A stretch of 64,000 nucleotides of DNA, from positions 6,232,389 through 6,296,388 of the forward strand of contig CM121343.1 of assembly GCA_051530055.1 (NCBI GenBank). Direction: 5' to 3'. Source of the stretch: Neoechinorhynchus agilis. Taxonomy: Eukaryota; Animalia; Acanthocephala. The notes beneath the pieces were generated by a model that saw only the letters and a list, made by a program, of their open reading frames with translations, was not told the DNA's origin and did not search any database. Both the position numbers and the translations under genes were made by a program. This document shows positions 1-64,000 of this stretch, in pieces (position 1 is the first letter of the stretch; every line of letters starts with the position of its first letter).

Positions 1-968
1 ATACTAATTCCTAAGCTCCATACATCCGAGCGGATGTCATATGGACCGACGGGTTCTATCCGTTCCGGTGCAAAATATGGCCTACATCCCTTATTGAAGG
101 TCTTCGCTACTGAGTCAACCAATTTCCCACTGATTCCAAAATCGCACAGCTTGAATTCGCCTTTTCCATTAGCGAGCATATTTGAGGGTTTAACATCCCG
201 ATGTATTATATCGTTGTTCCTTAAAAACTCAAGAGCTGAGACAATCTAGATACAATGAATCAGAATGATTATACATCCAATTCCATACTATACACTGTGT
301 ATTAAATGCCGCAATAAACTCTCCGGTATGCTGCCTGATACAACCTTGGGATACAATTTATAAAAAGCGTCCATTGAAATATCCATAGCTTCCATACATA
401 TCCAAATATCGCCCTCTAATAGAGCCACTCCATAAAATTGAACGATACAAGGATGATGCCCACATGCTCTAATCACACTCACATCCATATCGACTATTTT
501 AGTTTCTTCATCGTTCATACTGAGTCTTATACGCTTAAGCCAGAAGTTTTCTGTTAAACTTTTATAGAGCAACAACCGTTTTAATACCTTGACAGCCATT
601 CGGATATTATCATCGTTTGATACTTTCATCAATTCTACGGTGCCGAATGCACCCGAACCCAGTGTGGCTATGTGCTCAAGATCATTTACCTTGACCGAAA
701 GTTGCTCGCCTTTGTAAGATAAGGGACCAACTGCACTTAAAAAACTTGAAACATATTCAAATGTGCCCGAACTCGCTAGACTTTCTATTCTTTTACTTCT
801 TGCTTCAGAAACAAAGTCTTTTTCTGTACGTTGGACATCGAGACGAAGTCTGGGAAGTGGACTTCTTCTACGAAGACGATTGCCTTGAACCCCCTGATTT
901 CAAACCGATATCGTGCAAAACTCATTAATGAAACGTACCTGAAGATTTGGGCTCAGCGCGTTCGACAT
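1..968 (-). CDS. MAP kinase kinase (MAP2K, MKK3/6/4-like); multi-exon, 3' end runs off the window
   Basis: Manual splicing gives MSNALSPNLQ|GVQGNRLRRRSPLPRLRLDV (D-domain-like docking motif), LGSGAFGTV, MAVK|RIRL, IVQFYG, IWICMEAMD, HRDVKPSNML, KLCDFGISGKLVDSVAKT, GCRPYFAPERI and DIRSDVWSLGI. ATG at 968. Confidence 0.93.
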
Positions 969-1368
969 GGCAAGTCTTATAAACGCAGTCTGCAGAAAAT
1001 GCGCTCAATAAATTATGAAATTCAACGCACGCAGTTGTGGTGCTCGCATCTTTCCATAACATAATGACAGAATGTAAGTATGAGCAACACTCACGAGAAG
1101 ACTCAAATTTTTGAGTTTGTCATTTTGTAGGTACTTTAAGAATGAGTGGCCAATTGTAACGCTCCTGCTTTCAATACCTTAGAGAGAGTTATTGAAAAGA
1201 AAAACAATGCCAACCAAACGAGAATCTTTGTGACTCACATCCAACCACAATTACAGCCATTGAATCAAAAACTGGTAATTTTTAACGCTCTTTTTGGTGA
1301 TTTGAGCAGATCATGGAATTGTCTCAAATCATAATTGCTGATAGTCCACATCTCACATTTCTATTTTT

Positions 1369-2620
1369 GATCAACAATTAGGTATCCGCAGTTGAATTTA
1401 AAGAATTGTATCTTAGAAAAAATTCGCATATCAAAAACCTTTTTGCAGTTTTCACAAAACATATCCTAAAACTTCATATGAATATTAATAAAGAGAAAAA
1501 CATTTAAAAAAAGACCGTATATAATTAATTCTAATTATTGGATAGTCACGAGCTGCAGTACGAATAATGAAACTTCGAATTGCTCTTTTTCAATTAATCA
1601 AACACATTGGAAACGGAATTAAATGGAAGCAAATATTCTGGCTGTGATCAACAATTAGGTATCCGCAGTTGAATTTAAAGAATTGTATCTTAGAAAAAAT
1701 TCGCATATCAAAAATCTCTTTTGCAGTTTTCACAAAACATATCCTAAAACTTCATATGAATATTAATAAAGAGAAAAACATTTAAAAAAAGACTATATAT
1801 AATTAATTCTAATTATTGGATAGTCACGAGCTGCAGTACGAATAATGAAACTTCGAATTGCTCTTTTTCAATTAATCAAACACATTGGAAACGGAATTAA
1901 ATGGAAGCAAATATTCTGGCTGTGATCAACAATTAGGTATCCGCAGTTGAATTTAAAGAATTGTATCTTAGAAAAAATTCGCATATCAAAAACCTTTTTG
2001 CAGTTTTCACAAAACATATCCTAAAACTTCATATGAATATTAATAAAGAGAAAAACATTTAAAAAAAGACTGTATATAATTAATTCTAATTATTGGATAG
2101 TCACGAGCTGCAGTACGAATAATGAAACTTCGAATTGCTCTTTTTCAATTAATCAAACACATTGGAAACGGAATTAAATGGAAGCAAATATTCTGGCTGT
2201 GATCAACAATTAGGTATCCGCAGTTGAATTTAAAGAATTGTATCTTAGAAAAAATTCGCATATCAAAAATCTCTTTTACAGTTTTCACAAAACATATCCT
2301 AAAACTTCATATGAATATTAATAAAGAGAAAAACATTTAAAGAAAAAAGACTATATATAATTAATTCTAATTATTGGATAGTCACGAGCTGCAGTACGAA
2401 TAATGAAACTTCGAATTGCTCTTTTTCAATTAATCAAACACATTGGAAACGGAATTAAATGGAAGCAAATATTCTGGCTGTGATCAACAATTAGGTATCC
2501 GCAGTTGAATTTAAAGAATTGTATCTTAGAAAAAATTCGCATATCAAAAATCTCTACAGTTTTCACAAAACATATCCTAAAACTTCATATGAATATTAAT
2601 AAAGAGAAAAACATTTAAAG
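1369..2620. repeat. AT-rich tandem array, about 277-281 bp unit, about 4.5 copies
   Basis: The unit start GATCAACAATTAGGTATCCGCAG recurs at 1369, 1646, 1924, 2201 and 2482. Confidence 0.97.
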
Positions 2621-3320
2621 AGGACTTTTTGAAACCACTAATACCTTACCGAGCTAAAGTGGTTTAAAGAATAGGATAGCGGCGGACAGTTTAAAATGCG
2701 TACAAAATCCATCACGAAAGGCAATTGTCCTTGCGATTAGCCAAGGGCATAGATTGCAAGATTGTATATGGATGAGAAAAGACCAAAGAATGTTAGAATC
2801 AAAGATGTGGCAAAAAAATCAAGTAAAATCTCATGCATGATGTTTTGAAAATCGTACGAGAATGATGGCTTCGAGGTTCATTTCTGAACGATGCCTTATT
2901 TTTGTTTTAAAATCATAGCGGAATAAATCAATCTTGTTTCGCAATCAAAAATTTTGGTTTGTTGGTTTTGGATAGTGTTTAAAATCCAGTTTTAAATGGA
3001 TCCGTTTTTTGATTCCGTACCGAGCGAAGATGTGTATTCGAACTAAATTGTTGTTTTAATGAAGAAACTGTTTTGTATTGATGATAAAAAGATGCTTGCC
3101 ACGACGATGGAAGTGAGAAGTGACAATGACAGCATTCTCTGGAACACTTTTTAGCGTATAGATCTTAAAATCCGAATATTAAGTGGTGACCAAAAGCCGT
3201 GAAGCCTAAAAAAATTACTTTAAACTGGAAAATCCTAAGCCCCTCGGATAAAGGTTCAGTACAGATGTCTAGAAAGTAGATATTGAACTCATGTAAGTTC
3301 AAGCGCTTGAATAAAGCACT

Positions 3321-3515
3321 GAAATCTAAAAGATAATTGAGAAAAGAAGATAGATATGTTCCATAATATCATTTTCCACATTTTCCACAGGCGAAGGATG
3401 AGCATAGGAAAATTTAATACTAAGAAAATCTCAAAGATAATTGAGAAAAGAAGATAGATATGTTCCATAATATCATTTTTCACAGGTGAAGGATGAGCAT
3501 AGGAAAATTTAATAC
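3321..3515. repeat. Local tandem duplication, about 104 bp period, 2 copies
   Basis: AAAGATAATTGAGAAAAGAAGATAGATATGTTCC...GGAAAATTTAATAC occurs at about 3329 and 3433. Confidence 0.9.
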
Positions 3516-4143
3516 CAAGAACGGAAACTAAAGAGAATTCAACGAGGGAAGCTTCAACTTTTATACAAGGTTTGTAACTTTTCAATAAAGACTTTATTCT
3601 TTTCATGCGAAATTTGAATCTTTATAAGCATAGATTGATCAAAGTTGGGGCGAATATTGGACTTCGACCCGAATCAAATTTTGAAATGAGCAAATTCTTA
3701 AAAATTTCAACGGATATTCCAAATCTCATGTGTGATTCTATTTCCCGTTACCCTATGGACCTTCTTGTTCTATTCTTTATTTGTCAACACACACATAGGC
3801 GCTGTGTCACAACGAATTGGAAATGGGTAGATGTACTCATAGGGACTATTTATCTCCTGGAACATCGTATTGTTTTGATGTGCTCCGTGACTATTTTTCA
3901 GGCATAACATAGTCCTCTATGTAAGATCCGTCGTGAAGATGAAGATCACCGGCACGGTAGCTGACAAAACACTTGAAAAACGAAAGGATATATATTACCC
4001 GTTAGCGATCCACAGCATCTGTATTTCTCCTCTTTGGTTTTTGTGCTCGTGGAACACTCACGGCTGTGCTCGACCATCTTCAGAGCTCAACTACAAAGCC
4101 AAGTCGAAAACAAAAAAATCCATTTTAACGTACGTTTGAAATA

Positions 4144-7100
4144 ATGATGATGGATCCAAACGACCCGGAGATAGTTGAGAGCCTAAAGTATTTGGAGGTT
4201 AATGAATTAAAAGTCTTAAAACTTTGCTAACCATAGTATGACAGGTTTCTAAAAAGGAACGGTTGGAGCTTCAATCACAAGAGTTTGATTCAAAAGTTAT
4301 GTGTTGGGTACCGGATGAAAAGGAAGGTTTCGTAGCAGCAAAGATAGTATCAAAGAAAAAGAATGATATAGAAGTGAAAACCGTCGAAACCAATCAGGTA
4401 AATTTAAATCTTGACTATACTCAATAATTACTATTTTACTCATTAAAGAACAAAACCTTCCCAAAGGATCAAGTGGAGCAGATGAATCCTCCGAAATTCG
4501 AAAAATGCGAGGACATGGCTGACTTGACCTATCTAAACGATCCATCTGTCCTTCACAATCTACGAGCTCGCTATTCCTCCTTTTTGATTTACGTATGGCT
4601 TCTTTTAGTAGAAACTATTGAAATTTATCTACAAAAATAGACATATTCGGGTCTCTTCTGCGTGGTGATCAATCCATATAAAAGATTACCCATTTACACC
4701 GAAAAAGTGATTGCAATGTATCGGGGCAAGAAGCGTACCGAGGTACCACCGCATTTATTTGCGGTGACAGACAATGCGTATGCAAATATGTTAAGAGGTG
4801 AGATTAAAGTTTGTTTAAATCTTAATATTTTTATTATATTTAGAGCGGGAAAATCAGTCAATGCTTATAACGTGAGAGTAAACGAGTCCATGCAGCAAGA
4901 CTACCGGCACTTTTATTTTTATTTAGGGGCGAATCTGGTGCCGGTAAAACGGAAAATACTAAAAAAGTTATCCAATACTTCGCGACTGTTGCTGCAAATC
5001 AAGAAAAATCCTCGGGAGGAGAAGAAAAACCTAATCTTGAAGACCAAATTGTTTCAGCCAACCCGCTTCTGGAGTCTTATGGTAATGCTAAAACAGTGAG
5101 GAACAATAACTCATCTCGATTTGTGAGTTACACCAATTCATACTTGCAAAATCTGAAAATCACCATCTAGGGCAAGTTCATACGTATTCACTTCGGAGGG
5201 AACGGTCGAATTGCGGGAGCAGATATTGCCACCTACCTTCTCGAAAAGGCCAGAGTCATTTTTCAGCAGAAAAAGGAAAGAAATTATCACATATTTTATC
5301 AATTAACTTCTTCGGCAGCGAAACATCTTCACAGTAAGTGTACTAAAATGGCTGATTTTGATTAAAGATAACAATTTCAGAGGATCTTTTGATCGACGAG
5401 GATCCATCAAAATATCAATATATAGCTCATGGTAGCCTCACGGTAGATGGAATTGACGATAGCGAGGAAATGGTGAGCACTATCGCTGCAACCAAGATTT
5501 TAGGCTTTACCGAGGTGAAGTTTTCAGTATTCGAGCACTTTCTAAAGCTTTTAATGTAATTGTAGGAGGAAACAATGAATATGTTTAAATGCACTGCATC
5601 GTTGATGCACTTTGGAAACAGTAAATGGAAGCAAAGACCTAGAGAAGAACAAGCCGAATCCGAAGATGCCGCTGATTGTGAAAAAGTCGCATTTTTGCTT
5701 GGAATTGAGGCTGCGGACCTCATAAAAGGACTGCTAAAACCTAGAATAAAGGTATTGGATATGTTCATTGCTGCGCAAATGCCTTTAATTCCTTTAATCT
5801 TAGGTTGGCAGTGACTATGTCAACAAAGGTCAAAATAAAGATCAAGTTGTTTATGCGATTGGTGCCTTATCAAAATCAATCTACGAGCGATTATTTTTAT
5901 GGATGGTGAACAAAATAAACAAAACACTCGATGTAAAGACAGCTAGACAGTACTTTATCGGTGTTCTCGATATAGCTGGATTCGAGATATTCGAAGTACA
6001 TTGATATTTTTATACTCAACCTAACAAATGAAATCTCTCTAGTACAATGGATTTGAGCAACTTTGTATCAACTACACCAATGAAATGTTGCAGCAGTTCT
6101 TCAATCATCATATGTTTGTGCTGGAACAGGAAGAGTATACTAAGGAAGGTATCGAGTGGAACTTTATTGATTTCGGCATGGATTTACAGGCTTGCATCGA
6201 CTTGATTGAAAAGGTATTGAACCGGAATTTAAACTTTTCAGAAGTTGTAATCTTTTTGAAAACAGCCGATGGGTCTCCTGTCGATCTTAGAGGAGGAGTG
6301 CATCATTCCAAAAGGAAGCGACGAAGGATTTCTCCAGAAAATAACGAATGTTCATTTCGGTAAACATCCAAACATAAGTAAACCAAAGGTAGAAAAAGGG
6401 AAATCCAGTGCGGATTTTAATCTTCATCATTATGCGGGAATCGTAAGTACATTAAAGTATAACGAATGCTTTATATAATATTCCAAATATAGGTGCCGTA
6501 CAGTATTAATGGATGGTTGGAGAAGAATAAGGATCCAATAAATACCACAATTGCAACATTGTTTGCTAATTCGAAAAACGCATTGTTGGCTAAGATGTTC
6601 AAGAGTTTTGCGTCAGCTGGTAAGTACGCTGATCGATCAAATAAGATTTCTGATATACTAAATTCTAGAAACGGAGAAGTCCCGTGGTGGAAAGCGAGGC
6701 AAAAAGGGTGGCAGTATGCAGACCATTTCTGCTATACATCGAGTAAGGGATTATTATATCATTCAGCAAAAATGATAAAATATACTTAGGAACAATTAAA
6801 TACACTTTTAACTCACTTGCGATCTACACATCCTCACTTTGTGCGATGTATAATTCCGAATGAGGAAAAGAAAGCAGGTTTGTATACCTTTTTTGTACCA
6901 ATTGCTTTAAAAGACAAATATATTGCAGGTCTCTTGGACGTGCCGCTTGTGCTAAATCAACTACATTGCAATGGTGTCCTAGAAGGCATAAGAATATGTC
7001 GAAAAGGCTTCCCAAACCGAATGATATATTCTGAGTTTAAACAAAGATATAGTATCCTTGCACCAAACGCAGTTCCCAAGGGTTTTGTCGATGCGAAAAA

Positions 7101-10100
7101 GGCCACTGTGAATGTATTAAAGGATGTTCAACTTTCTGAAGAGTTATACAGAGTTGGTAACACTAAGGTTAGCTCTATATTGAAGTTCCGATAGCTTATC
7201 ATTCAATTTATTTTAAAAGATATTTTTTAAAGCGGGAGTATTGGGTCAACTCGAAGATATGCGAGATGTAGCTCTTAGCAAGATATTGACAAAATTACAA
7301 GCGCGGATCAAGCGATACGTTATTGGTCTCCAATACAAGAGAATGTTAGAGCAAAAGCTAGCGCTTGAAGTGCTTCAAAGGAATTGCAACAAATATCTCG
7401 ATTTTCGAAATTGGCCATGGTGGAGGTTGTACACTAAAGTAAAGCCGCTGTTATCCGTTGCACGACAAGAGGTTAGTTATTTTATCGCATTAAATACAAA
7501 TCATGTTTTTAAAAATTATTATATTGCATAGGAGGAGATGAAAATGTTGGAAGAGGAATATGAAAAGTGTAAAGCTGCCTTGGAAAAGGAGGAAGCTTTG
7601 CGGAAACAGTTTGAGGAGCAAAATGCAAGACTAACTAAGGAGAAAAATGATATGTATATGGAATTGGAAGCGGAAAAGAATAATACTCAGGTTGCTCAAG
7701 AAAAGGCAGACAAATTAGTAGTTCAAAAGGCTGATCTGGATACCCGCATAACTGAGTTGAATGAACGATTGGAGGAAGAGGAAGAGAACGTTACCGAAGT
7801 TACGAATGCAAAGCGCAAGCTCCAATCGGAGTTGGATGACATTTTGAGTGAGATTGAGGAGACGAGAACACGATTGATGAAGTCGGAGAATGAAACTAAA
7901 GTAAAAGAATCGGAGATTAAAGGCTTAAAGGAGGAGATTGCTCAACATACCCAACAAGAAGAAAGATTGGCAAAGGATAAGAAAAAAGTCGAGCAGCAGT
8001 TCGCAGAAGCAAGTGAAAACTTAAAGATTAGCGAGGAAAAAATAAATGCGGCAAATAGAACCAAAGTTAAGCTAGAGCAGACTATTGATGAAGTCGAGGA
8101 TAATCTTAACCGAGAAAAGAAAAGAAGTGCCGAGCTTGAGAAAGTCAAACGTAAATTGGAGAGTGATCTAAATACAGCTGAAGCGGTGAAAGATGAACTT
8201 GAGCGAATCAAAGGCGAGAACGAATCATCCTTAAAAGTTAAGGACACAGAAATAACCAGTTTACAGAACAAACTTGAGGATGAAGAGAAAGCAGCTTCGA
8301 GCGCCAATAGGAAGGTTAAGGAGCTACAGGTATATGTTTATAGTTTAAGTTAAGAATTTAAAATAATCGCTTGACCTAGGCAATAATCGCTGAGCTAGAA
8401 GAGGAGGTTGAAGTCGAACGAAGTGGTCGTAGCAAGGCGGAACGACAGAGAGCAGACTTAATTCAAGAAATGGATGATATGGCAGATAGGCTAGATGCTG
8501 CTGGAAGTACATCGGTAGCTCAAACTGAAATAACGAAGAAGCGTGAAGCCGAATTGGCGAAACTTAGAAGAGATCTGGACGAGGCGACAGCTCAGCATGA
8601 AGCTACAGTAAATCAATTGAAGAAAAAACACCAAGATGCAGTCAATGAAATGGGTGATCAGACTGAGCAATTACAGAGGCTTCGATCGAAGTAAGTTAAT
8701 AATTTTTCTGGGAACTGCTTAGATTGCTGAAATGTAGGTTGGAGAAAGACAAACAACAGCTATTTTCCGAAAACGAACAATTCCGCATGCAACTGGATCA
8801 TTCTTTGAAAGCTAAGGTAAGCCAGTCTTTAAAGGAGAACTTAAGGAGTAAAAATACGAATGCTTTAGACTGCATCTGAGAGACAGTGCAAGGAACTCGA
8901 ACAACAACTAACATCTTCAGAAGTAAAATTGGAACAACTGCAAACTAGTTTGAATGAATTGAGCGATTTGAAAAATAAACTGACAGCTCAAAACGAAGAG
9001 CTCGTGCAGCAGTTAGAGGACGCCGAATACAATTCGACTTCGTTCGCCAAGCTGAAACAAAGCCTACAGACGGAAATTGCAGAGCTACAGGCGCAACTCG
9101 AAGACGAAAAACGTTCAAAGGGATCCCTCATGTCTCAACTTAGGAACATGACGGCAGACTTTGAAGCTGCACGCAATCAGCTTGATGAAGAAATCGACAC
9201 TAAAGCAGCTCTGAACAAACAAATAATATCGCTGAATAGTGATGTTCAACAATGGAAGACCCGATTCGAAACTGAAGGACTAGCTCGTGCTGAGGAGCTT
9301 GAGGATGCAAAACGTAAGGTTTCTGCTAAGCTTTCTGCTGCAGAGGAGACGGTTGAGCTCGCGTTGAACAAATGCAGCCAACTGGAAAACGCGAAGAATA
9401 GATTACAGGCCGAAGTGGAAGATTTAATGATCGATGTGGAACGGGCTAATGCAAATGCAACATCGATGGAAAAGAAGCAGAAGCAGTTCGATAAAACGAT
9501 TTCCGAGTGGAGTCAGAAATGCGACGACATTGTGGTCGAATTGGAAACATCGCAGAAGGAAGCACGAGCTTACTCAGGAGAGTTGTTCAAACTCCGATCT
9601 AAATACGAGGACTGCCTTCAAGAGATTGAATCTCTTAGAAGGGATAACAAGAATCTGAGCGACGAAATTCGGGAAATTATGGAGCAGACCTCCGAAGAAG
9701 CGAGAAATATTCACGAAATGACACAGGAGAAGAAGAGATTGGAATTAGAGAAAGAGGAACTACAGGCGGCGTTAGAAGAAGCGGAAGCATCGATTGAACA
9801 AGAGGAAACGAAGACTGTAAGGCTTCAAATGGAATTAAGTGCTGTAAGACAGGACATTGATAGGAAATTGAGAGAAAAGGAGGAGGAATTCGACAACACC
9901 AGACGAAACCATCAGCGTTTAGTTGAGTCAATGCAAGCAACTTTGGAAGCGGAAACGAAAGCTAAGCAGGAGGCAATGAAGCAAAAAAAGAATTTGGAGA
10001 CAGACGTCAATGAACTTGAAGTTGCTTTGGATCAATCGAACCGAACTGTGGCTGATCTACAGAAAGGCAAAAGCAGGCTTGAGCAAGAAGTAAATGTAGG

Positions 10101-11162
10101 TTCATCGATTAAATTAAGCAAATTGTTCAATATTTTATACATTTAGGACATTCATCAGTTGCTAGAAGATGAGCAATTGAAACGTGATGAGGCTCGTGAG
10201 GCTGCTGCCAACGCAGAACGCAGATTGAACTTGATCGCTAGTGAAATTGAAGAGTTATCGTCGAGAGCAGAACAAGCTGAGCGACTCAGGAGAATTGCCG
10301 AAACGGATATGGTTGGAATGAACGACCGAATAAGCGAATTGAGTACTATGAATTCAAGTCTAGGATCCCAGAAAAAGCAGCTAGAAGATAAAATATCTGG
10401 ACTTCAATTAGACCTCGACGAAGCAATTCGAGACCTCAAAAATGGCGACCAGCGGCTTAAAACCGCAGCACTTGATGCGGCTAAGCTATCCGAGGAACTG
10501 CAAAATGAGCAAGACAGATCTGCTGGCTTGGATACTGCAAGGAAGCAGTTAGAAATCCAGATAAGAGATCTCCAATCCCGTTATGCTGAAATGGAAGCAA
10601 ATAGTATAAAGGGTGGAAAACGAATAATTCAAAAGCTGCAAGAGAAGGTTAGCGAAACTGCGAATTACGTAAAAATCATATTTCGTAATAGGTTCAAGGT
10701 CTAAGCGATGAACTTGACTTGGAGAGACGAGCTCATCAAGAGGCAGTGAAGTTGAGTAAGAAAAATGAAAGGAAATTTAAGGAACTTTCAATGCAGGTCG
10801 GTAGAAGGCTTAGTATTTTACGAAGAAACCTTGTTTTTTAGGTGGACGAAGAACGCAGAAATCATAGTACTTTACAGGATACAATTGAAAAATTGCGATT
10901 AAAGTTGCGGACTTATAAGAGACAAGCAGAAGAGGCTGAGGAGGTCGCTGCGATTAATTTAGAAAAGTATAGAAAAGCCATGAATGAACTAGGTGGTGCC
11001 AATGAAAGGGCAGAATCCGCTGAAGTTATGCTTAGTAAGTTAAAGGCTCGAAGTAGAGGTGGTTTGATGCCCGGCGATGCGACAACAACAAGGACGGGAA
11101 GCCGCGATTTTTCAAGATCGGGCAGTATGATGCCTAGAAGTGGATCGATTCGGCCCGAGTAA
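4144..11162 (+). CDS. Mhc: Muscle-type myosin II heavy chain, about 23 short introns
   Basis: Starts [16 protein letters not shown]. Motifs: [14 protein letters not shown]-loop, NNNSSRF|[52 protein letters not shown], a long heptad rod and a non-helical tailpiece ending at TAA 11162. Confidence 0.98.
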
Positions 11163-11942
11163 AAGTCTTGGATGATATTGATATGTCTTAGTTGGTACTC
11201 TTATGTAGTAATAAATACTTTATTGTCGCTTCTTAAACGATGGTTTATTATTATTGATAACGTGTAACTTTTGCAGTGTTCGAGGGGTTCATTTTAAATT
11301 TTGTCCGTCTTGGTGCCGTATTCGTTTCAAAGTGACGTAACGGATTAATGTAATAGTTATATTTTACACGGAATGGACACTTTGACTAGGGAGTTTGGCG
11401 CGGCAGGTTTACGTATGTGGAGACATAGAAGCACTCGATCCGTATTCATCTTTTGGTCTTATCGAGTAAAGCGATAGTTTATCTCAAGTAGGCAATAATT
11501 AGAGGTTGCGACCTGGACGCAATTCCCTCAGTCATTGCTAGAGAAACTTTCATTAATGTGATCCCCTGGGCGAAATATATCCTATAAGGACGAGAAGTGT
11601 GACCTCAATCTCTCAGTGCACAAGCCACGTAGACTGACGCCGTAAAGCAATACAGTATCTATTTTCAGCTTTTCCACACGCACACAACAACCACCACCTA
11701 CACCACACTCATAATACTGACGAATCCACGTCAAGGTTTGTGCCCTCCTCGCCCTTGTGTTTTCGATTGACTAGTCTATTCGGACAGCCATATCGTTCGC
11801 TACTGCCTCCTCTTCCAACTTCTAAAATCACATAAACATGTCCCGATATTGATTCTTGACGATCTAAGGTACTTTCCATTTTCAAATTAAATCTTGAAAT
11901 CAAAAACAAGTATCTCTTGAACTTCACTGTGCTTCATTTTAG

Positions 11943-14900
11943 ATGAATCGACGTGATAAAAATCAGTTGCGCGACCGATTCTTTGCTGATCAGAGGTACG
12001 CTCGCGACAATGTTCTAGATCACAGGCCTCGTTTACGAGCTGCGGTTCCAAACCCCTATCGCGGCGAAGCATGCTATGCCACCATATCTGAGAGCGGGAC
12101 TCCGGTACATGATCAAACTCACCGACGCAACGTGATTTCATTCGATCCAGCTCGCAATCGGGACACTTGCGACGTCCGCATTAGCCGTGATGATTCTCGA
12201 TCAGGTGATATCTATTTAAACAATCCAAGCGTTGACGATCGGCATCTTGCTTCTTCGTATTCAAATATACATGAAACCAAATCAGTTTTGCGACCAAAGA
12301 GCGCCCGGGTGCCGGACGATAATCAGACTTATCTTAATGAAGCCTCTATTGAACGCAATTGCTACGCATCGCAAGGTTTGTTATGATCCAAGAAGTTGTC
12401 TTGGACTTTTCATATTTGTGTATTGACAAAGCTAAAAACGAATCTTCGTCTCTATAACTTGTATTGACATAATAAGAGATAATAGAAAGTTCCGCATGAT
12501 TCTCATGATAAGTCATTCACTTTATTAGATCTATATAACCCTATGGAGAACAATCTATTTCTGGACGAATCTACGATGAAAATTCACTCCTTCCAACACT
12601 CACCTAAATTCCACGGTTACGTTGTGCGCCTTAAACATTTGATAGCACAATATTTAGTTTGAAACCGCATTGGTTACTACTGGCAAAGCATTGAAGTTTT
12701 ACCTGCTTCTATTCCTTAATAAATTATCTCCTAAAATGATCCAGCCTTTTAGGACGATCAGCAACGCTGCCACATTTACGCAATACAGACGAATTGGGCA
12801 ACGCTAAACTTGAAACACAACCATTATCTCCTCAAACGGACAGGCGTGAATGCTTTAAGGATTATCGATCCAGAGCGATTGTGGGCGATATTTTTCGTCA
12901 CACAATCGGGCGATCCGAAGCAGCAATGAGTAGTCAACCACCGATGGCTGCAAGAGTTCCACCACCGTATGAACGTGACCCACGTAGATCAGAACAAACC
13001 ATCAATCGTTTTCCATTGTGGAACGAGAGTGAAGTGCCTAGACAAGCTCAAAAAGGAAAATATCCTAAGGCTATTACGCTTGCCTTGATGCCTGAAGAAG
13101 ATGATGAACTCCATCAACTCTATGGACAAATATTGCAAGTGACTGGAGCATCCCGGTTCTCATACAAGGTCACATTTGAAGGACAGGAATTTTATGTTCC
13201 GAAACACATGGTCCGTCCTTGTACATCCGACAGTCTTTTGAGCGTTATGTCCAGCAGCGAAAATCGGTCGCCTGAATACTACTCGGATGGCACTTGTAAG
13301 TGAAACGGACTTTAATTATTTCACTTTCTTTTGGTAGTTATCCCCACTCATTTCCGATATTTCACATCACATAAATGTTTGCAAGTGTTTACGACGTCCG
13401 ACGTGAAATATCGGTTAAATAAATCAGTGAATTTAAATCCCAGTAGTGGTTAAACTACCAAAAGAAAGTATCTTTTCCCTCGAAGATAATAATCCAAGAA
13501 TTTTTTCTCATTTAGGGTGTCAGATTGACATAGTAGCAGAAGCTCAAAGAGGTTATTCGCCAATGTACGATGGGCATTTACATGTGGATATAGGGGATGT
13601 GATTGTTGTTCGGGAAATTGTGAGTAGATCTGTCGTTAAAAAATACCATAGATCTATTCATTCTCAGTCAGAATGAAACACCTCGTAACAAATATTGTAA
13701 GATTTTCCCATTTATTGCAAAGTTCGATAGAAATTTCGCATATTTTTTAGTCTTGGAGAATTATAAGTAGAAATTTTCGATCAAAGGCGAAATACTGCTG
13801 AGACAGTCTTCTAATTTGTTGAAGCATTCTTAATTTTTATATGACCATGAGAGAAATAGAATTATACTGTAAGAGGCTTTAAGCTGCAATTAAAATTTTT
13901 CGGTGTAGCACTGAGTGCATTTATCACTTTAAATATAACGGATCTTTTCTGAGAATATTTAAAAACATCTAATTAGTCCTACTTTTTCGAAAAATAAGAA
14001 AGGTAAGCAACTATAATTTCCAGTTTCTAAAAATTCCGTTTACCAAGAATGAACTCCTTATTGTGCCCTATTTAGTTTGCGAATATTGAAGTAAGCCTTA
14101 TGACAGAATTTGATGAAAAATGAATTGCGCTTCAAAATGTTAGAGGGAGGACGACAATCATCAATTTTTGCCTTTTAATAATTAAAAAGCAACATTTTTT
14201 AATTGGACCGTTTTCGCATATATTTTTTTGTCTGCTTTTTTAGACATCATCTCCTCGATTAGCTTCATGATTAAAATATAAAGTTGCAACCATCGCACAA
14301 AAATTAGGCTTTACCTGTGAAAACCTTATTAAATCGCAGCATCCTGTAATTTTTAAATAACTAAATTTACAATTTCCAACGTTCAAAGTTCCAATGGGAA
14401 TGGCGAAACATCTTTATCCTCCATTGCATCGGGAATGCATCCAGCATCTCCTTTTTGAATCGCTGATTTTCGGATAAAAATAATTGGCTGCAAGGGCTCA
14501 TTTGTTTTGTTGCTTAAAAATTCAGCGGTGCTTGGTTCGACGGCATCAATTGTCTCAATGGTGAGAGGTTAAAAAATGTAGAGTGACGGATAGAGGCATT
14601 GTCACTTATCAAAAAATTTAAGCAGACTTTAAATTCACTAACGAATTAAGACAGGTTGCTTTTTAAATAAGGAAAGGCGATTAAGGTTTTCATTCGATAC
14701 TTTTAACTTCATTTTTACATTCCGATAATTCTGGGTATACATAATTCGTAGCTGTCTATAAATTGCTCAAAAAGTTCAACTCCAAATATGAATGATTTCT
14801 TCACATCTCCGATATTAAGTTATGATCATGTGACCGAATATTCGAACATTTAGTCACCTATGACAAGAATGGCGAAAGGCTACAATATGGGACAATACGG

Positions 14901-17778
14901 AAAGTTTCCATTTGAGATCGTTCGACAAATCCCAGACGAGAAATTAATAGGTATGTGATTTTAATCAGACAAATGACAGCTCAGTGGAAATGTTTGAAAA
15001 AAATAAGGATATTCTTAGTCATTTAAAGTGTTAAAAAATGACAAAATGTACTTTGAGGTTTCAATTTTATTTGGTTATGATTCCATTTGGCAGATTTCTT
15101 GGAATCTTGTTGATTTATCTATTAATTAGAGAAGTGTTTAGAAGTCTACATCCGCGGTCGAAATAATTATTTCTATTAAAGACGTTCTGCGAACCTCGTC
15201 GGGTTTTGTTTACTAACAAACTGAGATGATGAACCCTTTAAGAGGTTCGTAGAACGTCTTTTTAATCGAAATAATTATTTCGACCGAGGGTGTAGACTTC
15301 TAACCATAATAATTCTCTAATCACATTCCCTCCGGTATCTCACATATCGACAATTAGAGAAGTAACTTATCGTTAGCATCGGCCACTTTTTCAATTTTAT
15401 TTGGTTATGATTCCATTTGGCAGATTTCTCGGAATCTTGTTGATTTATCTATTAATTAGAGAAGTGTTTAGAAGTCTACATCCGCGGTCGAAATAATTAT
15501 TTCGATCAAAGACGTTCTGCGAACCTCGTCGGGTTTTGTTTACTAACAAACTGAGATGATGAACCCTTTAAGAGGTTCGTAGAACGTCTTTTTAATCGAA
15601 ATAATTATTTCGACCGAGGGTGTAGACTTCTAACCATAATAATTCTCTAATCACATTCCCTCCGGTATCTCACATATCGACAATTAGAGAAGTAACTTAT
15701 CGTTAGCATCGGCCACTTTTTCAATTTTATTTGGTTATGATTCCATTTGGCAGATTTCTCGGAATCTTGTTGATTTATCTATTAATTAGAGAAGTCTACA
15801 TCCGCGGTCGAAATAATTATTTCGATTAAAGACGTTCTGCGAACCTCGTCGGGTTTTGTTTACTAACAAACTGAGATGATGAACCCTTTAAGAGGTTCGT
15901 AGAACGTCTTTTTAATCGAAATAATTATTTCGACCGAGGGTGTAGACTTCTAACCATAATAATTCTCTAATCACATTCCCTCCGGTATCTCACATATCGA
16001 CAATTAGAGAAGTAACTTATCGTTAGCATCGGCCACTTTTTCAATTTTATTTGGTTATGATTCCATTTGGCAGATTTCTCGGAATCTTGTTGATTTATCT
16101 ATTAATTAGAGAAGTGTTTAGAAGTCTACATCCGCGGTCGAAATAATTATTTCGATTAAAGACGTTCTGCGAACCTCGTCGGGTTTTGTTCTAAAATACT
16201 GGATGATGAACCCGACGAGGTTCGTAGAACGTCTTTTTAATCGAAATAATTATTTCGACCGAGGGTGTAGACTTCTAACCATAATAATTCTCTAATCACA
16301 TTCCCTCCGGTATCTCACATATCGACAATTAGAGAAGTAACTTATCGTAAGCATCGGTCACTTTTTCAATTTTATTTGGTTATGATTCCATTTGGCAGAT
16401 TTCTCGGAATCTTGTTGATTTATCTATTAATTAGAGAAGTGTTTAGAAGTCTACATCCGCGGTCGAAATAATTATTTCGATCAAAGACGTTCTGCGAACC
16501 TCGTCGGGTTTTGTTTACTAACAAACTGAGATGATGAACCCTTTAAGAGGTTCGTAGAACGTCTTTTTAATCGAAATAATTATTTCGACCGAGGGTGTAG
16601 ACTTCTAACCATAATAATTCTCTAATCACATTCCCTCCGGTATCTCACATATCGACAATTAGAGAAATAACTTATCGTAAGCATCGGTCACTTTGAGAAG
16701 CTTAAAGCAATGCTCAATGGCGTAAAAGATACGTTATATCAGAAGTGGTCATTTTATAATCTGCCTTTATTACTTAGACAAAGGGTTTAGTTCTCTTTAT
16801 CGTTGCATTAAAGAAAGCACAAAAAGATTAAATCTCATCATAAAGGTGACAATGTACAAAAAATTATAGATTTAATTTTTAAGGTCGCCAAAACAATTAA
16901 TTTAGCTAAATTTGAATGATTCAATTATACGATATTAAAAAATTACCGATATATTATTTTTCTTTATAGAACGCATAGTTTGAGAAATTAAAAGCTTTAT
17001 CTATAAGGATTTTTGTCAGTATTTTGCCAATGAGCGTTCTCGATGGCGTTATTTAGGTTCCGTCGCCGAGGCTCTCTTTGATTATGAAGCACGAAACTCA
17101 GATGAGATTTCAATGAGGAAAGGTGATAGGATTGTGATTCGTGAAACTCGATTGGCTGATCCTGGTTGGTGGAAAGGTCGTAACGATGGTAGCATTGGAG
17201 TGTTTCCTGCTGGATACGTGCAAATCTTTTTGCAAGATTTATCCCAAGCTTCAAGTAGCAATGATCCAAGATTGATACACGTGGACGAAGCTGTGAACGA
17301 CGACAATCCATATCCACAATGTGGATTAAGCCTTAAAAATTCAGAACTTAGTTTTGAGCAGACAAGTAACAATAAAGCAACGCCTGATACGTTCTCCGAT
17401 TCCTTGATGCCATCTTCGGAAGCAGGTGAAACCTGTCAGAAGCGAATTAACGAGCAAGATGGAGTCTTGAGCAGCAATGCGCATTCTTCGCCGAGTTCCA
17501 ATTCGACAAACAACGTTAGGAGAAAAGAAGATGAAATGAGATGCCAAAGGAAGATAATTGACGACTCTACCGAGCGATTGTTGAAGACCGAAGAGCAAGT
17601 TTGTGAATTGAGGAAGGAAGTAATGGATATTAAAGAACGAATGTCTAAAATGGAAAGTAAATTCCAAATGAAGATTGAACAATTAAAATCGTCGATAGAG
17701 TTCCTGGTCGGCAGTTGGCGCGCGTCGTCAGAAACTAGTCCAACAAATGAAAAAATGAACAAAGAAGAGGGCAAATAA
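11943..17778 (+). CDS. CIN85/CD2AP-like adaptor: N-terminal extension, 3 SH3 domains (first two degenerate), C-terminal coiled coil
   Basis: Canonical SH3 GSVAEALFDYEARNSDEISMRKGDRIVI...ADPGWWKGRNDGSIGVFPAGYVQ (17057-17225). SH3-like segments at about 13060-13215 and 13530-13619 joined to 14854-14950, with splice phases consistent. Terminal coiled coil. The 5' exons and start codon are less certain. Confidence 0.72.
15059..16694. repeat. Intronic tandem array, 5 copies of a 320-330 bp unit, each containing an approx. 197 bp fold-back (family A)
   Basis: Unit start TCAATTTTATTTGG at 15061, 15391, 15721, 16041 and 16366. In copy 1, arm GAAGTCTACATCCGCGGTCGAAATAATTATT... (15141) is the reverse complement of ...ATAATTATTTCGACCGAGGGTGTAGACTTC (ends 15300). 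Confidence 0.96.
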
Positions 17779-18945
17779 GTTAAAACATTATACGTGTGTA
17801 CTTGTTTGATTTCGGTAAATATATCACGTCGCACAAAAATGCCGATCATCCATTTTTAATGAGTTTTGCTCATTAACTCAAATGCTCATTAGGTCCATAA
17901 ATTGACTCAAATGCCATAATTAGAAGAAAAAATATTAATGGAACGTCATTGTAGGAATAGATTTATAAACAGCTTTTAAATAAAAAATAAATCATTTCCC
18001 AAAACTTCTTTAAATCATAAAGAAAAATGATTTAATTTGACTAATATTTCGTCCTCTACGTGAAATATCTTTCTAATTAATTTTTTTTATTTTGCCTGAT
18101 CAGAAACAATCTATAACATCTTATTTAAGAGATAGGATGGGTAATTTAAAGAAATCATCGATTTATAAATTCTTAAGATTCTTATAATCTCACATCTTCA
18201 TTGAGCGGCAGTGCTTTTATAGGTCAATGCACACAATTTGCAGAAAACAACTAAAAATGATTTATAACTCTGTAGAAAAGCAAATGAACACGAGTGCGAC
18301 GATATACTTTAAAAATGAGAAAAAGATTAGAAAGCAATCCGATGCGTTTAGGGGGTTAATAAAATTCTAAGCTAAAATAGAAAAAAATTGATATTCAAGT
18401 AGTTACGCAATTTTTAGTAAAAGAGAAGATTTCGTTTTTTATTTCTGCGATAAATCAGATAATTACGTATAATTTTTTTATCCAAACAACGAAAAGAAAA
18501 TAAGCAATTGTTCGTGCCAGATTAGATTGGCGATCAAATTCCGCAATTGTGATTTTTAAAGTATTATTAAAAATTATTTTTTTGACCCTGAAATTAGAAG
18601 AACAGCAATGGACGAAATTAAATTTCCGCGATAATTAATAAAAAAAGATACCGATTTCGATAGGTTAAACGTTCAAAGTGAGTTGAAAGTGAAGAGGTTA
18701 AATTTAGTAACGTGTATAAAAACCGTGAGTACAGATTGAGAAGGGCTTTTTCTCTTGAAGAAAAGGTTCAGGCGATATTAACAAAGTGAACTTCTTGCAT
18801 ATGCAAATGGACACTCCCATAGCGGCTAAACGAAGATCGTTGTTTTCTCGAGTAGAATTTGATTGAAACAATATTATGGCATAGTGTGAAATTTAAACTT
18901 GCAATGGTTTTAGGTCATCTATAATATACGACGACCGGGTTCATA

Positions 18946-20663
18946 TTATGCAAACGGGTTTGGTTTTGATTCACCTGCTGCTTGACCGCTGTTACTGGTG
19001 TTTTTAGTATTACTCGATAATTCATTAAGTGTAGGTCCACGATTGGCAGCTGAAGCAAATGGATTCGAAGTGGACGGGAAGGCAGGTCGACTTTGTGGCA
19101 TAGTAAGTGGATTGCTGGTGGACGAGGAACCAGTTGCGAGAAATGGATTTTTGCTTCGTTCTTCATGCAAATTCGAGATTAAGTCATCTAAATTGACGAG
19201 GTCTTTATGCTCGCCTAAGAAGTCATCCGAACGGGATCCTGGTAATTTAGCTGATTTATGTTCAGTACTCGTAGATTCCAGTTTGTTTGCCGAAGGTGCC
19301 AATGCACCAGTCAGGTTATAGTAATCGAATGATTGACCAGAAGATTCCGTATGTTCAGGTGAGGAGACTTTTACATTATCAAATAAATCGTTCAGCTCCT
19401 TAAAGCTGTTTTACTTATGTGTACACGCTCCTGCCTCTTAAGCAAAGCAGCCGTGGTGATGTCAATACCTTTAGACTCTGTTGATTCCTTACTCGACGGA
19501 GGTATGGAACTAGAGTCAGTGGTCTTAAGAATTGCGGTTCCTGGTAATCCCCATGGATCCTCTTCAATACTTCCCTTATCGGATGCAGCCAGAGGCTCCC
19601 AAGGACCTGAAGGAGTGTTCCAAATGTCGCGATTTTTTTGAGACGAACTAGGATCGTAGTAGTGCTGGCTTATCCACGGATTAGCGGATACTGGTCGGTT
19701 ATGCAGGTTACTGCCACTTGCACTCTCCGTGCCTACTACGTTCAATAATGGCCAATCTGTACTAGATGTTTCCTTACCACTTCCTTCGGCTCCGGTACTT
19801 GGTTTCGAATCGGCCCAAACATCAAAAAGCCCGACAATGTCACTTTCGCTGGCGTGTTTACCCGTATCATGCAAAAGAGATTTTTGATGGGGCTGATTGG
19901 AGGCAGGTTCACCTTTGTCGTTACGTAAAGATTCTGACATTGCCAATGAAAGCTTTATATAATCGGATTTTCTAAGCTTCTCCTCTTCATCGGCTTCCTG
20001 TTTGGAAAGAGCTAAAGCCAACTGAACCTGTAAAGCTTCTTCCTCAGCATTCTCAGGGCGGGCGTAATCTTTAAAATGAAGTGGATCAGCTTCATATTGA
20101 ACATAGATACCACCGTCATAAGCAGGAAAACTAGATGATTCGAAATTGGCTGCTCGAACGGAGGAAGCCGCTAAATTCGACTCATAGCCTACCGGTTGGC
20201 CATGTTCTTGAGCAAACCTCTGTCTCAAAGCTTCAGCTTTGGCTCGTTCATTCTTAAGCCGCTCATCGTCTTTCAAAAGTGCAACCAATTGCTTAGCCTT
20301 TTCACGAACATTTAAACCTTGGTCCTTGTTACCTTCGATGTATTGGAAATCCTTTAGAGTTTGAATTGCAAAGATATTTTCTTTACATTGTTGGGCAACC
20401 CTGCGACTACCGTATTTAACGAGATAATCGAGTAAAACCAGTGACTTATAGACATGCCGCCAATTGCGTCCATGATCATTCAACCGTTTCCATACAATTG
20501 CCATAATTTCGGAAAACGCAACCATATTATAGGTGAGCTCGGCAATATTCTGCATCAGAGTCGTCGATGGGCCCCATGGATCATTTGATGTGGCTTCTCG
20601 GACTTTTCGAGCAGCATCAGAGTAATTGTAGACCACGTTTTTGATATTTCGTCGAACACTCAT
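18946..20663 (-). CDS. EPN: Epsin (ENTH domain, UIMs, DPW-like and NPF motifs)
   Basis: ENTH: MSVRRNIKNVVYNYSDAARKVREATSNDPWGPS...WKRLNDHGRNWRHVYKSL. UIM-like EEEALQVQLALALSKQEA. DPW/EPW motifs and three C-terminal NPF motifs. Confidence 0.96.
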
Positions 20664-21122
20664 CGATTACCACCTAAATCGTCTTCTATTGAATCTAAAA
20701 TTCAATATCGCTGGCCAAGTCGCCACCACCACCTCACGGAGCACGCAATTTAACGGAAAAAGGCGCTGGATTTGAAACGAACGAGCAACGTGCACTCCGC
20801 TACGACGACGACGACGACGATGATGTCACTCATTAATCATGAATATCCGCCTGAGGAGGTGAAAGACGACTCTCACGCTGAGAAGGATCATTCAGACTTG
20901 AGTTTCATCCACCAAGTGCAGCAGAGTACACAAGTTGAAATCAGTTAAATAGTCTTCTCGCATTACATAACAATGAAACTGACAGATGCTTGGAAAACAG
21001 CGCGCATTTGAAAATGGCGAACGCGCTATGACGTCATTTCATTTGACCGAGAGGGCGATTATGACGCGCGCGCGCGACATGGAAGCCTTTTGCGCCCACT
21101 GCGCCCTGGATTCGCCGCCCAA
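20664..21122. promoter_or_regulatory. Probable bidirectional promoter between epsin and SMC3
   Basis: 459 bp between head-to-head ATGs, CpG-rich. YY1-like AAAATGGCG at 21011, CRE palindrome TGACGTCA at 21029 and a CGCG run at about 21065. Confidence 0.55.
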
Positions 21123-24100
21123 ATGAGACTTAAAAAGTTAACTATAACGAACTTTACTTCGTATCAAGATTCGGGCGGTTCCGTGGATTTCGATCCACGT
21201 CTGAACGTCATCGTCGGTAGGAATGGGTCGGGTAAGAGCAACATTTTCCGGGCGGTCGAGTTCGTCCTGTGTGACTCAAAAAGTGAAGATGGAAAACTGG
21301 CTTTTCTCAACACAAACGTGAATCCAGAACTTGGAATGTCGGTGGAAATGATATTGTCATCTCGTGGAGAAGATACGATTTCTGGTGGCGAGACCAGCGT
21401 TAAGAGAGTCATGCAAGGCAATAAAGATCAATATTACGTTAATGGTAAACTAGCATCCAAAATGCAAGTGGCCAATCTATTACAGGCTTCTGGTCTTAGT
21501 GCTTCTAATCCTTATTTTATCGTTAAACAAAGCAAAATTAATGAAGTCGCTACTGCTCCTGATTCCATGCGGTTGCAGATATTCTATGATGTCATTGGTG
21601 CCAGTTATTACGAAAGGAAACGGGATGAAACTACTAATATAATGGCAAGCGCTGGGATGACCATTCAAAGGATATGCCACTTATCATCGACGTCATTACT
21701 GTTGATTTTGTTAAAGGGTTTTGTCATCCTGAAATTATTCGCTGCAAAATAGAAAATTAAAGTTTTTGCTTAATCATTGGTTCGAACTTATGCCGGTATG
21801 AAAGTATCATTGGGATGTTCTTTCAAAAGTTTTATCCTTTTTCTAAGCAGAATAAAAGCAAGGTTTATGGAGAGAAATCTGTTAATTATTGGGAATTTTT
21901 GCTGAAAAAAAGAAGCGTCGCTCACAATGATTTGAACGGTTAACTTATTAACTTTTTTTTAATTTTTGCGTTTATTTGCGAACGTGGTAACGAGTGCATT
22001 TTTGTGATTTTTTTATATCCCTACGGATCTCTTAAATTTATTTCCACATTACTAGAACACTTGTTTATAAAATTCTTTCAAAAAATTTTGCGTTTATACT
22101 AAGAACTATAATTTCGTTAGCTCATTATTTTTTAAATTCCCATTTTTGGAATTTATTTTTCATCCAAATGGTTTTATTTATTGGATATTTGTAATTTTCA
22201 CTCATCTTACATACGCCCTCAAGATTTCTTTTCTCAATGAAGCTGACTGTCTATTGTGGCTGCAGTAAAGCGCCGTTGATGTGTGGCTTAAATCAAAACT
22301 TCGAGTTTATAGATAATAGTCTCAAAACCTATGAAAATGATAAGGATGAATTTATAAAGTACTTAAAATTAGAAGCAGATAAGGGTTATTTATTGACGTC
22401 GATTGTGGACTCAGAGATTGACGATGCGCAGTCTCGGTTGGATCGTTTGTTTGACAGTCGCGAGGAGCTTGCAAAAGCATCGGATAAAATAAACCATGAG
22501 ATGTGTAATTTATCGTCGCTGGTCGCTGAGAAGGAACAAAAGCTTCGTTCATTACAACTTGAATTGGAAGGTTACCAGAACGAGCAACGAGTTTTGGCTC
22601 AAGGCTCTCGTTCATTGTACGAGCAGCAGTGTAATTTGGATGCAATGCTGGAAACTGCTATCAAAAGAATTGACTCTTATGAAAGCAACCACATCATGAA
22701 GATTGCGGAATGTGACAAAAAAATTGAGAACATAAAACAGAGTATTATGAAATCAAAAGAAGAAATTGAACATTTAGACGTATCTCTAAAGGGGAAAATG
22801 GACCTAAAAGTTAAGGCCGAACATCGACTTAAAACGCTATTCGATTCGGGTATTGATGTCTCAAAAGCTAGCGATGCTAAGGAAATAAAGGATTCGGTTG
22901 GAAAGGAGATGCGAGCTAAAAAGGCAGAGATGCGTAAATTTGAGAATCAAATTAAAAACGAAAACCGCAGTTTAAATGAGATGAAGGATTCTCTACCGGA
23001 GAAGGAGACGGGAATTGAAGCTGCCCTTGCGGATCTCAGCGCTCAATATACGATACTAGAGGATTGGAAAATGAAGTTTGCCAAAGCTCGTCAAAATGTC
23101 ATAGAAGCTACGGAGGAGAAGCAAAAAGTTCTTCATAACGAAACCGCAGCTAAAGTAAAGATAAATGAAATCAAGGATCACCTGCGTGATTTACGTGTTC
23201 AGTTGGCGCGATGGGTTGGTGAAAGGGTCGTCCATGGTGCTGATTGCATGCAAGAGATGATTTCGTCTTTAAAGAAGTCTAAGAAGCATCTAGAATTGGT
23301 TGCTGGTTATAGAGGTCTATTAATTGACATTATATCGACGGAAAAAGTGTTTTATTCCGCCATAGAAGTCACAGCCCGTGGTCGGTTATTTTCCCACATA
23401 GTCGATACCGACAAGAACGCTGCTGCTTTAGTCCATGAATACAATTTGCGGAAATACGGTGGAGTAGTCAACATTGTACCATTGAATAAAGTCGTACGAA
23501 CAGACGCACTGTCACTAATAGCGGCATGTAAGCAATCCAAATATCTTAAGTTTCCACTTTTTTCCAAGATCCGATGCCCAAAAGACGTTGAAGCCGCCGT
23601 GCAGCACATACTTGGACGATATGTATTGACGAACAATTTCTTTAAAGGAACCCAGGAAGCTATAGATTATGGTGTCAAATGCGTTTCAATCGAAGGAGAT
23701 CGCATGACTGAACCTGGCTTCTTAGACGGTGGTTTCATCGATCCAAGGAATTCAAAAATAGCCGCTCGAGAGCGATATTTAGCTCTGAATCAAACGCTAA
23801 AGGAACTGGAACTTGACTTGACTCAAATGGACGAGAGACTGAATGCTGTCGATGCTCGTTTAAACGTGGTAACGTGTGAGATGACGGATATGTCTACTAA
23901 CGTGAACAATGAAGAGAAAATGTACCAAAAATTGAATATCGAGTACAGGACGCTACAAAAAGGGTTTATCGAATTGAAAGAAAAAATTAAAGTTGGCGAA
24001 AAAAAGATAAAATCTCTCGAAGCGACTAAATTAGAATTGAGCCAAGTCTTAAATATTCTGTCTTCTGAGCTATCTGCTCCAGATTCTGAATTAGAAATTA

Positions 24101-26071
24101 TATCTGGAAAGAATATTAGATTAATGAACGATGATATTGAACGAATTACTGAGAAGAAGAAATTACTCGAAGGAAATCTTCTATCATTGATTGATTCAAT
24201 GGAACGTACCATTCTTGATAAGCATGCACTGTCCCAGAAAAGTTCAAAAAGCAGCGCAGAAGTAACTTTGGATAAATCGAAGATCGACATGCTTAAGGAG
24301 AATAAAAATGAACTTACAAAACGCATTCTAGAGCATGAAGATGATGTTAAGAAGATTTCAGATCGCATCCAACAGCAGAACTCTACAATCGAATCAGTAA
24401 CCCAAGAATTGCAGTCATTAAAGGAAAAAGAAGATTTTCTGAATGTGGACATTCAAAAAAGTCGAAGCGCGTTAGTCCACTGGTTTGTGATCCAATATTC
24501 ATTACTATTTGGATGGGTTTTTTAATTAGAAATTATTTTATGCCATGCTTAAAAGATGGAATTCGTAAATTGATTTTATAAAATGAAAATTACAGAAACT
24601 TTATCTATGAACGAAAACATAACCAGTACATCATCAAGATTATTTGTTGCACTAAAAACTTCCATGTCCTGTGTGTTCATTGCTTATCTTTATAATTGTC
24701 TTCTTTTAGAAAAATTAATTTATTCGTTCAACGCCTTCTTCATTCCCGGATTATCTTTACTTCCACAGTTGCTATTATTCCAAACGAAAAAAGCGCTTTC
24801 ACTTTCCGTAAAGAAGAAACAATACCTACAACAAAATATGTCAAATAGATCTTGTTAATTTTAGTTGACGCGAATAATAACTATCATACTAGGTGCTGGT
24901 GACCATAATCCCCGGATAAAACATATTTTGAATTGAGATATTTCGAAAAAGGAAGCCTAGATTTATCGATCATCCAACTGGTTTTTCTTGTTTGGTATTG
25001 TATGCCTCTAGTTCGCGTGTATTTTTAGATGACTGATGAGATGAGGCTTCCTCTTTCGAAATATCTCAATTCAAAATATGTTTTATTCGAGGAATACAAC
25101 TCTATCATCTTGAAGGATTTTTTGCAAGGGAGGAGGGTCCAGACAGATTCCCTTTTAGTGGTTAAACCTTATTAAAAAAATTTCGTTTGAAAAGTGTATC
25201 ACAAATTAGTGGAATATCAAAACTTTATGAAAAGGCAGCATTTTTACATGATCAAATCGAGAAATTGAATGGACGAAAAATAGAAATCGGCGTATCTACG
25301 AGTGATTCCAAAGAAAGGTGCAGTGGCATTCCTAGACATGAGTATTCAAAGAAAATTGACGAGATTAATCATGAGTTGGAGAAGTATAAGACATTGAACA
25401 AAAACGCGTTAGGAGATTATAAAGATTTTACTCTAAGACGCGAGGAACTTCGGAATCGATTTTGTCAGGCTGAAAGTGAAGGTATGGTAATTGACAACTT
25501 TTTAAAATTATCCGACGAAGCTAAAGCTCGGGTATTGAATGATAAATTTCAAGAATTTAGCACTAAGTTTACAGCAATGTTTCAAAAATTAATACCGACC
25601 GGTCATGCCAGTTTAACAGTGATGAAGATTTTAAATGCTACTTCAAGTGCGAGTACTAGTACAGCGGTTGAAGAAGGTAGTATTCCAAGTCAGATACCAA
25701 GTAATTGCGTGGGACTCGGGATTCATGTACGATTTAATCTAGATCAGAAATATGTTAGGAGTATCGAGGAATTATCGGGAGGACAAAAAACCGTTGTTGC
25801 AGTTGCGATAATACTTGCCCTTCAACAAGTGAATCCTGCTCCTTTTTACATTTTCGATGAAATCGACCAAGCATTGGATGATGAGTACAGAAGTGCAGTT
25901 ACAACTTTAATACATGAAATGTCTCGAACATCTCAGTGTCTTACAACAACATTCCGACCTGAACTTATTAATCTTGCTGACAAGTTGATTGGTGTTTCTT
26001 TTCAGAACAAAACAAGTTCCATGCGGGATATCGAACGAAAAACCGCTCTTGAGTTCGTTTCAAAAACTTAA
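21123..26071 (+). CDS. SMC3: Cohesin subunit SMC3 (divergent), 3 large exons
   Basis: Walker A GRNGSGKSNIF, NPYFIVKQSKI, hinge GYRGLLIDII...EVTARGRLFSHIVDTD...EGDRMTEPGFLDGG, signature LSGGQKTVVAVAIILALQQVNPAPFYIFDEIDQALD, TTTFRPEL. About 1,200 aa in total. Confidence 0.93.
24899..25095. mobile_element. Fold-back element, family B, in an SMC3 intron
   Basis: 24911-24958 is the reverse complement of 25044-25093 (AGGCTTCCTCTTTCGAAATATCTCAATTCAAAATATGTTTTAT). The end GGTGACCATAATCCCCGG resembles the sequences at 33842 and 55531. Confidence 0.85.
25030..25068 (+). ncRNA. Minimal type I hammerhead ribozyme motif with intact core
   Basis: TGA-CTGATGA-GATGAGG(CTT)CCTCTTTC-GAAA-TAT-C-TCA: 3-bp stem I, AUC cleavage triplet, palindromic AUAU stem III, imperfect stem II. 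Confidence 0.72.
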
Positions 26072-26983
26072 AAGGCGAATTAGAAGATATGTGAGCAATG
26101 ACACAATAAAGGTGATTCGTAATTTATCTCAAATCATTTAAAACGGAAATTACGCATTCCACCGAATTTTCGAGATGGTATGCATAATTTTTTAATCTTT
26201 GCCTTTGAATTATTTGTAAGAAAATTCAGTTCATATATCGCGAAGCCTTCGTTTATTTCGTAATTATTATCAATCTTAGTAGCGATTGAAAAGACCAAAT
26301 AAACATGATATAAAAACTTATTATTGGAAATTATTTGATCTACAATTTCTTGTCGATTTAATTATGTTTAAATTTAAAAACAATCGGAGAAATTGTATAC
26401 TTCATGCCAAGAAGGAAAAACTAAAAGGCCGAGGAAGATATGTCCTAAATCAGAATTAATAGAACCGGCTTGCCAGTAAAAACATTTAGGTTTAGATAAA
26501 ATTGAACAAAGTTGCAAACTGAATTTTTTTAACCAAAATTATTTATAATTTCGTGTTGGAACCCAATACTTCTTCGTCTTTAAGTTTCCATAGCCACCAG
26601 AATGCTTTTGCTGGAATATTCAAAACTGACATTAGTTTCGCATTCTTTCATTCGTTGATTTTTTTGTATATTGCATTTCCTGATTCGGTTTACACGTCGA
26701 TGATTGTTCTAAGCAATCGTTTTGAAAATTTATAATCAATATTATGCGTTCTTCAAACTTTGTTGTATTTCCGGTCCGAATAAAGTTCATCGGGACTACA
26801 ATGTAAAAGAACGTTAATCCTTGAAGTATCAACTCGTGTGAGTATCAAACTGAGGACATGTTCATCAAATAACAGCAAATTAGGACGATTATCGGAGTTT
26901 AGCCGTGCAATATCACAAAATGACGTTACTATGGTAATGGTTTTCGATTTTAAAATGGACTTAGCTAGAAGTACGTATTTACC

Positions 26984-28206
26984 ATGAAGCTCATTGTTCT
27001 AATTTTATTGTCAATATTTTCGGTCCTGCAAGTGAACTCGACTGTGAAATCGGTAATATCAACTCCGTCATCGCTTCACAGCAATTGCAAGCGAAAGCAA
27101 GTACGATTTCGATTAATAATCGATCCTATTAATTCCAAAGCAAACGACAATATCATTAAACTGCTTAAAGAACTTCATAACAGAACCGATATGGAATTTT
27201 TGATTGCGCTTGCAGCAGTAACGCCAAACGTATGCTTGATGAATTCGCGATGGGGGATTTATAGAGAAAACGTAGATAATATAGAGCAACGAATAAGAAA
27301 AAGCATAGCTTATTGTAAAGAAGAAGATAGGAAAATATCAGAAACGACTAAACTGAAAAAGAGCATAACTGAAAATTTAATGTTGGCAATATTCGATCTA
27401 AGCAGTTTATTTTTTAAGCATTATTCTTGAAGTTCATAAAATAGCCTGCCGTAAGCAAACGAGATTTTGTATCAAACTATGGACCTCAACAACTCGATCT
27501 ACTCGCGATCACAACCGAGCGAACTGAGAGCAATGCAAAAGTAATCGATGAACTCTATAAGTATCATAGTTGGTGTGCTAGAAACTTTTGGAATTTGTTG
27601 ACGAAAAACAATTCTCATTATGGTTTAGGACAAAGCGTTTGCTCGTCCTCTGTGTTGAATCAGAATTGTCAAACCGATCTTGATTGTGCTTCTAGTACTT
27701 TACAGTGTTCAAAAGGGCAATGCCAATGTGCTAATGGAACCAAAATGATAAGGCCACAGTGTAAACTGATAAGTGGATGTCTTGGCGTTAGTCCATGCAC
27801 TGCTGGTGAATGTTGTTTCAACGGCGAATGTTATGATCCGTCTGACCCACGATGCGCTCTACGAAATTTGAGCTGCCTTGACCTTCCTTTATTTCCTTAT
27901 GAAAGCAACTATTCAATTGTTACTTCAACCACAACATTTGAGCCCCAACCTTCAGAAAAAAATAAACGTCGCAAGTATGTGTTGTATATTTGGATAATCT
28001 GCGGACTTCTTTTGCTTGTGATGGGTCTTGTAAGCGCCATAATCTATGGGTGTGTTAAACGGCAATCTAGCGATACAAGTGAACAGTATTATAGCGCGAC
28101 ATCCATCGAATCATTCGACGAATCATGGCCAAGTCAAGAGGTTGAAAATGAAATCGTTAGAAGTTCTAAGAAACAGGCAATGATGATGACCGACATTAGC
28201 GAATAA
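26984..28206 (+). CDS. Uncharacterised type I membrane protein (signal peptide, Cys-rich EB/EGF-like module, one TM helix)
   Basis: Signal-like start MKLIVLILLSIFSVLQ. Frame is open from the acceptor at about 27443 into the 27595 ORF. CQTDLDC...CSKGQCQC...CCFNGEC. Hydrophobic YVLYIWIICGLLLLVMGLVSAIIYGCV followed by KRQ. Confidence 0.6.
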
Positions 28207-28451
28207 GTGCCAGTGGAAATATCATTAAATATTGTCTTCTTTTTAACTACATTGGACTATAGTATGCAAAAAGATATAAGCTTAAAAGCGGTCTCAAAAT
28301 ACATGAAATGGAATCTTCGGTAAAACGAAATTTGAAACTAAGCGGACGAATCAATCCTAGAGCAAAAGATAATTGTCGCTTGAAGGGATTTGTTTCGTTG
28401 AACCAATTCACCATCGTATAAATATGCAGCAAAATATCCATTTTTTCGATT

Positions 28452-28493
28452 GTCCTCATTTTATTTCGGAGTTTTATTCCTTCTTCAGAGTCC
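28452..28493 (-). ncRNA. Degenerate hammerhead core at the 3' end of the Penelope-like relic
   Basis: Minus strand reads CTGAAGA-A-GGA(ATAAAAC)TCC-GAAA-TAAAATG. Stem I has only 2 bp and position 17 is G, so it is probably inactive. Confidence 0.5.
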
Positions 28494-28499
28494 TGAAAG

Positions 28500-29620
28500 C
28501 ACGTGATCTACATAGGTAGTCAGAATAGTTCAGTGAAGAAGTCAACTGGTCCACTTGGTTAAGCACGATAACGTGTCGAACGTTGACCGTCTCCTATGTA
28601 CGATCACCTCACTCATTCCCACTTTTCATCTCGTTCAAAATAGGAATCGCTATTGGTTTCCTTCTCTCTCGAGCGTCCGCTAGTCAATTCCGCTCGGCGT
28701 TGAAGTCTCTCAAGTTCCCGCGTTCACAACCTTAACCGCGGTCCTAAGATGAGTAAATCCTTACAGTCCTGCGCATCGCTGTATAGAATGCTTGCTTCAT
28801 CATCCAAGGATGGTAAGAATCTCGATGCATGATTATGGCTTTCTTGCAAGGTTTACGGTACCATTCAAATGTGTCGTCTTCCTTAAATCACAAACTGGGG
28901 AAGTGGTCCGTCAGGATGCCCCTTGTCATTCATAGCCGCCCGGTTGTATCTATTGTATTGAGCCTTTGTTCCAATTCATCCACTTCAGATGTTTCCCTGT
29001 AGGACAGTAGCACGTCGTCCACATACATGAGGTAAATCCGTTTTTCGGTAACTGGAGCAAGTCTGTTCCCCATAATCAAAACCTTCGAACTTGCCGATGG
29101 ATCCTATTTCCAAATCTGAAGGGATTACATTTGAAGATCAAGCGTATGAGATATGTCTCTATATCTCAAAACCATGAAGGTTGAGCTCTCCTTTCGTCTC
29201 GGCAATCTTTTCTCCGTGACTCTTAGCGCAGTATCATTGTCCACGTTTGTGTATAAGGCGTCAAAATCGAATGACATTATTTGGCAGTTATTTAAATTCT
29301 CTCGTCAGGAATGCAAGGATTCAGTCCGTTCCTTCCTCGCGTTTTAGATATGCCCTTGTCGTTTGGGGGAGTGGATTTAGAGTCATAGCTAACAGCTTTG
29401 AAACCCAATAACCAGGACCGTTCACAACCTAATTGATCAGCCTGCACTTCATTAATGATCCAGTTGCCCCTTGGATGGAAATCCCTGGCGTCGTATTCGT
29501 TTTGATTATTGGGTACATTAAATATGAATGATATGCGCATGTCGCCGATTTTCCTCGACCCGAGGAGCGAACTACTTTCTTGGATTCATTCCCTTATAAA
29601 TGTCCTGAAGGAGATAACGA
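28500..29620 (-). mobile_element. Decayed Penelope-like element reverse transcriptase relic
   Basis: Minus-strand peptides in the order expected for PLE RT: SFDFDALYTNVD, LIMGNRLAP, YLMYVDDVLL, WYRKPCKKAIIMHRDSYHP. Multiple stops and frameshifts. No GIY-YIG domain seen. Confidence 0.8.
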
Positions 29621-29699
29621 TCTTCGTGTCTTCACTACCGAGATCGAGAATCCTTTTAAATTAATAATTTTTTTCCCGTTTACAAATGTATTCAATCAA

Positions 29700-29930
29700 T
29701 CTTCATTTCTCGACAATTAACACACTCACCACCTCCCGCCGACTTTCAACTTTTGTCCTTCCTCGACCGTCGCCATCACGCTGGCAGCATTGCCCCGTTG
29801 TACTGCTAGCGAGATATTTTGACGGAGGAATACGCCTGCTCTTGAGTCTCCGGTTGCTTCTCTCAATTTCTTCGAGATATCCTGGAGCAGAGAGAGTGCC
29901 GAGCTGCCGAGCGCTCCATAAATCCTTTTG
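29700..29930 (-). mobile_element. 3' fragment of a CRE-clade non-LTR retrotransposon (lineage C)
   Basis: YGALGSSALSLLQDISKKLREATGDSRAGVFLRQNISLAVQRGNAASVM...GGRW*, homologous to the ORF at 39547. Confidence 0.8.
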
Positions 29931-30425
29931 TTCCTTTTTTGCCTCCTAAGAATTCACGCTTTATGGCGCAGCGATGGAGAATATCAAGTTTCTGTCGATC
30001 CCATTGCCATAATAAGCGTCGTGGGGCGTTCTTGACCTTGGCACAATGGGTGTCGCTTTGACAATCAGGGTTTTCCAGAAAATATTTGTACTCAATTTGT
30101 TGTTGAATTTGTCAAAAGACTAATACACCTTTCATGCAAAAATTCACTCCGTAAAATTCATAGTTCTCGGTCTAAAACCATGATTCAAGCAAGTAAATGC
30201 AGAGACACGACACTCATCTCGTATTACTAAGGCGAATTTAAACGTTTCTCTGCCGTTGTGCTCTTACATCAGCTCCCGGAGTTTAAACTCAAAACGGCTA
30301 GTGCTCCGAAGAAATCATCGACCACTGCACCCTCTTCTTCTTCATTTAAATATTCTTTAGTCAGGTATCGGTTTATAAGCAAGCTTAAATGAGAACTGCA
30401 TTCGTTAAGAAACAAAGAAGACAAA

Positions 30426-32246
30426 ATGGACAAGTTGACGATCGAAATCAGTGATGGAGAAAAAAATAACTCACCAAACAGTGAAAAGATTGTCCTTAAA
30501 AAGGAACTTGGACTCATGCAGGGTGTGTCCGTTATTGTCAGCTCAATGATAGGCAGCGGAATCTTCATAACACCCGGTCAAGTTCTCAAACTCTGCGGTT
30601 CAATTCCGGTTGCAATCATTGTTTGGTTAATTTCTGGATTATTGGCTATCTGTGGTGCACTCATGTATGCTGAATTGGGTGCAATGATGCCAAAAGGTGG
30701 CGGCGATTATGAATATCTTTTGAGAATATTTGGATCACCAATGGCGTTTATGTTCTCGTGGACGAGAATTGTACTCGCGGCACCTTCATCATTGGCGGCC
30801 GGGGCACTTGCCTTTGGAAATTATCTCCTTCTCGCAATATTCCCTTGTTCGATCCCGGATCCACCAAGATATCTATTGGCGGTTCTTGCTTTGATGGTAT
30901 TCACTTATTTGAACTGTAGAAGCGTCAAATGGGCTTCAAGAATACAAGTCGTATTCGCATCAGGAAAAGGCATAGCATTGGTGGGAATTTTAATTGCTGG
31001 GATTTATGCATTCGCTATTGGTGGCGGAAAATATTATCAAGATGGATTCAAAGGAACTTCAACTAAGCCATTGGATATAATTCTCTCTTTCTACAGTGCC
31101 ATATTTGCCTATACTGGATGGTTTGTATTCCTTTATTTAAAACTCTTTCTATAAGCATACAAATGTAGGAACTTTTTGAATTTCGTTGTTGAAGAATTAA
31201 AGGAACCGGAAAAGTCAGTGTGTGGTTGCAATTTTCTTCGTGACTTTATTCTCCTTTAGGAATCTCCCTCGGTCAATTTTTATCGGACTCGGCACAGTAA
31301 CTGGGCTTTACTTTTTGTTTTCCCATTAAGGCGAAACTAAACAATGAGAGAACAATAAATATGTTTTAACGAACGTTGCCTACTTTGCTATGATCCCGAT
31401 TGAACAAGCCGTGGCATCACCAGCACTTGCGGTTGTGAGTATTAATGATTTATTGGCAGAAGAAATCTTCTCAAAAGACTGCGTTAGGAGCACTCTATGA
31501 ACCCCTTGGAACGGTGATGTCGATTCTTGTATCATTATCCGTCTTTGGATATCTCAATAGTGCTCTATTTGCCTCCACGAGGTTGAATTGAAGTTGTAAA
31601 CATTTTTAAAATAACATACAACAAATTAGAGTTGGATTCAGCGCAGCTCGAAATGGACACATGCCAGTTGTTATGGCATACGTCAATGTGGATTACCTTA
31701 CACCTCTTGTATCAGTGGTTGTTTTGGTAAGTTCAACAAAGTGTTCAATCCGTTCAAAGGCTTTCCATAGGCCTTATTCACCATCATTTACATTTCAATT
31801 GGTTCTTTAACTTTCATTATTAACATGAACTCATTCAGTGAGACTTTCTTTTATTGCATTACATCCGTCGCATTTTTTTATTTGCGCTGGAAAAATCGAA
31901 ACAAACCAAGCAAAGCAAGGGTTAGTAAATCTAAAAGCATTTTTAAACATTTACTTTCAATTAAAAGATCAATATTATATTCCCAATTGTGTTTTTTATC
32001 GGAATGACGTTTATAACCGTCCTGTCTTTGATAAGTGAACCTGCAGCTTGTGTCGGAGGCCTCGCTTTAATTCTCGGAGGTCTCATATTTTACTTTGTAT
32101 TTTGTATACTCATCCAACCACCAAAAGTTCAGCTAATGACCGGTGAGTTCCTTTTAGACTTAACTAAAAATATATTTGTAATATTTGCAGATAAAGTCAT
32201 CCTGGCGATTCAAAAGGCATCAAATTCAATTTTCCAGCAAGAATAA
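30426..32246 (+). CDS. SLC7 L-type (LAT) amino acid transporter light chain
   Basis: LKKELGLMQGVSVIVSSMIGSGIFITPGQVL, ALMYAELGAMMPKGGGDYEYL, FYSAIFAYTGW, NLPRSIFIG, TNVAYF, ARNGHMP. Confidence 0.94.
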
Positions 32247-32308
32247 TTCTACTTTAATATAAAAATAGTCTATTTATTTTTTTGAAACTTTAAGTTTTAT
32301 TTAACCAA

Positions 32309-32815
32309 AAGCAAGCATACATAATTTATAGTTTCTTCGACGCTCCTATTCATCGGCGCTGGCCAAAATGCTAGCCGCATTGCCCCGCTGCACCGTAATG
32401 CTTATTTTTTGCGCCAAGAACGACGTCGATCTTGGCTCTCCAGTCGCTGCGTAACATTCTAGAACCCACTAATCTTTGTAGATTAGATGGAAGACGCCCT
32501 GATGGCGTGACCGTATTTCCTTGGCGGGAGGGAAAATGTTTGTTGTGAGATGCAACGTGTGTGGACACGTTGGCAAACTCCAACATCGACCACCCGAAAA
32601 AAGGTCCAGGAGGAGCGGCGACGGCAGCAGAGGATCGGAAATGCTCAAAATACAGGGAGCTAATCCGAAATTACCATTTTGTCCCCTTCGGTGTGGAAAA
32701 GTACCTTGGGAGGGTCGGCACTGGCCCTCCTGAAGGACTTGGGGAAACGAATTTACGCAGCGACTGGAGAGCCAAGATCGACGTCGTTCTTGGCGCAAAA
32801 AATAAGCATTGCGGT
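32309..32815. mobile_element. 5'-truncated, internally inverted CRE-clade fragment (lineage B)
   Basis: 32309-32454 is the 3' end on the minus strand (VQRGNAASILAS). 32455-32815 is the RLE region on the plus strand ([24 protein letters not shown]). 32392-32454 and 32753-32815 are a 63 bp inverted repeat. Confidence 0.85.
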
Positions 32816-33074
32816 CTATTTATTTGTGCAAATAAATCACAATGCGCACACTTGGAAAAACAGCAAAGAATTAAGAAAATAAGCCGAAAACGTTAACTTT
32901 CCATTTATCAAAATAATAAACAATATTAAAAAGATACACAGAGTTTTAAAGCCAATCGATTATTTAACTAGCTCAAATGTGAAGCGACACACAATACCTA
33001 ATATTTTCTATAAAGGATTAAAATCGAAAATAATAGAAGGTAGTTTGAATTGTCGTTTTGTCAGCTATCGGGCT

Positions 33075-33830
33075 AATAATAACACGTTTTTATTACCACA
33101 CACCCAAGCAAGCACGGGAACCACGTATCTTTGGATTCGTGCTGTTTGATTGAGATTGTAATTCGGAATGAGCTGCAAGTCGTCGCATGTGCATGAGTCT
33201 TTCCTCCGATTCAGGCCGTAGACTCATGGGTTGATTGTACGATGGCGAAAATGATTTTTTATATAGTGTGGTGCGCGGGAGAGGCGGATTGAATCTGTTC
33301 GGACATCGTGTATTTCGGACGGGTTCCCTTGGCGAGATGAACGGCAGAAATTTAGATGGAAGGGAACGCAGGGAGGTCATGTATTTATCGAAGAATTTGG
33401 AAAGGTGTTCTTCGATTGGTGGGAGGTCCTTGGAGCCAATTTTGCAGGCTCGTTTATTTAGGGAGGAAAGCAAGCGCAGTCGATGGGTGGATAAATTGCA
33501 AAAGGTTGGGTATGCATATGAGATTGCGGGGACCACAACGGACCAATAGAAATGTGCTAGATCGCGTGGGCTGACTCCGAGCAAACGCAAGAGCTTGATT
33601 AAATGCAATTTAGCAGTGGCTTTTGCTACGACGCCATTAATGTGGATGTCCCATTTGAGGTTGTGTTGGAAGATTAGGCTCAGAATGCGAAGCGATGTGG
33701 AGCGTTGGATATCGAGAGGGAGCGGTGGAATATCAGTCCTAGGTTTTCGAAGCGACGGAATAAGTTCATAAGATTTGGAGAAATTAATTAAGAGTTGGTG
33801 GGTGGTGCAAAAATCTTTAAGAACTTTTGA
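33075..33830 (-). mobile_element. 5'-truncated LINE fragment (L2/Crack/CR1-like RT thumb region)
   Basis: FCTTHQLLINFSKS...ILSLIFQHNLKWDIHINGVVAKATAKLHLIKLLR...FYWSVVVPAISYAYPTF. Ends near an AATAAA at about 33090. Confidence 0.75.
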
Positions 33831-33832
33831 AG

Positions 33833-34003
33833 TACACTTTCGGTGAGAATAATCCCGGTCATTATATATTTTATTTATTCGAAATATTTCGCGAGGTATC
33901 CTCGCCTCTTCAGTCATTGTTTGCAAGTTTTTTCAACTGTGAATGTGAATATTTCGAATAAATAAAATATGTAATGACCGGGATTATTCTCACCGAAAGT
34001 GTA
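33833..34003. mobile_element. Fold-back element, family B, with near-perfect 56 bp arms
   Basis: 33833-33888 is the reverse complement of 33948-34003 with 1 mismatch. The spacer CATTGTTTGCAAGTTTTTTC is shared with about 44762. Confidence 0.9.
33880..33916 (-). ncRNA. Minimal type I hammerhead ribozyme motif with intact core
   Basis: Minus strand reads TGA-CTGAAGA-G-GCGAGG(ATA)CCTCGC-GAAA-TAT-T-TCG, followed by AATAAA. Perfect 6-bp stem II. Confidence 0.8.
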
Positions 34004-34040
34004 ATTTTATTATCCCGAAGGACTTTCTATCGATGATTTT

Positions 34041-34168
34041 TAGAAGTGTTATTCAGATCTTCGCCCAGCAAATAATTTTATATTAAAAACGTTTCGAAAC
34101 TCGTCGCGTTCGAAATGTATTAAATCGAAAAGATTATTTACTTGCTGAAGACCTAAATAACACTTATA
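34041..34168. mobile_element. Diverged fold-back element, family A
   Basis: Ends TAGAAGTGTTATT...AATAACACTTATA. The internal AAAACGTTTCGAAACTCGTCGCGTTC matches 46349-46385 and the 15 kb array. Confidence 0.75.
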
Positions 34169-35394
34169 ATAAAATAGTTAACACATAGACTGTCAAATTT
34201 GTCTTTTATACTTTATCGAGGTTCGTATACACCTTAATAGTTAAGTAAATCACCTATTTCGAATCTCAACATCATTATTTTGTTCGAAATTGGTAGTTTT
34301 AGTTCTATCTCCAAATGGGTTACTTTCTAGATTTAAAATTCACCGTGTGACAGAAAACAACGAGCTTGCAATAATAGTGGACCAATCTGCGGGAGATTCA
34401 GGGTAACCGTTTCCTAAAAAATACGAGAACTCTCGACTTTAGATTTTGATAACCCATTCGAAAGTGTATAAATAATTGTCTCCAACATTGTCAGGATCAA
34501 AATCATCCTCATTAAAAATATCATCACTTTTCTTTAGAGACGAGCTGTGCACTGCAAGAAACACTTCCGAAATTCGTTCAGACTTCACTTCAATTGGCAT
34601 CAAGTGACCAACATTGGCATTACAAAACATCGAATAGCAATGAACATTAAATCCACCAAATTGGAGATATTCGAGGGCATACATCGTCTTTTTTTAACTT
34701 TAGAAGATGCATACAAAATATACACAATGCGAAACAACCAGTCGAATCCTTCGTCTCCCACATTATTTCCTTCCAGACATCTTATGATCTCCGAGCCATG
34801 AGATCAGATAGAAAATAACAAAAGAACTATACCCGCAGGATAATTCAGCATGTAAAGCGGCTTTTTAAAGTAGCAAGACTCCCTTGCATGCCTCAGCCGA
34901 ATAAGTTTGCAGCAAATAATGAAGGATTTTTTCATTTGAATCGACCGGACCGCAATTTTTAATGAGACCGAAAACGAAGATCTCTAAGTGGAAACTTTTC
35001 ACTAATGACATCCGATTTGAAAGTTCTATTTGATTACGGATGACGGTGGTCTAAAGTGCCGGGTGCCTATTTCTGGATCATGGTACTTAATGGTTAAAAA
35101 CCGAAAATGTTAAATGAAGGCGCAAATGTCTAAAAAATAATTAGATTTCATTGATTTCGTGGACACATATTTAGAAAAAAAGGAGAGTAGAACTAGCTCA
35201 CGATTTGTTTCTAAATCCACGAGAAGGTTGAAAAATGAAATTTTAATTCCTTGGCTTATTAAAGACGTAAATGAATCGAGTAAAACACAAAAAGATAAGA
35301 ATTAACTGTGTGTTGTGCATGTGGGTTCATTTATCCTTCGTTTTCTTTATTTCATTCTGCTCTCTAATTCTTACATGCAAATCTGATCATTTCC

Positions 35395-36467
35395 TTACCG
35401 TTCAGCATTGTCTCGACGTTCACCATTACCACCACCACCACCTTGATTGAAAGGTACAAGGGAAACAAAAAGTCCAATTATAAAGTTAAACATTGTTTTT
35501 AACGCGATTCGTAATCTACTAATCTCAGAAGCTCGACCATCTTCATTGGTGTTAGTATCGACATCAGCAGCTCTTCGGATCTGTAATGCTGGCCTGTGTC
35601 TAATAAAAATCAGAATCACGACCGTCAACAATCCCGCCAAAACAAGACTCCAGACGTTCATATCATCTTGTGTGAGTATAATCGCGATCAAAACGGAAAA
35701 ACGAATTATACCCGGAAGGTTTTCAACAATCCCCATCATATTCCCAGCTTGATTCGGCTGATTATTATTGGCTTGCACGTTGGCATTCCTTCTACGTTCT
35801 CCGTTCTCATTGGCTACGTTCGTAGGTTCGGTATTTGTAGTGTCTTCTAAAACACGATTCTTAGCATAAATGGTCCTTGAGACATCTTCCTTAAGACGAT
35901 TTAAGTAGACTATCACAATGGGATTCTGAGTCAACTCATTTATCAAATGATTGCGAACATCATCCGGTGTCGCTCCATTCATCACTTGATTCATTCTATA
36001 GTTGTACTGATCATAACTATACTTTTCAATCGTATCACTCGTTTCATCGACCGTTTCAGTTTTAGTGGTGTCCGATTGAACACTAAGACTGGAAGGGGAT
36101 AATTTCGGATCGCTCACTTGTGGCCATACAATAGTCCAAAAGAATAATGTGTCATTCTCTTAAACTACTCTATGCTGGCGTTTGTTCGCAGCAAATGTAA
36201 AAGTATTTTATCGGCAGTACGCTGATTGGATTGGTCGTTTAATTGACCCAATTGAGTTCGATCGTCCAAAACACGACCACTGTGGACCAAACGTAACTGA
36301 TCCGTGTGCTCGGAACCAATGATTCCTTCATTGTCGATTTCAACCAAGTGGTCCTTCAACTCACCAACAGTCCACGTAGCCGGAGCTTCATCGATAGCTA
36401 TGTTACGTATAGGACGTCTTACTAATCTTACCACTACCTTTATTAAACTCCGTTCCGAACCACTCAT
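35395..36467 (-). CDS. HERPUD: HERP/HERPUD-like ER membrane ubiquitin-like-domain protein, 2 exons
   Basis: N-terminal UBL (WTVGELKDHL...LRLVHSGRVLDD...LHL), two hydrophobic segments and a C-terminal FIIGLFVSLVP motif typical of Herp. GT-AG intron at about 36119-36170. Confidence 0.8.
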
Positions 36468-36600
36468 TCTTCCAAATAATCACTCAAATCCTTCTGTAAA
36501 GAAATACTCAATGTCATTGTGCAAGGCCACAATTCTTCCGTAGGATACGCGTCACACAATCAAATCGTGACGAAATAACCCGAATCGCTCTCAAAAATCA

Positions 36601-36800
36601 CACAAATATTTTTTATAGCGAGTTATAATAATTGGTTGATTTATTTGATAATTTTCGGCCTTCGGGTAGTAAGCAGTAGACTGAAGAAGGTCTACATGAA
36701 GGCCAAAAATTATCAAATAAATCAAAAAATATTTGTGCAATTTTTAAGAGCGAGACGGATTCGCGTTTATGATAATTGATTTATTTGATAATTTTCGGCA
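36601..36800. mobile_element. Fold-back element, family C, with hammerhead core; a third partial arm at 36772-36799
   Basis: TTGATTTATTTGATAATTTTCGGCCTTC pairs with GAAGGCCAAAAATTATCAAATAAATCAA. Outer ends CACAAATATTTTT / AAAAATATTTGTG. Core CTGAAGA-A-GGTC(TACATGAA)GGCC-AAAA-ATT-A at 36681-36712. Confidence 0.75.
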
Positions 36801-36881
36801 ATAAGCGTCAAACAACGATCTAACGTCATAAACAGTTGCAAACAAAAATTTTCCTACAATAAGAACAAACAAGCGGAGAAC

Positions 36882-39750
36882 ATGCAAGTAAAACTAAATT
36901 ATGTTCATCAAATCACTACTTTGGGACAAGCAATTTCATTTGCACGGCAAACACACGATCATCATCCGATGTCACGACCCGTTGACGCTGCAATGATACA
37001 ATTTGACGCAACCAGCCACGACCGCCCAACTGCGTATTCGGTCCAATCAAATACCGAGGAAACGCACAACGCTTCCGGGACACCAGGCATCTCCATAGGT
37101 ATATGCCCCGTTTGTTTAGACTCTTTTTCAATCACGAAATTGGTTGGTTTTGCGCATTCATGTGCCCGTCAAATCACGTTGTGGGGAATATGGTCAAATC
37201 TCGCGATCGCTTCAAACGGCAACACTAGAAAATCCGTGTTCCTCCCATGAACATTCTGAAACGGATCCCAAAGGGCGCACGATATCTAGTCGCTAAAGGA
37301 TTCACCACACTTCTGCTGGACTGCTTCGAGCAAAATTCAGAGTCCTCTTGGACACTGCCCTTTGCTTTCCCCAGACTTGTACTTTCCGCTGGCGACAGTT
37401 CGGAGGAGTCCCTCACTGCGGTAATCAAAAGACGCCTCGTATCCTTTGAGGAAAGTTTCTTGAGCATTCGTCGTTTAGCAAGGGAGGATCCCAAACAACG
37501 TGCGAATGAGACTAACTGTCATCGAACATCTACGAGACCGCTTGCTGAGCGCGTATCTTCAAAACCCGCCGATGGAGATGTTCTGGGAGCAGTCCGTATT
37601 TTGTCCTCCTCTGATGCATTTGCATGTGATTCGCTCTCCACACTTCAGGGTTTAAAGGTGAAACATCCGCAAAGTTCAACCCAAAGAGAAATTCCATACA
37701 TGTTCCGTCCCTCAAAGGCACTCCACTTCGACAGTTGAACTGAGAATGGCCATATCCTCCTTCGCCAATGGCTCTGGCCATAGTCTCGATGGGCTTCGTT
37801 CTTAGCACCTAAAGGATATTATGTCGCTCTCAGTTGGAGATGCAGGCCACTTCCTTGCTACCCATCTTTGTCGACTAGTCAACCTTTTCATCGAAGAAAA
37901 TTTACATCCGCGGGCAATTAAGTTATTTTTTGGTGCATCTTTGTGCACTTTGAACAAAAAGACTGGTGGGATTCGTCCCATCGCCGTTGGCTCTGCTCTA
38001 CGTCGGCTCGCAGGTAAAATCCTTTGCAAGCGTATTGCAGAAGGGATTGGGCAGCAACTTCGCCCAGTCCAACTGGGATGCTGCACACCATACGGGTACG
38101 AGGCCATTGTCCACGCACTCCGCCAGTTCATCACAAATAGTTCAACGCCGTGTGTGATTTTGAAGTGCGACTTTACAAATGCCTTCAATTCCACTCACCG
38201 TACCGCTCTGTTTGAGGCACTCAAAAGTCACACACCAGAAACTTTTCCTTATTTTCGCAACGCATACGGGACCCAGACTCCTTTGCTCTTCAATGACCAC
38301 CTAATTTGGTCTGAAAGAGGAGTACAGCAGGGAGACCATCTCGGTCCAATCGCTTTCTCCCTTGCAGTGAATCCAATAGAGCACTCTCTTGGGTCCAGCT
38401 TTAACGCTTGGTACCTGGATGAGGCTAAGCTCGGAAGTGATCCCTCCGTAGTACTGCGCGATCTGGAGACACTCGTAAGGGAGACTGCGGGATCGGGTGT
38501 TGAGCTTAATGCAGGGAAATGCGAACTGTTGGTAATGAACATCGAAGTCGAGTTAGCGCAGAGCAAAATCATCAAAGGTTTCAGAAATCTGGCACCCGGT
38601 ATAGAATTGATCACTCTAGACTGGCTGAGTCTTCTAGGGAGCTGCGTTTTCGATTCAAATGTGGAAAATAAAATCGATTATCTACTCCCGAACATCACGA
38701 TGCTGTGCGATAGAGTCCGGGAACTTTCGTCACACGAGGCTCTATTCCTGATCAAGAATACCCTCTTCATCCCGAAACTCCTTTGTAAACTCCGTACGGC
38801 TTCCTTCTTCAAGCACGTCGATAAGTTAAAGAAGCTCGATGACATTGTGAAGGCGTGTCTCGAGCACATTTTAAATATCCAGCTATGAGGCGAAGCCTGG
38901 CGACAACCGTCATTGCCTGTATTATCCGGTGGCTTGGGTACTCGAAAAACATTAGATGTGTCGTTGCCCGCATTTTTAGGATCTGGGACCCAAGTTTTGT
39001 TTAGCGGACGAATTTCTAGCGGCGGTCCAAGCATAGTGGGAGAAGACGGGTTACAACCAAGTTCCCGTGAATGAAGCAGTCTATCTGGGATAAACCTTTA
39101 GTCGCCCGAGCTCATAGTTCTCTAATTTCAGGCTCTCGCGACGAGGTCGACCGGGCTAGATTACTGGGAGTCTCTACAAGAGAATCGGGAGCATGGTTAG
39201 AAGCCCTACCCATTGCATCCATGGGACCACTCCTCGTAGACGAACGGAGTGTCCCTCAGATTATGTCTACCGATTTGTGTCGAACATCGTTGCCGATGTG
39301 GAATGATCGTGGATCCACTGGGGAGACATGTTCATGTTTGCATCAAATCAGGGTGTCGTCCAAACATTCTAGAGCCAAGCAACCTGTGCAGGCTGGATGG
39401 TAGTCGTCCGGATGGCGTCACCGTATTCCCGTGGCGAGAAGGCAAATGTCTTCTCTGGGATGCCAAGTGTGTAGACACGTTGCGGAGGACCGTAAGGTGG
39501 CGAAACATAAAGAATTAACTAGGTCTCACGTTTTGTACCCTTTGGAGTGGAGACTCTTGGTGCGCTCGGTAACTCGGCGCTTAGATTTACGAAGGAGTTA
39601 TCGAGTAGACTCCAGGCCAAGACAGGAAATACAAGAGCCGGTGCCTTCCTACGCCAAAACATTGGTCTCGCGATCCAAAGAGGAAACGTAGCTAGTGTGG
39701 TCGTGACCACTGCGGGGAGAGCGATGCCTCTTCTTCGCGGTCGGTGGTGA
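36882..39750 (+). mobile_element. Near full-length decayed CRE-clade (RLE) non-LTR retrotransposon (lineage A)
   Basis: CPVC zinc finger, LKRIPKGAR, GIRPIAVGSALRRL, DFTNAFN, GVQQGDHLGP, AWYLDE (canonical YLDD altered), LPVLSGGLG, CRCG...H...C knuckle, RPDGVT...WDAKC RLE and QRGN C-terminus. Several frameshifts and stops. Confidence 0.9.
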
Positions 39751-39925
39751 TTGTTTAAACGTTTTGCTGTTGTGTGCTTGTTTCGTTTGTTTAGGGTGAA
39801 AAAATATCTTTAAATTTTTTTTCATAATTTGCTATAAAAATAGTAAATGATGAACATCTTTACAATTACGCAAATATTCCGTTCGTCTTGGACGCGACTT
39901 AGAAATACTTAAAGGCACGTGTAAT

Positions 39926-40205
39926 AAAAAAACGCGTTTTATTGATCAAAGTCGTGGGGAACCATGTAAATCCGTGTCTTCAAGAACAATTGAATAAAAT
40001 TTTAGGCAAAATTTATGTGGATGTTTTGTATGAGTAGATAACGGATCAGGTCGGTTAAGAAGGTTGTTTTTTTATAAATGCAGGAGAGTTTGTTGAGTAA
40101 TCACAAAAAACACGTTTTATTGATGAAAGTCGTGGGGAACCATGTAAATCCGTGTCTTCATGAACAATTGAATAAAATTTTAGGTAAAATTGACGTGGAC
40201 GTTTA
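39926..40205. repeat. Direct repeat of about 100 bp, 179 bp apart
   Basis: AAAAAAC(G/A)CGTTTTATTGAT(C/G)AAAGTCGTGGGGAACCATGTAAATCCGTGTCTTCA at 39926 and 40105. Confidence 0.9.
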
Positions 40206-40794
40206 TTTTGCATTTGGAAGGGGGGAATCATGGAGGTGAATGTGCCGTAAATCCGGGTTTATGCTAACTCAGATTGGACCAATTAGCTGGAAATGGTTAA
40301 AGCCTGGGTTATTGAAGATTTCTATGGCTGGAACTAGCGTCGATGGCAATAAATGAAACTCACTGATGAGTCCCGTCTCCTCTGGAGATATCTGAGGATC
40401 CGGAGAGATGTACGAACATTAAACTGTTGTTCATCAGAGTTTAAGTGGTCATATCACTTCTCTGATGTAAAACAAAATCTCTCCGACCGCCGAAAGTGCT
40501 AATTCACATTGCGGTAATGATAATCAACAACCGTATGGATGGGAATACTCCAAGCTGGAAGCTGAAGATTCCATACCAACTAAGACCTGCTCAGGGGGGG
40601 GTGACAGATCACCCGCGAGCCTAACAACCCCGGACACCGGAGTTCTGCCCAACAAGCTACACTCACCATATACTATTCTAGATCCCTGAAGCGGTCTGCA
40701 TGCAGACGAAAATTCGTACAAATCAATCACCGGGGAGGTTAATAAGGTTGCAACTATGAATAAATTAGAAATAAAGTAATACGGATATTTTTTT

Positions 40795-40984
40795 AAGCAA
40801 GCATACATAATTTATAGTTTCTTCAACGCTCCCATTCATCGGTGCTGGCCAAAATGCTGGCCGCATTGCCCCGCTGCACCGCAATGCTTATTTTTTGCGC
40901 CAAGAACGACGTCGATCTTGGCTCTCCAGTCGCCGCGTTGATTCGTTTCCCCAAGTCCTTCAAGAGGGCTAGTGCCGACCCTCT
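40795..40984 (-). mobile_element. 3' end fragment of CRE lineage B
   Basis: Near-identical to 32309-32454 plus the reverse complement of about 32710-32760. Same 3' terminus ...TATGTATGCTTGCTT. Confidence 0.88.
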
Positions 40985-41155
40985 ATTCTATTTGAGAACG
41001 AGTAAACAACAGACTGATTTTCATATACACCGCGTCCAACCTAATTAGTTTTTTTATCGGAATTATTTTCATTTAAAACCGCGCGCATAAAATGGCCTGA
41101 AAGAATCCATTGTAGTACCTGCATGACTCGCTGACTTCGTATTGGACACGTTGGC

Positions 41156-44100
41156 ATGTCGGGGATATCAAACGATCCAGTCTCTGAAGTATCAATGAAG
41201 AGAAGAGAGTTCTGTGATATTCTGGAGTGCGTCTTTCACGTAACATTTGGTGACTTTCCATTTGGTAACAAAAGAGCTGGATATGCGGTCGTGTTGGACG
41301 ATCTCAGTGGTATCATTAATGATGATGTCATCACGGATTTATCGACGGTTGACATGTTTGTGATTGTTCGTCTTCGGATGCATAAAAATGAACTAAGGAA
41401 AGCCATGAGAATAATTCCTACCAATTCCTACGCTCAGGGTTCGAATTTTCCTCCGCTGTTTTCGGGAATTGATTACATATTCGATTGTTACCGAAATCTC
41501 ATGGAATATGCGAAACGTAAACCAAATCTAAACGAATCACTAATCAGCGGTCTAAGTAATACCCTGGTGAATTACGGAAAATCCCAAATCGAGGACGAAG
41601 ATGGTATTTTATCCGTTAATACTCTTAATGGACCAGTCCTTGGTCCAATGAGTGGATTTCGTGAACTATTTTGCAGATACCCGGAAAACGAATATGTCAC
41701 CGAATATTTCACCCGACTGTTTGCATCTCTTGATGCTTCTGGAATGAAGCGCGTTGTCGTGGACGTTTTAACGAAAAGTATTGCTAATGCCAAAGACGAT
41801 CACATGCCCAATACTTCAACAAGTTCTGAACTATCCTGGATATCTCGCCTATTGGAATCGTACACTGAGTTCACAAAGGCGTTTGTAAGCCGAGAACTCG
41901 AGTTACTGTTGAGTTGGAATGATATCGCCTTGAACACACGACAATCCTGGATACTTGAAATGATGAGCAAGTCTTTTTTGCCGTCAATTGTGCATAGAAA
42001 TCTTGTTCTAACTCTTGAAATTGCGGACATGACCGAAACGGGTTTGGTCAATGAGTCCGTAATTACTCGCAATACATGGTCGATCATCGCTCACCATGTA
42101 AAATCAATATTCTCGATCATCAGAAAGCTCCTTGTGGATCCATCTAACCGACCTATATTTATCAAATGGCTTGTGGGTGTTTCTAACCTTTTAATAGGTA
42201 GATTTCTTAACTTAGTCATTTACCGATTCCATTTTTGTTTAGAACGAACTAAAATACACGTTTTCCAGACTACTGTGCATCATGTTCATCTGATCGGCGA
42301 TGGATTTCTTCTTAACATAACGCTTCTTACTCTGCTTTTCGTTGAACCTATAATCGATAAAGACAATAGTGCTCTTATTGATAAGCATTATCCATCATGT
42401 CGGTATGCTTCTATGAGAGGTATTGGGCATGTTTATTTTTCTATTCCTGAGAAAACCCGTTTTAGGAATTTTTCAAGATATTCCGGTATTATTCCCAGCT
42501 CATGTATGCAACGATGGAACCAATGAATGCAACTGTGCTGACGGTACCAAATTCAATTTTAGCACTGAAATTTTTTTCCTATCGCATTATCTTTTGAACA
42601 TTTTCTACAATAGAATAACCGGTCTTATTCGAATTTTTAAACGGCATCAGGAAGCCGCGGGGAACTACCTTGAGACACTATACGAAGACGACGACATAGA
42701 AGATATAACGAATAATCGTGCAGCACAGGCTTTGAAGGATTCAATAGCCCAGCATAATTTTGCCATAGCTAACCTTCTTATTTGCATGTTCTTTACAGAA
42801 CTCTGCGATGCCGCTTTTAAGCTGTTAGCATTTACCGCTCGGGTATATTCTTGTCCAACTTCATCCAACGAAAATGTATACTGTATTCCGGAATTCGTGC
42901 TAGACAATTTCAATCAAAGGATAAAGTGTGATATGGTCCTTCCAGCATCACCGAGCGGCGAAATGCAGACTCAGTTCCCGTCTGCACTACTTGCGGGAGT
43001 ATTGAACTTTATAGTGGATCTCATGTCTAAGAACCACGATATACGCAATCCGCATCTTCGCGCATCGTTTGCAGACAGTCTTAATGGTCTATGCAGATCG
43101 ACCTCTGTTCAAGCTACTCTCAGTAGAATCGATACTGATGCAATGTTAGCTGCCATTTTGAATACTTTTGTGTTGATTGAAGTTAACGATCAATCTGTGG
43201 AATTCGAAGAAAAATACCATTATCGACTAAGTCTTCATGAAGTAATTCAACGCTTGTCGAAAGAAGCGGAGCACAACTGGCCATTTATCGAGACAATGCG
43301 ACGCGTGTCTTTACATGCACTGACATATTTTGATGTGGATGATGGAAAACGTAACGATGATGTCCCAATGTTTCTGAGATTTATCAATCTTCTTTTGAAT
43401 GATGCGACATTTCTTTTAGATGAGTCACTTGAACTCATTAATCAATTAAAAGTCCTTGAAGAACAACTTGAGTCTCACGATACCGAAACCCATGAGAATC
43501 ATGTGCTGTTAACTAGGCAATGCAAATACCGGACTACTTTGAGTGCTAGCAGCCTAGAGACTTTAAGAGCCGTTAGTCGAACGTGCCACACATTCTTGGG
43601 GCATCCACAAGTAGCTCCGCGTATCGCCACAATGATCAACTATTTCTTATATAAATTATGTGGGCCAAACCGAGTAAACCTACGTGTTAATGATATGGCA
43701 TCGATTTCTTTTGAGCCCAAGAGAGTTGTGAAGCGGGCTACACTCGTCCACATTAACCTTATGAATGAGCCTGCGTATGTTCAAGCTGTCTATAGAGATC
43801 TATCGACCACCTACAGTAATCAAATTGATTTGTTCAAAAGCGTTTTCGCCGTCTTACAAAAACCATCGATGGCTCACATGGGTATAGGTGATCAGTTTAA
43901 TGAATTTACGAGGAAAGTAAGTGAGTGCGCGAAAGATCAAACGTTTGAAGATTTTCCTGATGCCCCAGATGAATTCCTCGATCCTATAACTTCGGAAATG
44001 ATGCTGGATCCTGTTTGTCTCCCAACAAGCCATGTATCAATAGACCGATCTACCATCGTTCGCCACCTTTTGAGTGACCAAACCGATCCGTTCAATCGAC

Positions 44101-44213
44101 AACCGCTTCAAATGAAGGATGTCACACCAGATACGCAACTAAAGTTCAAAATTCAACAATGGCTCAAGGAAAGAAAGCATTCCAAGCGTTTTAAACCCAA
44201 TGAACAATCATAA
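41156..44213 (+). CDS. UBE4A: U-box ubiquitin ligase/E4 factor, Ufd2 family (UBE4A-like)
   Basis: IRNPHLRA, VEFEEKYHYR, FLRFINLLLNDATFLLDESL and a C-terminal U-box DAPDEFLDPITSEMMLDPVCLP...DRSTIVRHLLSDQTDPFNRQPL. The true start may lie upstream. Confidence 0.9.
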
Positions 44214-44681
44214 ATAGACAGAAACGGAGACATTTGCGTGTTTGTACACATAAAGAACATCCAAGCATATGATCTCAACAGTCTGAAATTGCCCTCACAT
44301 TCGTTTTCAGAAATGCAACAGCGTATACTCTCTCCTGCTCCAGTAAGTAACAATAATGCTTTATTTGTTTGTCCTTTGAAAATGTCTGCACTACCATTAT
44401 GCATAATTGAAACTCGTACACGATGTTCTAAAATATCCCAGCTGAGTACTACGTTGTTGCTTTAGTAATATTTTGTAGGCGCATTTAAGTTTAAAAGTTA
44501 CCAAATTAATTATAGAATATTCAAGAATCATCTCCACTGTTTGAAATGCTCGAATTTCCGGTAGTGACCATCTAATCCTCTACAAGTTCCTTCCGAGATC
44601 TTTTATTCTGCAAATCGTTATTATTCGCTTAACCCGAATATTCAAACGGTGCAATCCTCTTTTAAACATAAAAAGGGATCC

Positions 44682-44824
44682 CTCTTGTGGCGATTCACAC
44701 CCCGAGAGTCAGTTTTATTTTGTAATATTTCGGGGGCCATACCCACCTTTTCAAACATTGTCATTGTTTGCAAGTTTTTTTCGGAAAATAAAACTGACTC
44801 TCGGGGTGTGAATCGCCACAAGAG
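44682..44824. mobile_element. Fold-back element, family B-related, degenerate hammerhead on the minus strand
   Basis: Arms CTCTTGTGGCGATTCACACCCCGAGAGTCAGTTTTATTTT and its complement. Minus strand reads TTGAAAA-G-GTGGG(TATGG)CCCCC-GAAA-TATT. Spacer shared with 33915. Confidence 0.75.
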
Positions 44825-45120
44825 AATTACTATTCACCCGAATGTTATCATGAAAGATATAAAAAAGAATTTTAGTTTAAACACAATATTATTGTCTCAA
44901 TGGTTTCGGTATACTTAACCGCTTTATTTTAAATTTTTACGTTTTGATTTCAAGGCGGTTTAGAAATTAATTACATTCAATCTATACTTTTCTTCTAAAG
45001 AACCTTCATAAAATTGTTTTGATTCCACTCATCAATTTTCTTTTTGAACTTTATGGTTCCTTTAAGCGATTATCCGTTTTTAGATTAATAAAAGCTAAAA
45101 GTCCTTCGAGATCATAGAGT

Positions 45121-45297
45121 TGGAGATGTAGTGATCACTATTTCGGATAATTTTTTATTGAGATAATTCGTGAGGAAGCCTCGAATATAAAATAACAAAA
45201 ACATTTTGGATGACTGATAAGGTGAGTCTTCCTCTTTCAAAATATCTTAACTCAATGAAATATTTTCTATCCGGCGATTATGATTACCACATCTCCA
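45121..45297. mobile_element. Fold-back element, family B, degenerate hammerhead on the plus strand
   Basis: Ends TGGAGATGT / ACATCTCCA. GATGACTGATAAGGTGAGTCTTCCTCTTTCAAAATATC (45209-45246) aligns with 25028-25065. Confidence 0.82.
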
Positions 45298-45637
45298 ACC
45301 TTAAAATTATGTGTCTGCACGCGATTTAAAACAATAACATTTTTGCATATTGTTATTGTAAGCTCGCCTTTTGATGAAATTAAAATGCAGTCCGCAAATG
45401 GGAATATTGCATGTTGCCGTCTCTTTTTTTGTCAATGTTCCAGTATTGATTTCCTCAATCAAAAACCACTAAGGCATATTTGGTGACGATCTTCTTTCTA
45501 TTCAAAATGCTATATCAATGGATGCAGAGTAAAAGATCGTCTGCTTCTGCGTTTCCTTATCAAATCGGCTACGAGGTTAGTAAAAGCTATTGGCAGCTAT
45601 TCAAATGAAATAGTTTTTCGTTTAGAAAACGAGCATA

Positions 45638-48216
45638 TTGATTGTAATACTATCTTCTTTAATTTTCTCATGTATTCTATCGATTCATGTGATTGAATCG
45701 CGATTGATACAGTCTATAACAACTCGCGTTTACAACTACACTTATTATAGTGATCGAATACGAAACATTACTCCGTATTTTGTTAAAAGACGAACTTTTT
45801 TATGTCCTTTCATCCTCGTTCAAAGCGGTACTCAATGCTGCTTAATTGCCGCTCTCATACTCAATGGTTTGGTTATTTCTTTTTTATATACTCAAATAAT
45901 ATAGCATTCATTAGTGATTCTTCTAACATTAACAACGGTGGTTACATTGGAGCCGACATTTCCTGGAAAGGATGGTGGATCTAAACAACGAATACCGTTT
46001 GTTGTACTTGAGAAAACTAAATTAAGCCGGGTTTGATTTCTATATGCATAAGGATCTTTCTTGAAAAACCTTAAGCAATATGACTTTCTATACAATCCAA
46101 GCTTGTATCTTTGTATCTATGGATTACTTGTAACTCATTTAACAATTGAAGTCGCGCATCAGTCAACAATAAGGTATGTTTTTTTTGCATTTTGAAATTC
46201 AGGAAAGCATTTGATTAGTTTGTGCGCTCCTCTAAATTTGCATCTCATTGAAAGATTTAAAAAGATTCAGTTGTTTCTCCGGAAAGTTCAAATAAAATTC
46301 CTGTTTCATCTTAGAAGTGTTATTTAGACCTTCACCCGGTAAAGATTTTTTTTCGATTAAAAGCGTTTCGAACCTCGTCGGGTTCATCATCAATTTGTTA
46401 GTTAACGTCTTAATTTAAAAAAATTACCGGGTGAAGACCTAAATAACGCTCTAATCATATACCCCAGTACCTCACATATCGACATTTTGCAACAATTAAT
46501 TTAGATGCGATATCCTAAGAACAATTTCTCATTTTCTTCAACTCATTCTCATTTCATCAATGAGTTATTTATTTACTCGCAATGGATACTCACGATTGAA
46601 AAACTGCTTATTACCGGACGAAACATGTTACCATCCTTCAAGCTCTTATAAAGTGGCAAGTACATCAATATTGTAGAAAAATAATATTTGTAATTTTTAG
46701 ATTCCTCACGTAATAATATTAGCGTGCATTTTAGCTGATAAATTATTAGGCTCGATTTTTCTCTTTATTTTCCAAAAAAGGATCACTGTAAGCAACGTAA
46801 AATCTATTAATGGGCATACATTAGAAGTGGAATTGTCAAATTTAAATATTAACTGTAAAAAATTTAAATTTGAAGCTGGATGGTGTTTATGGACAAAATG
46901 TTGTGATATCTCTTTCTTTCAAATACGTCCGTTCTATCCATTCGCTGTAAGATTAATTATTTTTTCATTATGGTATTGTTCCAAATGTAGGATTCGTCAA
47001 ATGGGAATCGAGTAAGTATCAGATTGGTGCTGGAAAATCACGATAGTTGGAATCGTAAGCTGTATTCGATGCTATTGGATGAAAGGATTACAAGGTTCTT
47101 GAAATATGCAATAAAGTTCTCGATATAGTATCCATACGCTAAGGTTAACAATCAGTATCCCGATTCAAGAGTCAATAATTACGAAACTGGATAAAACATG
47201 CAAATATCGATGTATCATTGTCGCATTAGGATCATCAATACAGAAATATGCGCTTTTGCTAGAATTGATAAAAAGGTTTTTATATGGCTCTCTTGTTTAA
47301 ATTTTGTAATATTTGGGCGATTTGTGAAATGTATCGTATTTGGCTCTATTCCTAAATAATAAGATCGGCGCAACTACACTCATATGTGACATTTAAAACA
47401 ATAATTGTGAAGCGATTGAAACATTACTAATGAATTGTGTGTATGCACCGATATTTGATACATTTCTTTTGTTGAATGAAATTCATATTACGAAAATATC
47501 GCTTATGATGAAACCTATTGATAGTAATCCCTTGATGTTTCCAAATGGCACCCGTGTGACTATGTATTGGATATGCACTCTTGATGAGTATGAGACGTAT
47601 AAATGGCCTGGCCGATTATTCCACCAGTCATCTCAATTTGGACGCGACGTTAATCTAAGGATTTTGATGACAAAAGGATGGGATTGTCATTCGGTAAATA
47701 TTTGTTCCTCTTGAATATGAATTTTTAAACGAGAAATTGACTTTCCAACAAAAGTTCTAGAAGGCAAAATAAATCACTCAAGAGAGTTTTATTAAATTGT
47801 TCTTTTGAAAAGAACATTAGACACTTGTTCCTTATTGTTTTTATAAGTGATTAGATTGTCAGTAAAGATTAATTAGCGAGTAGAGAACACATTTGAAATT
47901 TAATACATAAAATGTTTTTCTTACTCGATTGCATTAATCGCTTCCTGGATGATGATGATAGGCTCGTGTAATAACAACAATACGGCCGTTTAATTCATTG
48001 GAGTTTGTGTCCTATGGCAAACCGTGCTGGGTCAAAGAGTTTAATGGTGATTTTTTAAAGGAACATTTATACTCAAGACCTGGATCATCATACTCTGCGG
48101 TTCATGTATTTGTGTCGGACCACGGATCTCGGCGTAACTTAGGCCTTTACTACGATCAGATGTGCAACAAAGATGGGAAAATATGTGGATATAAAGTAGA
48201 GATTGGTTGGATGTGA
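45638..48216 (+). other. Possible lineage-specific small genes; no model established
   Basis: Several short ORFs with hydrophobic or Cys/Trp-containing segments and plausible GT/AG boundaries, but no recognisable domain. Confidence 0.25.
46311..46483. mobile_element. Fold-back element, family A, hammerhead core on the minus strand
   Basis: Arms TTCACCCGGTAA / TTACCGGGTGAA. Minus strand reads TTGATGA-T-GAACC(CGACGA)GGTTC-GAAAC-GC. The tail CTCACATATCGACA is shared with the 15 kb array. Confidence 0.82.
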
Positions 48217-48637
48217 AAGGTCACACAGAGATTTAAAAGTGAGCATTTTTGGTTTTAATGTAGCATCGTACTCAGTTTCCTAGTCTCATATACGTTGTAT
48301 CTAATGCACACGATAGCTTCTTCTTCTAAATCTCTCCACACGCTTCTTTATCTCATGCACGCCGTTAGCATCTTAGTTCGGTTGAGGGAGCATCGCCGCC
48401 TCTTGGGAACGAATTTGGGCCGTGGAAGAGCGCATCGCGAACAGATATGCGTTTATACAAAGGCACTTTTCTCGTGTATTCGCAGCTACTGCACGACGAA
48501 AACTTTTGCTAGTAAGATCAACCACATAGGGAGCGAGAAGAGCAACAATACCCGTTCAAAGAAACGGCGAAGGTTTCAGAATCTTAATCGAACTGACACA
48601 GTTGAATCGCTAGTCTTCTCCTCTAAATCGCACACGT

Positions 48638-51600
48638 ATGATCGTCGATAATGGTGAATGGTTCAGTCAACAATCGCCAGTTGATAAATCCACTATTGTT
48701 GACCCATTTATCATTAATTCACGTCATATGAGAAGCCTCGAGACGCAAAGGACGCTATTTGACAGTGGTGGTAAACTTAATGACCACCCGCAACAACAAC
48801 AACAATCAAAATGTTTGTATTATCGGCGACCCAACCGGTGTTCATCATTTGAAGCGCGTCATATCGCTTTCCATCGCTAGTCCGTTCCCAATAAAGGACG
48901 ACAGACTTCGGCAAATTAAAATGCAGACGGCGAATGATTGGCGTTGGCTAAATGTTTAATTGAATCGTCTGGAGAGCGACGTCCTATCAACAGTACTGAA
49001 GACGTTCCCTTGTACACAGCAAGCGACCGGGAGACTAGCCGAGCCCACCAACACCTCTGTCTTTTCTGTAACTTATTTTACGTGACTGAGGTACTGGTAG
49101 TGGTAGTGGTGGTGGTGGTGATAGACCAAATGTCTGGAGAAGTTCTCATATTAAGAGGGTGCCGCCAGTTCCTGACGACGGCGGTGGTGGTAGTGGTGGT
49201 GATCGGTAGCACCAGTGTGCAGCAGAGAAAATGGTCGACAGTGGTGGTGGTGGCGGCGGCGGCGGGTGGCCAGACTGCTGCTTCTGTGGCCGTATATGTG
49301 CTGCTGCTTCCGACTGACGGCGTCGCCAGTGAGGAGCAGCAGCACCACCACGAGAGCGAGTAGTTTTAGAGCGCTCTCATCTAGCTATTTTTACATATAG
49401 AAGACAATCATCAGCCACACGCACATAGAGCGGCGAGAGACGATGGACTCTAGGAGTTGAGATACAAATGACCTAACCACAACACCACTGTTTGCTTCCT
49501 TAAAACCATCACCCCCCTCAATCCCTTACGCTGGAAACTTACCTCTTCAGAGGATCCAAAACAACCTCTGTCCGCCGCTACACGCACATTTGTCCGGCCT
49601 TGCTTTTGGCGAAACCCCTTTTTAAAACCACCTTCCTGGCTACCCAAGGTTCTCCGCCACAACACGTATATGTGTTCAATAAAAAGAGAGAATATCTTCA
49701 ATTCGTCAGCAGGATTCACGCCGATCTTCGAATGAGGAACCTACCACCGTCATCGTCGATTCCCACACCTAAAGGTAAAAACGACTCCTGCACCGCGCGC
49801 CGCCCCCATCCGCCTCAACACAACCATTGATTGATACTGGTCGAAATACGTTTGAGCTGATATATCTACTCGTTTATCCTCCTGGTGTTTAAGGGCGTCG
49901 TTGTGCGTTCTCCTTGCAGTGACGGCTGACGCGAGGGGTGGGTGAGATCATGCACAATGGGTTTCTTTATCCAGAAACTGCGATGACAGAAAGCGAATAG
50001 ATGGAGCAAGTGATGAGCTAACTTGCCGTCTGTCTTCTTACCTTGGTGAGTGTCTCATTCACTCCCTATGATCACGCTAAATCAAGTGAAAGTGGTTCAA
50101 ACAACCAGGTGAGAGGAAGGCGCGAAAGTTAAAAACTATGAAAGCAAAGGAGCGTGAGTAAAGTTTCAATTTGACTTACTCCTGGTCCGATCGAAGATCG
50201 CAGTTTTCCTGCTGCTGTCAACGTGGCGGTTTTTCGTTCAATTCCTACTAAGAATCACATTTTCTTTTGAAAACAATCCTTAGAAACTACGACTGCTAAA
50301 GATTACTGCTGATGACACTGATTGGGTCTCCGAGAGGGTGGAAAATCATTGACTTCTTGTACCATCGTTATAGGCACAAGCCCCAGTAGTACCATCACGA
50401 CAAATGCAGATTGGAGCACTCCTGATATGAATAATCTACTTTTCCGGCCAAATGTCACGCCGGCACATCATGGCCGATTTGGAATGGGATCGAACGTTGA
50501 ACGCTTAACCACGGGATCAATGGAGCAAATAAATCCACTCGTCGCTCGACTACCAGTACAAGCGCCGAGACATCATCTACAACAAATAAGTTGCTCTAGT
50601 GGTGGCCAACCATTCGCTTCTACTACAGTATCTTCAGCCAATAAAAGTGGATTGAAGATCGTCGATACTGTGACTACGAAGCCAAATGTTAGCTCGGACG
50701 TTACCGGTATCAAATTTCCATTTTAATTTGATAATATTATTTCTCGTCCCTCCAATCTTCTATAGATCCAAACGTTCATCATTCTTCGTCACAGAACAAT
50801 GCCGATGTTACTTCATCAAATGGCGGAGAAGATGCTAAAGACATAAAATGTGAGATAAACACCGACTGCCGCTTAGTAACCGATTAGAGCGTTCTTTTTT
50901 CTATATAGTTAGCAACTACATGGGAATCCAACCAGAAGTTTCGTACGAGGTTAGGCTTGGTCTCAATGAACATTGTCCTGTTTGTGGCGATACGGTCAGT
51001 GGTTTCCATTACGGATTGTTGACTTGTGAGAGCTGCAAAGGTAAGCCAATATGAGATTGCTGCTGGAGCACCTTGTATCTCTGGGTACACTTAGGATTCT
51101 TCAAGCGGACTGTTCAGAATAAGAAGACCTATCAGTGCCATGAAGGACAACATTGTTTTATCGACAAGGTTTTGCGGAAACGCTGTGCATATTGCAGGTT
51201 CCAAAAATGTCTTGCGGTTGGGATGAAGCTTGAGGGTGAGTCTAAGAAGAACAAGAGTGTTTCATGAAGGTCACGACGAGGTTGTCTTCAAGACTTGCCT
51301 TCTACTGACGGCGAGACAAACATTCTTCTTCGAAGAAGCTGGCTTTCTCACAACTTAGGTCGTCTTCAATAGGAAGAAGTAAGCGGGTTTTAAAAATACA
51401 CACACATATATATAAGTTTGGCTCGCGCCCGCCCGCGATCAATCCACAGGCGAGAATCGATAATAGTCGGCTCCGACAAAGGCTAAATGCATCCCTCAGG
51501 AGCCATTATTAGTTATATAGCAACAGGACTCATCCTTTCGTAGTTCTGGTTTCGTCATCCGCGCCATCGATATTGTTGCTACCAACAGCGCCACGAGCAC

Positions 51601-53571
51601 CCTCCGAGTGCACTAAGACGCTGGCGTCTCTCTGCGTAGTGGCATCGGGAACCATGCATGCGTCAATTAAGCCACATCACAAGCCCGATCACTCTCTTTA
51701 CTCTCCTTTCTCTCACATTTCAGCTGTCCGTGAAAACCGAGTCAGGGGCGGTAGGAACAAATTCGGCCCTCTATATCGAAAATCACGTGCTCTCAGAGAA
51801 CAGTTTATGAGAACTAGAATTCCTTCGCAACAGCAGAACCGACCGGGTTCACATCTCCAATCTGGACCATCAGGTACGCTTTTTTTCTATATATAAAGAA
51901 TCTTCGAAAACAACACTAATCAGCTGATGCAGCTGCTGGTCTTGCCAGCGAAGGTGGAATGTCCAGTACTTCCGTCCAAAATAACATCAATACCACTGCT
52001 TCCAGTAGCGGCGGCGGCGGTGGTGGTGCCGTATGTGGAATGCCGACAGTATTTTCAGCTGCCTTAATGGGCACGGGGAACACTAATCGCACAAATGGTC
52101 AACAGAGTGGTCACATTGGAGCTTCTCAGCATGCGTTCAATGCAACGGCTTCCGGTATTCTTTCCCATTCGCTCTACCACGGCGCCATGGGTGGATGCAC
52201 GCCATGTTCATCGATACAACCGATGGGGGCACGGGCAGTCTATGGCGCAGACAACAAATTAACGCTGTCGACGACGACCCAGTGTATGCCATCTCAGCGA
52301 AACCCGGAAGCCATCGATATGGCGTCTGTTGCCACTGCAGATCATGCATCGACCAAGTTTCTACCTTTTCCTTTTATACCGGAAACTGTCAACGACTCAC
52401 ACTCGCTGAATGCCTTGTTTGATGTGCAGTCAGCTTTGTCAATCGTGTATCAAAGGGAGATTCCGTCATGTTTGTTCGAAATTATTCAGGGAGAGATGGA
52501 TAAAAAGGTTACACGGCTCTTTTATTATGTCGATCGGCTTTAACGTGTGTGTGTGTGGATGATAGGTCGGCGAAATCAGTAACATGGAATTCGTAAAGAA
52601 TTATAAGCTTGAGACGGATCAGAGGAACATTTGCGTCAGCATTGCATCACTCCTTGATAAGTGGTGTTTCCTTCAAGTGGACTGGGCTCGGTCGTCCGTT
52701 TACTTTAAGGACATGCATGTAAGTCTTTCCTGCAGAGTGTCTAGTGTGCGTTCTGCCCATTTCTTCATAGATCGATGACAGAATAGCTTTGTTGAGATGT
52801 AGCTGGCTGGAACTTATACTTCTTGATCTCTTATGGATTCAATCTTGCTCAAAAGATAGCTCACATCTAGGCGAAGAACAATTAAAAATGGTACGTAGCA
52901 TAATGTCCGTTAAATCTTCTATGCCATGATAGCCAAGTGGCCAAATAATTGACATGAAAGATACTCCGTTCTATAAAAAGTTGAACGACATGTCCGAATT
53001 ATTCGAGTGCATCAAAAGTCTTCAAGAACTTAAATGGGATTTTGTTGATTATGTCACCCTGAAGTATTTCGCCGTCTTCGATATTGGTAATTTTGCTTTC
53101 CTACAATGATTCAACTCAATCTCGTATAAAAAATTAGACACTAGTGGTATAGAAGACTGTCTATTCACTGAAAGGACACTAGAAGTTATTTTCAGAGGTC
53201 TCCATATTTACCATGAGAAGTATTATCCGGATGTAAAGGACAAGATGGAGCGACTTATAACCAGCGTGTCCAATCTAAGACTTTTTGCATCAGTTGTAAA
53301 ACGGAATATTGTACAAGCATTCGGTAGCAGCAATTCTATGTCTGGAGCGCTGAAAGGCACTCTCGTAAAGGAGATGCTGGTTCCAACCAAACCAAAAACT
53401 CAGAAAGTCGACTCAATGAGCGTCGTCGATTCAACAGCAACAACGACTAATATAAGGCGAATGCAACAACAGCAGCAGCAGAGGCAACAATGCCCATCAC
53501 AACCACGGGGTCTACCAATCGTCGAGGATGCTGGCGATACAGCAGGATCTGATGATGTACCTACATCCTAA
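48638..53571 (+). CDS. ftz-f1: Nuclear receptor FTZ-F1/NR5A
   Basis: [26 protein letters not shown]|[10 protein letters not shown]...[21 protein letters not shown]1 box [28 protein letters not shown]...LLRCSWLEL and AF-2 LVKEML. The 5' exons (48638-48836, 49710-49774, from 50373) are phase-compatible but uncertain. Confidence 0.9.
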
Positions 53572-53862
53572 CAAAAATAATCGTCCCTATCTGTTCACAA
53601 GAGCGGCGCTTGCTGTCGTCGTAATGAATGGCGAGTGGCCGGCACAGAGGAACCATGCGGGCTATTAACACGCTAGTGTATGTGTCCGAGTGACGGGTGG
53701 TGATCAGGTTGGCGCACACGCACACGATGAACACTCGGACGTTTAAATTTAATCTCGTTTATGCGGAAAATGCAGGCAACCACCTATCAGTGTTCATATC
53801 ACTCATTTTTACAACTTAATTGTGTTTTGAGTTGTGTTGACGCACGCACGCACGCGCTGGAG

Positions 53863-56684
53863 TCAAAAGCGGTGATATTTGAGTCCATCATTAGAAGAAG
53901 GGTTGCTACCACCTGATTTTTTATCATCCACCACCGCCGCCGCCGCCCCAATGCCACGTCCAAGCTTCTTTTCACTCGACGCCAACGACGTACGTAAGGG
54001 ATTTACAAAGTATCCATTTTCAAGTGTTATTTTGGATCCGGCTTCTACACTCAATCTTGAAACGTTGTCATATATCGATGAGGACCGAGAGATAGTATTT
54101 CCGATGGGGATATCTTCGGTGAAACTCGTGCTCACGATGGAAGTAATTCTTTTTTGATCCTCACCGATTCCGAGGTCTCCATTTAAGCTAATCTCACTTC
54201 CACCAAACGCGTGTAACCCAACCACCGACGTGTCTCTACTCATATCATCATCTATGAACATCTCTGTAGATGAATCGTCGTCATCGTTGTTATTATTGCT
54301 AAAATCATCGCCTCTGCTGTTCGTTTTCAATTTGTTATTATTGGCCACGAACGCATTCGCATTCCGTAATGTAACCGTCGCGAGTGCCGTAATTGTTGAA
54401 GGCGTCTGTGGACGTGCCGTATCCGGTAAGAGCTTATGCCGCCGGAGTTTACTCAGTGCCCGTTGGAGCTTCTGAATGGTTATGTCCTCTTTGACTCCAC
54501 AAAATGAAGCGGATAAATGTGTACTGATAAACTCAAGAAAACGATCGATGGACCTCATTTGCAGAATTCGTTCTAGCAACAACAACAATGAAAAAGGTAA
54601 TCAGAAAAAACAACAACTTACTTTCATGAATGCGCATTATGTTATAAGCCATCGCCAGCAGGACGTGGTCACCCCGTGCCAGAAAAACATCCCATACTCG
54701 AAGTGTCAATGAAAATGGCAGCTAGGTTTTTTCAAAATTAATAGAAATGTAATGATTTAACCTTTTTTCTTCTTCAAAGAATACTAACCGCGTCAATGTA
54801 ACAGTTTATGAGCCATTTGAAAAGGTACATTGTACTTGAAACTGCTAATGTATCCTACAACTAAGATTTGACGAAGAGTTACGTTTAAAGCGCATTTGTG
54901 ATCGATTCACAATCGCGAAAGCACTGAGAATGCCATTTAAAAGTCAAGTCGCATTGGGATATGATCACGATTTGGTAAAAATAGCCCATGTCCATCGAGA
55001 GAAATGGGAAAAATAGAACAACGACTTAAAATGTTTGTTTATGGCCTTGAAAATTTGAAGGAGTAGGCACAATCTTGCGCCTTTATCCTGAAACTCTTTC
55101 AATTTTTCAAAGCCATAAACAAACCGCCCGAAACGTCGATATTGTCCGAATCCTCAATTTAAGAGAATCAGGTCCTAAAATAATTTCAAGATCAATAAGC
55201 TTGTGTGTAATTTTAGATCTACTTTTTATTTTATAGAAAAGAATTTTTAAGAAATCCACGACTAATAAGATCAAAGATTTGAAAATACAGTCGAACTTCA
55301 ATTATCCGGATATATTTTTGTCATCTGCGACTTCCCGCTGGAATTTAACGAACAAATCACATTGGGTTTTCGGTTACAACGAGGCAGCTAACGTGATAGC
55401 GACAGCCGAGGAAAGAGAGAAGCTCCAATCTTGCGGACGGTGGTTTGTAAAACCTAGAAAAGTTTAAAAAGCAACTCTCGTATCCGAAAATAGTCCTGGA
55501 CAAACGACGTTATTTTCGTTCGAGAGTTCTGGTGATCATAATCCCTGCTACAAGATATTTTATTGATTATCCGGGACTGTGATCACCGCAACTCCAATTG
55601 GTTGTGTTCATCATAGAATTCAAAAATCACCCAATATCTTACCAATCTTCTTTTAACTTTCGGAAGAAGCCTTCTTAGTATGGTGTTGAAGCTTTGCTCG
55701 AATTCGCCAAATTTCGGGAAATTCCTGAGAAAAAATCTTTCAAGTGAATATTGTGGAGCTGACATTAACTGCGTCAAACCCCAGAAAGCATCCTAGAATT
55801 TAATTATTTTTTAAGACAAAAAGCAAACTCAAATTACCTCTTCTGCTTCAAAATACATAACCAAAAGAGCGGCTATATTATTCATTCCTTGACAATATCC
55901 CAGATTTCGATTAAATACGGAATAAGTAATAAGCACATGAAAAAGCATTTGTTGTCTAGGTATTTTATTGTCAAATAAGACAGTATTCCATCACTACGAA
56001 TCTAACCTAAAATTATATCTTTCTCTGAAATAAACATTTTCTCTGAAAGTTCGATTGACGTCTAAATCAATCTGTCGAATATCGACTGATTCCTTTCTTG
56101 CCTTATCGCGAATAAACTACGTAATCAGAGACTTAATCTGGAAGAATCACGCTTCGGACATACGGCGTAGTAACCGACCACGCTGTGTTCAGTGTCGTGT
56201 TTGTGTTTGAGTGCATCGACCATTAATAATTTGCGCCATACTTTTGATCTGAGGCTATCGGGAATTCCTTTAAAAATCCTAAGAATAAACTAAAAACACG
56301 CAGTTAAAGTTTGTTCATTAGGCGGAACGCGATTGAACCTTTTCAGAGCGTAAAGATCTATCCCAGTTACGCAACATTCTACTCCATTTCATCTCCCGTC
56401 GTCTTGCCTTGTCTTTGATTGCATCATCATCGGAAGATTGATAATCGGTGGTGACCGGAACAGTAGTCGCGGAATCTTTGGTCCGCAGGTTGCCGTTGAT
56501 CAAAAATCCATAGCGATCAATTCGTTGAAGATCCAGACTCGGTAAAGCAATAGACTGACTAATCGACGAATCCGCTGACGAACCCTTAAACTAACAAATC
56601 ACCAGTCCGGTCTCAACCTATTAATCTTACTCTGTCGTATCTCGCGACTATATCCAAGCTTTCGTTCTTGATACCGCTTTTCAT
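53863..56684 (-). CDS. USP6NL: TBC-domain Rab GAP, USP6NL/RN-tre-like
   Basis: IVARYDR|G, IDRYGFL, EMKWSRML, GIPDSLRSKVW, IRQIDLDVNRTFR, LGYCQGM, DAFW, LPFSLTLRVWDVFL. Low-complexity C-terminus. Confidence 0.9.
55523..55595. mobile_element. Short fold-back retaining only family B outer ends, in a USP6NL intron
   Basis: GAGTTCTGGTGATCATAATCCC...TTATCCGGGACTGTGATCACCGCAACTC. Matches the termini at 24899 and 45268-45288. Confidence 0.65.
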
Positions 56685-58228
56685 GTTCTTCCTTCGATCG
56701 ATGAAGGATTCTAGACGGAGACAAACATAAAGAAATCATCCATCACACCTTCGACTAACACCCGCGCTCGCTCGCTCGCGAATGGATTAATCATTTTGCC
56801 GCCGCCGCCGCCGCCGTATGCGTGCACGTCTATGGCGGCGGCGGCCGCCACGTAGGCAGCAGACACGACGAAACCCGAATAGAATTGCAAAATCTATTTT
56901 GTATAAACGCTAAGCTTTTGCGTCTTCACGGTGCAAAGTACATAAAAAAACCCAGGATCAATGTGTGTGCCATACACGCACAAAGGAGTTACTGTAGCGA
57001 TGACGTATTACACTTAATACGGAAGAATCCACTGAGATTCCATGAGTGAAAAGGAATTTAATGACGTCAGTACGGACGTATTTGGGCTAAATTTCGGTGG
57101 TTTGTGGAGTGAGACGTGGGATGTTAAGGCTTTATCCACAACGGTGAGGGACACCGCGTAAATGTTTATTAAAAGTTAGACGTGCACTACTAGTGACTCA
57201 TTAAGAAAAATCAACACTTTGTTCAACTAAAACTGTTTTGTCTCGGTTCTTTTGAATTATCACTTAATATCCGGTAGTCGAGATGATTTTGCTGAATGGA
57301 ATCTCTTTTAGTCTAAATACCTCTTCCACAATTAATGAATTCACCTAAATTTGACACATTTAATTTTAGGTTTCTGTGTTCACGACTGCTTTCTACACAC
57401 AAATGAATTGTCGTGCTTTAACTCCCTTCCAGGTTCCAATGGTATAAAACTTTCAACCGTCTCGTTCTTTTTGTTAGTCCAATTTGCAACGGTGAAGAGC
57501 ACGATCGATTTTGTAATAACATTCAATTGCCAGCTATGACATTCGTACCCTTGAATTTTTGTTGTTATAACGCCTTGAAGCATCTTATCCTTTTTGTAAA
57601 GGTAATCTAATGATTTATTTTAAAGGCTTCTAAATGGAGAAGCCGTCGTTGTTCTATAATGCGAGTAGAATGGCTGTTAACCATGAAGTTCACTTCGCCG
57701 CAATATTCGAGAACATTTGGGAAAATTTCGTCTGATAAAAGTGAGGATATTTTTGAAAAAAACACGTTTGAATTAATTACTTTTTCCGTATTACACATGA
57801 GAGCTTTTTATTTACCTCTAAGGTTTGCTCAGTTGATGGATACGAAAAACGACTTTCACTGAGATTTGTTGTCAGTTGCCTCGATATGGCCGGCCGCTTG
57901 CAACTAAAGAACTTATGGAGTCAAGTCGTCATCCACTTTAATTGATTTTGTAAATTCCTGTAAATCCTGCATCTTGGCATCTATGGCGACGACGATCATG
58001 TAATTGGAATCATCGTGTCGAGATGGACAAAAGAGAAACTCTGAGTACTGGGTTTCCCCCGAACAAATTAATAACTAGATTTCCAACAAAGAACGTTTTC
58101 TGGGGAAATTATGCCCTTATCCAGCATTTGGCAATTCTCTGCAATCTCGTAGTTTGCTTATCCACTTTGGCAAGAACGAATACTGGCCTTTAGAATTAAT
58201 TAATATTTGTTAACATTCAATTGGTACC

Positions 58229-59620
58229 GATGACGCACAACCAAAGAGGATGCAATTCGGCGGAATTGAAGAAACTCAGTGATGAATTCGGTCGCCTCGG
58301 GAGGTATCTGAGGAGACCAAAGGATTCACAACGGCATGGTTCAGGGTATTTATCGTTTCCCTTCCTAAAGTCGATCGACTTTGTACTCAAATAAAACCGT
58401 ATATTGATAACTTCATTTACACTTGATAAACGCAACAGCCTAAGCCACGTACACGCCAGAGGAAAATCAAAAGCTGATTCGTGGCAAAAGTGGCGAAGTT
58501 TGTACATTCCGTAGTTGTGCCGAGATGGACAAGAGTTCTTAATCCACGCTCGAGGGTTAGAATCCGTTACCGTCGATGACGCACAACCAAAGAGGGTGCA
58601 ATTCGGCGGAATTGAAGAAACTCAGTGATGAATTCGGTCGCCTCGGGAGGTATCTGAGGAGACCAAAGGATTCACAACGGCATGGTTCAGGGTATTTATC
58701 GTTTCCCTTCCTAAAGTCGATCGACTTTGTACTCAAATAAAACCGTATATTGATAACTTCATTTACACTTGATAAACGCAACAGCCTAAGCCACGTACAC
58801 GCCAGAGGAAAATCAAAAGCTGATTCGTGGCAAAAGTGGCGAAGTTTGTACATTCCGTAGTTGTGCCGAGATGGACAAGAGTTCTTAATCCACGCTCGAG
58901 GGTTAGAATCCGTTACCGTCGATGACGCACAACCAAAGAGGATGCAATTCGGCGGAATTGAAGAAACTCAGTGATGAATTCGGTCGCCTCGGGAGGTATC
59001 TGAGGAGACCAAAGGATTCACAACGGCATGGTTCAGGGTATTTATCGTTTCCCTTCCTAAAGTCGATCGACTTTGTACTCAAATAAAACCGTATATTGAT
59101 AACTTCATTTACACTTGATAAACGCAACAGCCTAAGCTACGTACACGCCAGAGGAAAATCAAAAGCGATTCGTGGCAAAAGTGGCGAAGTTTGTACATTC
59201 CGTAGTTGTGCCGAGATGGACAAGAGTTCTTAATCCACGCTCGAGGGTTAGAATCCGTTACCGTCGATGACCACAACCAAAGAGGTGCAATTCGGCGGAA
59301 TTGAAGAAACTCAGTGATGAATCCGGTCGCCTCGGGAGGTATCTGAGGAGACCAAAGGATTCACAACGGCATGGTTCAGGGTATTTATCGTTTCCCTTCC
59401 TAAAGTCGATCGACTTTGTACTCAAATAAAACCGTATATTGATAACTTCATTTACACTTGATAAACGCAACAGCCAAAGCTACGTACACGCCAGAGGAAA
59501 ATCAAAAGCTGACTCTTGGCAAAAGTGGCGAAGTTTGTACATTCCGTAATTGTGCCGAGGTGGACAATAGTTCTTAATCCACGCTCGAGGGTTAGAATCC
59601 GTTACCGTCGATGACGCACA
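58229..59620. repeat. Tandem array, about 346 bp unit, 4 copies
   Basis: The unit start GATGAC recurs at 58229, 58575, 58921, 59266 and 59610. Confidence 0.97.
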
Positions 59621-60286
59621 ATTCGAATCTATTCAATTCGAATCTGTTATTCTGATCATGCTGCGTCATTATTGAATTTAACTGTCCGCAAGGATAGTTC
59701 TTTCGTGCTTGTTTTGCGACGTATTCAGAGTCAGAAATTATTGTGCCGTCCATAGTTTTCAACTTTGTGCACTTTGGAGCGGGGATTGGTGGGCCATGGG
59801 ATATTCAGCGCTGACACCGATACGATAAATCGGTTGGCGTATTGGATTTTCGAGAAGGGCCTTCGTTCTGCGGCTTTCTTCCGCAAGAATATGAGCATTT
59901 CAATCGAGCAGGAAAATGATGCCAGCATAATGGGTTGGCTGGAGCTTTGATTTGAGTGTATTTAATAATTTGAATTTAAGAAAATGTTTCGATTTTAAAT
60001 TTTATTTAGTAGAATTGCTTCTTTCACTCGACCTTGAAAGCGATTTTTATTAGGATTGACCTATGAATCCTTAGATTTGTGAATAGGTTCGCACTGATAG
60101 CAAGAACGAACGAGTCGAAAGCGATTATCGATCACAAAAGTGGTACCAATAATAGAAAATATCAATATTTGAGATTTCACGCTCTCTTTGCATCGATGAT
60201 TTTTTCTACTTTTCGTGAAATTCTCCGTAGTTTTAACTTTCGTTCTAAAACTCTTTTATGTTTCAAGATTGAATTGTTCATAAAGT

Positions 60287-60506
60287 GGTTGTTTTATGGC
60301 GGAGAAATTAAAATGATTTTACTTTTTAAAATCTGATTGGTTTCGTAGGCACAATCTTGTGCGTCTTCTGATCAAGATTGCTTGTGAACTCACATATTTA
60401 AAAATTTACAAGCAATCTTGATCAGAAGGCGTACAAGATTGTGCCTCCGAAACCAATCAGATTTTAAAAAGTAAAATCATTTTAATTTCTCCGCCAGAAA
60501 ACAACC
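60287..60506. mobile_element. Long fold-back element (family D), arms of about 105 bp
   Basis: GGTTGTTTT..GGCGGAGAAATTAAAATGATTTTACTTTTTAAAATCTGATTGGTTTCG.AGGCACAATCTTG is mirrored on the right. A partial relative GTAGGCACAATCTTG lies at about 55064. Confidence 0.88.
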
Positions 60507-61452
60507 AAAACTCTTTTATCTTTGTTGCCGATTCCCGTTGTATAAAACTTCTTATAAAATAAGTTTTTCTCTTAGAATCTCCTGTATTTTGTATCAAGCG
60601 GCCACGAATTTCTTTGCATATTTTTGGCAGAATTACCAACCGTTTTTGTTTCTCAATTGCGGTCATTGCAGCTCTTGAACCCAAGGCTGCGTCGCTTTGG
60701 TTGCTATCTCAGATTATTCATTTTCCCTCGCGTTAGGGGAATATCGTTTGATTGAACCTCATAGGTGGTTCGGCTCGAAAATGTTTGGACGTGTATCGAA
60801 GTCAGGGCTCTCCTGATGATGGCATTCTAATGGGTGGCTCAGCCGGTAACACAAAACCAAAGGGGACGAAATACCTTGTTGAATTGAGGAAACTCACTGA
60901 TGAGTCTCGCCTCCTCTAAAAGTATCTGAGAATCCACAGGGATGCTAACAAACTCGTATACCGTACCGTCTTGGGCATCGAGCGCAGACCAACACTTACC
61001 CTGTCTGTGTCCATTCGACCGTGATTGGAAAAGAATAATCTTAAACAAATCTCCTGATGATGGTTTTAATTCTGTGTCTCACCAGTCTGATTTCTTACAT
61101 ACCAAGCCGTGTCGACCTGACTCGTCCACATTGGAACCAATCCGACACTGGCGTGGTAGAAAACAAATCGGGATAACACAGCATCAATAATAAGTAAATT
61201 TTGTTTATTTATCATAGCTGATTCTAATTTTTTTTATGTATTATAATTTCTAAATATCCAATTATGCAGTAGATTGATCGCTATGATTTATAAAATGATT
61301 TTCAAGATGATTCAACACTTTAAACGTTTTAATCAGCTACTTTTTAAACATGTCTGAAGTAACGTTCTTAATTTGCGCCTTTTTGTTGACTTTTACTTCC
61401 ACATTAAAGACGTTTAAAATTCTTATCTGCGCTTAACGCAACAAATTTTTAG

Positions 61453-64000
61453 ATGTGGAATTTAAAAACCCGCTCAAGATCTACTAACGAAATTTCGGAG
61501 GTTAACGTGAAATCAAATGACAGAATTCTTATGAGTAATTCTTATTCAGACGATTCATTTTATGTTTATGTGCCTGGGAAGCTCATCGTAATCGACTCTG
61601 CAGAAAGCTCCTCTAAAATTTGCCGAAACGACGTTGTTACCTTATCGAAGACACTCGAATTCGACGATGTCGTTATGATTTGCGAAAATGGCGATTTTGT
61701 ACAATATTCCTCTACGAAGCACTTCGAAGGCAACGTAATTCGAAACATAATCAAAGATTTTTATCAGTCATTTTGTGATAAAACTGAGTTCTTAATTGAA
61801 GAGTGCGAATTCTCTCATGAAAAGGATATTTGTGCATTGATCGTCTCGAAAGGTGGAAATACGCGTCGCCAAAAGTTTATAATTTTATGTTATGGTAATG
61901 GCACGTCGATGGATGTTGATCCAATCGAATTTGGACTAGAGTCCAATAAGTGTTCAGTACAATCGGTCAATGTTGGCTGGGGTCACAAGTTAACTCAATT
62001 TCATGGAAGCTTGGGTAAAACAGCCGCTAAAACTAAGAACGCTGAGATGATCGTTGATTGGTCCGTAGACAGCACTCTGATTCGCTGGCGTTACGACGAC
62101 GAATATTTTGCAATTAATGGTTTAGATTCAAATGGTACGCGGAAGCTTTTCGTGTATGATCGTAATGGGATTCTTTACAGCCGCACGGATCAGATTTTTA
62201 ATATGAGTCTAAGCACGTCAATGTGCTGGAAGCCGGACGGGGAGCATTTAGCTTGTGGAATCAAGGAATCAGGCGAATGGTTTATAGGATTTTTTGAGAA
62301 AAATGGGTTGGAACACGGGGAACGATTAAAGCTGGATACGTACGCAGAAGCGATATCATCCGTAAATAATTTAAGCTACTCTTTATCAGGTGATTTATTG
62401 GTTATTTGTATCGATCATCGAAAAGAAGAGAGTGGCGACCTCTTCAAATTAATTCTTCTTTTTCAGCGAACTAATTACAGTTGGTTTTGCAAGCAGCATT
62501 GCTTCGAATGGGCTGACGGTCATTTGGTATTTGCATTCGACGACAAAAATCCACTTGCGTGCCATATAAGTGCACTTTCTAGTTCAAATAATCAGCTTTT
62601 TTATGTTCGAACCGAGTACCAAATGGTTTACGATACTAGCGATGATATGCAACGACAAGTCGGTGTAGATAAGTGTTCTTAATTTTTTAATACTATTGAG
62701 AACTACTTATTGTAATTAACGGAACAAAAATTGACGTTACTCCGTTCGGTAGCATGATAATACCGCCTCCCTACAGTGCTGGTTCCATACGAAACTTTAC
62801 TGAATGTGTCAATGAAATACATTGGTGCCAATATTTGATCGCGATAACAGCCAATCTACGCCTTTATGTCTTTGGAAACGCTGGCTCACAGGGGACAAAA
62901 GTTCAAAACACAGTAGGTTTTTACTTGAATGAACAAGTTTTTCAAACCGAGATAGAATATCCACACAAAGAAGAGCTTGAATTGAAGAACGACTTCCGTG
63001 ATATAATGAACATGGATTTTTTTAATTTTAATTTTTTCGTTTTACATGATCCGTCTTTTATCGACGCCGTCTGTTTATCTCAATGTAAAAAATTTAATGG
63101 ATATATCCATTTGAGACTTGAAATGAACAATGATACTGCCAAAATTAGAATTTATGATGTCAATATTTCGATATTGCACGATGATGAATGCGTTATTGAC
63201 ATGACCGTAAAGTAGCGATCCCTTCAATGGGATAACTTTTCGAAGAAATCGCTATCATAACTCCTAAATTAAATACTATTGTAATGTTAACATCGCAAAG
63301 ACGGTTGATAAACATTGACGATTACTTTAAGAATGATGAATTATGTGTTTCTAATGTAAATGCAAAATCTATATGCGTCGCCCAGAAACCGATTGACAGT
63401 CTACATTCTCGATCAGCTAATGGGGAAATTTTAATTTTCGGATTCAATCGAATGATAAACGAATTAGCTGTCTACTCTACAACTTACTGTCAATTGATCT
63501 ATTCAATCCATTGCCTAAATTACCATATTGATGACCACTACCTTTACGTTATAATTCGGAAGCCTATGGATGGTGCTCTGCACACCGGAGATGGACCAAA
63601 TCTTTACTTTAATTCCCTCGATGCCATATACCGATCTATTAAAGAGCCTTCGAAACTAAAAGGTCACAGTAGAGCCATAGAGCCAGGCAGTCAAATAATC
63701 ACGAGCGTAGGATCAGTGTACGACAAAGCAAGTGGAAGCGATCCGATTCATGTTCTACTTCAAATGCCACGCGGAAATATTGAACTTATAACTCCGAGAC
63801 CATTCGTTTTAAATCGAATTATAACATTGCTTGAACATCATGAATTTAAACTTGCGTTCGATCTTTCTAGTCGTCATCGAATTAATTTCAATGTTCTTTG
63901 TGATTACAACATAGATGATTTTCTGTCAAGTGCTGAACAATTCATTGATCAATTTGGTAATGCTTCAAATATTAATCAGTTTCTCACAACTTTGGAAAAT
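61453..64000 (+). CDS. ELP1: Elongator complex subunit 1 (ELP1/IKBKAP), 3' end runs off the window
   Basis: VNVGWGHKLTQFHGSLGK, RWRYDDEYFA, WKPDG, FFEKNGLEHGE, NYSWFCKQ, VINGTKIDVTPF...IPPPYS, RAIEPGSQII, LQMPRGNIE. Confidence 0.93.

Follow-up and report, generated by a model that had tools for sequence, protein, structure and literature searches.

Short fold-back repeats with decayed hammerhead ribozymes in Neoechinorhynchus agilis as probable insertion scars of Penelope-like elements

A 64,000-nt stretch of the Neoechinorhynchus agilis genome, analysed as a whole and called the window here, holds about 14 short palindromic elements which the original prediction had sorted into about four unrelated families. 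This raises the question of whether these MITE-looking fold-backs are DNA transposons, remnants of Penelope-like elements (PLEs) or a retro-mobilised class of their own. The elements and their relatives in the window are the following.

15059-16694 (+): family A tandem array, five units of 330 bp, one fold-back insertion plus flanks, repeated; arm spans 15135-15306, 15465-15636, 15790-15956, 16115-16281 and 16440-16611. Unit 1 consists of arms 15135-15180 and 15261-15306, a decayed hammerhead 15221-15260, a one-sided tail 15317-15352 and the 12-nt TSD AATTAGAGAAGT at 15124 and 15352; this layout recurs in all units.
34037-34172 (no strand assigned): family A fold-back, arms over its whole length, both truncated within the hammerhead; no CUGANGA box left.
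46311-46484 (-): family A fold-back, arm span 46316-46450; hammerhead 46360-46393 (-) with C3>U and ACGC replacing ACGU; tail on the right only, 46451-46484.
24899-25122 (no strand assigned): family B fold-back in an SMC3 intron, arm span 24906-25096; right arm with an intact-core hammerhead 25031-25067 (+), left arm with a decayed one 24935-24971 (-); tail-like extension 25102-25122.
33830-34035 (-): family B fold-back, arm span 33830-34006; perfect minimal hammerhead 33881-33915 (-); short right arm beginning at 33948, within GAAAUAUU; tail 34007-34035.
44682-44860 (-): family B fold-back with 40-nt perfect arms, arm span 44682-44824; hammerhead 44722-44755 (-) decayed, with an insertion interrupting its CUGA box; tail on the right side only, 44844-44860.
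45097-45295 (+): family B fold-back, arm span from about 45121 to 45295; hammerhead 45212-45248 (+) with G8>A and G12>A; left arm truncated in stem II; tail on the left side only, 45097-45117.
55523-55600 (no strand assigned): family B fold-back, arm span about the same; truncation points of both arms 3' of the cleavage site, hammerhead gone.
36577-36799 (+): family C fold-back, arm span 36577-36761; hammerhead 36679-36714 (+) with G12>A; left arm truncated but GAAAAUU kept; third partial copy 36776-36799.
60247-60519 (no strand assigned): family D fold-back, arm span 60286-60507, with 103-nt arms 60286-60388 and 60405-60507 and no recognisable hammerhead core; 26-nt extension on one side only, 60260-60285; 13-nt TSD AAAACTCTTTTAT at 60247 and 60507.
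55033-55124 (no strand assigned): D-like short fold-back sharing GGCACAATCTTG and the end ...GCCATAAACAAAC with family D; no hammerhead core.
40684-40794 (+): family E, a single minimal hammerhead and not a fold-back; motif 40684-40717 with A9>C, then its 3' end region.
28247-29620 (-): frame-broken reverse-transcriptase relic with the pieces FDFDALYTNV, YVDD and YRKP...HP...K, followed by a degenerate hammerhead 28458-28490 and a 70-aa ORF 28247-28459.

All 14 predicted copies of families A-D were present at their places, with arms of 32-103 nt and a complementarity of 79-100%; self-BLAST linked copies inside A and inside B and returned no cross-family links. The D-like fold-back, the family E hammerhead and the reverse-transcriptase relic had been missed initially. 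Five elements of family A had been counted in the array at 15-16.7 kb: all five exist, but they go back to a single insertion, multiplied at the DNA level along with its TSD and 90 nt of flanking sequence, and not to five events.

The ancestors of families A-C show a 2-bp stem I, CUGANGA, one extra nucleotide, a 4-6 bp stem II and GAA followed by ACGU, AUAU or AAUU, and for these ancestors the originally proposed core holds. That the fold-backs are built around minimal hammerheads is accordingly true by descent, families A-C deriving from predicted minimal type I hammerheads, but not of the present copies: the core is intact in only two of the 14, at 33881-33915 (-) and, with an irregular stem II, at 25031-25067 (+). 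The motif at 36679-36714 carries the single core lesion G12>A, while several lesions are found at 45212-45248, 44722-44755, 46360-46393, 24935-24971 and in the five array copies, both boxes of which are mutated (CUGA[GA]UGA or CUG[G]AUGA, and G[UA]GAACGU). Copy-by-copy inspection found no complete motif at 34041 and 55523 and no recognisable core in family D. The catalytic boxes CUGANGA and GAAA stand in type I order, with one to several lesions in the copies of A, B, C and E other than the two intact ones. An extra unpaired nucleotide lies between A9 and 10.1 (G in B, U in A, A in C, G in E, A in the relic), and stem II is closed by G10.1-C11.1 in A, B, C, E and the relic, which are unrelated in sequence, even though the helix differs in each (GCGAGG/CCUCGC, GAACC/GGUUC, GGUC/GGCC, GUCUG/CAGAC and GGA/UCC, each starting with G and ending with C). 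Stem III is a palindrome lacking loop 3, ACGU in A, AUAU in B and AAUU in C and E; the AUAA of the relic is non-palindromic. Cervera & de la Pena 2014 (PMC4209133) list the extra nucleotide, G10.1-C11.1 and the palindromic stem III as features of PLE minimal hammerheads, and the putative ribozyme shows all four published PLE-hammerhead signatures. A strict hammerhead descriptor matched once in the window as against 0 in 40 dinucleotide shuffles, and four times as against a shuffle mean of 0.125 when one core mismatch was allowed, confirming enrichment of the motif; one of these four, at 10158 (-) in a myosin exon, is probably due to chance. The Rfam hammerhead models gave no match in the window even at E<=10, as expected for motifs that are loop-less and minimal.

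Alignment of the arms by their outer ends confirmed the proposed architecture of two truncated copies joined head to head: the 3' ends face outward, the outer 3' end is shared, the inner starts are unequal owing to 5' truncation, and the 3' half of the hammerhead is mirrored in the shorter arm. The position of the junction differs in every fold-back of the window. Conserved extensions occur on one side only, at 45097-45117 and 44844-44860 (17-21 nt, family B), at 46451-46484 and in each array unit (about 34-36 nt, family A) and at 60260-60285 (26 nt, family D); read boundaries extend the right-arm tail of the 33833 copy to 29 nt, and the tail is ambiguous at 24899, on the left of 33833 and at 55523. 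Examination of the junctions for TSDs was informative in part, the A array having a duplication of 12 nt and family D one of 13 nt (~1.6% of random window pairs contain a repeat of at least 12 nt by chance); TSDs are clear in two of about nine independent fold-backs and were not detected in the other, older copies, and no TA, TTA or 8-bp TSD was found at the junctions. An AUG in or beside the hammerhead opens the sole stop-free frame to the arm end in seven arms of three families (all five B arms that reach it, A 46311 and C 36601), and the tails carry this frame on, reading ..I[ILS][PLS]KDF.. in family B. From the cut site to the arm end we measured 50-60 nt without and 80-95 nt with the tail. 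The arm termini are AC-rich, B ending in ...CACCACAUCUCCAAC and D in ...CAGAAAACAACCA.

A REL-type (restriction-enzyme-like-endonuclease) LINE at 32268-32826 in the same window is likewise arranged as a head-to-head pair and has a 12-nt TSD. Architecture alone is therefore no proof of PLE origin in this genome.

Public genome reads allowed family B to be followed beyond the window. A depth of ~3000 versus ~20 for single-copy DNA corresponds to ~150 copies, in a depth profile whose divergent 3' regions recruit fewer reads. The consensus of these ~150 copies upstream of the truncated arm is an intact hammerhead. Within the 35-nt ribozyme block the sole variant above 10% sits in loop II, whereas the adjacent 20 nt hold four variant sites at 27-85%; the ribozyme block is the best-conserved part of family B genome-wide. 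Loose ends of reads set the repeat boundaries of one fold-back at 33833 and 34035, and its tail 34007-34035 is genome-wide as abundant as its arm. At least seven non-symmetric strand-switch junctions were found at other positions, each covered by 11-35 reads and thus present at ~1-3 loci. In the RNA data, which consisted of contigs, no molecule ends appeared at the predicted cleavage position 33882/33883.

In rotifers, which are sister to the presumed host, PLEs also occur as solo or inverted pseudo-LTRs (pLTRs) lacking a coding body, as seen here. In the account of Evgen'ev & Arkhipova 2005, as relayed by Craig et al. 2021 (PMC8557442), PLE inserts consist of pLTRs accompanied by a 5'-truncated copy in inverted orientation and, optionally, a tail of 30-40 bp. 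For the Pen elements of the rotifer Adineta vaga, head to head is the commonest inverted arrangement, one inverted pLTR optionally carries a 31-bp tail, and the pLTR includes 12 codons from the start of the ORF, rising to 22 when the tail is present (PMC3846280). The fold-backs resemble these insertion units (PMC8557442, PMC3846280) in their head-to-head copies with outward 3' ends, heavy and variable 5' truncation, short TSDs where these are visible, a conserved extension at one end only, and a pLTR containing the first ORF codons with a tail prolonging the frame. They differ in that both copies are cut to 35-130 nt, leaving a MITE-looking unit of only 80-250 bp, in TSDs of 12-13 bp as against the 8-10 bp reported for A. 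vaga, and in that no coding partner was recovered. Like the PLE hammerheads of PMC4209133, the motifs are of type I with a 2-bp stem I as in D. virilis, A9 and 10.1 separated by an unpaired nucleotide, G10.1-C11.1, a 4-6 bp stem II and a loop-less palindromic stem III implying dimer action; likewise, they fall into many sequence families per genome, with most copies single, there attributed to truncated PLEs. The same work describes pairs of minimal hammerheads lying on opposite strands at distances of 100-700 bp; the opposite-strand partners here lie closer, one is usually cut inside the ribozyme, and most window copies are mutated. The Anolis Poseidon PLE (PAc) studied in vitro by Frangieh et al. 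2024 (PMC11167929) starts its ORF in hammerhead stem II, its reverse transcription begins at two neighbouring internal sites ~85-90 nt beyond the cut, set apart by the length of the tail, and both DNA strands are cleaved and extended. At the sequence level, the ORF start in the ribozyme and the AC-rich termini of the fold-backs match PAc; the distances here are 50-60 nt without and 80-95 nt with the tail.

Taken together, the PLE-type hammerhead, arms that are 5'-truncated and joined head to head, a tail on one side, TSDs of 12-13 bp in two elements and an ORF start lying within the ribozyme support the predicted derivation of the fold-backs from PLEs. Very probably, a single abortive retrotransposition event driven by PLE machinery left each independent fold-back behind as its scar. 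The copied RNA would correspond to a PLE's pLTR/ORF-start junction, whether in the PLE itself or in an RNA borrowing it, comprising a short A/U-rich leader, a PLE-type minimal hammerhead and the first 15-35 ORF codons, and would end at an internal reverse-transcription start about 50-90 nt beyond the ribozyme cut site. A GIY-YIG endonuclease may cut both DNA strands about 12-13 bp apart, and each 3'-OH may then prime cDNA synthesis at either of two neighbouring start sites; two-strand priming would place the 3' ends outward, and the use of different start sites would leave a tail of 20-45 nt on one side. Both cDNAs would stop after 35-130 nt, at a variable point, before being joined head to head. 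Two-strand priming and the two start sites are carried over from the in vitro work on the anole PLE, or are suggested by analogy. Family D, which shows this architecture and yet lacks a hammerhead, counts against the PLE-scar reading. A full-length PLE (RT plus GIY-YIG) sharing the 3' end or the N-terminal peptide, a check proposed with the original prediction, was not recovered, and none lies beside families A-D in the window. The only element of the window combining a similar hammerhead with an RT is the broken relic at 28.2-29.6 kb, which bears PLE-like motifs and ends in the same hammerhead style at 28458-28490. It is probably a partial-tandem PLE remnant, with a weak RVT_1 match (E = 0.033) in Pfam and no match in Atlas and PDB searches; we take it to be a PLE solely by its recognised motifs.

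It is possible, though we consider it unlikely, that the source RNA was instead a short non-autonomous element of ~130-250 nt, SINE- or retrozyme-like, composed of leader, hammerhead and an RT-binding ORF-start stump and copied in trans by PLE enzymes. The insertion mechanism would be the same as for a PLE scar and only the template would differ. Such a template would suit the ~150 B hammerhead copies, as none of the A, B and C copies of the window has PLE coding sequence next to it. Over 30 nt or more upstream of the ribozyme, a conserved A/T-rich sequence of non-coding appearance recurs in most genomic B copies (815 loose-end reads; agreement 0.7), but the PLE pLTR is also A/T-rich upstream. 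The 33833 and 44682 copies have nearly identical starting points, some 28 nt upstream of the core; one window, however, gave no unit-length consensus, and the small size reflects in part how the elements were picked, namely as short palindromes. That the ORF start has stayed open in diverged copies speaks against such an element, suggesting masters that are still protein-coding. Precedents exist in the non-autonomous PLE derivatives on record, namely Chlamys elements (PMC8557442) and animal retrozymes (bioRxiv 10.64898/2026.07.22.740005), and in rotifer pLTRs, which by themselves can mobilise foreign sequence in trans (PMC3846280). The non-LTR retrozymes of animals are, like the fold-backs, small, non-coding, hammerhead-bearing and PLE-related; their tandem hammerhead repeats give circular RNAs, and they are argued to be non-autonomous PLE derivatives (PMC7761336; bioRxiv 10.64898/2026.07.22.740005). 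The 330-bp A array resembles them superficially, but retrozymes are head-to-tail with one active ribozyme per unit, as opposed to head-to-head pairs. With a TSD pair inside each unit and a doubly mutated core, the array is a DNA duplication of one insertion, and a retrozyme reading was rejected.

A new class of unit in which the fold-back as such is retro-mobilised, being transcribed and copied in hairpin form with the antisense arm masking the ribozyme, is very improbable. The form is common to several families, RNA 33833-34035 has a folding energy of -95 kcal/mol (z = -13.9), and the full fold-back RNA is predicted to form a 56-bp duplex burying GAAAUAUU and the cleavage site. A copied hairpin is nevertheless largely refuted by its differing, low-copy junctions: those of the window all differ, no non-trivial B junction exceeds 35 reads at ~20x single-copy depth, equivalent to 1-3 loci among ~150 copies, and the sole multi-copy junction, that of the A array, was multiplied as DNA along with TSD and flank. 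Because junctions differ between loci and none is high-copy, each fold-back arises anew upon insertion instead of replicating as a unit.

DNA-transposon MITEs, or replication or repair palindromes, with chance hammerhead-like strings are extremely unlikely, as originally argued for MITEs, and largely refuted in spite of terminal inverted repeats, a MITE-like size (80-250 bp), a strong hairpin and the Rfam blank, given the motif enrichment over shuffles, the recurrence in unrelated families of the PLE-specific extra nucleotide, of G10.1-C11.1 and of a palindromic stem III, the conservation of the ribozyme block, junctions and arm lengths that vary per copy, arms that are nested, unequal 5' truncations of one sequence and not inverted repeats around a constant interior, the one-sided tails and the absence of a fixed short TSD. 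To our knowledge, a 12-13 bp TSD matches no DNA-transposon superfamily.

As to whether the form might be undescribed, inverted truncated pLTRs with tails (PMC8557442, PMC3846280) and dual hammerheads (PMC4209133) are on record. On the reading of the fold-backs as PLE scars, the hammerhead would be a passenger that occurs singly, has part of its sequence repeated in antisense and may decay unhindered; in the source transcripts it probably works as a multimer or with protein help. The predicted thermodynamic masking of the ribozyme is real but a by-product of the structure. The short palindromes are very probably the usual two-sided insertion scars of PLEs, carrying a known and here mostly broken hammerhead, and not a new class of element.

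A repeat search of the window recovered every fold-back listed in the original prediction, i.e., short palindromes joined head-to-head with their 3' ends outward, the arms measuring 32-103 nt at 79-100% complementarity. The surrounding sequence is animal DNA with coding pieces of a myosin tail, ENTH, SMC3, Ufd2/U-box, an amino-acid permease, and ELP1. Self-BLAST linked the copies of family A with each other and likewise those of family B, with no links between families, and RNA fold prediction for 33833-34035 gave -95 kcal/mol (z = -13.9). An Rfam scan of the window (gathering score and E<=10) returned no hammerhead family; its only relevant output were sub-threshold miRNA-hairpin matches, including 60314-60480, 44683-44823, and units of the A array (330-bp x 5 tandem array at 15059-16694, built on one family-A fold-back insertion with flanks). 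The palindromes produce these miRNA matches as artefacts. Outside the fold-back range, a 278-bp x 4.5 tandem array (1368-2619, 97% identity) showed no hammerhead-like motif in its unit.

Hammerheads were searched with a custom descriptor (CUGANGA, spacer of 0-1 nt, stem II >=4 bp, GAA, 4-nt A..U palindrome, non-G base). It matched perfectly once in the window, and 40 dinucleotide-shuffled sequences gave zero matches; when one mismatch in the core was allowed, four matches faced a shuffle mean of 0.125. Three of these four lie in repeat elements, namely 33913 (-), 36681 (+), and the newly found 40686 (+), and the one at 10158 (-) in a myosin exon is probably a chance match. The strict script failed on 25031-25067 because of an internal loop in stem II, and a relaxed descriptor was used in its place.

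Hammerhead cores by copy (window positions; strand where assigned)
33881-33915 (-), family B, fold-back 33833: perfect, GA / CUGAAGA / G / GCGAGG-AUA-CCUCGC / GAA / AUAU / U, followed by UC
25031-25067 (+), family B, fold-back 24899: both boxes kept, stem II with internal loop
36679-36714 (+), family C: G12>A
45212-45248, family B, fold-back 45121: G8>A and G12>A
44722-44755, family B, fold-back 44682: CUGA box disrupted by an insertion
46360-46393, family A, fold-back 46311: C3>U, ACGU replaced by ACGC
A array, five of five copies: insertions in both catalytic boxes
Fold-backs 34041 (A) and 55523 (B): truncated past the core
Family D (60287) and the related element at 55033: core absent
40684-40794 (+), family E, single hammerhead: CUGAAGC-G-GUCUG/CAUG/CAGAC-GAA-AAUU-C, A9>C, AUG in loop II

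In family D, no hammerhead was found even when the U3-A8 variant core was included in the search. The core proposed in the original prediction is right as a family-level description, but canonical rules applied to the sequence leave just 2 of the 14 listed copies as potentially active. One of these (25031-25067) lies in sense orientation in an SMC3 intron, flanked by exon ORFs at 22237-24525 and 25187-26071, and is probably inert, as it stands alone and lacks a second minimal motif with which to form a dimer. Family E forms no fold-back; its downstream sequence includes ..CACCGGGGAGG.., and it abuts an inverted LINE fragment. Separately, a 346-bp x 4 tandem array at 58228-59621, whose unit holds a tRNA-like B-box (GGGTTAGAATCC) and a GAAAC-UCA-(C/G)UGAUGA string, looks like a tRNA-headed element with a permuted hammerhead; related pieces of 44-56 nt are found at 40355-40410 (within 40330-40440) and 60889-60944 (within 60870-60950).

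The minimal hammerheads of Penelope-like elements (PLEs) show several features that lay outside the descriptor with which that study searched for them: they fall into families with covarying helices and have an unpaired nucleotide between A9 and 10.1, a conserved G10.1-C11.1 pair, and a palindromic 15.2-16.2, helix I being very short (2 bp in D. virilis). Most of the motifs occur singly and are described as "probably related to truncated PLEs"; some are paired on opposite strands, 100-700 bp apart (Cervera & de la Pena 2014, PMC4209133). The window hammerheads, belonging to five unrelated families, share every one of these features, with one exception: in a frame-broken reverse-transcriptase remnant at 28247-29620 (-) (RT relic), the degenerate hammerhead has a non-palindromic stem III (AUAA). 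By its sequence signature, the window ribozyme is thus the published PLE type.

In an anole PLE, the ORF begins in hammerhead stem II (Frangieh et al. 2024, PMC11167929). In the window, an AUG is located just before CUGA in family B, inside CUGAUGAUG in family A, and in loop II in families C and E. The frame opened by it is the sole stop-free one to the arm end in five of five B arms reaching the AUG as well as in A 46311 and C 36601, the remaining frames of these arms containing 1-6 stops. The B peptides are mutually similar (MTDEMRLPLSKYLNSKYVL.., MIDKSRLPFSKYLNSKYVLSGDYGH.., MTDKVSLPLSKYLNSMKYFLSGDYDY.., MTEEARIPREIFRINKIYNDRDYSH..), and the B tails, conserved one-sided extensions past the 3' terminus of the arm, keep the AUG frame (..I[ILS][PLS]KDF..). 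The otherwise unrelated families A, B, and E also have a CCGGG(G/U) string in common, ~40-50 nt past the cut site and encoding ..PG.. or ..SG.. in their shared frame, which may point to conservation of the PLE ORF start at the RNA or protein level. An ORF at 33093-33926 (-) was considered as a PLE ORF continuing from the hammerhead and rejected, as past ~33800 it reads like the C-terminal RT region of a LINE. This 5'-truncated LINE fragment (33093-33830 (-), ..LKWDIHINGVVAKATAKLHLIKLLR.., ~19 genomic copies by read depth) abuts the family-B 3' end, the chance in-frame fusion yielding a 277-aa ORF.

Alignment of the arms by their outer ends gives one 3' terminus per family (...CCGGGGAUUAUGAUCACCNCANCUCCAA in B, ...CCGGGUGAAGRUCUAAAUAACACUUCUAA in A). 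The inner starts vary: some arms begin upstream of the ribozyme, others within stem II, at GAAA, or beyond the cut site. The cut site lies either 50-60 nt or 80-95 nt from the end, and the termini of B and D are AC-rich. The tail is found on the left in 45121 and D and on the right in 44682, 46311, and the array units. At the junctions, a 12-nt direct repeat (AATTAGAGAAGT, at 15124 and 15352) brackets unit plus tail in the A array, recurring in every unit, and a 13-nt direct repeat (AAAACTCTTTTAT, at 60247 and 60507) does so in family D; the junctions of 24899, 33833/34041, 36601, 44682, 45121, 46311, and 55523 showed no clear TSD. PLE insertions have been described as heavily truncated at the 5' end and accompanied by an inverted copy that is itself 5'-truncated, with a tail of 30-40 bp that is often confined to one end (Craig et al. 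2021, PMC8557442). The PLEs of the rotifer Adineta vaga show the same pattern, with head to head as the commonest inverted form, solo pseudo-LTRs (pLTRs), and a pLTR comprising the first 12 ORF codons, or 22 with the tail (Arkhipova et al. 2013, PMC3846280). The fold-back architecture matches this published PLE insertion architecture.

Architecture alone is nevertheless non-diagnostic in this genome, because a LINE at 32268-32826 is likewise arranged as a head-to-head pair, flanked by a TSD of 12 nt, showing that inverted 3'-out pairs extend beyond hammerhead-bearing elements. This non-LTR retrotransposon pair (motifs RT, CCHC, and RPD..D.K, pointing to a restriction-enzyme-like endonuclease) consists of a minus-strand 3' end (32309-32459) and a plus-strand 5'-truncated copy (32453-32815), bracketed by GTCTATTTATTT at 32268 and 32814 with 29 extra A/T-rich nt on the left. 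It is 77-96% similar to parts of an element at 36.9-41 kb, where 36882-40000 (+) is a near-full-length non-LTR retrotransposon with an RVT_1 match (37821-38888), a CxCG..H..C knuckle downstream of it, the nuclease motif RPDG...D.K, and ..QRGNVASV.. at the C-terminus. A second 3' fragment, 5'-truncated and from a family that is 96% related, is inverted at 40795-40983 (-). The PLE derivation claimed in the original prediction is supported, and it is the ribozyme signature together with the ORF-start overlap that carries the assignment.

The same proposal also raised the possibility of a retro-mobilised class with the ribozyme masked by its antisense arm. Public whole-genome reads with the same species label were mapped to 33600-34400 at a likeness of at least 80%. 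Depth was ~20 in the single-copy flank, ~3000 in the family-B ribozyme bins (~150 copies), 1000-1800 over the right arm and tail of the 33833 element, and ~480 for family A (~25 copies). As a 5'-truncation test the depth profile was rejected, since it peaks on the ribozyme and not at the 3' end; the 3' region differs between subfamilies and therefore recruits fewer reads at 80% likeness. From the truncated right arm of the 33833 element, 298 matching reads run upstream into the hammerhead in its intact form. The 35-nt ribozyme block has a single variant above 10%, at 33899 in loop II (55%), compared with four variant sites (27-85%) in the adjoining 20 nt; mapping at 80% favours conserved parts. 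The repeat boundaries at 33833 and 34035 appear as loose read ends with low agreement, which makes the tail part of the repeat. After setting aside symmetric opposite-strand joints (position sum ~67837) as mapping ambiguity between the two arms, strand-switch joints beyond arm ambiguity were found at 33881/33974, 33900/33920, 33932/33932, 33937/33947, 33958/33965, 34105/34111, and 34106/34165, with 41 more beyond these seven; among the joints listed, each is supported by 11-35 reads, i.e., ~1-3 loci. Head-to-head junctions are thus many, different, and individually low-copy, which argues that the fold-back is formed anew with every insertion and does not itself replicate. RNA contigs of 0.4-1.2 kb from other loci contain A and B copies and hold no information on cleavage. 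The reading of the fold-backs as PLE remnants, a known element type, is supported, and that of a masked-ribozyme class is not.

Searches of the window and of protein and structure databases recovered no PLE of full length that shares these ends. The window offers a single coding link, the broken RT of the relic (29.6-28.7 kb (-)), behind which lie a degenerate hammerhead in the same style and an ORF of 70 aa; the RT motifs are presumably PLE-like, and Pfam gave a weak RVT_1 match only (E = 0.033). When 1.84 billion representatives were searched by phmmer with a 57-aa YVDD segment of the relic, five unrelated multi-stretch junk matches were returned (NACHT, SWEET transporter, and others). The thumb piece of the relic scored no higher than 0.5 in the ESM Atlas, PDB searches with two of its pieces gave no matches, and the N-terminal peptide of family B yielded no candidate in a word-based search. 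Family B might alternatively originate from a short non-autonomous RNA instead of autonomous PLEs. Conserved A/T-rich sequence upstream of the ribozyme, shared by most genomic B copies (815 reads), is compatible with such a short element, but fits a pLTR equally well.

The anole PLE protein cuts and extends both DNA strands, and reverse transcription starts from two adjacent internal sites at an AC-rich stem-loop ~85-90 nt past the cut site, the sequence between them forming the tail; hammerhead cleavage is protein-assisted and dispensable for in vitro insertion (Frangieh et al. 2024). By analogy, DNA cuts staggered by ~12-13 bp would prime two cDNAs running outward-in, each started at site 1 or site 2; the cDNAs would terminate early and be joined head-to-head. 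Such a model would account for the outward 3' ends, the one-sided tail, and the TSD, as well as for the AC-rich B and D termini and both cut-to-end distances. Two-strand priming from two adjacent internal start sites has so far been seen only in vitro, for one lizard PLE. That the units are its natural footprints, with family B linked to them as a non-autonomous PLE parasite, is a tentative reading against which we would still lean. Family B could possibly be a parasite retaining only the segment of hammerhead and ORF start, to which the protein-binding motif of the lizard element was assigned by truncating its RNA.

These findings open no new mechanism or element class. The fold-backs resemble MITEs or microRNA hairpins and will be misfiled by automatic pipelines; their recognition as PLE scars averts false MITE, miRNA, and "new ribozyme class" calls in this genome. 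They further form a natural collection of insertions that is compatible with the two-strand, two-start-site insertion model. If this model is true, start sites, endonuclease stagger (~12-13 bp), and cDNA stops would be mappable from sequence in a compact genome with hundreds of scars, and, should the parasite reading of family B hold, the minimal cis-requirements for in vivo PLE mobilisation would be defined. The PLE-type minimal hammerheads are hereby extended to an acanthocephalan, a relative of the rotifers.

Follow-up and report, generated by a model that had tools for sequence, protein, structure and literature searches.

A minimal hammerhead in a 171-nt hairpin that abuts a truncated LINE: probable footprint of a Penelope-type retro-insertion in a thorny-headed worm genome

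Introduction

Is a hammerhead with an apparently perfect core, set in a hairpin with nearly perfect arms, a working ribozyme, and what does it mean that such a hairpin lies end to end with a truncated LINE on the same strand? Both questions are raised by a 171-nt fold-back on the minus strand of a 64,000-nt stretch of Neoechinorhynchus agilis DNA, the whole of which is referred to here as the window. An earlier note on this DNA, made from the letters alone, had singled the hairpin out as a well-preserved hammerhead and a candidate self-cleaver and had proposed either that it was inserted into the LINE or that the two were joined by a template switch during reverse transcription.

The obvious point of reference is the minimal hammerhead (min-HHR) of Penelope-like elements (PLEs). 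In these motifs helix II is enlarged to 6-8 bp and has G10.1-C11.1 as its closing pair, one nucleotide between A9 and position 10.1 stays unpaired, and there is no helix III loop; in its place stands a 4-nt palindrome at 15.1-16.1 that pairs only in a dimer (PMC4209133). They are found chiefly as scattered single motifs from truncated elements, and at times as pairs on opposite strands (PMC4209133).

Results

A single minimal hammerhead

The motif runs from the 3' half of the hairpin loop into the 3' arm (Table 1). Every feature that the earlier note had named was found in place, including the AUAU, the AUU site and a GCGAGG/CCTCGC stem II in which all six pairs are intact. Two of its descriptions need qualifying: the core called perfect does hold all of the catalytic boxes, but with one extra unpaired G between A9 and G10.1, and the 3-bp stem I (U-A, C-G and G.U, with mismatches beyond) is present with a G.U as one of its pairs. 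The extra G is itself a hallmark of the min-HHR, since PLE hammerheads typically carry an unpaired base at that point. The downstream AATAAA is likewise there, but it carries little weight because this hexamer has a frequency in the window of 1.1 per kb per strand and no poly(A) follows it.

Table 1. Features at and around the fold-back (all positions are those of the window; the arrow marks the predicted cleavage site)
Feature	Position	Strand	Description
Whole fold-back element, 171 nt	33833-34003	−	Head-to-head pair of truncated hammerhead-bearing retroelement ends
Short inverted copy (5' arm), 56 nt	33948-34003	−	Reverse complement of the long copy's last 56 nt
Long 5'-truncated direct copy, 115 nt	33833-33947	−	Upstream region, minimal hammerhead and 56-nt 3' tail
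Type-I minimal hammerhead motif	33880-33916	−	UGA-CUGAAGA-G-GCGAGG/AUA/CCUCGC-GAA-AUAU-U↓UCG
Helix I, 5' strand UGA	33916-33914	−	
Core box CUGAAGA	33913-33907	−	
One extra unpaired G	33906	−	Between A9 and G10.1
Helix II GCGAGG	33905-33900	−	Loop AUA, then CCUCGC at 33896-33891; 6 bp, perfect
GAA box	33890-33888	−	
Palindromic AUAU (15.1-16.1)	33887-33884	−	No helix III loop
U17	33883	−	A-U-U site; predicted cleavage between 33883 and 33882
Helix I, 3' strand UCG	33882-33880	−	
AAUAAA	33879-33874	−	
12-nt perfect palindrome CGAAAUAUUUCG	33880-33891	−	Covers C11.1 to position 1.3
Second, older fold-back, family B min-HHR	34037-34172	−	About 30 nt upstream; GAAACGU kept
C-terminal ~195 aa of APE-type LINE ORF2	33243-33832	−	Profile positions 642-846 of 853
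Head-to-head twin of RT element 3' end, 424 bp	32392-32815	+	63-nt arms, 98%

We searched both strands of the window with a strict min-HHR descriptor that demands the core with no more than one bulged base, a G-C-closed helix II of 4 bp or longer without mismatches, the GAA, a palindromic A-N-N'-U and a non-G at position 17. The motif at 33916-33880 was the sole match, in keeping with its description as the best-preserved hammerhead of the window. Across 300 composition-preserving shuffles the mean was 0.003 strict matches per window, and no shuffle gave a match with a helix I of at least 3 bp together with a helix II of at least 5 bp; the looser pattern CTGANGAG...CGAAA has two matches in the window, where 0.28 would be expected. 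Since the strict descriptor is unique in the window and only 0.003 matches are expected, the motif is not, by these counts, a chance match. It has the core and an NUH site, a 6-bp helix II with an unpaired base and a palindrome that replaces helix III, and on its sequence it is assigned to the PLE-type min-HHR class. This class is reportedly also treated by Lunse, Weinberg and Breaker in RNA Biol 14:1499.

None of the Rfam hammerhead models (types I, II, III, HH9 and HH10) matched anywhere in the window at gathering thresholds, nor in 33700-34150 or 24850-25150 at E <= 10, as is to be expected since min-HHRs are without helix III; the only Rfam matches at the locus are generic long-hairpin families of plant miRNA precursors. 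Type-I readings with a hairpin helix III, in which the U at element position 127 or 131 would be U16.1, were tried and dropped because they leave no helix I.

The hairpin and its relatives

The arms of the hairpin measure 56 nt with one mismatch and enclose a 59-nt loop; stretched to 59 nt they contain two mismatches (97%), which puts complementarity at 97-98% over 56-59 nt. The minimum free energy (MFE) of the 171 nt is −91 kcal/mol, as against −26 ± 3 in shuffles (z = −19). The fold and the arm alignment agree with the note's count of one difference in 56 arm positions. The inverted copy ends at AAUAUU, just short of the complement of helix II, and the 3' tail of the direct copy ends in ...GUGUA. 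The direct copy is homologous to copies at 44786-44682 (−) and 24985-25100 (+); its terminus also has a homologue in the latter element, near 24.9 kb, namely at the end of the inverted copy.

Several further fold-backs in the window have hammerhead-like boxes beside their loops, and three of them align with 33833-34003. Across three diverged fold-back families the invariant columns gather on the catalytic boxes, ATGAC-TGA and CGAAATAT, and the tails have drifted apart. The truncation points vary from copy to copy: the inverted copy spans the entire hammerhead at 24906-25096, halts at GAA in 33833-34003 and halts further 3', about 10 nt beyond GAAA, in 44682-44824, and at 34037-34172 it is the direct copy that is truncated inside the hammerhead, with the CUGAUGA box absent. 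The closest relative, 44682-44824, has a homologous loop and 40-nt arms that are 100% complementary, and its core is broken by a 6-nt insertion after C3 and a G8 to A change. The arms are thus independent of ribozyme function, perfect arms here going with a dead core.

Two fold-backs are flanked by target duplications. The element near 24.9 kb (24877-25110, with CUGAUGAG...GAAAUAUC, placed by the earlier note in an SMC3 intron) is flanked by an approximate 11-13-bp duplication, AACT(CT)ATCAT, and its inverted copy is about 18 nt longer at the 3' end than its direct copy. The fold-back at 60260-60506 has 103-nt arms (95%), an exact 13-bp duplication, AAAACTCTTTTAT (60247-60519), and, at just one of its sides, a 26-nt extension. 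In 60247-60519, a clean case of a retro-type twin insertion with a "tail," we recognised no hammerhead core.

Such hairpins could also be read as MITE-like DNA-transposon fold-backs, or as chance inverted repeats with hammerhead-like boxes. The long terminal inverted repeats, the small size, a possible TA flanking the element (CACTTTCGG...CCGAAAGTG) and the purely generic Rfam similarities would all suit a MITE. The TA, however, belongs to the palindrome and is missing from the flanks of the closest relative; arm length and sequence vary from copy to copy, and the 11-13-bp duplications of the relatives differ in sequence in the way that is typical of retro-insertion. Chance in its turn is opposed by the strict motif, which is about 300-fold rarer than one per window, and by the recurrence of the same boxes as conserved islands in diverged relatives. 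We regard this explanation as barely credible.

A second hammerhead family, family B, is also represented, with a consensus-like UGAUGA-U-GAACC...GGUUC-GAAACGU/C. It forms a tandem array of five 330-bp units with a degenerate core at 15059-16694, as well as solitary fold-backs at 34037-34172 and 46311-46450. Two more tandem arrays, both of 97-98% identity, lie at 1368-2619 (278 bp x 4.5) and 58228-59621 (346 bp x 4), the unit of the latter containing the string CUGAGGAG.

Cleavage competence

Modelling and analogy alike speak against the candidate self-cleaver of the earlier note, given that there is a single PLE-type motif whose site strand lies in the 56-bp stem. The S. mansoni min-HHR, the one case assayed, showed no detectable cleavage as a monomer, and dimer and trimer constructs cleaved only weakly (PMC4209133); PLE min-HHRs as a class would need a second copy to build helix III, with weak cleavage even then. 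In the predicted fold of the present element the site strand (33887-33880) is paired into the long stem, and the second AUAU-U offered by the 5' arm has no helix I partner after it. A modelled dimer of the long copy reaches an MFE of −47.8 kcal/mol in a structure built on an inactive CGAAAUAUUUCG duplex, and among folds that allow an active double hammerhead the best has −27.8 kcal/mol, 20 kcal/mol worse, in an energy model that ignores tertiary contacts and co-transcriptional folding. With one catalytic core only, and the site strand buried in a long stem, this copy would not be expected to self-cleave, and by these models and by analogy with S. mansoni it probably does not do so at the locus.

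The arms could rescue the ribozyme if they served as an extended helix III, giving a type-III-like hairpin that would cleave after the U at 33948 (AUAU-U↓C). The 5' arm does end in AUAU-U opposite GAA-AUAU, with A15.1-U16.1 and H17 in place, a fold with the core unpaired costs 1.7 kcal/mol above the MFE, and an elongated helix III has restored some activity to PLE min-HHRs in vitro (PMC4209133). Helix I, however, is missing in register, as the C-A-C after U17 cannot pair with the U-G-A before C3, and the offset pairings that can be drawn (4 bp, CAUU/AAUG, or 3 bp, UCA/UGA) are not stabilising. The way in which arm and core abut differs among the relatives, one of which, as described above, has perfect arms and a dead core, and the Rfam type-III models give no match. 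A type-III arrangement was rejected on the grounds that helix I fails in register and the relatives do not keep the geometry, and we hold a functional hairpin ribozyme of this kind to be very improbable.

A probable head-to-head twin insertion

What the anatomy does resemble is the insertion style of PLEs. These elements often have an inverted, 5'-truncated copy adjacent to them (PMC8557442); short target duplications are a signature of their insertion (PMC8557442, PMC3846280, PMC11167929), and an optional tail of 30-40 bp at one end and two RT start sites have been described (PMC11167929, PMC3846280). Purified PLE protein cleaves and extends both DNA strands in vitro (PMC11167929), which provides a direct route to head-to-head copies. 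PLEs also tend to land in or beside earlier copies (PMC6765202), and in one case the target, a non-LTR element, was not duplicated on insertion (PMC3846280).

At 33833-34003 an inverted, 5'-truncated copy adjoins a direct copy and the 3' termini of both face outward. We therefore consider it likely that a short hammerhead RNA was retro-inserted in PLE fashion and that the 171-nt hairpin is what this left behind, not a working ribozyme unit. One cDNA would have copied the last 115 nt of the RNA, comprising an upstream region, the minimal type-I hammerhead and a 56-nt tail, and at the other DNA end a second cDNA would have been primed that copied the last 56 nt only; joined head to head with their 3' termini outward, the two would share the tail as 56-bp arms. 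Dual priming at this particular locus is suggested by the geometry, and the PLE parentage of this hammerhead family (family A) by the class of its motif and the manner of its insertion. Within the parent element, the hammerhead would presumably act in tandem transcripts, by analogy with the known class.

The earlier note had ascribed the similarity of the arms to youth or homogenisation. Of these, youth holds up, while homogenisation becomes superfluous, since an inverted 5'-truncated copy of the PLE kind suffices (PMC8557442, PMC3846280, PMC11167929): under a twin insertion, near-identical arms point to a single recent event. One observation runs the other way. In the element near 24.9 kb the arms differ mainly in the hammerhead part and not evenly along their length, which would fit an RNA that already carried both arms. 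Head-to-head twins are, moreover, found in an RT element without a hammerhead (32392-32815); they are not exclusive to hammerhead elements, and the responsible enzyme is therefore not certain.

No full PLE carrying this hammerhead was found in the 64-kb window. About 5 kb from the hairpin, at 28444-29540 (−), lies a decayed RT relic with a YVDD piece (weak RVT_1 match, E = 0.054), which the earlier note called Penelope-like; it is followed by CUGAAGA-A-GGA...UCC-GAAAU and a tail unrelated to that of 33833-34003.

The adjoining LINE fragment

The earlier description of a 5'-truncated LINE beginning, on the same strand, within a few bases of the end of the element is confirmed by BLASTP, tblastn and a profile built from 18 long relatives (E = 2.4e-44). 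Homology begins at about 33832-33812, within a few bases of the 3' terminus of the hairpin. The LINE frame, which continues from the hairpin, has 246 stop-free codons and ends with a stop at 33095-33093; the LINE 3' UTR probably runs to about 32816. Among 1.84 billion representative proteins, HMMER found 2027 matches, the best of them at 41% identity, and the long ones (830-1170 aa) align at their C-termini. RVT_1 was present in all six of the long matches that were scanned and Exo_endo_phos in three. Pfam and PDB sequence searches with the fragment itself were blank because most of it lies beyond RVT_1. The sequence supports an APE-type LINE and no finer label.

The check proposed in the earlier note, a search beyond 34170 for the missing 5' part, was run to 36500 and found nothing: with the 18 long relatives (tblastn) and with the profile HMM, no LINE sequence was detected upstream of the hairpins in the six frames of 32800-36500. 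By this evidence the LINE fragment is genuinely 5'-truncated and abuts the 3' terminus of the hairpin.

The hairpin/LINE junction

Insertion of the hairpin into the LINE, as the earlier note had put it, finds no support: LINE sequence upstream of the hairpins and a target-site duplication are both lacking. No direct repeat of at least 7 nt flanks the hairpin at 33833-34003, and no target duplication was found around the hairpin together with the family-B fold-back, around the LINE, around hairpins plus LINE or around the whole cluster. An apparent repeat, ACTTC(T)AAAA, was discarded because the upstream one of the two copies is the family-B element's conserved terminus.

The stretch that holds the hairpins and the LINE is a pile-up of retroelement pieces. 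On the far side of the LINE, the head-to-head twin at 32392-32815 abuts the presumed LINE 3' end; it derives from an RT element without a recognised endonuclease domain (labelled 'CRE' in the earlier note), has 76.7% identity to 39363-39482 and 95-97% to 40866-40983, and no target duplication was found for it. A second adjacency in the window of a hammerhead fold-back and a non-LTR element lies at 36577-36800 and 36882-39691, where a fold-back with a degenerate CUGAAGA box stands about 80-120 nt upstream of an RT-bearing element on the same strand. That element is nearly full-length and non-LTR-like, with a confirmed RVT_1 and with zinc-finger and endonuclease domains assigned by eye.

The contact of the LINE with the 3' terminus of the hairpin most likely reflects one of three processes. 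Retroelement pieces may have piled up at one site; the hammerhead RNA may have been primed from a DNA 3' end at the LINE truncation point; or reverse transcription may have switched template from a nascent LINE cDNA. As far as the sequence goes, a template switch fits the geometry of the junction, which priming from a DNA 3' end would produce equally. Exact abutment on the same strand would, by a rough estimate, arise by coincidence at about 1 in 1000 per junction, which counts against a LINE separate from the hairpin. We give a mechanistic link between hairpin and LINE a distinct minority chance, and the remainder to nesting or coincidence.

In its fullest form, a template-switch chimera would be the product of one insertion event: target-primed reverse transcription (TPRT) of the LINE, about 75% toward the ORF2 start or at a broken RNA end, would have jumped to the 3' end of an abundant hammerhead RNA and copied 115 nt of it, and the other DNA end would have primed the same kind of RNA to yield the 56-nt inverted arm. 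This would explain why the hammerhead element's natural 3' end (...GUGUA) is joined on the same strand to an internal LINE position, with neither LINE sequence upstream nor a target duplication at the junction, and both parts look young (arms 97-98%, LINE frame open for 246 codons). Yet no duplication was found around the composite, the LINE 3' end is undefined and abutted by another insertion, the fold-backs at several loci are without any LINE, so that the hairpin needs none, and the case is a single post hoc example in a repeat-dense stretch. We judge such a chimera unlikely. The broader proposition, that hairpin and LINE come from one retrotransposition event in which LINE cDNA or a broken LINE DNA end primed a Penelope-derived hammerhead RNA, strikes us as rather improbable.

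Discussion

The "perfect hammerhead in a perfect hairpin" appears to be what is to be expected of Penelope-like retrotransposition debris in the genome of a thorny-headed worm. The motif class has been described before and works, if at all, only in pairs. To list the element at 33833-34003 among active ribozymes, or to claim a new hammerhead topology for it, would be a mistake. Wider interest attaches to one feature, the same-strand fusion of an element 3' terminus to a truncated LINE. Were a single-event origin true, the genome of an animal would show directly that LINE replication and PLE/retrozyme replication interact, with a bearing on which enzymes mobilise hammerhead repeats. If such fusions turned up independently elsewhere in the genome, they would document that reverse transcription switches template between the RNAs of LINEs and hammerhead elements, and would inform how non-autonomous hammerhead repeats are mobilised.

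HDV-like ribozymes occur at the 5' ends of the non-LTR elements R2, RTE and L1Tc (PMC6765202), and here too a self-cleaving-ribozyme motif stands directly 5' of a same-strand non-LTR element. The ribozyme, however, is of another class, and the motif cannot be the 5'-processing device of this LINE because the LINE is truncated inside the region downstream of the RT.

Template-switch chimeras of LINEs (of the U6-L1 type) and twin priming of L1 offer a further parallel. Between them they share with the present locus a small RNA copy joined at its 3' end to a same-strand 5'-truncated LINE, together with an inverted segment on the 5' side. Here, by contrast, the inverted segment repeats the same 3' end and not an upstream part of the LINE, and this is a single case, with no flanking duplication or poly(A) shown.

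The non-LTR retrozymes of animals are non-coding, AT-rich, hammerhead-bearing repeats that are thought to derive from PLE pLTRs (PMC7229834; 10.64898/2026.07.22.740005). The element at 33833-34003 is likewise a non-coding AT-rich hammerhead repeat, and a related degenerate family does form a 330-bp tandem array (15059-16694). Unlike retrozymes, it has a min-HHR in place of a canonical type-I hammerhead with loop-loop contacts, and it is solitary: there is no tandem repeat at the locus, only a single hammerhead copy, and for this reason it would give no monomeric or circular RNA by double cleavage.

The closest parallels lie with the PLEs themselves. Helix I, of 3 bp, differs from the 4-5 bp of S. 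mansoni and the 2 bp of D. virilis (PMC4209133), and the palindrome grows to 12 nt (CGAAAUAUUUCG), so that an inactive duplex is favoured; in other respects the motif matches PLE min-HHRs in its type-I topology, the CUGANGA...GAAA core, a 6-bp helix II with G10.1-C11.1, the unpaired base, the palindromic A-N-N'-U in place of the helix III loop and a short helix I (PMC4209133). As an insertion, the element differs from known PLE insertions in being extremely short (115 + 56 nt) and without an ORF, in having no target duplication and in the fusion of its 3' terminus to an internal point of a LINE. What it has in common with them are the head-to-head copies with outward 3' termini, the variable truncation and the position next to another such element, and its relatives in the window add the one-sided extension and the 11-13-bp duplications.
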